Source: Burkholderiaceae bacterium (GTDB taxonomy: Bacteria; Pseudomonadota; Gammaproteobacteria; Burkholderiales; Burkholderiaceae). From it: a stretch of 26,083 bases of DNA. The first letter of the stretch is position 1. Every line of letters begins with the position of its first letter. Location: NCBI GenBank assembly GCA_031538685.1, contig JAVKMA010000357.1, positions 1-26,083 on the forward strand, read 5' to 3'. The notes beneath the pieces were generated by a model that made no database searches, had not been told where the DNA came from, and saw nothing but the letters and a program-made list of their open reading frames with translations. Both the position numbers and the translations under genes were made by a program. Positions 1 to 26,083 of the stretch are shown here, piece after piece.

Positions 1-2
1 AT

Positions 3-1139
3 CGTAGTCCTTTATATACCGGTGTTATTGAAGGGGTGGGCCCGCGCTATTGTCCGTCGATAGAAGATAAAATTCATCGTTTTTCAAATAAGGAATCGCA
101 TCAAATTTTTTTAGAACCAGAAGGTTTAAATACTCAAGAGATTTATCCTAATGGAGTGTCAACCAGTTTACCTTTTGATATTCAATTAGCATTGATTCGG
201 TCGATAAAGGGTTTGCAGGGTGCAAATATTGTTCGCTCGGGTTATGCGATTGAGTACGATTACTATAGCCCCACCGCATTAAAACAGAGCTTGGAATCAA
301 AAAATATTAAAGGTTTGTTTTTTGCAGGGCAAGTGAATGGGACAACAGGGTATGAAGAGGCGGCGGCACAAGGTTTACTCGCAGGAATTAATGCGGCATT
401 AAAAATTAAAGAAAAAGAGCCTTGGTACCCAAGTCGGAGCGAGTCGTATATCGGCGTTATGGTTGATGATTTAACATCTAAAGGTGTTTTGGAGCCGTAT
501 CGGATGTTTACCAGCCGTGCAGAATTTCGCTTATTTTTACGTGAAGATAATGCCGATAGCCGCTTAACAGAATTGGGTTATCGCTTAGGCTGTGTTGATG
601 AGGAGCGTTGGCAAGGCTTTAATCAAAAGAAGACGCAAATAGAAAAAGAGGTTCAACGTTTAAAAGACAATTCTGTCTTGCCTCAAATTTTATTTGATAA
701 GGGTTATGAGCCAAGTAATGAAATTAAACAGGCAATTACTTTATACGATCTTGCACGCCGTCCAGAATTAAATTATACGGGCTTGAAAACCCTACTACCC
801 GAATCTTTTGTTGCAATGAATCCAGACATAAACCTTCGTCGCGACACTCAGCAAAGTATTAACGCGCAAATTAAATACTCTGGTTATATTGAGCGGCAAC
901 AACGAGAGTTTTTAAGGACACAAAAAAACCTTTCAACGCGCTTGCCAAAAAATTTAGATTATCAAAAAATTAATGGGCTGTCTATGGAGATTCGACAAAA
1001 ATTAACCCAATTCCGTCCAGAAACTCTGGGGCAGGCGGGGCAAATTTCTGGGATCACGCCCAGTGCGATTGCGTATTTATTGATTTATTTAAAGAAAAAT
1101 AGCGCCTTAATCAGCGACTCAGAGGCCTTATTAAATTAA
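3..1139 (+). CDS. mnmG: tRNA uridine-5-carboxymethylaminomethyl(34) synthesis enzyme MnmG (GidA), 5'-truncated by the window edge
   Basis: Frame is open from position 3 ([23 protein letters not shown]). GidA motifs [58 protein letters not shown]. Upstream of rsmG-parA-parB. Confidence 0.97.
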
Positions 1140-1176
1140 TCAAAGGGTAAAAATCGGTTTTTACAGCGATTTAAAT

Positions 1177-1192
1177 TGTTTCACATGAAACC
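1177..1192. promoter_or_regulatory. parS centromere-like site (ParB binding)
   Basis: TGTTTCACATGAAACC matches the widespread parS consensus TGTTTCACGTGAAACA at 14/16. Arms GTTTCA/TGAAAC are perfectly inverted. Lies about 0.6 kb upstream of parAB. Confidence 0.8.
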
Positions 1193-1811
1193 ACTATTTA
1201 CACAACTAAGCGCCGCAGATCATTTGACGGCACAAGAAAGCATTGATTTCGAACGTTATTTTGAGTTGTTATTTAAATGGAATTTAACACATAATTTAAC
1301 CGCGATTCTTGATGAAAAAGACGCTTTAATTAAGCATTTAATTGACTGCTTAAGCTTGTTGCCCTTCTTGTCGCAACAAAAAACTTTATTAGATGTTGGG
1401 ACTGGTGCGGGTTTTCCGGGTTTGGTTATTGCGATAATGAATCGTGAAAAAAAAATTACTTTGATTGAAAAATCAGCTAAAAAATGTGCATTTTTAACCG
1501 AGGTAAAAAATCAATTAAAATTGGCCCAGGTTAATGTGGTTTGTGGAGATGTTGCTGTGTGGCGCGCTGGTTTTTTTGATGAAATTACTGCGCGCGCATT
1601 TAGTACACCAGAAAAACTCATCCGTGTGAGCGCTCATTTACTGTCGCCGAATGGGGAGTATTTATTGATGTTAGGTAAAAAACCGGAAAACCTAGCCCGG
1701 TCACTACCGGATGCTTGGACGGTTGTAAAAGAAACGCCGCTGAAAGCTTCAGAATTAATGACAGATCGTTGGATTATTCAAGTTAGTCGAGGAGAGGGAG
1801 AACATGACTGA
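1185..1811 (+). CDS. rsmG: 16S rRNA (guanine(527)-N7)-methyltransferase RsmG (GidB)
   Basis: KWNLTHNLTAI, LDVGTGAGFPG SAM-binding motif, TARAF. Position between mnmG and parA. ATG at 1185 preferred; TTG at 1176 is an alternative start. Confidence 0.95.
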   Translation: MKPLFTQLSAADHLTAQESIDFERYFELLFKWNLTHNLTAILDEKDALIKHLIDCLSLLPFLSQQKTLLDVGTGAGFPGLVIAIMNREKKITLIEKSAKKCAFLTEVKNQLKLAQVNVVCGDVAVWRAGFFDEITARAFSTPEKLIRVSAHLLSPNGEYLLMLGKKPENLARSLPDAWTVVKETPLKASELMTDRWIIQVSRGEGEHD

Positions 1812-2565
1812 AATCGTTTGTGTCGCAAATCAAAAAGGCGGCGTTGGGAAAACAACAACTGCGATTAATTTAGCGGCGAGTCTTGCTCATAAAGGCAAAA
1901 AAATTTTATTGATAGACTTAGACCCTCAAGGTAACGCCACCATGGGGGTCGGGGTTGAAAAAAGCGATCAAGAACAGACGGTGTACCAGGCGTTATTGGG
2001 TATGGTAGATTTAAATGCGGTAGTGAAAAACACCGTAATTCCTAATTTTAAAGTAGTCCCTTCCAATCGAAATTTAGCGGCCGCAGAGTTAGAGCTTGCA
2101 GATTTTGAGCGCCGTGAATATCGCTTAGCCGATGCAATTAAAGCGCTGAAAGAAAATTTTGATTTTATTTTTATTGATTGTCCTCCGGCGTTATCTTTGT
2201 TGACCATCAATGCGTTTTCTGCCGCGAATAGTGTATTGATTCCGATGCAGTGCGAGTATTTTGCGCTAGAAGGATTAACCGATTTAATTGATTCGATTAA
2301 ACGAATTCAAAATCAGTTAAACCCTAATCTAAGGATTTGCGGTTTATTGCGAGTGATGTTCGATCGTCGTGCAAGTTTGTCGCAGCAAGTGTCAGGGCAA
2401 TTAGAAAAACATTTTTATTCGGTCTTATTTAAAACGCTGATTCCTCGGAATATTCGTTTAGCAGAAGCGCCTTCGTTTGGTCAGCCGGCAATTATTTTTG
2501 ATCCGCAAGCTCAAGGGACTTTGGCATATTTAGAGTTGGCAACCGAATTTTTAAAAGCAAAATAA
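1804..2565 (+). CDS. parA: Chromosome partitioning ATPase ParA (Soj)
   Basis: Deviant Walker A NQKGGVGKTTT, IDLDPQGNAT, DCPPALSLLT, QCEYFALEGL, IPRNIRLAEAPSFG. Overlaps the rsmG end by 8 nt. Confidence 0.97.
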   Translation: MTEIVCVANQKGGVGKTTTAINLAASLAHKGKKILLIDLDPQGNATMGVGVEKSDQEQTVYQALLGMVDLNAVVKNTVIPNFKVVPSNRNLAAAELELADFERREYRLADAIKALKENFDFIFIDCPPALSLLTINAFSAANSVLIPMQCEYFALEGLTDLIDSIKRIQNQLNPNLRICGLLRVMFDRRASLSQQVSGQLEKHFYSVLFKTLIPRNIRLAEAPSFGQPAIIFDPQAQGTLAYLELATEFLKAK

Positions 2566-2571
2566 TTGAAT

Positions 2572-3441
2572 ATGGCGAATAAACAGCGAGGATTAGGGCG
2601 GGGGCTTGACGCGCTTTTAGGTGCGCAGACGAGTACGAGCAATCAGCAAAAGATGCTGCAGCTAACTCAATTGGTGCCCGGCAAATATCAGCCACGCGGG
2701 GCGATGGAGGAGCGTGCGCTCAATGAGTTGGCGCAATCCATTAAGCTTCATGGCATCATGCAACCGATTTTAGTTCGCTATCAGGCGGAAGGTTTGTACG
2801 AAATTATCGCCGGGGAGCGGCGTTTTCAAGCGGCAAAACGCGCGGGTTTGGTGGAGGTGCCCGTTTTAGTCAAAGAGGCCGACGATCAAAGCAGTGCAGT
2901 AATGGCCTTGATCGAAAATATTCAAAGGGAAGATTTAAACCCGATTGAAGAAGCGCGCGGAATGACGCGCCTGATAAAGGAGTTTTCGTTGACCCATGAG
3001 CAGGTTGCCGAAGTCTTGGGCAAGTCGCGGACCGCGATTACCAATACTTTGCGCTTGACCAGTTTAGCGCTTGCGGTGCAAGAGTGGTTGATTAAGGGCG
3101 CAATCGAAATGGGGCATGCGCGAGCGCTGATTACCTTGTCATCGGCGGAACAAGTACAGCTGGCGCAAAAAATTATTTTGAATAAATGGTCTGTGCGGCA
3201 AGCGGAACAGCAAGTTAAGGCGCTAAAGTTGGAGCCAGAAAATCTGCCAGCAAGCGAGAAATCAAATCAGCCGATTCAATCTGAAGCGATAAATAATAAT
3301 TTACGGCAACTTGAAGAGCAGTTATCCGATCAATTGGCGGTACAGGTGTCTTTACACGCGAGCAAAAAAGGTTTGACCTTTGCGGCAGAGTTCGTTGATC
3401 AGGCCGCATTAGAACAATTCATAGATCGAATTTTGCGTTAA
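2572..3441 (+). CDS. parB: Chromosome partitioning protein ParB (Spo0J)
   Basis: GLGRGLDALL N-terminal motif, YQPR, QPILVR, YEIIAGERRFQAA (CTP-binding box), ALIENIQREDLNPIEEA, HTH with KSRTAITNTLRL. ATG at 2572. Confidence 0.97.
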   Translation: MANKQRGLGRGLDALLGAQTSTSNQQKMLQLTQLVPGKYQPRGAMEERALNELAQSIKLHGIMQPILVRYQAEGLYEIIAGERRFQAAKRAGLVEVPVLVKEADDQSSAVMALIENIQREDLNPIEEARGMTRLIKEFSLTHEQVAEVLGKSRTAITNTLRLTSLALAVQEWLIKGAIEMGHARALITLSSAEQVQLAQKIILNKWSVRQAEQQVKALKLEPENLPASEKSNQPIQSEAINNNLRQLEEQLSDQLAVQVSLHASKKGLTFAAEFVDQAALEQFIDRILR

Positions 3442-3511
3442 TCCTTAATTAAAAAAGGCGGTCTTTTATCGGTGCCTCTTTGTTTGATGCGAATGTTGGA
3501 TTGGACTGCTT

Positions 3512-4600
3512 TTAAATGCGCAGCTCGGTTTCTGGATCAAAAAACAAAGACTTTTCTAAGCTAAAGCCCAGACGCATGGTGGTATCGTGTTGGGCCTTAA
3601 GCATTGGAGGAATCCGCGCCGTGACTTTACATTCATTGATAAAACCATATAACATCGTATCAGGTCCTGTGGGTTCTTGAGTCGTGATAGCAAAGTCTAA
3701 TTCGGCATTGCGTTCAGGACTAATAACCCCGATATTTTCTGGACGAATACCCATTAACAAGGTTTTGCCCACATAAGGGCGAAGGCGTTCTGGCGCAACT
3801 TGTGTGGCGGAGCTGTTACCGGAGCGCAAATCAAAAACCGTTTTCCCCAAATCTTCACGCAATTGAACTTTAATAAAACTCATTGAGGGTGAACCAATAA
3901 ATCCCGCGACAAAGAGATTGCTTGGCGTGTCGTAAATCTCGCGAGGGCGGCCAAATTGCTGCACCACGCCGTCTTTCATCACCGCAATTTTATCGCCTAA
4001 AGTCATCGCTTCGATTTGATCATGCGTGACGTAGACGGTTGTGCGGCCTAAACGTTGATGCAGAAGTTTAATTTCTGCGCGCATTTCAACGCGTAATTTC
4101 GCGTCCAAATTTGATAAAGGCTCATCAAATAAAAATAATTTGGGCTCCCGCGCCAAGGCTCGCCCCATTGCCACGCGTTGTCGTTGACCGCCAGAGAGCT
4201 GGCCAGGTTTGCGATCAAGCAGAGCCTCAATTTGTAACAGTGCGGCGACTCGGGCAACGATTTTTGCTTGCTCTGCTTTGGCGACTTTACGAATTGACAG
4301 GCCAAATGAGATGTTTTGTCGCACCGTCATTGAGGGATACAGCGCGTAGGATTGAAATACCATTGCGATATCGCGATCTTTGGGCGGCAAATGATTGATA
4401 CTTTTGCCGTCAATGCAAATTTCACCCGAGCTGGCATCTTCTAAACCAGCAATAATATTAAGCAAAGTGGATTTGCCGCAACCAGAACCGCCGACCAAAA
4501 TTAAAAACTCCCCAGACTCAATCTCTAAATTGATTCCCTTGAGAACGGGTTGACCGTTAGGGTAGGTTTTTTGAATATTACGGATGCTAAGTTGAGTCAT
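3512..4600 (-). CDS. Sugar ABC transporter ATP-binding subunit (MalK/UgpC/GtsD-like)
   Basis: Walker A GGSGCGKST, Q-loop MVFQSYALYP, signature LSGGQRQRVAMGRA, FLFDEPLSNLDAKLR, H-loop YVTHDQ, C-terminal regulatory/TOBE-like region. Confidence 0.95.
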   Translation of the reverse strand: MTQLSIRNIQKTYPNGQPVLKGINLEIESGEFLILVGGSGCGKSTLLNIIAGLEDASSGEICIDGKSINHLPPKDRDIAMVFQSYALYPSMTVRQNISFGLSIRKVAKAEQAKIVARVAALLQIEALLDRKPGQLSGGQRQRVAMGRALAREPKLFLFDEPLSNLDAKLRVEMRAEIKLLHQRLGRTTVYVTHDQIEAMTLGDKIAVMKDGVVQQFGRPREIYDTPSNLFVAGFIGSPSMSFIKVQLREDLGKTVFDLRSGNSSATQVAPERLRPYVGKTLLMGIRPENIGVISPERNAELDFAITTQEPTGPDTMLYGFINECKVTARIPPMLKAQHDTTMRLGFSLEKSLFFDPETELRI

Positions 4601-4629
4601 AAAGTCTCCAGTCGTTTTATTTTTGATTA

Positions 4630-4772
4630 GGGCAGTTCTATCAATTCATTTTTGCGGCGAATTGCTTTGTTGCGCAGTACGCGAAATCCTCACGTACTGT
4701 AGGTACGCTCCGGTTTCTGTGTGCTGTGCGCCTCGCACTTCATCCGCACATTCTGTATTTATAGAAGTGCCC
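4630..4772 (+). mobile_element. 143-bp MITE-like palindromic element, copy A
   Basis: GGGCAGTTCTAT...ATAGAAGTGCCC ends; 3 differences from the six-copy consensus. Flanked by direct repeats ATTA (4626-4629 and 4773-4776). Confidence 0.9.
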
Positions 4773-4773
4773 A

Positions 4774-5625
4774 TTAGCCTTTAACTGCGCCGGCGGTAAG
4801 GCCGCGAACAAAATAGCGCCCCGCAATAATGTAGACCACCAGCGTTGGCATTGCCGCGATGAGCGCGGCCGCCATATCGGTGTTGTACTCTTTAACGCCT
4901 GTAGAGGTGTTTACTAAGTTATTGAGCGCCGTCGTAATCGGTTGCGCGCTACTGCCTCCAAATACGACGCCAAATAGAAAGTCGTTCCAAATTTGAGTAA
5001 ATTGCCAAATGATAGAGACGACAAAAATCGGCGTTGAAATCGGTAATAAGATGCGTCCAAAAATCGTCCAGAACCCCGCACCATCAATACGCGCCGCTCG
5101 TATCAACTCATGTGAAATTGATAAAAAGTAGTTGCGGAAAAATAAAGTCGTAAACGCTAATCCGTATACCACGTGCACAAAAATCAAACCACTCATCGTA
5201 TTGGCCAGACCGAACAGGCCGAGAAAACGCGCCATGGGTAAAATAATGACCTGAAAGGGGATGAAACAACCGAGAAGCAAGCCCGTGAATAAAATTTCGC
5301 TACCGCGGAACTTCCAATGCACCAAAACATAACCGTTTAATGCGCCCACAATTGTTGAGATCAGTACTGCTGGGACGACCAGTTGAATTGAATTCCAAAA
5401 GTAAGGCGCCATTCCTTCGCAACGAACGCCGGTACAGGCGCGGCCCCAGGCTTTAATCCACGCATCCAAAGACAAGTGCACGGGGAAAGACAGCAAATTC
5501 GAATTACGAATTTCGTCGACAGTCTTAAAAGACGTTGCTAATAAAACGTAAAGAGGGATTAGGTAATACGCTGCAAAAAGAATGAGCAGAGCGTATAAAA
5601 ATAATCGAGAGGGTTTAATCAGCAT
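4774..5625 (-). CDS. Carbohydrate ABC transporter permease (MalG/GtsC-like)
   Basis: Multiple hydrophobic segments, EAA-like loop ELIRAARIDGAG, QFTQIWNDFLFG. In operon with ATPase and binding protein. Confidence 0.93.
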   Translation of the reverse strand: MLIKPSRLFLYALLILFAAYYLIPLYVLLATSFKTVDEIRNSNLLSFPVHLSLDAWIKAWGRACTGVRCEGMAPYFWNSIQLVVPAVLISTIVGALNGYVLVHWKFRGSEILFTGLLLGCFIPFQVIILPMARFLGLFGLANTMSGLIFVHVVYGLAFTTLFFRNYFLSISHELIRAARIDGAGFWTIFGRILLPISTPIFVVSIIWQFTQIWNDFLFGVVFGGSSAQPITTALNNLVNTSTGVKEYNTDMAAALIAAMPTLVVYIIAGRYFVRGLTAGAVKG

Positions 5626-5637
5626 CGCGCAGTCTCC

Positions 5638-6516
5638 TTAGCTTTTCTGTTTCGTTTCCATGTAAATCATCGGAACCAGGACCGCGATTAAGGTTAATAA
5701 CATCATCATGGCAGAGGCCGCGCCCAAACCGAGCTGGCCGCGGTTAAACGAAAATTGATACATAAAGATCGCCGGCACATCTGTTGAGGTTCCAGGGCCG
5801 CCGCCAGTTAGGGCCATGACCAAGTCAAAACTTTTCACGGCAATATGCGCCAAAATCATTGCCACGCTAAAGAAAACCGGACGAATCGAGGGAATAATGA
5901 TGAGCCAATAAATGGTTGGGGCTTTGGCGCCATCAACCTGAGCGGCTTTAAATAATTCAGCATCAACGCCGCGCAGGCCGGCGAGGAACAAGGCCATTGC
6001 AAAACCAGAGGATTGCCACAATCCCGCCAGAACCACGGTATAAATCGCCATATCGGAGTTAACGACCCAATCAAAGCTCGCGTTTTGAAAGCCCCAATCA
6101 TGCAAGACTTTTTCGACACCGATTCCAGGGTTCAGTATCCATTTCCACGCAGTTCCCGTGACGATGAAAGACAGAGCCATGGGGTAGAGGTAAATCGCAC
6201 GTAAAAAGCCTTCAGCGCGAATTTTTTGATCCAACAAAATAGCAAGCAATAGACCAATCGCGCCGGCACCAAAAACGAACAGCAGGCCAAAAATTCCCAG
6301 GTTAGTCCAACTGACCCACCAGCGATCGGTATCAAAAAGTGCAAGGTATTGAACGAATCCGGCCCATTCCCAGCGAGGCAATAAGCGCGATTCGGTAAAA
6401 GACAGCCACGCGGTAATGAGGATAAAGCCGTAAATAAAGATCAGCGCAATGAGTACCGTCGGCGAGATGACCAGTTTGGCTAAAAAATTATCGCCAAATA
6501 ATTTGATACGACTCAT
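5638..6516 (-). CDS. Carbohydrate ABC transporter permease (MalF/GtsB-like)
   Basis: LRAIYLYPMALSFIVTG, EAA-like loop ELFKAAQVDGA, FDLVMALTGGGPG, multiple transmembrane segments. Confidence 0.93.
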   Translation of the reverse strand: MSRIKLFGDNFLAKLVISPTVLIALIFIYGFILITAWLSFTESRLLPRWEWAGFVQYLALFDTDRWWVSWTNLGIFGLLFVFGAGAIGLLLAILLDQKIRAEGFLRAIYLYPMALSFIVTGTAWKWILNPGIGVEKVLHDWGFQNASFDWVVNSDMAIYTVVLAGLWQSSGFAMALFLAGLRGVDAELFKAAQVDGAKAPTIYWLIIIPSIRPVFFSVAMILAHIAVKSFDLVMALTGGGPGTSTDVPAIFMYQFSFNRGQLGLGAASAMMMLLTLIAVLVPMIYMETKQKS

Positions 6517-6544
6517 GGGGCCTCCTTAGCGGCGTTTTATTTTA

Positions 6545-6687
6545 GGGCACTTCTATCAATTCATTTTTGCGGCGAGTTGCTTTGTTGCGCAGTACGCGAA
6601 ATCCTCACGTACTGTATGTACGCTTCGGTTTCTGTGTGCTGTGCGTCCCGCACTTCATCCGCACATTCTGTATTTATAGAAGAGCCC
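6545..6687 (+). mobile_element. 143-bp MITE-like palindromic element, copy B
   Basis: GGGCACTTCTAT...ATAGAAGAGCCC ends; 5 differences from consensus. Flanked by direct repeats TTTA (6541-6544 and 6688-6691). Confidence 0.9.
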
Positions 6688-6768
6688 TTTATCAATAATT
6701 TTTATTTTTATATACTGAAAAAAACTTGAAGCACCGCGATGAAACAAGTTTTTTTCGCTATATTTTCA

Positions 6769-6801
6769 TGCCGTCCCATCGTTTAAATCGATGGGACGGC
6801 A
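6769..6801. other. Perfect 13-bp stem-loop downstream of the binding-protein gene (probable mRNA-stability element or attenuator)
   Basis: TGCCGTCCCATCG-TTTAAAT-CGATGGGACGGCA. No U-tract follows on either strand. Confidence 0.75.
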
Positions 6802-6845
6802 CAAATTAAAGCAACAAGTGACAACAACTATTTCGTTGTGCCTGC

Positions 6846-8141
6846 TTATTTTGTTGCGCCTGCTTTAGCAACTGCCGCGGCAGCGTCTTTGCTTTTCATA
6901 TCTGAACTCATGAATTTAGCAACAACGTCAACAATCGCGCCTTGAGTCGCGTTAGGAACCGCCATTCCGTGGGCAAACGAAGGCACTAAACCACCATTGG
7001 ACGATGATTTGCCCATGTCTGCCATCGACAATTTGGCACAATCGTCAAATTTGTCAGTAGGAACGCCAGAAATACGTGCAGGAATCGAACCTTTATTCAA
7101 GTTAAACACTTCTTGAAATTCTGGGCTCATTACGGTTGACGCTAATGCTAACTGAGCTTTTTGAGCGGCAGGGTCTTTTTGTTTAAACATCGCTAAAGAA
7201 TCGATGTTGAACGTGAACGACGTTGCGGTACCAGGAGCTGCGGCGCAGATATAGTCTTTGCCAGGTGCTTTACCGGCGGCAGTGAATTCGCCTTTTGCCC
7301 AGTCGCCCATAAATTGCATACCGGCTTCGCCTTTGATGACCATTGCGGTAGCCAAGTTCCAATCGCGGTTGGCCGCATCTTTATCGATGTAGGTTTTGAG
7401 TTTGGCTAAGGTATCAAATACTTTGACCATCGTTGGCGAGTTCAATGCTTTTGGATCAAGTTTGACCAAAGCGTCTTGAAAGAACTTCGCGCCACCAACA
7501 CCTAACACCACTGATTCAAAAACCGTTGCATCTTGCCAAGGTTGGCTGCCGTGAGCCAAAGGTTGAATTTTGGCTTTTTTGAATTTGTCAGCTAAAGCAA
7601 AGAATTCAGCGTAATTTTTTGGTGCTGTTTTTACGCCAACTTTTTCCATTGCTGCTTTGTTAATCCACAACCAGTTGACGCGGTGCACGTTAACAGGAGC
7701 GGCAACATATTCGCCTTTAAATTTCATGACATCGGCAACGACTTTAGGTAACAAAGTATCCCAATCTTTAGCCGCTTCATTGACGTTTGCTAAAGCGCCT
7801 TCGTTCGCCCATTCTTGAATGGTCGGGCCTTTGATTTGTGCAGCAGCAGGCGCATTGCCCGCAACGACACGTGCTTTCAAAGCAGTCATGGCCGCGTCAC
7901 CGCCACCACCGGCGATCGCAGAATCAACCCAAGTGATGCCCTGTTTTTGCATCATGCTTTTTAATTCGCCGATCGACTTCGCTTCGCCACCTGAAGTCCA
8001 CCAATGTAAAACTTCAACGCTAGGACCCGCGGGTGCTGCTGCGGTAGATGCAGACGCAGATGCGGCTGGAGCAGCTTCTTTTTTACCGCAAGCCGTTAAG
8101 GCCAGTGCCGCAAAAGATGCGACTAATAATATTTTTTTCAT
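6846..8141 (-). CDS. Sugar ABC transporter substrate-binding protein, glucose/mannose-binding GtsA/GltB-like, with lipoprotein signal
   Basis: VEVLHWWTSGGEAK, APVNVHRVNWLW, QPWQDATVFE, MQFMGDWAKGEF, FNLNKGSIPAR resemble Pseudomonas-type glucose-binding proteins. N-terminus MKK-hydrophobic-LTAC lipobox, then an Ala/Ser/Pro linker. Confidence 0.9.
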   Translation of the reverse strand: MKKILLVASFAALALTACGKKEAAPAASASASTAAAPAGPSVEVLHWWTSGGEAKSIGELKSMMQKQGITWVDSAIAGGGGDAAMTALKARVVAGNAPAAAQIKGPTIQEWANEGALANVNEAAKDWDTLLPKVVADVMKFKGEYVAAPVNVHRVNWLWINKAAMEKVGVKTAPKNYAEFFALADKFKKAKIQPLAHGSQPWQDATVFESVVLGVGGAKFFQDALVKLDPKALNSPTMVKVFDTLAKLKTYIDKDAANRDWNLATAMVIKGEAGMQFMGDWAKGEFTAAGKAPGKDYICAAAPGTATSFTFNIDSLAMFKQKDPAAQKAQLALASTVMSPEFQEVFNLNKGSIPARISGVPTDKFDDCAKLSMADMGKSSSNGGLVPSFAHGMAVPNATQGAIVDVVAKFMSSDMKSKDAAAAVAKAGATK

Positions 8142-8407
8142 TTAGAGATCTCCCTTAAAGATAAGAACACAGCGAACAGAAAATTCGCCGCACGGCACTG
8201 AACATGCGCTACTTTTTACGCGGATAAAACTTTTGCGTAATTTGAATTAACACGTTAGCAGTCTTTCGATTTTAGATGATTTTCAGGGCGCGGGTCCAAA
8301 ACGCTACAAAATAAATTTTGTATGGAGGCCTATTCTCGATGTCGAGTTTGAGTCTTTACGATACACGCTGATACACTTCGCTCCTTCATATTTTGATTAT
8401 CGTCATC

Positions 8408-9133
8408 ATGGCAGGGCATTCCAAGTGGGCTAATATTAAGCATAAAAAAGCAGCGACTGATGCAAAGCGCGGACGTATCTGGACTCGTCTTATTAAAGAG
8501 ATTACGGTGGCGGCGCGTATGGGGGGCGCTGATGCGGACAGTAATCCGCGCCTGCGTTTGGCGATGGATCGAGCCGCCGCGTCAAATATGCCCAAAGACA
8601 ATGTTCAACGTGCGATTACACGCGGTCTGGGCGAAGAGGGCGGGGCGAATTTTGAATCGGTGCGTTACGAAGGTTATGGCGCGAATGGCGTGGCCATCAT
8701 CGTTGACTGTTTGACGGATAATCGCACCCGCACCGTGGCAGAAGTTCGGCACGCGTTTTCTAAAAACGGCGGCAATATGGCGACAGAAGGCGCGGTCGCG
8801 TTTCAGTTTACCCACTGTGGACAGTTTTTGTTTGCGCCAACAACAGATGAAGGCGCCTTGATGGACGTCGCTTTGGATGCCGGCGCTGACGATGTGTCTG
8901 GAGATACTGAAGATGGTTTTGAGGTCGTGTGCGCACCGATGGATTTTGCGCGCATTCAGGCGGCGTTAAATGAAAAAAAATTAAGCGCTGAGGTGGCTCA
9001 AATCGTGATGAAGCCGTCGGTAGAAATAGAGTGTAATGCCGAGGACTCTGCCAAAACTCAAAAGTTAATTGATGCTTTGGAAAATTTAGATGATGTACAA
9101 GAGGTCTATTCCAACGCTTTGTTTAGTGAATAA
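8408..9133 (+). CDS. yebC: YebC/PmpR family protein
   Basis: [61 protein letters not shown] at 8408. Confidence 0.97.
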
Positions 9134-9138
9134 ATGGT

Positions 9139-9282
9139 GGGCACTTCTATAAATACAGAATGTGCGGCGAATTGCTTTGTTGCGCAGTACGCGAAATCCT
9201 CACGTACTGTATGTACGTTCCGGTTTCTGAGTGCTGTGCGCCGCGCACTTCATCCGCACATTCTGTATTTATAGAAGTGCCC
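9139..9282 (+). mobile_element. 144-bp variant of the MITE-like element, copy C (both arms of the right-hand type)
   Basis: 9139-9167 is the exact reverse complement of 9254-9282 (29 bp). The core matches the consensus with 2 differences. Confidence 0.9.
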
Positions 9283-9311
9283 TAAAGGGTGTAAAAAATA
9301 TTGTTTCTCTT

Positions 9312-10598
9312 ATGAAAATTCTTGTGGTGGGTAGCGGCGGGCGTGAGCACGCTTTTGCGCATAAATTATCGAGCAGCCCCAATATTCAAGCGGTGCATAT
9401 CGCTCCGGGTAATGGTGGAACCGAGGGCTTTAGTCGTTGGTTAGTCAATGTGCCGCAAACTGACATTCATGCCCTGGCAGATTTTGTCGAGCAGGAGCGA
9501 ATAGATTTTACGGTGGTCGGCCCCGAGGTGCCCCTTGCGGCTGGAATTGTCGACGTCTTTCGTGCGCGCCACTTAAAAATTTTTGGGCCAACGCAAGCCG
9601 CGGCACAACTGGAGTCGTCCAAAGATTTTGCCAAAGCCTTTATGGCCCGTCACAAGATTCCGACGGCGCGTTATCAAACGTTTACTGATGCCGCTTTAGC
9701 GCGTGCGTATGTTGCGCAAGAAGGTGCGCCAATCGTGGTCAAGGCCGACGGCCTAGCGGCAGGAAAAGGGGTCATCGTTGCTCAAACTATTGATGAGGCG
9801 AATCAAGCGATCGATGCGATGTTGGCAGATAACCGCTTGGGCGCTGCGGGTGCGCGAGTGGTGATTGAGCAGTTTATTCAGGGTGTTGAGGTGAGTTTTA
9901 TTGTGATGGCCGATGGCACTAATGTGTTGCCACTTGCCACTTCGCAAGATCACAAGCGCCTATTAAATGACGATATGGGCCCCAATACCGGCGGTATGGG
10001 CGCGTATTCACCAACGCCTTTTGTGACGCCGCCTTTGCATGCGCGAATTTTGCGCGAGATTATTAAACCCGTGATTAAAGGAATGAGCGCCGAAGGCATG
10101 CCTTATAGCGGTTTTTTGTACGCGGGCATCATGATTGATCCAGAGGGTAATCCTTACACTTTGGAGTTCAACTGTCGTTTAGGCGATCCGGAAGCGCAAG
10201 TTATTTTGCCGCGCTTAAAAAGCGATTTGGTGAGCGTTTTACGCAAAGCGTTTGAAGGGCGTTTGGATACGGTTGAGTTGGACTGGGATCGTCGCGTTGC
10301 GGTCGGGGTCGTCATTGCGGCGCCAGGTTATCCTGATGCGCCAGAATTGGGTGGCGAGATCGCTCCTTTGCCCAGAAACACCGATGACAGCTTTATTTAT
10401 CACTCGGGGACGAGGATTAAAGATAATCAATTGCAGGTCTCGGGCGGCCGTGTATTAACCGCGGTGGGCTTGGCGGATACTTTGAAAATGGCGCAAAAAA
10501 ACGCCTATGATTTGGTCGAAGGCATTTTATTTAAAGGCGCGCAGTGGCGCACTGATATTGCCGCTAAAGCAAATAAGGCCGCGCAAAAAAACAATTAG
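9312..10598 (+). CDS. purD: Phosphoribosylamine--glycine ligase PurD
   Basis: MKILVVGSGGREHA, VVGPEVPLAAGIVD, AAQLESSKDFAK, VVKADGLAAGKGV, QDHKR, GPNTGGMGAYSP, LEFNCRLGDPEAQ, GGRVL. True start ATG 9312; the upstream extension is MITE sequence. Confidence 0.97.
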   Translation: MKILVVGSGGREHAFAHKLSSSPNIQAVHIAPGNGGTEGFSRWLVNVPQTDIHALADFVEQERIDFTVVGPEVPLAAGIVDVFRARHLKIFGPTQAAAQLESSKDFAKAFMARHKIPTARYQTFTDAALARAYVAQEGAPIVVKADGLAAGKGVIVAQTIDEANQAIDAMLADNRLGAAGARVVIEQFIQGVEVSFIVMADGTNVLPLATSQDHKRLLNDDMGPNTGGMGAYSPTPFVTPPLHARILREIIKPVIKGMSAEGMPYSGFLYAGIMIDPEGNPYTLEFNCRLGDPEAQVILPRLKSDLVSVLRKAFEGRLDTVELDWDRRVAVGVVIAAPGYPDAPELGGEIAPLPRNTDDSFIYHSGTRIKDNQLQVSGGRVLTAVGLADTLKMAQKNAYDLVEGILFKGAQWRTDIAAKANKAAQKNN

Positions 10599-10670
10599 AA
10601 ATCACGCTATTGACTTGTCGGCGATTTGTCGGCTCATGGTCCAGCGAGGGACTTGCTTATTGCAACTTCC

Positions 10671-11414
10671 TTATTCGGGTTTCCCTAAAATAAAAATACA
10701 CGGAATTTTATGCAGCGCGGGCAGGGGCGCGAGCGCCCACTCTTTAATTGAGCGAGTCATCACGAACTCCTTGGGGTCAGTGAGTTGCGCGGCGATGGTT
10801 AATAGGGTTTTTTCATTGCAGTGCTGAATCATTTTTTTTAACAGTGATTCGTTACGAAACGGCGTTTCAATAAAAATCTGACTTTGTCTTTCGGCGTGAG
10901 CGCGCGATTCAAAACGTTTTAATGCACTGATACAAGCGGCGTCACTAATCGGTAAATAACCGTTAAACGCAAAAGATTGACCGTTTTGTCCGCTCGCCAT
11001 CAAGGCCAACATAATGGCGCAGGGGCCAATTAAAGGCTCAACGGGAATTCCAGCGACATGCGCGGCAGCAATCAAGGGCGCGCCCGGGTCAGCGATGGCA
11101 GGGGCGCCTGCTTCTGATAACAAACCCACGGCGAGGCCTTTTTTCAGCGGCGCGAGTAATGTCGCGATGGCGTCTGAGGGCGTGTCTTTGTTGAACTCTT
11201 GTAGGTTTAACTGTTGAATTGGCGCGGCTAAGGGCGAGAGTGTATTGACGGACTGCAAAAAAGCGCGGGCGCTTTTGGCGTTTTCCACATAAAAACAGGT
11301 GAGCGAGCTGATGCGCGAAATCACCCCGGCCGGTAAAGATTGCAAAATGGCTTCGGGTGTTGGTGGTACCAGCGGCGTTGGGATCAAATATAAATGAGCA
11401 GGTTTAGAGAGCAT
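10671..11414 (-). CDS. SAM-dependent methyltransferase, tetrapyrrole-methylase/RsmI-like family
   Basis: LYLIPTPL, FYVENAKSARAFL, GLLSEAGAPAIADPGA, PLIGPCAIMLALMASGQNGQSFAFNGYLP, QIFIETPFRN. Confidence 0.88.
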   Translation of the reverse strand: MLSKPAHLYLIPTPLVPPTPEAILQSLPAGVISRISSLTCFYVENAKSARAFLQSVNTLSPLAAPIQQLNLQEFNKDTPSDAIATLLAPLKKGLAVGLLSEAGAPAIADPGAPLIAAAHVAGIPVEPLIGPCAIMLALMASGQNGQSFAFNGYLPISDAACISALKRFESRAHAERQSQIFIETPFRNESLLKKMIQHCNEKTLLTIAAQLTDPKEFVMTRSIKEWALAPLPALHKIPCIFILGKPE

Positions 11415-11471
11415 AGCAAGCGTAGAGAGGAAGTGCCAGTATCATAGGGTAGTGACGACGTTCAAAATTAT

Positions 11472-11614
11472 GGGCACTTATATCAATTCATTTTTGCGGT
11501 GAATTGCTTTGTTGCGCAGTACGCGAAATCCTCACGTACAGTATGTACGCTCCGGTTTCTGTGTGCTGTGCGCCGCGCACTTCATCCGCATATTCTGTAT
11601 TTATAGAAGTGCCC
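11472..11614 (+). mobile_element. 143-bp MITE-like palindromic element, copy D
   Basis: GGGCACTTATAT...ATAGAAGTGCCC ends; 4 differences from consensus. Flanks TTAT/TAAA are not a duplication. Sits between divergent genes. Confidence 0.9.
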
Positions 11615-11643
11615 TAAAAATAAAACAATAAGGAAGAGAGTTT

Positions 11644-13131
11644 ATGAATTCATGGAGAGAACAAGCACAAAAATTATCGATCGATGGACGCGCGTTTATC
11701 AATGGTAAACGAGTCGCCGCACGGACTGTTTTCGATTGTGTGTCGCCGCGAGATGGGCGCGTTTTGTGTCAGGTGACGCGCGGCGATGCCCGCGATATCA
11801 ACGACGCGGTTGCTGCCGCACGACAAAGCTTTAATCGCGGCGTGTGGTCGCAAATGTCACCGCGCGCGCGTAAAGATGTGCTTATTGCGTTTGCGGGCTT
11901 GATGCGCAGTAACGCGCCAGAACTTGCTTTGTTGGAAAGTTTAGATATGGGTAAGCCGGTCGCGTATAGCCAAAAAATCGACGTTGGTAGCGCCGCGCAT
12001 TGCATCCGCTGGTACGGCGAAGCAATTGATAAATGCTACGATGAAATCGCGCCGACGTCGGCAAACAGTTTAGCGATGATTACTCGCGAACCGATGGGGG
12101 TGGTCGGCGCAATTGTGCCGTGGAATTACCCCATGCTGATGGCGTCGTGGAAAGTCGCCCCTGCTTTGGCGATGGGCAATAGCGTGGTGTTAAAGCCGTC
12201 AGAAAAATCGCCATTAAGCGCGCTGCGTTTGGCCGAATTGGCGATGGAGGCGGGTTTGCCCGAAGGCGTTTTGAATGTTGTTCCAGGGTTTGGTGATGAA
12301 GCGGGTAGTGCTTTGGCGTTACACATGGATGTTGATTGCATTGCCTTTACAGGCTCGACGCGTGTTGGCAAAATGATTACTCAATATGCAGGACAGTCGA
12401 ATTTAAAGCGCGCGTATACGGAGTTGGGCGGCAAGTCGCCATTCATTATTCTTGAGGACGCTGATATCGAGCGCGCGACAGAGTCTTGTGTAGGCTCGAT
12501 TTTCTTTAATCAGGGCGAAAGTTGTAATGCGCCTTCGCGCCTGTTGGTACAGCGCAAACATTACGATTCGGTGTTGGCGCGCGCGGCAGAGCTGGCCAAA
12601 GACTATCAACCGGCAGATCCTTTGGATGACGCTACGGTGATGGGGGCCTTGGTTGATAAAGGGCAGCTGGATACGGTGATGCGCTATATCGAAAGTGGCA
12701 AAAAACAAGGCGCGGCCTTGATCTGTGGCGGCGAGGCGGTGACAATTAACGGCGCCGGATTTTTTGTGCAGCCGACGATTTTTGGTGACGTGCGTCCAGA
12801 AATGACCATTGCCTGTGAAGAAATTTTTGGCCCGGTTTTGTCGGTGATTCCGTTTGATACACCCGCCGATGCGATTGCTTTGGCGAATGACTCGTCATAC
12901 GGTTTGGCGGCGTCGGTGTGGACGCAAAATATCGATTTGGCGCATCAAAGCGCGCGCGCGCTACGTGCGGGAACCGTCCATGTGAATTGCTATGATGAAG
13001 ACGACATTACGGTGCCTTTTGGTGGGTACAAACAGTCTGGCAATGGACGCGATAAATCTTTGCATGCGCTGGAGAAATACAGCGAGTTGAAAACGACCTG
13101 GATTAAATTTCAAGACATGAAAAAATCTTGA
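11644..13131 (+). CDS. NAD(P)-dependent aldehyde dehydrogenase, PuuC-like (gamma-glutamyl-gamma-aminobutyraldehyde dehydrogenase subfamily)
   Basis: PWNYPMLMASWKVAPALAMGN, KPSEKSP, FTGST, ELGGKSP (catalytic Glu), FNQGESCNA (catalytic Cys), EEIFGPV, PFGGYKQSGNGRDKS. RBS-like AGGAAGAG upstream. Substrate is not certain. Confidence 0.9.
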   Translation: MNSWREQAQKLSIDGRAFINGKRVAARTVFDCVSPRDGRVLCQVTRGDARDINDAVAAARQSFNRGVWSQMSPRARKDVLIAFAGLMRSNAPELALLESLDMGKPVAYSQKIDVGSAAHCIRWYGEAIDKCYDEIAPTSANSLAMITREPMGVVGAIVPWNYPMLMASWKVAPALAMGNSVVLKPSEKSPLSALRLAELAMEAGLPEGVLNVVPGFGDEAGSALALHMDVDCIAFTGSTRVGKMITQYAGQSNLKRAYTELGGKSPFIILEDADIERATESCVGSIFFNQGESCNAPSRLLVQRKHYDSVLARAAELAKDYQPADPLDDATVMGALVDKGQLDTVMRYIESGKKQGAALICGGEAVTINGAGFFVQPTIFGDVRPEMTIACEEIFGPVLSVIPFDTPADAIALANDSSYGLAASVWTQNIDLAHQSARALRAGTVHVNCYDEDDITVPFGGYKQSGNGRDKSLHALEKYSELKTTWIKFQDMKKS

Positions 13132-13164
13132 TCAATTTAAAAAACGTAACAGTCAATTTTTAGT

Positions 13165-13205
13165 ACGGCACTTCTGTTTTTACAAAGCAGAGTGCGTGTA
13201 TTTTG
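13165..13205 (+). terminator. Bulged hairpin followed by a T-rich stretch, possible terminator of the aldehyde dehydrogenase gene
   Basis: AC-G-GCAC-T-TCTG-(TTTTTACAAAG)-CAGA-GTGC-GT, followed by GTATTTT. Confidence 0.45.
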
Positions 13206-13238
13206 TGAGTAATATTGCTTGGTTTAAGGACATCGTTA

Positions 13239-14426
13239 ATGAATTTTTTTAGTCCCTGTCCACGAGGCTTGGAGCCCGTTTTAGTTGAAGAGTTGCGTCG
13301 ATTGGGCGCGCAAAAAGTCGAAGAGACTGCCGGAGGTGTCGGATTTCAAGGCGACTGGTCGCTTGTCTATCGCGTCAATTTACATTCGCGCATTGCCAGT
13401 CGTGTTTTACTGGAAGTTGCGCGCGGCGCTTATCGCTCTGAAGACGATATTTATCGTTTTGCTTCGGCGCAAAAATGGGAAGATTGGTTTGAGCCGGATA
13501 CGACTTTTCGCGTCGATACCACGGCGGTACAGACGAATTTAAAAAGTACGGCATTTGTGACTTTGAAAGTCAAGGATGCCGTGTGTGACCGGATGCGTGC
13601 TAAATTTCAATGCCGCCCCGATGTGAATACCTTGAATCCAAAAGTTCGCGTCTCGATTTTTTTATACCGCGAAACAATGATTTTATACATCGACACCTCT
13701 GGTGAGGCCTTATTTAAGCGCGGTTGGCGCATGGAAAAAGGTGATGCGCCCCTGCGTGAAAATTTAGCCGCAGGCTTGTTGGCGCTAGCGGGATGGCGGG
13801 TCGGCACGCCTTTGTTTGATCCGATGTGTGGTTCTGGGACTTTATTGGTCGAAGCTGCGCAACAGTGCTTAGGAATTCCTGCAGGGTCTTTGCGGCACTT
13901 TGGTTTTCAACATTTACGTTTTTATGATCGCGATCAATGGATGGCATGCAAAGCCGAAGTCCCCGCGCCAGACGCAACAAAAACCAATTTGTCTTTATTT
14001 GGCAGCGATATTTCGGGCGATATGGTGACGGTCAGTGCGGACAATTTATTGCGCGCCGGCGTGTCCGCATCAATTCCCTTGAAACAGGTTGAGGCACAAT
14101 TTATCGAAGCGCCCGCAGCTTCGGGCATTATTGTGACCAATCCGCCCTACGGTTCACGCTTGTCAGTGCGCGGCGATGCGACAATGGATACGGATGAGCG
14201 TTACGAGGCTTTTTTCAACGCGCTCGCGACGACATTAAAACAGGGTTTTAGCGGCTGGCAGGTATTTATTTTGTCGGCCGATCGCGACTTGCCGCATTTA
14301 CTGCGCTTGAAAGAGTCGCGCAAAACGCCGATTTTTAACGGTGCGATTGAATGTCGGTTTTTCCGCTTTGATATGGTTGCCGGCGGCAACCGAAAATCGA
14401 CGCCGGTGACGAAGATTCAAGAATAA
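13239..14426 (+). CDS. rlmL: THUMP-domain class I SAM-dependent RNA methyltransferase, RlmL-like (23S rRNA m2G2445; no fused RlmK half)
   Basis: NLHSRIASRVL, KVKDAVCD, DTSGEALFKRGWR, APLRENLAAGLL, DPMCGSGTLLVEAA, GSDI, IVTNPPYG, FNGAIECR. AAGGA RBS at 13226-13230 before ATG 13239. Confidence 0.88.
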   Translation: MNFFSPCPRGLEPVLVEELRRLGAQKVEETAGGVGFQGDWSLVYRVNLHSRIASRVLLEVARGAYRSEDDIYRFASAQKWEDWFEPDTTFRVDTTAVQTNLKSTAFVTLKVKDAVCDRMRAKFQCRPDVNTLNPKVRVSIFLYRETMILYIDTSGEALFKRGWRMEKGDAPLRENLAAGLLALAGWRVGTPLFDPMCGSGTLLVEAAQQCLGIPAGSLRHFGFQHLRFYDRDQWMACKAEVPAPDATKTNLSLFGSDISGDMVTVSADNLLRAGVSASIPLKQVEAQFIEAPAASGIIVTNPPYGSRLSVRGDATMDTDERYEAFFNALATTLKQGFSGWQVFILSADRDLPHLLRLKESRKTPIFNGAIECRFFRFDMVAGGNRKSTPVTKIQE

Positions 14427-14432
14427 GTTGGG

Positions 14433-14577
14433 GGTATCAGTGCAGGAATTTTGGTGCTGGCGAGGACTTGGGTCTCGGACCTGAACTTTCTCGACGAACT
14501 TCCTCGAATAAGGACTTGAAATCTCGATAGGGCGACTTACAACCCTATTCAGGTGAAGCAAGAGATACCAGAATAGG
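14433..14577 (+). ncRNA. Candidate structured intergenic element of unknown class
   Basis: Complementary pairs GGTATC/GATACC (14433-38/14564-69), ACCTGAA/TTCAGGT (14479-85/14548-54), ATAGGG/CCCTAT (14527-32/14543-48), CGAGG/TCTCG (14461-65/14473-77). No known RNA family recognised. Confidence 0.25.
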
Positions 14578-14712
14578 CGCCAATCCTTTCTTTTGCTATT
14601 CCTGTTGTTATTGTTTTTGCTTTTGCCATTTCAGGCTCGAATTATTGACAAAGTCTCGTGCGAGTTTTTACGCCGTCTTTTGTTGTCTTTGCTGTTTTTT
14701 ATAGAGACTTAT

Positions 14713-17301
14713 ATGACTGATTCGACCACTCCTCTTTTTGACAGTATTCCCTCAAACGATTCGGCTGATTCAGTTGAGGTGTCTGCCGCAGATCATAAAA
14801 ATGATGGTGCCAATCCGATTATTGTGTTGGATGCCACGCCGGATACCTTGCCATTGCTGCCCTTGCGCGATGTGGTCGTTTTTCCACATATGGTGTTGCC
14901 ATTGTTTGTCGGGCGGAATAAATCCGTTCGTGCTTTGGAAAGCGCTACGGCGCAAGGAACACAAATTGTTTTGGTCGCGCAAAAAAAATCGGTTGAAGAT
15001 GAACCCTTAATCGGTGATTTTTACCAAGCCGCTTGTTTGGCGACGGTTTTGCAAATCATGAAGTTGCCTGATGGCACCTTGAAAGTTCTGGTTGAAGGCA
15101 AATCGCGCGTGATGATTACCGAGACTATCGAGGTCGATGAGCACTATCGTGTTCGTGTCGAACCTGTCGCGGACCCAGAGTTGGGCCAGGACAGCGATAG
15201 TTTGTTGCAAATAGAGGGTTTGCGCCGCACTTTGTTTGATCAGTTTGAGCAGTATGTAAAGTTGGGTAAAAGGGTCTCGCCGGAGATCATGAATATGTTG
15301 ACCGGCATTGATGAGCTGTCGCGCTTTGCCGACACGATTGCTGCGCATTTACCGATTAAACCAGAGCAGAAACAAAAAATATTAAGCGAGCATGATTTGG
15401 TCGCGCGCATGGAGTTGTTGCTCGATTTGATCGAAGGTGAAAAAGAAATTTTGACCATCGAGAAAAAAATTCGTGGCCGCGTTAAAAAGCAAATGGAAAA
15501 ATCACACCGTGATTACTATTTGTCAGAGCAGGTCAAAGCGATTCAAAAAGAAATGGGCGATGATGAAGTCGCCGATTTAGATCAAATTGAAAAGAAAATA
15601 AAAGCCGCCAAAATGCCCAAAGAGGCGCATGAAAAAGCAATGTCGGAATTAAAAAAGCTCAAGCTAATGGCGTCGATGTCGTCCGAGGCGACGGTGGTGC
15701 GCAATTATTTGGACGCCTTGATTGCCTTGCCTTGGAGCAAAAAAACCAAAACGAATCCGGATCTTGATCAAGCTGAAGCGATTTTGGACTTGGATCATCA
15801 CGGGCTGACCAAAGTTAAAGAGCGCATCGTTGAATATCTCGCCGTACAAAATCGCGTGAACAAAATGCGCGCGCCGATTTTGTGTTTGGTTGGGCCGCCG
15901 GGCGTGGGCAAAACCTCTTTGGGGCAATCAATTGCCAAAGCGACCTCGCGTAAATATGTGCGCATGGCCTTGGGCGGCGTTCGTGACGAAGCCGAAATTC
16001 GCGGCCATCGACGTACTTATATTGGCTCGATGCCGGGGAAAATTTTACAAAGCTTGGCTAAGGCGGGAGCGCGCAATCCTTTATTTTTGTTGGATGAAGT
16101 TGACAAAATGGGGTCCGACTTTCGAGGGGATCCTTATGCGGCATTGTTAGAGGTGTTGGACCCCGAACAAAATCACACTTTCTCAGATCATTACATCGAT
16201 GTTGATTTTGATTTGTCCGACGTGATGTTTGTGGCGACCTCGAATTCGTACAACATTCCGCCAGCCCTATTGGATCGGATGGAGATTATTCGTTTGTCCG
16301 GTTATACCGAAGATGAAAAAGTCAGTATCGCGCACAAACATTTAATTCCGAAGCAAATTCAAGCCAATGGTTTGAACGACGCGGAAATCACGATTGACGA
16401 ATCGGCGGTGCGCGATGTGATTCGCTATTACACGCGTGAAGCGGGGGTGCGTTCTTTAGAGCGCGAATTGGCGCGGATTTGCCGCAAAGTGGTGCGCAGT
16501 AAGGTATCTGCGGTGAAAAAAAATGCGGGGCAAAAAGACGCCGCGCGAATAAAACAAGCGGAACAAGCGAAACAAACGCGGGTGAGTTCGGCCAATTTAG
16601 AAACGTATTTAGGCGTACAAAAATATGATTTTGGTTTAGCTGAATCTGAAAATAAAGTCGGACAAGTCGTTGGCTTGGCGTGGACCGAAGTGGGCGGTGA
16701 CTTGCTGACCATCGAAAGTTTGATCATGCCGGGCAAGGGCAATATTTTAACGACGGGGACTTTGGGTGATGTGATGAAAGAGTCCATTGCGGCCGCGCGC
16801 AGTATTGTGCGTAGCCGTGCGGCACAGTTTGGCGTGAAAGATGATGTCTTTGAAAAAACTGATTTACACGTTCATGTGCCGGAGGGCGCGACACCGAAAG
16901 ACGGCCCCTCCGCAGGGATTGCGATGACGACGGCGTTGGTGTCGGCGTATAGCAAAATTCCCGTGCGCGCGGATGTGGCGATGACCGGTGAAATTACTTT
17001 GCGTGGCGAAGTCTTGCCGATTGGTGGTTTGAAAGAGAAGTTATTGGCGGCGCATCGCGGTGGCATTAAGACGGTTTTGATTCCGCATAAAAGCATTAAA
17101 GACTTGATCGAAATTCCCGACAACATCAAAAATGTTTTAGAAATTATTCCCGTACGCTATATCGAAGAAGTGTTGCGTTACGCCTTGGCAAGCGCGCCGA
17201 TACCCTTGCCAGAAGTGGTTGCAGCGGGGTTGTCGGTACCGCAAGCGGCGGGAATTACCTTGGACAATCCGCAATGGATGGACCATGGCGTCAAGCATTA
17301 A
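14713..17301 (+). CDS. lon: ATP-dependent protease La (Lon)
   Basis: [13 protein letters not shown], Walker [30 protein letters not shown] (catalytic Ser), [17 protein letters not shown] (catalytic Lys). Start ATG 14713; the upstream ORF extension is a low-complexity T-rich leader. Confidence 0.97.
16552..16578 (+). repeat. 9-bp tandem repeat x3 within lon (KQA-EQA-KQT)
   Basis: AAACAAGCG GAACAAGCG AAACAAACG. Confidence 0.7.
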
Positions 17302-17324
17302 ACCCAACTTTTGTGCGGGTCGTT

Positions 17325-17351
17325 TTTGCTTGTTTCTTTGCTTGTTTCTTT
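17325..17351. repeat. 12-bp perfect tandem duplication in the lon-ruvA convergent gap
   Basis: TTTGCTTGTTTC TTTGCTTGTTTC TTT. Confidence 0.8.
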
Positions 17352-17379
17352 ATTGGTATCGCTGATTTTTAAACGCGGT

Positions 17380-17958
17380 TTACGTTTTAGCTAAAAACGT
17401 CAGCGCTTGACGAATGCCGTCCGAGACCGTCGCACCAGCAGGTAATTGCCCGATTGCGGCGCGAACTTCGCGTTCGGAATAACCCAGGGCGGTTAAGGCT
17501 TGAGAAATATCATCTTGACTGGATGCTGGCGCACCATTGGCGCGCGACGCCACCGAGCCGCTCCACGCGCCTTTGAGTTCGAGCAGCAAACGTTCGGCGG
17601 TTTTTTTGCCGATACCAGGGACTTTGGTCAATCGTCCGGCGTCTTGCATCACCACGGCATTGCGCAAATCATCGCTGGACATGCCTGACAAAATCGACAA
17701 AGCGGTGCGCGCACCGACGCCGGAAATTTTGATCAGTTGGCGGAAGGTCGTACGTTCGTCTTCGCGCAGAAAACCAAATAACAATTGCGCGTCTTCACGG
17801 ACGACAAAGTGCGTGAGCAATACCAGATGCTGGCCGGTTTCTGGCAGGTCGTAAAACGAACTCATGGGGACACTGACTTCATAACCGACGCCGTGACAAT
17901 CAATGACGACATTGGGTGGTGATTTGGCAACAAGTGTGCCGGTTAAGCGTTCGTACAT
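17380..17958 (-). CDS. ruvA: Holliday junction branch migration protein RuvA
   Basis: [70 protein letters not shown]. Confidence 0.97.
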
Positions 17959-18075
17959 AGTGAATAAGAAAAAATGTAATCCGAGAGTTGATGAAAATGG
18001 GTGACGAAAAGCCTTTTTCAGGACTCGCCTTTAACTCGCCGATAATAGCCGCTCGTCTTTTTACTTTAACCGCTG

Positions 18076-20142
18076 ATGCCTGTGTTGCAGATTGCTGAGC
18101 CTAATCAAAATAGCGTGCGAAGCGCGCTACTAAATGACGCGCAAAACGGTGCACAAAACGATGCGCAAAACGGGACGCCAAAAAGTGCGTCTGCGCCGCG
18201 TCGTTTGGTGGTTGGTATTGATCTGGGGACAACGCATTCTTTAGTGGCCACCGTGAAAAACGACATTGCGCAAATTCTGCCAGATGCGCAGGGTCGACCA
18301 CTGTTGCCCTCTGTGGTTCATTATGCGACATCGGGAACTCTGGTCGGTTACACCGCGCAAGCCTATTCTGCCAGCGACGCATTGAATACGATTGTTTCGG
18401 TTAAGCGTCTGATGGGGAAAGGTTTTGATGACGTGGCGACTTTGACGCATTTACCGTATCTGTGGGCGCGCGATGGTCAGACTGGTTCGCTTGGTCAGAT
18501 GGGTCAGATCGATGCGACATCAGATTCAAATATCAATACGAAGTCAAATATAAATCCGAAGCGAGTGATCAGCGATCACGACAGCGTGCGGATTCGCACG
18601 CGTGCGGGCGATAAAACACCGATTGAAATCTCCGCTGATATTTTGCGCGTCTTGCGCGATCGCGCCGAACAACAGTGTGGTGACACATTGCATGGCGCGG
18701 TGATTACGGTACCCGCCTATTTTGATGAAGGTCAGCGCCAAGCGACCAAAAATGCGGCGCAATTGGCCGGAATTCATGTATTGCGCTTGTTGAGTGAGCC
18801 GACCGCTGCCGCATTGGCGTATGGTTTGGATCAAGGCATGCAAGGCGTGTATGCGGTCTACGATTTGGGCGGCGGGACGTTTGATATTTCTTTATTGCGT
18901 TTATCCGACGGCGTTTTTGAAGTCGTTGCGACCGGAGGAAATGCGCAATTGGGGGGCGATGATTTTGATCATCGTCTGTATTGTTATTTGATCGAGTGCT
19001 CATCTTTAGCCCCGCCTTCACCGTCGGATGCGCGCCGTTTGATGGCAGAGGCGCGTCGTTGTAAAGAATTGTTATCAACCCATGCCGAAGTTCCCGTAAA
19101 TCTGCTACTGGACAGCGAAGAGCGAGTGCAAACGGTGTTGACGCAAACCTTATTCTGGCAGCTGACCGAAGCCTTAGTGGGCCTGACGGTACAGTCGGTC
19201 AAAGGCGTTTTGCGCGATGGAAGCTTGTCATTAAATGAAATTGACGGGGTAATTTTGGTTGGCGGTGCGACGCGGATGCCCCATGTGCGCCGCGCGGTGG
19301 AGCAGTTTTTTGGGCGGACGGCTTTATGCAGTTTAGACCCCGATCAAGTCGTTGCCTTAGGCGCGGCAAATCAGGCCGCTAAATTGGCGGGACAATTGAT
19401 GGGACAATCGGGGCGCCAAGACAATTGGTTGTTGTTAGATGTGATTCCACTGTCTTTGGGTTTGGAAACAATGGGCGGCTTGGTGGAAAAAATTATTCCA
19501 CGTAATAGTCCGATTCCCTGTGCGTACTCGCAAGAATTTACGACGTATAAAGACGGTCAAACCGCGTTGGCGCTGCATGTGGTGCAAGGCGAACGCGAGT
19601 TGGTTGCTAATTGCCGATCTTTGGCGCGGTTTGAATTGCGCGGCATTCCGCCGATGTTGGCGGGCTTGGCGCGAATTCGCGTCAGTTTTCAAGTCGATGC
19701 GGATGGTTTGTTATCGGTGAGCGCGATCGAGTCGCGATCACAAGTGAGCGCCCAAATCAGCGTCAAACCCAGTTATGGACTGAGCGCCACAGACATCAAT
19801 ACTATGTTGGCGCAAGTGCTGGATTGTGCAGAAGAGGATAAGGCGCAAAAACAATACGCCGAAGCGGCCTTAGATGCGCAAAAAATGATGGACGCGGTGA
19901 ATCGCGCGATCGAGCAAGACGCCAATTTATTATCGGTAGATGAGGATGCGGCGATTTCGCAAAGCCTCGCCCAATTGACTGAAAGTTTGCGGCTTCGTGC
20001 GGCACTACCGCAAGTGCGGGAACACATGCGCCATTTACGGCAGTGCACCGAAGCCTTTGCGCAAAGGCGGATGAATGCGCATGTGCGCAAAGCCCTGACG
20101 GGACAGCACATCGATACCGTCTCGGTGGAGTCGGCGCCGTAA
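18076..20142 (+). CDS. hscA: Fe-S cluster assembly Hsp70 chaperone HscA (with insertions)
   Basis: LQIAEP N-terminus, GIDLGTTHSLVA, VITVPAYFDEGQRQATK, YDLGGGTFDIS, LLLDVIPLSLGLETMGG, QEFTTYKDGQT, RGIPPM, FAQRRMN C-terminus typical of HscA rather than DnaK. Confidence 0.93.
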   Translation: MPVLQIAEPNQNSVRSALLNDAQNGAQNDAQNGTPKSASAPRRLVVGIDLGTTHSLVATVKNDIAQILPDAQGRPLLPSVVHYATSGTLVGYTAQAYSASDALNTIVSVKRLMGKGFDDVATLTHLPYLWARDGQTGSLGQMGQIDATSDSNINTKSNINPKRVISDHDSVRIRTRAGDKTPIEISADILRVLRDRAEQQCGDTLHGAVITVPAYFDEGQRQATKNAAQLAGIHVLRLLSEPTAAALAYGLDQGMQGVYAVYDLGGGTFDISLLRLSDGVFEVVATGGNAQLGGDDFDHRLYCYLIECSSLAPPSPSDARRLMAEARRCKELLSTHAEVPVNLLLDSEERVQTVLTQTLFWQLTEALVGLTVQSVKGVLRDGSLSLNEIDGVILVGGATRMPHVRRAVEQFFGRTALCSLDPDQVVALGAANQAAKLAGQLMGQSGRQDNWLLLDVIPLSLGLETMGGLVEKIIPRNSPIPCAYSQEFTTYKDGQTALALHVVQGERELVANCRSLARFELRGIPPMLAGLARIRVSFQVDADGLLSVSAIESRSQVSAQISVKPSYGLSATDINTMLAQVLDCAEEDKAQKQYAEAALDAQKMMDAVNRAIEQDANLLSVDEDAAISQSLAQLTESLRLRAALPQVREHMRHLRQCTEAFAQRRMNAHVRKALTGQHIDTVSVESAP
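18136..18171 (+). repeat. 12-bp tandem repeat x3 in the hscA N-terminus (DAQN-GAQN-DAQN)
   Basis: GACGCGCAAAAC GGTGCACAAAAC GATGCGCAAAAC. Confidence 0.8.
18493..18561 (+). repeat. 9-bp and 18-bp tandem duplications in an hscA insertion (GQM-GQI; SNINTK-SNINPK)
   Basis: GGTCAGATG GGTCAGATC at 18493-18510; TCAAATATCAATACGAAG TCAAATATAAATCCGAAG at 18526-18561. Confidence 0.8.
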
Positions 20143-20172
20143 ATAAGGCATCGCGTATTTTTTAATGCATTA

Positions 20173-20315
20173 GGGTACTTCTATAAATACAGAATGTGCG
20201 GATGAAGTGCGCGGCGCACAGCACACAGAAACCGGAGCGTACCTACAGTACGTGAGGATTTCGCGTACTGCGCAACAAAGCAATTCGCCGCAAAAATGAA
20301 TTGATAGAAGTGCCC
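20173..20315 (-). mobile_element. 143-bp MITE-like palindromic element, copy E (inverted relative to A-D)
   Basis: Reverse complement of the consensus with 2 differences; shares the TGTAG loop variant with copy A. Flanks ATTA/ATGA (3/4 match). Confidence 0.9.
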
Positions 20316-20337
20316 ATGAATAATTTTTTCTTTTGAT

Positions 20338-21465
20338 ATGCCTTTTGCTAAAACCTCTGCGCTGACACGACCGAGTTTTTTATTTCGGTTGCAACAGCAT
20401 TTACGCATCTTCGATCCGATTTTGTTGCTGATTTTGTTTGTGATCATGTGCTTGAGTTTGCTGACTTTGTTCTCGGCGAGCTTTGTGTTTGAAGGACGCT
20501 TTTTGGGGCATTTACGCAATTTGTCCGTCGCATTTTTGGTGATGTGGGTGGCGGCAATGGTGCCGCTGAGTTGGTGGGTGCGCTTGGCTTTGCCGCTTTT
20601 TATTGGCGGATTGTTGTTATTGTTTGGCGTGGCGGCTTTTGGTTTAATTAAAAATGGTGCGCGCCGTTGGTTGGACCTGGGTATCGTGTTACAGCCTTCA
20701 GAGATTATGAAAATTGCGGCGCCGATGATGCTGGCTGCGTTTTTTCATCGCTATGGCGACTACTTAAAACCCAGGCACTTCTTCGGTGCCTTTTTAATTC
20801 TGTTGGTGCCTTTCGCCTTGATTGTGCGTCAACCCGATTTAGGCACGGCGACTTTAGTTTTGATGTCGGGTTTTCAAGTGATTTTTTTGGCAGGCCTTTC
20901 GTGGCGCCTGATCGTCGGACTGGGCGTTGTTGGTGTCGTCAGTGCGCCTTTTGCTTGGAATTTTTTACACGGTTACCAACAGCAACGCATATTAACTTTT
21001 TTAAATCCAGAGAGTGACGCTTTAGATAAAGGCTTTCATATTATTCAATCGGTGATCGCCATTGGTTCAGGAGGCTTTATCGGCAAAGGTTGGTTAAAGG
21101 GGACGCAGACACATTTGCAATTTATTCCAGAGCGGACTACCGACTTTATTTTTGCGGCGTTCTCCGAAGAGTTTGGATTTATCGGTGCTGCGATTTTGTT
21201 GCTGATGTATTTTTTATTGATTGGTCGCGCTTTTTTTATCGCCAGTCATGCGCCGACACTGTTCTCGCGACTGTTAAGCGGCTCGATTGCGATGCAATTG
21301 TTTACCTATGTGTTTGTGAACATCGGCATGGTCATGGGGATTGTGCCGGTGGTGGGCGTGCCTTTGCCATTTATGAGTTACGGCGGTACGGCGCTGATGA
21401 CCTTAGCACTGAGCGTCGGTATTTTGATGGGAGTTAATCGCGCTCGGCATTTAATTCAGACTTAA
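20338..21465 (+). CDS. rodA: Rod shape-determining protein RodA (SEDS peptidoglycan glycosyltransferase)
   Basis: NGARRWLDLG, QPSEIMKIA, RQPDLGTA, GFHIIQSVIAIGSGG, PERTTDFIFAAFSEEFGF, VNIGMVMGIVPVVGVPLPFMSYGGT. Confidence 0.96.
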   Translation: MPFAKTSALTRPSFLFRLQQHLRIFDPILLLILFVIMCLSLLTLFSASFVFEGRFLGHLRNLSVAFLVMWVAAMVPLSWWVRLALPLFIGGLLLLFGVAAFGLIKNGARRWLDLGIVLQPSEIMKIAAPMMLAAFFHRYGDYLKPRHFFGAFLILLVPFALIVRQPDLGTATLVLMSGFQVIFLAGLSWRLIVGLGVVGVVSAPFAWNFLHGYQQQRILTFLNPESDALDKGFHIIQSVIAIGSGGFIGKGWLKGTQTHLQFIPERTTDFIFAAFSEEFGFIGAAILLLMYFLLIGRAFFIASHAPTLFSRLLSGSIAMQLFTYVFVNIGMVMGIVPVVGVPLPFMSYGGTALMTLALSVGILMGVNRARHLIQT

Positions 21466-21496
21466 AAACCGCTTCAATATTTTGATATTTTCTAAT

Positions 21497-21639
21497 GGGC
21501 ACTTCTCTCAATACAGAATGTGCGGATGAAGTGCGCGGCGCACAGCACACAGAAACCGAAACGTACATACAGTATGTGAGGATTTCGCGTACTGCGCAAC
21601 AAAGCAATTCGCCGCAAAAATGAATTGATAGAAGTGCCC
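21497..21639 (-). mobile_element. 143-bp MITE-like palindromic element, copy F (inverted relative to A-D)
   Basis: Reverse complement of the consensus with 5 differences. Flanked by direct repeats TAAT (21493-21496 and 21640-21643). Confidence 0.9.
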
Positions 21640-21671
21640 TAATGAGTTGTTTGTGAGGAAGGCTTGAGACA

Positions 21672-22538
21672 ATGAACACAAAGGTGGTTCTAGTGACCGG
21701 TGCAGCACAACGAATCGGCGCGGCGATTGCGCAGCATTGCGCTAATGCCGGATGGCGCGTCGCTCTGCACTACAACCGTTCGGCCGATGCGGCAGAACGC
21801 ACTCGGCAAAGTCTGATTACGCCCGATCAACATGACTGTTTTAGTGCCGATTTTGCAGATGAGGATTCTGATCGCGTCGCCGATAAATTGATTGATGCGG
21901 TGGTGAAAAAAATGGGCCGTATTGATGCGATCGTGAATAATGCATCACTGTTTGCGCACGACAAAGATGGTTTGGCGATTAAATCTGAAGTTAAATCTGC
22001 AACCAAATCTGCAACTGCTGCCGACGCGACGCTTGACGCAGAGCAATACTTTTATCATCCCGCGCTGATCGCCCACATGAAAGTCAATGTGAGTGTGCCG
22101 ATTTTGTTGGCGCAGACTTTGCATCGCCATTTAAGGGCCTTGGATTCAAGCGCTTCAAACACGACAGGTCGCGCTTGTGTGGTGAATTTACTGGACCAAA
22201 AATTGTGGAATCCGAATCCTGATTTTTTAAGTTACTCCTTGAGCAAAGCCGCTCTGCAATATGCGACGACGGTGTTGGCTCAAGCGTTTGCGCCGACGCT
22301 TCGAGTGTGTGCGGTCGCGCCAGGAATGAGTTTGCCCAGTACCTATCAAACCGATAACAATTTTACTCAAGCGCAACAGCATTCGCTATTGGGTTTTGCC
22401 AGCACTCCTCAAGACGTGGCCAAGGCGGTATTGTTTTTGTTAGAGACGCCTTCAGTGACCGGCAGCAGTATTTTGGTCGACGCGGGACAGCATCTGATGC
22501 CCAATCGGCGCGATGTGATGTTTTTGGCGCCGCAATGA
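21672..22538 (+). CDS. SDR-family oxidoreductase, pteridine reductase/FolM-like
   Basis: VLVTGAAQRIG, ALHYNRS, VNNASLF, YSLSK catalytic YxxxK, VCAVAPG, VTGSSILVDAGQHL. RBS-like GAGGAAGG upstream. Confidence 0.88.
   Translation: MNTKVVLVTGAAQRIGAAIAQHCANAGWRVALHYNRSADAAERTRQSLITPDQHDCFSADFADEDSDRVADKLIDAVVKKMGRIDAIVNNASLFAHDKDGLAIKSEVKSATKSATAADATLDAEQYFYHPALIAHMKVNVSVPILLAQTLHRHLRALDSSASNTTGRACVVNLLDQKLWNPNPDFLSYSLSKAALQYATTVLAQAFAPTLRVCAVAPGMSLPSTYQTDNNFTQAQQHSLLGFASTPQDVAKAVLFLLETPSVTGSSILVDAGQHLMPNRRDVMFLAPQ
21981..22016 (+). repeat. 12-bp tandem repeat x3 within the SDR gene (KSEV-KSAT-KSAT)
   Basis: AAATCTGAAGTT AAATCTGCAACC AAATCTGCAACT. Confidence 0.8.
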
Positions 22539-22565
22539 TGGTGCTCTCGCCGGCGCATTAAGCCT

Positions 22566-25500
22566 ATGGCCAGTTTTACCCCCACCCAACAAGAGTGTTT
22601 TGATGCGGCGCGAGTGCTGATAAGAGACGCCCGCTATCCCGAGGCGCGCGAAATCCTCGAAAAAATATACCAAGAAAAATCGGATCACGACGAACTTACC
22701 CATTTATTGGGGGTCGCTCGTTTCTACGATGGCGCACAAAAAGCCGGAGTTCAGTTAGTCGAAGCGGTACTCAAGCGTATTCCCAATTGGGCTGACGTGC
22801 ACTACAACTTGGGTACGATGTATCAACACATGCATACTGGTCGGGGGGGCAGCGATCTGGCGATTCGCGCATTCGCACAGGCCTACCAATTGGCCATGCG
22901 CCGAATCGATTTGTTATTGAATTACGGGATTGAACTGGCGCGCGATCATCAGTACGCCTTGAGCGAAAGTATTTTTTTTGAAGCGCTGTATCTGGCGAGT
23001 AATGATTTAGAAAAAAGCACCGCGTATAGCAGTTTGAGTTATTTGTATTTTCAGTGGGGTCAGCGAGCAGCCTTGGTGTGTGGTGAAAATGCCGTCAAAT
23101 ACGACGCGAAAGATACGACTGCGTGGATGAATTACGGCAATGCTTTAGTGATGGAGCGCCAGACCGAAAAATCAATTGAGGCTTTTGAAGCGGGCTTGGC
23201 ACTTGATGTGGCGAGTCCATCGCTGAAATTTAATTTGGGCTTGGCGTATTTGATCAAAGGCGATTTTGTTCGTGCATGGCCTTTGTATGAAGCGCGTTGG
23301 CAGGCGATTACCCCTTCGCCAATTCGGCAAGACTTAAGTGCTTCTGAATGGCGCGGCGAAGCGTGTAGCGCCGCTGAGCGCGCCCTGCCGCTACTCATTT
23401 ATTGTGAGCAAGGGTTTGGCGACACGATACAGTTCTTGCGTTTTGTTCCGATGATTGCGGCGTATTGGGGTGGCCCGGTGTGGTTAGAAGTGCAAGGTGA
23501 ATGCTTGGAGGTTTTAGCCAAACTCTGGATCGCCCGCGACTCGGTGGCGCGCGTGATTGTGCGCGGCAATTCAACTGCCGGCGCGGTGCGACAGTGTCCT
23601 TTATTGAGTTTGCCTTTGGTGGCGCAAAATATCGGATTGCCTTCTGTGCCGCCAGATGAACTGGATTTGCCGTATTTTCATGCGCCGCCGATTCAGCAAG
23701 ATGCGCAAAATATTAAAGCGCGTCCGCAAATTGCGTTAACTTGGTCGGGCAGCGCGACACACAGCCGCGACGTGTTTCGTTCCATGCCGCTGGCAAAGTT
23801 ATTGGAGGCCTTGGCGCCCTTGAGCGCGCAGTGTGATTTTGTGAGTGTGCAAAAACCGGTGCGCCCAAGTGATCAACCGGCGTGGCGTCCATGGTTAACA
23901 CCTGCGCCGGCAGATTTGAATACCTTTTATCAGACGGCGCAAATTTTGGCGGACAGTGATTTAGTGATTACCGTGGATACCGCAGTGGCACATTTGGCGG
24001 GCGCGATGGGAAAAAAAGTATTTCTGATCTTGCCCTACGCGCCTGATTGGCGCTGGGGCGATCCGACCTTGGCACCTACGCTGGCGACCCGGTCATATTG
24101 GTACCGCGAAATGGTGCTTTTTCGCGCGCCTGAAATTGGCGATTGGGATTCGACGCTTCAGTCTTTGCGCCGCGCGCTAACCGTTTTTGTCGAGGGTTTT
24201 GTCATGGCTGATCAAAAACCGCTCATGCAAACGCCTGCGCAAAAACCTGCGCAAAAACCCATCGCAACAGCAAGCACAGCAAGCGGCCTCGTGCCAAAAA
24301 CACAAAGCACGCCGCTGTATTCTCCTAAGCAAGATAAGGCGCCGCAGTATTTGAGCGAGTCCGAGACAGCAAGTGACATTTCTTTTGAAGACGCGTTAAA
24401 CCAACTTTTGACACAGGCGCAGGCGGCGATGGGGCAAAATAATTGTATTGAGGCGCTTGCAATTTTGCAACAAGGTTTGGCGCATCCATTCACCGCACAC
24501 GCAGTCAATTGGCAATTGGCGCATGGCAATATTTTGCTGTTATTGCATCGCTATGACGAAGCAGAAACCGCGCTGCATCGCGCCGTGGCCTTGCAATCCA
24601 AGGCTCAACCCGCGTGGCTGTTATTGGGCCAAGTTTTTTGGGCGCAGCGTCTTTATGCCAAAGCGCAAAATGCGTGGATGCAAGCGCAAAGCCTGGCGGC
24701 CTTGGACGACAATTTGGCGGCGCGTTTGGCGGAAGCAGCATTTTATGCACATGATTACGCTTTTGCGGCGACCCAATATGAGTTGATCTTGACGCGAAAA
24801 CATTTATTCACGCCCGAACAGTGTGCGAGGGCCTGGCAAAGTCAGGGGGTGTGTTATGCGTTTTTAAACGACCTTGACGCGGCGAAAAAATGTTATCAAA
24901 AAGCGCTCTCGATTCAACCGAATTATTCGCGCGCGCAATTTAATTTAGCCGCGGCATATTTGATTCAAGGTGATTACGCCCAAGCTTGGCCGTTGTACGA
25001 AGCGCGCCTGTTATTAGATGACGGCAAAAAAGCGCCTCTTGATCTGCCCGAATGGCGAGGCGAGCGCAACTTGGCGGGACAATGCTTGTTGATTGATGCT
25101 GAGCAAGGCTTGGGCGACGCTGTTTTTGCCGCGCGCTTCTTGAGTGTTTTATTAAAGCAGGACATCACTTTGGTGCTGTGGGTTACCGAATCGCTGCGCG
25201 AATTGTTTCATTATTTGAATATCGCCAAAGCACTGCGCGCTCGATTGCATGTGGTGACGACTTTGGAAGACGCGTTACAGTTTGTACCGGTCGCGCGTTG
25301 TCCGATGATGTCTTTGCCCTACGCGCAAAAAACGACGGAAGAGACGATTCCGGCGGCCGGCGGCTATTTGAAAATGGCCAGTTCAGTTGAGGCAATTCTG
25401 GGTAAGAAAAAATCAAGTGCACCAAAAAAACGCGCGGCCTTGATTTGGCGCGGGCGCGCTGAAAATAAAAATGATGCGATTCGTTCGATACCTTTGAGTG

Positions 25501-25922
25501 AATGGCGCGATCTTGTTGCCGCTTTACATAGCGCGCATTATGAGTGTCACTCTTTAAACCTTGACCCATCAAAGGATGAGCAGGCACTGATGACGCAGTG
25601 GGGAATGATTGACGGCACGGCGGGAGTTGATTCTGTGGCGGCAATGGCGCAAATGATTTCGGAGAGCGCCTTAGTGATTACGGTCGACACTTTGCACGCG
25701 CACCTCGCCGGTGCTTTGGGGGTGCGGACGTGGGTGTTGTTACCGCACTTTCCTGATTGGCGTTGGCAACAAAATCGCAATGATAGCCCGTGGTATCGTA
25801 GCCTGTATTTGTGGCGTCAGTCGGTTCGGGCGCAGTGGGCGCCGGTGTTTACACAAATCATCGATAGAATCAAACAGGACAGTCGCAAACCGTCCAAAGC
25901 GGGGTTGCGTAAAAAGAAATAA
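22566..25922 (+). CDS. Tandem (two-module) TPR-containing GT-B glycosyltransferase-like protein
   Basis: Two copies of TPR helices followed by (F/L)NL(G/A)xAYLIxGD(F/Y)xxAWPLYEAR, EQG(F/L)GD, LVITVDTxxAHLAGA(M/L)G and PxxPDWRW, joined by a low-complexity linker. Confidence 0.88.
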   Translation: MASFTPTQQECFDAARVLIRDARYPEAREILEKIYQEKSDHDELTHLLGVARFYDGAQKAGVQLVEAVLKRIPNWADVHYNLGTMYQHMHTGRGGSDLAIRAFAQAYQLAMRRIDLLLNYGIELARDHQYALSESIFFEALYLASNDLEKSTAYSSLSYLYFQWGQRAALVCGENAVKYDAKDTTAWMNYGNALVMERQTEKSIEAFEAGLALDVASPSLKFNLGLAYLIKGDFVRAWPLYEARWQAITPSPIRQDLSASEWRGEACSAAERALPLLIYCEQGFGDTIQFLRFVPMIAAYWGGPVWLEVQGECLEVLAKLWIARDSVARVIVRGNSTAGAVRQCPLLSLPLVAQNIGLPSVPPDELDLPYFHAPPIQQDAQNIKARPQIALTWSGSATHSRDVFRSMPLAKLLEALAPLSAQCDFVSVQKPVRPSDQPAWRPWLTPAPADLNTFYQTAQILADSDLVITVDTAVAHLAGAMGKKVFLILPYAPDWRWGDPTLAPTLATRSYWYREMVLFRAPEIGDWDSTLQSLRRALTVFVEGFVMADQKPLMQTPAQKPAQKPIATASTASGLVPKTQSTPLYSPKQDKAPQYLSESETASDISFEDALNQLLTQAQAAMGQNNCIEALAILQQGLAHPFTAHAVNWQLAHGNILLLLHRYDEAETALHRAVALQSKAQPAWLLLGQVFWAQRLYAKAQNAWMQAQSLAALDDNLAARLAEAAFYAHDYAFAATQYELILTRKHLFTPEQCARAWQSQGVCYAFLNDLDAAKKCYQKALSIQPNYSRAQFNLAAAYLIQGDYAQAWPLYEARLLLDDGKKAPLDLPEWRGERNLAGQCLLIDAEQGLGDAVFAARFLSVLLKQDITLVLWVTESLRELFHYLNIAKALRARLHVVTTLEDALQFVPVARCPMMSLPYAQKTTEETIPAAGGYLKMASSVEAILGKKKSSAPKKRAALIWRGRAENKNDAIRSIPLSEWRDLVAALHSAHYECHSLNLDPSKDEQALMTQWGMIDGTAGVDSVAAMAQMISESALVITVDTLHAHLAGALGVRTWVLLPHFPDWRWQQNRNDSPWYRSLYLWRQSVRAQWAPVFTQIIDRIKQDSRKPSKAGLRKKK
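24228..24284 (+). repeat. 12-bp x3 and 9-bp x2 tandem repeats in the linker of the TPR-glycosyltransferase
   Basis: CAAACGCCTGCG CAAAAACCTGCG CAAAAACCCATC at 24228-24263; ACAGCAAGC ACAGCAAGC at 24267-24284. Confidence 0.8.
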
Positions 25923-25977
25923 TGCGGGGTTTATTTTTTGATCGCGTCGTGTTTTTGACGTCGTCTCAATGGTTGAA

Positions 25978-26022
25978 GTATTGGTGTTGATGTATTTGTG
26001 CTGAGATAGTAGTGTTGAGATA
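25978..26022. repeat. Degenerate 14-bp period repeat x3, intergenic
   Basis: GTATTGGTGTTGAT GTATTTGTGCTGAG ATAGTAGTGTTGAG ATA. Confidence 0.55.
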
Positions 26023-26044
26023 CTCGTTTTTATAAACAGTTTTA

Positions 26045-26083
26045 ATGAAAAAAATTATTTCATGTGCGCTGGCACAAGGTAAT
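26045..26083 (+). CDS. Possible start of a gene running off the window (MKKIISCALAQGN...)
   Basis: ATG followed by an open frame to the window edge with an MKK start. Only 13 codons are visible. Confidence 0.3.
   Translation, partial: MKKIISCALAQGN

Follow-up and report, generated by a model that had tools for sequence, protein, structure and literature searches.

In the window, by which we mean the whole 26,083-nucleotide stretch of DNA that was analysed, NCBIfam puts housekeeping names on every large open reading frame. These include mnmG, rsmG, parAB, the genes of an ABC sugar transporter, yebC and purD, together with lon, ruvA, hscA, rodA and others, and the earlier note was right to see no transposase among them. 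Six copies (A to F) of a gene-less repeat, which we will refer to as a MITE, lie between the genes. They had first been reported from the letters alone, and all six were recovered with a repeat finder and a MAFFT alignment:

4630..4772, + strand: MITE copy A, 143 nt, flanked by ATTA/ATTA
6545..6687, + strand: MITE copy B, 143 nt, flanked by TTTA/TTTA
9139..9282, + strand: MITE copy C, 144 nt, between yebC and purD, no TSD
11472..11614, + strand: MITE copy D, 143 nt, flanked by TTAT/TAAA, no clean TSD
20173..20315, - strand: MITE copy E, 143 nt, inverted, between hscA and rodA
21497..21639, - strand: MITE copy F, 143 nt, inverted, flanked by ATTA/ATTA

Copies E and F are reverse-complemented with respect to A to D, a point that had gone unmentioned, and the exact 4-bp flanking repeats previously described for A, B and F are indeed present. 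The flanks of copy E read ATTA/ATGA on the + strand, which is a match at 3 of the 4 positions. Copy A is located between the permease and ATPase genes of the ABC transporter operon, 1 nt away from the permease stop codon, and copy B is in that operon too, where it separates the substrate-binding-protein gene from a permease gene. Copy D sits in the divergent promoter region of an rsmI-like gene and an aldehyde dehydrogenase gene, and copy F separates rodA from an SDR oxidoreductase gene.

The host genome is a draft, obtained as a metagenome bin of 1.72 Mb in 397 contigs, 85% complete and 88% coding. Its genus consists of two species, in a family whose genomes span 0.2 to 7 Mb, and the genome of the sister species, about 93% identical to that of the host, was used for orthologous sites. 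In this sister genome, the site of copy A is occupied, the site of copy D is empty, that of copy E is empty too with a single TTGA, and at the sites of B and F the contig breaks within a MITE. Copy C had been described as having a replaced left arm, and what stands there (positions 13-24) is the reverse complement of the right arm. Since the sister ortholog of this copy has a normal left arm and an intact TAAA/TAAA duplication, the arm change arose in the host lineage.

The consensus TIR, GGGCACTTCTAT / ATAGAAGTGCCC, is perfect over the 12 bp first proposed, with an imperfect extension to about 28 bp. Over 16 bp, 15 positions match, and all 16 do so in a variant with a G at position 131, which restores the pairing with C13 and is found in 18 of 48 copies in the host vs none of 37 in the sister genome. 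On average, the copies are 3.0 substitutions (2.1%) away from the consensus. The element is predicted to fold into a rod, with z of about -6 on both strands; for copy B this is a full-length rod of -58.4 kcal/mol (z -5.9). The loop variant formerly noticed in copies A and E is real, as both carry a G at position 73 in the apical loop, but it does not mark the subfamily that was suggested, because the sister ortholog of A has a T there. The fragmentation of the bin also means that the interior variants of some copies could be assembly mixtures. A scan for promoter and terminator consensus motifs inside the copies gave nothing consistent, with counts at or below the shuffle expectation.

At the scale of the genome, BLAST returns 134 matches, 82 of them full length and 36 cut by contig ends, which amounts to about one match per 13 kb and about 1% of the DNA. 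The modal size is 143 nt, in a range of 141-171. The window is therefore about twice as dense as the average, so that it is unrepresentative and the earlier extrapolation of one copy per 4 kb to the genome does not hold. The copies are almost all intergenic (100/105), and the five others fall inside ORF calls of 97-235 aa, short or dubious, which we do not credit as genes; in-frame coding insertions were rejected on that account. No bias in orientation is seen genome-wide: relative to the upstream gene, 41 copies are in the same orientation and 42 in the opposite one, and for the downstream gene the figures are 38 vs 45.

The insertion sites bear the signature of transposition. An exact 4-bp TSD flanks 55 of the 77 full copies (71%), and another 15 have a single mismatch, when 2000 shuffles of the flanks averaged 7.7 and never exceeded 17, so that the pattern is far from what chance would give. 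The target consensus is T-W-A-W. Ten copies of the sister genome are at sites that are empty in the host, and 8 of these sites show exactly one 4-mer. A close relative thus provides precise empty sites, and the non-autonomous element proposed in the earlier note is a MITE with real 4-bp TSDs and real empty sites.

The IS5 family had been put forward as a possible source of the parent, and this guess has been borne out, as IS5-family elements of other genomes have identical 16-nt ends and also make 4-bp TSDs, and broken remnants with that end are found in the host. Indeed, four host contigs (C45, C73, C142 and C165) start with GGGCACTTCTAT(A/C)AATAG. The first three continue into a broken IS5-type open frame, and C165 retains the first ~110 nt only. 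The remnant frame matches the NCBIfam model transpos_IS5_4 (E 1e-13), and the relatives of its transposase are mostly from Betaproteobacteria. Those that are intact, with transposases at 63-78% amino acid identity to the host remnant, are 1259-1306 bp long, have GGGCACTTCTATAAAT at both ends and are flanked by 4-bp direct repeats (for example TAAA, TACA, AAGA, TAAT, ATTA, TTAA). Examples come from a Thiobacillus sp. MAG (JBAQND010000220.1), a Lysobacteraceae MAG (JAUXUI010000044.1) and Candidatus Nitrotoga sp. BS (NZ_CAKMLL010000071.1). The intact product is a protein of 356 aa with the Pfam domains DDE_Tnp_1 and DUF772, and it scores 280 bits on transpos_IS5_4 (NF033581; cut-off 140).

The 16 terminal nucleotides of this IS clade are identical to the right end of the MITE, and 15 of the 16 match its left end. 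Both insert at AT-rich sites with 4-bp direct repeats, whereas the IS, with its DDE transposase, is autonomous. The similarity ends after about 17 nt, so the MITE is no simple deletion derivative of the IS. Six-frame searches of the host and sister genomes found no intact cognate transposase gene, and in both the cognate IS is represented only by frameshifted or internally deleted remnants. Thus, the family is probably stranded now, unless an intact IS lies in unassembled DNA, as one below the contig cut-off length could be missing from the bin. The transposase of contig C171 was considered as a parent and rejected, being of a different IS5 type with unrelated ends. A protein search of PLSDB for a name for the IS gave only the generic 'IS5 family transposase', at less than 60% identity.

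We therefore hold, with a probability of roughly 0.9, that the repeat is a 143-bp gene-less MITE, whose ends are the sites for an IS5-family DDE transposase supplied in trans. This transposase would bind and cleave the ends. The MITE inserts into TWAW tetramers, which are AT-rich and in many cases include the TAA of a stop codon, and the 4 bp are duplicated. It looks chimeric, with ~17 nt per end that match the IS and a centre made of an unrelated hairpin of ~60-80 nt, related to the sX9-type palindromic repeat, which is widespread but low in copy number; the hairpin would have been captured. In its version with IS5 ends, it amplified to ~140 copies per genome in this one two-species genus, with activity both before and after the species split. 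Against this reading, copies C and D have no clean TSDs, the sequence shared with the IS is limited to the ends, and no intact cognate transposase was found in either genome, so that mobilisation in trans is inferred. IS5-derived MITEs are textbook material and the basic finding is ordinary; here, the family would also have outlived its transposase in two sister species.

A known system of this kind is MITEPsy1 with ISPsy2 (IS5 family) in Pseudomonas syringae pv. phaseolicola (Bardaji et al. 2011, PMC3189936). Like the element described here, MITEPsy1 is short and gene-less, with TIRs that are almost the same as in an IS5-family IS; its insertion duplicates 4 nt of the target, at sites of the CTAG/YTAA type, and the transposase is assumed to act on it in trans (PMC3189936). 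Unlike it, MITEPsy1 is 100 nt long, has GGAAGGTCTGAAAAAGCC as TIRs and only 6 copies, and has its intact parent IS in the same genome, with transposition experimentally shown (PMC3189936). The present element combines 143 nt, ~140 copies, broken parent remnants only and an sX9-like core.

Other families can be likened to the MITE, with no sequence similarity noted. Correia elements (NEMIS, Neisseria), REP/BIME and ERIC (enterobacteria) are intergenic palindromic repeats of ~100-150 nt. Repeats of this type make up about 1% of a ~2 Mb genome, are often found in operons or beside stop codons, and have unusually conserved orthologous copies. REP and ERIC are not known to have TSDs or IS-type ends. 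Correia elements duplicate TA and have 26-bp TIRs; an assignment to this family was rejected, as the TSD is 4 bp and not TA and the ends appear to differ from the Correia TIR.

The central hairpin of the MITE resembles the Rfam family RF02228 ('Xanthomonas sRNA sX9'). The copies of the window score 20.5-22.4 bits and those of the sister genome no more than 27.8 bits, below the gathering score of 44 bits; an Rfam scan of the window at gathering thresholds gave no match. The likeness concerns the apical hairpin and the adjoining stem, which cover ~60-80 nt of the MITE centre, and the overall rod shape of ~145 nt. The core is 85% identical over 48 nt to a repeat found in another family (E 6e-9), and a 33-nt degenerate core pattern has matches in 11 other genomes of the order and zero control matches. 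The repeats of these 11 genomes score 51-64 bits on RF02228, but their outer arms are not those of the MITE, and each genome contains only 2-7 of them. Across lineages, compensatory changes are seen at 25 of the 37 predicted pairs, and one U-G pair of the core hairpin is invariant across the families of the order. An exact 36-nt core pattern found no match in JGI metagenome contigs, and a literature search by the 12-nt end sequence returned unrelated primer matches only. The earlier note had not recognised the repeat as a named element, which stands insofar as the literature searched contains no description of it by sequence, but has to be qualified by the resemblance of its core to sX9. The sX9 family is listed as one of the bacterial sRNAs with the largest numbers of annotations (PMC9029176), and its first detection was as a transcript of 75 nt (PMC3300014). 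Repeats that databases label as the 'sRNA' sX9 are here linked to mobile DNA, and their hairpin core occurs with different ends.

The age of the insertions can be addressed through the sister genome. Of its 29 informative copies, 16 are at shared orthologous sites, all 16 in the same orientation, which implies that many insertions predate the species split. The expansion that had been called recent is thus so only in part, some insertions being lineage-specific. The bodies of the shared copies differ by 3.4%, when the divergence is 8.5% in the rest of the intergenic DNA, 6.0% in coding DNA and 19.4% at fourfold sites. The young look of the copies is not simply youth. Their slow change suggests gene conversion or selection, with assembly collapse as another possible source of the low divergence, and it is not predicted by the model of a plain selfish MITE. 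If long-read genomes confirm that shared copies are less diverged than other non-coding DNA, homogenisation and domestication will become testable.

An explanation that we place somewhat short of even odds is concerted evolution, which adds to the MITE reading and does not replace it: ectopic gene conversion among the ~140 copies, together with template switching within the hairpin, would keep homogenising old insertions, which would then look young for a reason other than a recent burst. Besides the age and low divergence of the shared copies, this fits with the lineage-specific copies being no nearer to the consensus than the shared ones (3.0 vs 2.5 differences), and with the clustering of ortholog differences at family-polymorphic sites, positions 131, 73 and 104 accounting for about 19 of 80. 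It would also account for the pairing-restoring 131G, present in one lineage, and for copy C, whose whole left arm became complementary to the right arm after the species split. However, orthologous pairs have 10 private variants in common, and in eight gap-free 143-nt pairs orthologs are closer than non-orthologs (4.25 vs 6.1 differences), so that any homogenisation is incomplete. Moreover, one orthologous IS remnant differs by only 5.8%, which makes the neutral yardstick uncertain, and short-read assembly can blend copies of a 143-nt repeat.

Selection provides a less probable account, in which the body of the element, or its sX9-like hairpin, would be domesticated and held under purifying selection for a host function. 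Candidate functions include a hairpin that stabilises or terminates transcripts in operons, or a protein-binding site. Such a role would be consistent with the little divergence of the shared copies, with the rod fold on both strands, with the compensatory changes and the invariant U-G pair of the core, and with the position of A and B between ABC transporter cistrons in both species; REP elements are placed likewise between cistrons in malE-malF. On the other side, the copies show neither an orientation bias relative to their neighbours nor a consistent promoter-like or terminator-like signal, and one species or the other lacks the element at many sites without any indication of function loss. 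Within the genus, conservation of the sX9-like core does not exceed that of the arms (~4.1% vs 2.6% differences).

An unlikely extension of the MITE reading is that the sX9-type hairpin is a portable cargo, which joins different transposase-specific ends and is then kept unusually constant by selection or by copy-to-copy or intra-hairpin correction. If this were true, old insertions would have been maintained at 96.6% identity between the two species, against 81% for drifting neutral sites, and the genus would be a natural system for the study of MITE homogenisation or domestication in bacteria. The ends are of the IS5 type with 4 bp here, and apparently TA-flanked in another family.

A very recent burst alone, which takes the recent expansion of the earlier note to mean that every copy is young and neutral, would agree with the short distance of the copies to their consensus and with the insertions restricted to one lineage, but it is very improbable, given that at over half of the informative sites the two species share an insertion, in the same orientation, despite a 19% fourfold difference. 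Least credible of all is an element of the REPIN type, for which a single-copy RAYT (Y1) transposase would do the work of the DDE enzyme. The element is a palindromic rod, and each genome has one weak match to Y1_Tnp, whose 21-23.5 bits reach the cut-off or fall slightly short of it. However, REPINs are not known to make a target duplication, 71% of the copies here have a 4-bp TSD, precise empty sites exist, the ends are the same as in IS5-family elements, and the Y1 gene was not found adjacent to copies.

On the practical side, the MITE should be masked in intergenic RNA annotation, and it accounts for about 5% of the contig ends of the assembly (36/794).

The 143-nt repeat is a well-supported IS5-type MITE (miniature inverted-repeat transposable element) family, of a kind already known, and its follow-up value lies in the slow divergence of its shared copies and in a hairpin core common to other repeats. 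A repeat finder and alignment recovered the six copies that the earlier note had described, and all six are intergenic:

Copy A, from 4630, first orientation: exact 4-bp flanking repeats
Copy B, from 6545, first orientation: exact 4-bp flanking repeats
Copy C, from 9139, first orientation: left arm exchanged for the reverse complement of the right arm; flanking repeats absent
Copy D, from 11472, first orientation: flanking repeats absent
Copy E, from 20173, opposite orientation: flanking repeats matching at 3 of 4 positions
Copy F, from 21497, opposite orientation: exact 4-bp flanking repeats

The arm replacement in C, the exact repeats at A, B and F and the perfect 12-bp terminal inverted repeats (TIRs; consensus GGGCACTTCTAT, with an imperfect continuation to about 28 bp) are thus as first read, while the subfamilies proposed from a loop variant common to A and E need correcting. 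No transposase gene was found in the window, as had been noted, since NCBIfam names every large open reading frame as a housekeeping gene (mnmG-rsmG-parA-parB, an ABC sugar transporter operon, yebC, purD, lon, ruvA, hscA, rodA and others). Copies A and B lie within that operon (4630-6687; order: binding protein, B, two permeases, A, ATPase). Their position between cistrons, which the sister species shares, recalls that of the REP elements in malE-malF. At copy C (9125-9145), the replaced arm is separated from the former TAAA duplication by four extra bases, TGGT, which leaves TAAATGGT / TAAAGGGT as the present flanks of this copy; the rearrangement is not explained by any simple model of template switching.

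The source genome bin (G000; 1.72 Mb in 397 contigs, the window being one of them, 85% completeness, 47.8% G+C) holds 134 BLASTN matches to the MITE, of which 82 are complete, 36 are truncated by contig ends and the remainder are internal partials; together they amount to 16.5 kb or about 1% of the DNA. Matches thus occur every 12.9 kb on average, about half as densely as in the window, and the copy number extrapolated from one copy per 4 kb does not hold. The modal size is 143 nt, and copies of 150-171 nt owe their extra length to tandem duplication of the apical-loop GTATGTAC or of CTGTGTG units. Although the genome is 88% coding, 100 of 105 copies are intergenic, and many abut stop codons (at most 2 nt away in 18 of 83 gene-downstream cases). 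Flanking sequence is available for 77 full copies. Of these, 55 lie between exact 4-bp direct repeats and another 15 between repeats that differ at one position, whereas shuffled flanks yield exact repeats 7.7 times on average and 17 times at most. The tetramer that is duplicated follows T-W-A-W (TTTA, TTAA, TAAA, TAAT, TTAT).

Among 40 relatives, the MITE was found only in the single other species of the genus (G001; 2.0 Mb, 80 contigs), with a similar number of candidates and 91-93% nucleotide identity over the three large aligned blocks of the window. There, the sites of A and C are occupied, those of D and E are empty, and B and F correspond to contig breaks inside a MITE; at the site of E, G001 reads ...GATGC-TTGA-ATAATTTT... 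where the window reads ATTA-MITE-ATGA. In the reverse comparison (385 kb of G001), 29 copies had both flanks on one G000 contig, and their sites in G000 are occupied in 16 cases, empty in 10 and unclear in 3. Eight of the 10 empty sites hold exactly one copy of the 4-mer flanking the G001 copy (the 4-mers include TAAT, TGAA, TTTA, ATAA, TTCA and TTAT). Such precise empty sites are the classic signature of transposition, and the empty-site test proposed earlier thus came out in favor of mobility.

Two local arrangements were also seen. Where G001 carries a MITE (L123:5903-6045), contig C384 of G000 (about 1451-1461) reads ATTTAATGAG-GGGCCCC-ATTTAATGAG, a 10-bp direct repeat around the apparent outermost bases of both MITE ends, which may be an excision or deletion scar. 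In addition, 40-bp mini-elements, made of the 38-nt MITE right arm plus CC, lie between perfect 4-bp direct repeats at loci that are non-orthologous between the two species; they are either a transposing family using an inner pseudo-end, GGGCACTTCATC, or the product of repeated deletions between GAAGTGC direct repeats.

Mini-elements (within loci L205-L210) and their 4-bp repeats
G000, C19:3342-3381, C101:149-188, C382:774-813: ATTA, TAAA, TTTT
G001, C56 near 16246, C70 near 10292: ATTA, TTAA

Outside full copies, the TIR was found in G000 as GGGCACTTCTAT(A/C)AATAG at four places (contigs C45, C73, C142 and C165). At three of these a broken IS5-type reading frame comes next, that of C73 matching NCBIfam transpos_IS5_4 (E 1e-13), and C165 keeps only the first ~110 nt. 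All these remnants are frameshifted or internally deleted, and the search of G001 for an intact cognate IS returned only fragments. A scan of species-representative genomes gave transposase relatives 63-78% identical to the remnant, mostly betaproteobacterial (Polaromonas, Thiobacillus, Nitrotoga, other MAGs), in elements of 1259-1306 bp with GGGCACTTCTATAAAT at both ends and flanking 4-bp direct repeats; their 356-aa product contains DDE_Tnp_1 and DUF772 and reaches 280 bits on transpos_IS5_4 against a cut-off of 140. In its ends, in the length of its duplication and in its kind of target, the MITE therefore follows a defined clade of the IS5 family, which bears out the earlier guess. A plain deletion derivative of the IS was rejected, the similarity between the two stopping after about 17 nt. 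Correia, REP and ERIC repeats are similar to the MITE in abundance and placement but differ in ends and insertion signature. The nearest counterpart on record is MITEPsy1 of Pseudomonas syringae, an IS5-family MITE paired with ISPsy2, which duplicates 4 nt at CTAG/YTAA and has been shown to transpose (PMC3189936); among the searchable papers, none contains the end sequences of the present MITE.

Other transposase-related features were recorded in passing. A further IS5-type transposase, unrelated to the first and resembling E. coli IS5 (C171:6002-6883, L070; 301 bits on transpos_IS5_4), has a frameshift near its N-terminus and a GAGTG(C/T)TT tandem repeat downstream. C165:1527-3332, which encodes a MazF/PemK-like toxin and includes one end of an IS5 remnant, is 99.4% identical over 1.8 kb to G001 C44 (L053), against a genome average of about 93%, which may reflect recent inter-species exchange or cross-binning. 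A single-copy ORF per genome (G000 C264:7149-7421, G001 C80:9923-10195), not adjacent to MITE copies, matches Y1_Tnp (PF01797) weakly (21-23.5 bits) and may be a RAYT/IS200-like gene.

The shared insertions have the same orientation in 16 of 16 cases (p = 3e-5 under independent insertion) and are therefore older than the species split. The recent expansion put forward earlier needs correcting accordingly and holds for part of the family only. The ortholog of copy C in G001 has a normal left arm and an intact TAAA duplication, so the arm replacement arose after the split. The shared copies diverge less than every other class of site (Fisher p 0.013 or below in each case).

Mismatches between G000 and G001
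Shared MITE copies: 3.4% (112/3304 sites)
One orthologous IS remnant: 5.8% (28/482)
ORF calls (coding): 6.0% (15,928/265,817)
Other alignable intergenic DNA: 8.5% (2,237/26,431)
Fourfold-degenerate sites in the window: 19.4% (558/2875)

Lineage-specific copies are no closer to the consensus than shared ones. Differences between orthologs cluster at the family-variable positions 131, 73 and 104; 131G, which pairs with C13 and lengthens the perfect TIR to 16 bp, is found in 18 of 48 copies in G000 and 0 of 37 in G001. Gene conversion among copies together with hairpin-templated correction fits these observations best. As both assemblies are short-read, some of the similarity may come from blending of copy interiors, but ten private variants common to orthologs show that the signal is genuine at least in part. 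Purifying selection may play a role but has little support: the copies have no orientation bias, their core is no better conserved than their arms, and no promoter or terminator signal was seen in them.

The middle of the MITE gave weak matches in other families of the order. The loci concerned are rod-like repeats about 145 nt long; their outer arms differ from those of the MITE, while their apical hairpin is the same and shows compensatory C-G to T-A changes. A degenerate 33-nt core pattern matched in 11 of 400 other genomes of the order, and its reversed control gave zero matches. Of eight core loci scanned, three exceed the gathering score of 44 for Rfam RF02228 (sX9), with 51-64 bits, whereas the MITE copies fall short of it at 20-28 bits. 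When 13 sX9-type repeats and two MITE copies are aligned, 25 of 37 predicted pairs are kept by two-sided changes and one U-G pair is invariant. With only 2-7 sX9-type repeats per genome elsewhere, a low-copy sX9-like palindrome may, in this genus, have gained ends of the IS5 type before it amplified. In Xanthomonas, sX9 was reported as a transcript of 75 nt (PMC3300014), and it figures among the "sRNAs" annotated most often (PMC9029176), as would fit a repeat. In G035, from another family of the order, three sX9-type repeats (L084, L093, L096) have 16-bp ends, GACTTCTTTCGGAACC, with TA on both sides, which suggests a TA-duplicating (IS630-like) MITE with the same hairpin core.

Follow-up and report, generated by a model that had tools for sequence, protein, structure and literature searches.

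FlmG (formerly FlbA), described in Caulobacter crescentus and Brevundimonas subvibrioides, is a soluble cytoplasmic protein composed of an N-terminal TPR arm and a C-terminal GT-B domain (PMC7591256; bioRxiv 10.1101/2022.03.25.485807). It forms a single module of 596 residues, in which the TPR arm binds flagellin and selects the acceptor, as an earlier sequence-only reading of the present locus had correctly stated (PMC7591256). Its gene adjoins the flbT, flaF and flagellin genes, and the enzyme needs pseudaminic or legionaminic acid (Pse or Leg). O-GlcNAc transferase and SPINDLY of family GT41 also possess a TPR superhelix that feeds a GT-B domain. TibC/AAH, of the bacterial autotransporter heptosyltransferases (BAHT), is a GT9-fold enzyme of cytoplasmic protein O-glycosylation that uses ADP-heptose; it forms an iron-containing dodecamer without a TPR arm, and its gene adjoins that of its autotransporter substrate. 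The canonical GT9 LPS heptosyltransferases are single-domain enzymes without a TPR arm, which work at the membrane with lipid A-Kdo as their acceptor.

Here we analyzed a stretch of 26,083 nucleotides (the window; contig JAVKMA010000357.1 of a Burkholderiaceae bacterium, GCA_031538685.1). Compared to the one module of FlmG, the protein described below has two.

Domain organization and genomic setting

The gene of the soluble double TPR-GT9-like protein P0001 is an intact frame of 1118 open codons on the plus strand (22566..25922), as are all features given below. The sister species encodes a 1119-residue orthologue of 92% identity, which indicates a real gene. The protein consists of two TPR and GT-B modules joined by a 49-residue linker (residues 549-597; 24210..24356), which is rich in Pro, Gln, Lys, Ala, Thr and Ser and lies outside both modelled modules. 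Pfam analysis revealed TPR families and a match to PF01075 (Glyco_transf_9) at 33 bits against a cut-off of 22, confined to the 32 residues 454-485 of module 1. Neither a signal peptide nor a membrane helix was found in the protein, the maximum Kyte-Doolittle 19-residue mean being 1.49, which agrees with the earlier claim that a signal peptide is absent.

Module 1 comprises a TPR arm of about seven helix pairs (residues 1-245; 22566..23300) and a GT9-like GT-B catalytic domain (residues 246-548; 23301..24209). The latter harbors the motifs EQGFGD (residues 281-286; 23406..23423), VITVDTAVAHLAGA at the putative donor site (residues 467-480; 23964..24005), which falls inside the PF01075 match, and PDWRW (residues 493-497; 24042..24056), whose R496 and W497 do not vary within the family. 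Module 2 is organized in the same way, with a TPR arm of about six helix pairs (residues 598-812; 24357..25001), where Pfam TPR_1/TPR_2 match residues 754-787, and a second GT9-like GT-B domain (residues 813-1100; 25002..25865). The corresponding motifs are the family-invariant EQGLGD (residues 846-851; 25101..25118), the donor-site motif VITVDTLHAHLAGA (residues 1037-1050; 25674..25715) and PDWRW with its invariant R and W (residues 1063-1067; 25752..25766). Thus the three motifs EQG.GD, VITVDT..AHLAGA and PDWRW start at residues 281/846, 467/1037 and 493/1063 of modules 1/2, and the reading of two complete, diverged modules that each retain them holds. Two more motifs are common to both modules, AYLIxGD[FY]xxAWPLYEAR at 227/797 and EWRGE at 261/829.

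The neighbors of the gene are housekeeping genes, namely rodA, an SDR oxidoreductase gene and nadE. The SDR (21672..22538), the co-directional upstream neighbor with a Pfam adh_short match, is pteridine-reductase-like; PRK09134 and pteridine reductase came out as its best NCBIfam matches, though neither reaches its cut-off. It was considered as a sugar-nucleotide enzyme and rejected, given its resemblance to pteridine reductases and no evident sugar role. Downstream, the start of the NAD synthetase gene nadE (26045..26083) is cut by the contig end, the window ending with MKKIISCALAQGN; at the nadE position of the sister species, MKKILSCALAQCN... opens a frame with CN_hydrolase and NAD_synthase domains. 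The gene order around the double TPR-GT gene is the same in the sister species, as seen from its 5.9-kb contig. As noted before from the sequence, the window has neither flagellin nor sugar-nucleotide genes, and the double TPR-GT gene is not linked to a gene for an acceptor or a donor. The locus context offers no handle on the substrate.

The genus has at least two 1119-residue double-headed and two single-headed TPR-GT paralogues, which likewise sit among housekeeping genes. The search for flagellins, pilins and pseudaminic or legionaminic acid pathways that had been proposed with the earlier reading covered this small genome (~2 Mb; 85% complete) and that of the sister species (98% complete). 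Flagellin (PF00669), FlhA (PF00771) and NeuB-family synthase (PF03102) had no match in either genome, whereas pilin-like genes were found in both, on contigs other than those of the TPR-GT genes. In addition, the genome encodes HldD (410 bits), which indicates that ADP-heptose can be made, and two canonical GT9 LPS heptosyltransferases elsewhere.

Fold, conserved residues and origin of the two heads

AlphaFold2 modelling gave a complete GT-B domain in each module, as the sequence-only reading had expected, with a whole-module pLDDT of 92.1 for module 1 (m796d664c83bb) and 90.9 for module 2 (m92e4a2e9713e). The helices of the TPR arms span H8-H247 in module 1, mostly with pLDDT above 95, and H10-H219 in module 2. 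Structural similarity search using VIA matched the TPR arm of module 1 to TPR structures (Z of 17-18.6) and showed that each GT domain is best matched by GT9 enzymes, with Z of 16-18 over 234-255 aligned residues. For module 1 (model residues 255-547) these are TibC (PDB 4rap, Z of 17.0), 3tov (16.7), WaaC (2h1f, 16.1) and WaaF (1psw, 16.1); for module 2 (model residues 236-513) 3tov (17.8), WaaF (17.6), WaaC (17.5) and TibC (16.8). The matches to WaaC, WaaF and the Veillonella GT9 enzyme 3tov (Z of 16.1-17.8) have an rmsd of 3.1-3.5 Å over 234-255 residues, but a sequence identity of just 9-15%. TibC, top GT match of module 1 and strong for module 2, differs in the lack of a TPR arm and in the linkage to its substrate gene; there is no autotransporter in the window.

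The GT9 relation surfaced only with VIA, a search independent of Foldseek. Whole-module Foldseek matches were dominated by TPR proteins and O-GlcNAc transferase. The GT41 enzymes are its top matches, yet with TM-scores of just 0.2-0.36 and an rmsd above 12 Å; the catalytic domain is closer to GT9, and no GT41 family appears among the Pfam matches of the protein at E ≤ 0.1. A PDB profile search with alignment A1 was swamped by TPR proteins, and a single-sequence PDB search with the GT domain of module 2 gave no meaningful match, the best being IMP dehydrogenase (E of 0.29). At the sequence level, membership in GT9 and PF01075 is marginal. PF01075 is above its cut-off, though over 32 residues, and the match of module 2 to NCBIfam heptosyltransferase III is weak (E of 4e-4). 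When A1 was compared by hhalign with an LPS heptosyltransferase of this genome, the alignment was limited to the D-T/S-x-x-x-H donor motif, where a short stretch in VITVDTLHAHLAGA pairs with VLANDSGLMHCAAAL with a probability of just 15%.

In the 75-sequence alignments A1 and A2, each module retains 21 of 21 invariant columns of the TPR-GT main clade (R, W, EQGxGD, R, P, WxG, R, D....HL, RW, WY and LxR). Among the 123 columns with at least 80% conservation, module 2 keeps 85 and module 1 keeps 82. In the model of module 1, EQGFGD is placed in the loop between the first β-strand (E276-279) and the helix H284-301, a position that probably corresponds to the G-D loop of GT9 enzymes. Superposition of WaaC onto module 2 sets model residue 242 at WaaC residue 1, and D851 is model residue 254; by this register in a predicted model, D851 presumably sits next to WaaC Asp13. 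By analogy with Asp13 of WaaC, D286 and D851 are presumed catalytic bases.

The two halves of the protein align over 349 residues with 31% identity (E of 1e-36). In alignment A1, the GT parts of the two modules are 30% identical, compared to just 20% for the TPR arms. In the GT-domain tree, the two heads are sisters (support 0.745) and the pair is then sister to both heads of the second 1119-residue paralogue (0.876). The support for head-head sisterhood is moderate and may be inflated by the composition that sequences of one genome have in common. By this tree, the two heads apparently go back to an internal duplication specific to the lineage, and such duplications recur across the family. 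Compared with the sister species, both heads are under purifying selection, with dN/dS of 0.09-0.14 in all four domains (0.12 and 0.13 for the TPR arm and GT domain of module 1, 0.14 and 0.09 for those of module 2). The linker is the fastest-evolving part, with a dN/dS of 0.29.

Comparison with FlmG and proposed function

The FlmG of Caulobacterales was identified by synteny rather than by name, as the protein encoded at L089:9467-11293 beside flbT, flaF and three flagellin genes. It matches both modules with E of 1e-5 to 1e-12, and the GT-domain HMM with 131.7 bits over its full length. FlmG-like proteins were detected by BLASTP with E of 1e-10 to 1e-14 and an identity of 23-26%. They share with both modules the junction motif GWxxYEAR and the N-lobe motif EQGLGD/EQGxGD. 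However, they differ in the C-lobe, where FlmG-like proteins have GFxNATxNLAGACG, neither PDWRW nor a PF01075 match, whereas both present modules have VITVDTxxAHLAGA and PDWRW. Of the proposal that the protein is of the FlmG class, the homology of the TPR and GT-B parts stands but the placement in the FlmG clade does not: the protein is a distant FlmG homologue outside that clade.

We propose that P0001 is a cytoplasmic, soluble two-headed glycosyltransferase of the very large TPR repeat-containing glycosyltransferase family, a scheme that we regard as reasonably probable taken as a whole. The TPR superhelix of each head presumably binds the acceptor, by analogy with the distant relative FlmG. 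The GT9-type GT-B domain would bind the nucleotide sugar via its GT9-like D-T-x-x-x-H-L-A motif, and the Asp of the EQGxGD loop, assigned by its position in a predicted model, may act as the base in the transfer. The heads, probably derived from internal duplication within the lineage and tethered by a flexible linker, would both have been retained by selection. Their most likely division of labor would be similar sugar chemistry on two different acceptor proteins or sites, as divergence has affected the TPR arms, whereas the catalytic domains are still similar. With the heads being each other's closest relatives, the same chemistry on different acceptors or sites fits better than two donors, which the sequence-only reading had raised along with two acceptors or a sequential glycan extension. 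The acceptor is probably not flagellin, since the genus has no flagellar genes, and a nonulosonic acid is improbable as the donor; one plausible candidate is ADP-heptose, for which the cell has the synthetic capacity. More speculatively, and in our view doubtful in this full form, multi-headed TPR-GT9 enzymes may carry out a general cytoplasmic protein O-glycosylation, possibly with heptose, in a non-flagellated betaproteobacterium of small genome, each TPR arm addressing a different non-flagellar substrate such as pilins or envelope proteins. If so, heads have been multiplied by internal duplication to widen the substrate range.

Several other readings have to be weighed. The layout, GWxxYEAR and EQGxGD shared with the synteny-defined FlmG would suit an enzyme that O-glycosylates flagellin with pseudaminic or legionaminic acid, but the absence of PF00669, PF00771 and PF03102 from an 85%-complete genome and its 98%-complete sister, VDTxxAHLAGA and PDWRW, kept by both heads and missing in FlmG-like proteins, and the identity of just 23-26% bring this reading close to refuted; a FlmG-type job in this genus is very unlikely. 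A more serious, albeit still unlikely, alternative is a non-protein acceptor (LPS core, glycolipid or polysaccharide), with the TPR arms serving as scaffold or oligomerization surfaces. The nearest solved folds are the LPS heptosyltransferases WaaC and WaaF, a GT9-like donor motif is kept, the genome makes ADP-heptose, and no gene of a protein substrate is linked to the TPR-GT genes; moreover, TPR domains occur in the capsule-polymerizing multienzyme 8qoy, which is among the Foldseek matches. Against this, the genome already has its two canonical GT9 LPS heptosyltransferases, the protein is soluble without a membrane anchor, FlmG, the only characterized relative identified here, binds a protein with its TPR arm, and flagellin genes recur beside family members.

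That only one head is catalytic, and the other a degenerate, regulatory or purely binding pseudoenzyme, has little probability. The modules are just 31% identical and each has lost about one third of the family columns with a conservation of 80% or more. Yet none of the 21 invariant residues, EQGxGD, D..HL, RW and WY among them, is missing from either module, and both have a complete GT-B domain in high-confidence models with a low dN/dS (0.13 and 0.09). It is very improbable that the bacterium is host-associated, with a genome reduced for that reason, and exports the protein as an effector to glycosylate proteins of its host. The genome of ~2 Mb and the occurrence of the family in Chlamydiales, Dependentiae and Rickettsiales MAGs would accord with it, but the protein lacks a signal peptide, the genome has no FlhA-type T3SS export gate and there is no sign of host association for this organism, the gene sits among housekeeping genes, and the family is as abundant in free-living bacteria.

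A large family of multi-headed proteins

Both modules of P0001 have the organization of the main clade of "TPR repeat-containing glycosyltransferase", in which the GT domain that carries the invariant residues lies C-terminal to the TPR arm. A search with module 2 retrieved 1396 proteins at E ≤ 1e-5 (best 2e-80), and a GT-domain search 22,731 cluster representatives at E ≤ 1e-10, of which the best 150 all have 2-7 matched stretches. The tandem or multi-headed architecture is thus common, not rare, which is one half of the outcome that the sequence-only reading had said would refute it. The other half, an architecture already characterized, does not apply: the literature searched on TPR plus GT9 or heptosyltransferase held no biochemical study of a main-clade member. 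The gene is an ordinary additional member of a large known family without a characterized main-clade member.

The interest therefore rests with the family rather than with the gene at 22566-25922. There are tens of thousands of TPR-GT9-like proteins, many with 2-6 heads, and FlmG, the sole characterized relative identified, is from a divergent side clade whose donor site differs. If the substrates of a main-clade member were found, a large and so far unexplored field of bacterial protein glycosylation would become accessible. Whole modules have been duplicated internally again and again, perhaps a simple way in which new acceptor specificities evolve. In addition, a double-headed member under purifying selection in a genome of ~2 Mb without flagella points to important functions of the family outside the flagellum.

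Across 80 loci, family genes have no universal neighbor, and flagellin adjoins them in just five; none of the family members in related Burkholderiales genomes adjoins a flagellin gene. Main-clade members beside flagellin genes include a 1239-residue double-module protein between two flagellin genes (L032) and single-module proteins at L044, L072 and L077. The family is represented in MAGs of Chlamydiales, Dependentiae and Rickettsiales, and is equally abundant in free-living bacteria of soil and water. The best matches of the 1118-residue protein are betaproteobacterial.

Architecture and integrity of the two heads

The double TPR-GT gene (22566-25922, forward strand) has a frame open for 1118 codons, and its product has neither a signal peptide nor a membrane helix. 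The two TPR + GT-B modules that the sequence-only reading had placed in this frame were borne out, and every motif that it had named is there: EQG.GD at residues 281 and 846, VITVDT..AHLAGA at 467 and 1037, and PDWRW at 493 and 1063, one per module. Two more motifs, AYLIxGD[FY]xxAWPLYEAR and EWRGE, are common to both modules. Comparison of the two halves gave 31% identity across 349 residues (E 1e-36); in the family alignment, the GT parts share 30% identity and the TPR arms only 20%. The TPR arms span residues 1-245 and 598-812, and the modules are connected by a 49-residue linker rich in P, Q, K, A, T and S. Pfam matched many TPR families, in addition to PF01075 (Glyco_transf_9), which scored 33 bits (cut-off 22), only over residues 454-485, and NCBIfam revealed weak similarities of both halves to heptosyltransferases I and III.

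Models of the two modules, built separately and each with a 75-sequence alignment, reached a mean pLDDT of 92.1 and a pTM of 0.91 for module 1, and 90.9 and 0.89 for module 2. In each model, 12-14 TPR-type helices lead into two Rossmann-like lobes. Whole-module Foldseek search returned SPINDLY and OGT with low TM-scores of 0.2-0.36, matches that are due to the TPR arm and the common TPR + GT-B layout. Independently of Foldseek, VIA search of the catalytic domains placed GT9 structures on top for both modules: Veillonella GT9 (3tov), WaaF (1psw), WaaC (2h1f) and TibC (4rap), with Z-scores of 16.7, 16.1, 16.1 and 17.0 for module 1, and 17.8, 17.6, 17.5 and 16.8 for module 2, respectively.

Each module keeps every one of the 21 columns that are invariant in the family alignment. 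Relative to the sister-species orthologue, which is 92% identical, module 1 has a dN/dS of 0.12 (TPR) and 0.13 (GT), module 2 of 0.14 and 0.09, and the linker of 0.29. Given the GT-B fold, the invariant columns and the low dN/dS in both, neither head looks degenerate, and the loss of fold or conserved residues from one module, which would have spoken against the sequence-only reading, was not seen. Overall, the gene is real, intact and under selection, and encodes a two-headed TPR-GT9-like glycosyltransferase.

Both GT domains also match 7wff_a, a chain of the Arabidopsis chloroplast NDH-PSI supercomplex (Z 14.8-16.1), possibly a GT9-like fold put to a non-enzymatic use. ESM Atlas has clusters of GT-domain-only look-alikes, about 280-310 aa long, for which phages (Uroviricota) are among the reported sources.

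Relation to FlmG and probable function

FlmG, a protein of 596 residues with TPR and GT-B domains, binds flagellin via its TPR domain (PMC7591256), and its GT-B domain sets the donor specificity for Pse versus Leg (bioRxiv 10.1101/2022.03.25.485807). We defined FlmG sequences by synteny in Caulobacterales genomes and not by name, where weak homologues of 607-632 aa adjoin flbT, flaF and three tandem flagellin genes. They share 23-26% identity with the modules of the window's protein, and like it possess GWxxYEAR and EQGLGD. However, they have GFxNATxNLAGACG at the place of VDTxxAHLAGA, and lack both the PDWRW motif and the PF01075 match of the window's protein. Caulobacterales also have closer homologues, with 33-36% identity, and these lie away from flagellin genes. 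Judged from these sequences, FlmG is a divergent side clade with a remodelled donor lobe, because of its low identity, different C-lobe motif and lack of PDWRW and of a PF01075 match, and the window's protein falls into the main, GT9-like clade. Thus the earlier assignment to the FlmG class stands for the TPR + GT-B homology, FlmG-like proteins matching the full length of the family GT-domain HMM with 131.7 bits, but not for the clade.

The genome of the window (1.72 Mb in 397 contigs, 85% complete) was searched together with that of the sister species (2.0 Mb, 98% complete). Neither gave a match to flagellin, FlhA or the NeuB family, which makes an FlmG-type job in this organism very unlikely. 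In both, an ADP-heptose 6-epimerase scored above its cut-off, and both carry two canonical GT9 LPS heptosyltransferases and seven pilin-like N-methyl proteins, none of the seven on contigs with TPR-GT genes.

Across 80 loci from diverse phyla, the family has no universal neighbour. Five loci have flagellin genes no more than 8 kb away, four have genes for NDP-sugar epimerases/dehydratases, and three have DegT aminotransferases. A 1239-aa double-headed member of a Candidatus Neomarinimicrobiota MAG (locus L032, 6861-10580) has flagellin genes on either side (5648-6481 and 13060-13902), and is likely a two-headed flagellin glycosyltransferase. In the Oxalobacteraceae/Massilia-type loci L074 and L077, too, a main-clade member adjoins flagellin. 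These flagellin and sugar-gene neighbours support the view that one role of the main clade is to glycosylate proteins, in part flagellin, from ordinary nucleotide sugars. For the majority of members, the window's gene among them, there is no such link, and those of related Burkholderiales genomes likewise lie away from flagellin genes.

We lean towards a cytoplasmic protein glycosyltransferase whose two heads would share similar nucleotide-sugar chemistry, possibly with ADP-heptose as donor, and would each have a non-flagellar acceptor or site of their own. The window's protein is one more member of a family that is already known, very large and uncharacterised, and not a new kind of enzyme.

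Frequency and origin of the tandem design

Whole-protein search yielded 1755 proteins, 614-1957 aa long. By motif counts, the best 120 included 74 triple, 34 double and eight quadruple forms. Of 254 collected proteins, the GT-domain HMM classed 117 as single, 33 as double, 97 as triple and seven as quadruple. Exhaustive search with the 290-aa GT domain found 31,438 cluster representatives with a threshold of E<=0.001 and 22,731 with E<=1e-10; the best 150 all have 2-7 matched stretches, with lengths up to 3140 aa. As multi-module forms abound in all three counts, the tandem architecture is common. The sequence-only reading had asked whether it might be both common and already characterised; only the former holds, as our literature search found no paper that characterises it. 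Cyanobacterial loci of Microcoleus and relatives encode members of 3264-3293 aa (L012:2352-12182, L031:2058-11939 and L059:3789-13583), each preceded by a SAM methyltransferase; L012 also has a UbiA prenyltransferase gene.

When the tree of GT domains is rooted on FlmG-like sequences, the heads of the window's protein and their orthologues form two sister groups (support 0.745), which together are sister to the two heads of the other double-headed paralogue (support 0.876). In 91 of 137 multi-module proteins, the protein's own GT domains all fall into one small clade, often exclusively monophyletic. This clustering, to which shared composition could contribute, lends moderate support to an increase in head number through repeated internal duplication, or to homogenisation of the heads, over a fusion of old, differently specialised enzymes.

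Genomic surroundings and paralogues

The window carries housekeeping genes, including mnmG, rsmG, parAB, purD, lon, ruvA, dnaK and rodA. The contig probably lies near the chromosomal origin of replication, since mnmG, rsmG, parA and parB lie at its start (3-3441). The double TPR-GT gene sits between a pteridine-reductase-like SDR gene upstream and nadE downstream, an order kept in the sister species.

The sister genome also holds a second double-headed paralogue of 1119 aa, distinct from the orthologue, and single-headed paralogues of 501 and 597 aa, all among unrelated housekeeping genes (exbBD, a transglutaminase-like gene, fabF-like, polyprenyl synthase and holA/lptE). The second double-headed paralogue (L100:8202-11561; G082, contig C6) lies between exbB/exbD and the transglutaminase-like gene, and its own two GT domains are mutual closest relatives. 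In another related genome of the order Burkholderiales, four family members lie within 9 kb (G105:C1:837481-845947).

Within the window, the interval that separates rodA from the SDR gene holds a 143-bp MITE copy (21497-21639), a short distance upstream of the SDR/TPR-GT pair. The DnaK ORF (18076-20142) is 688 aa as called, compared to 678-682 aa in cluster relatives, and the best-scoring of its two Hsp70 Pfam stretches begins only at residue 149; its start codon or an N-terminal extension may be in question.
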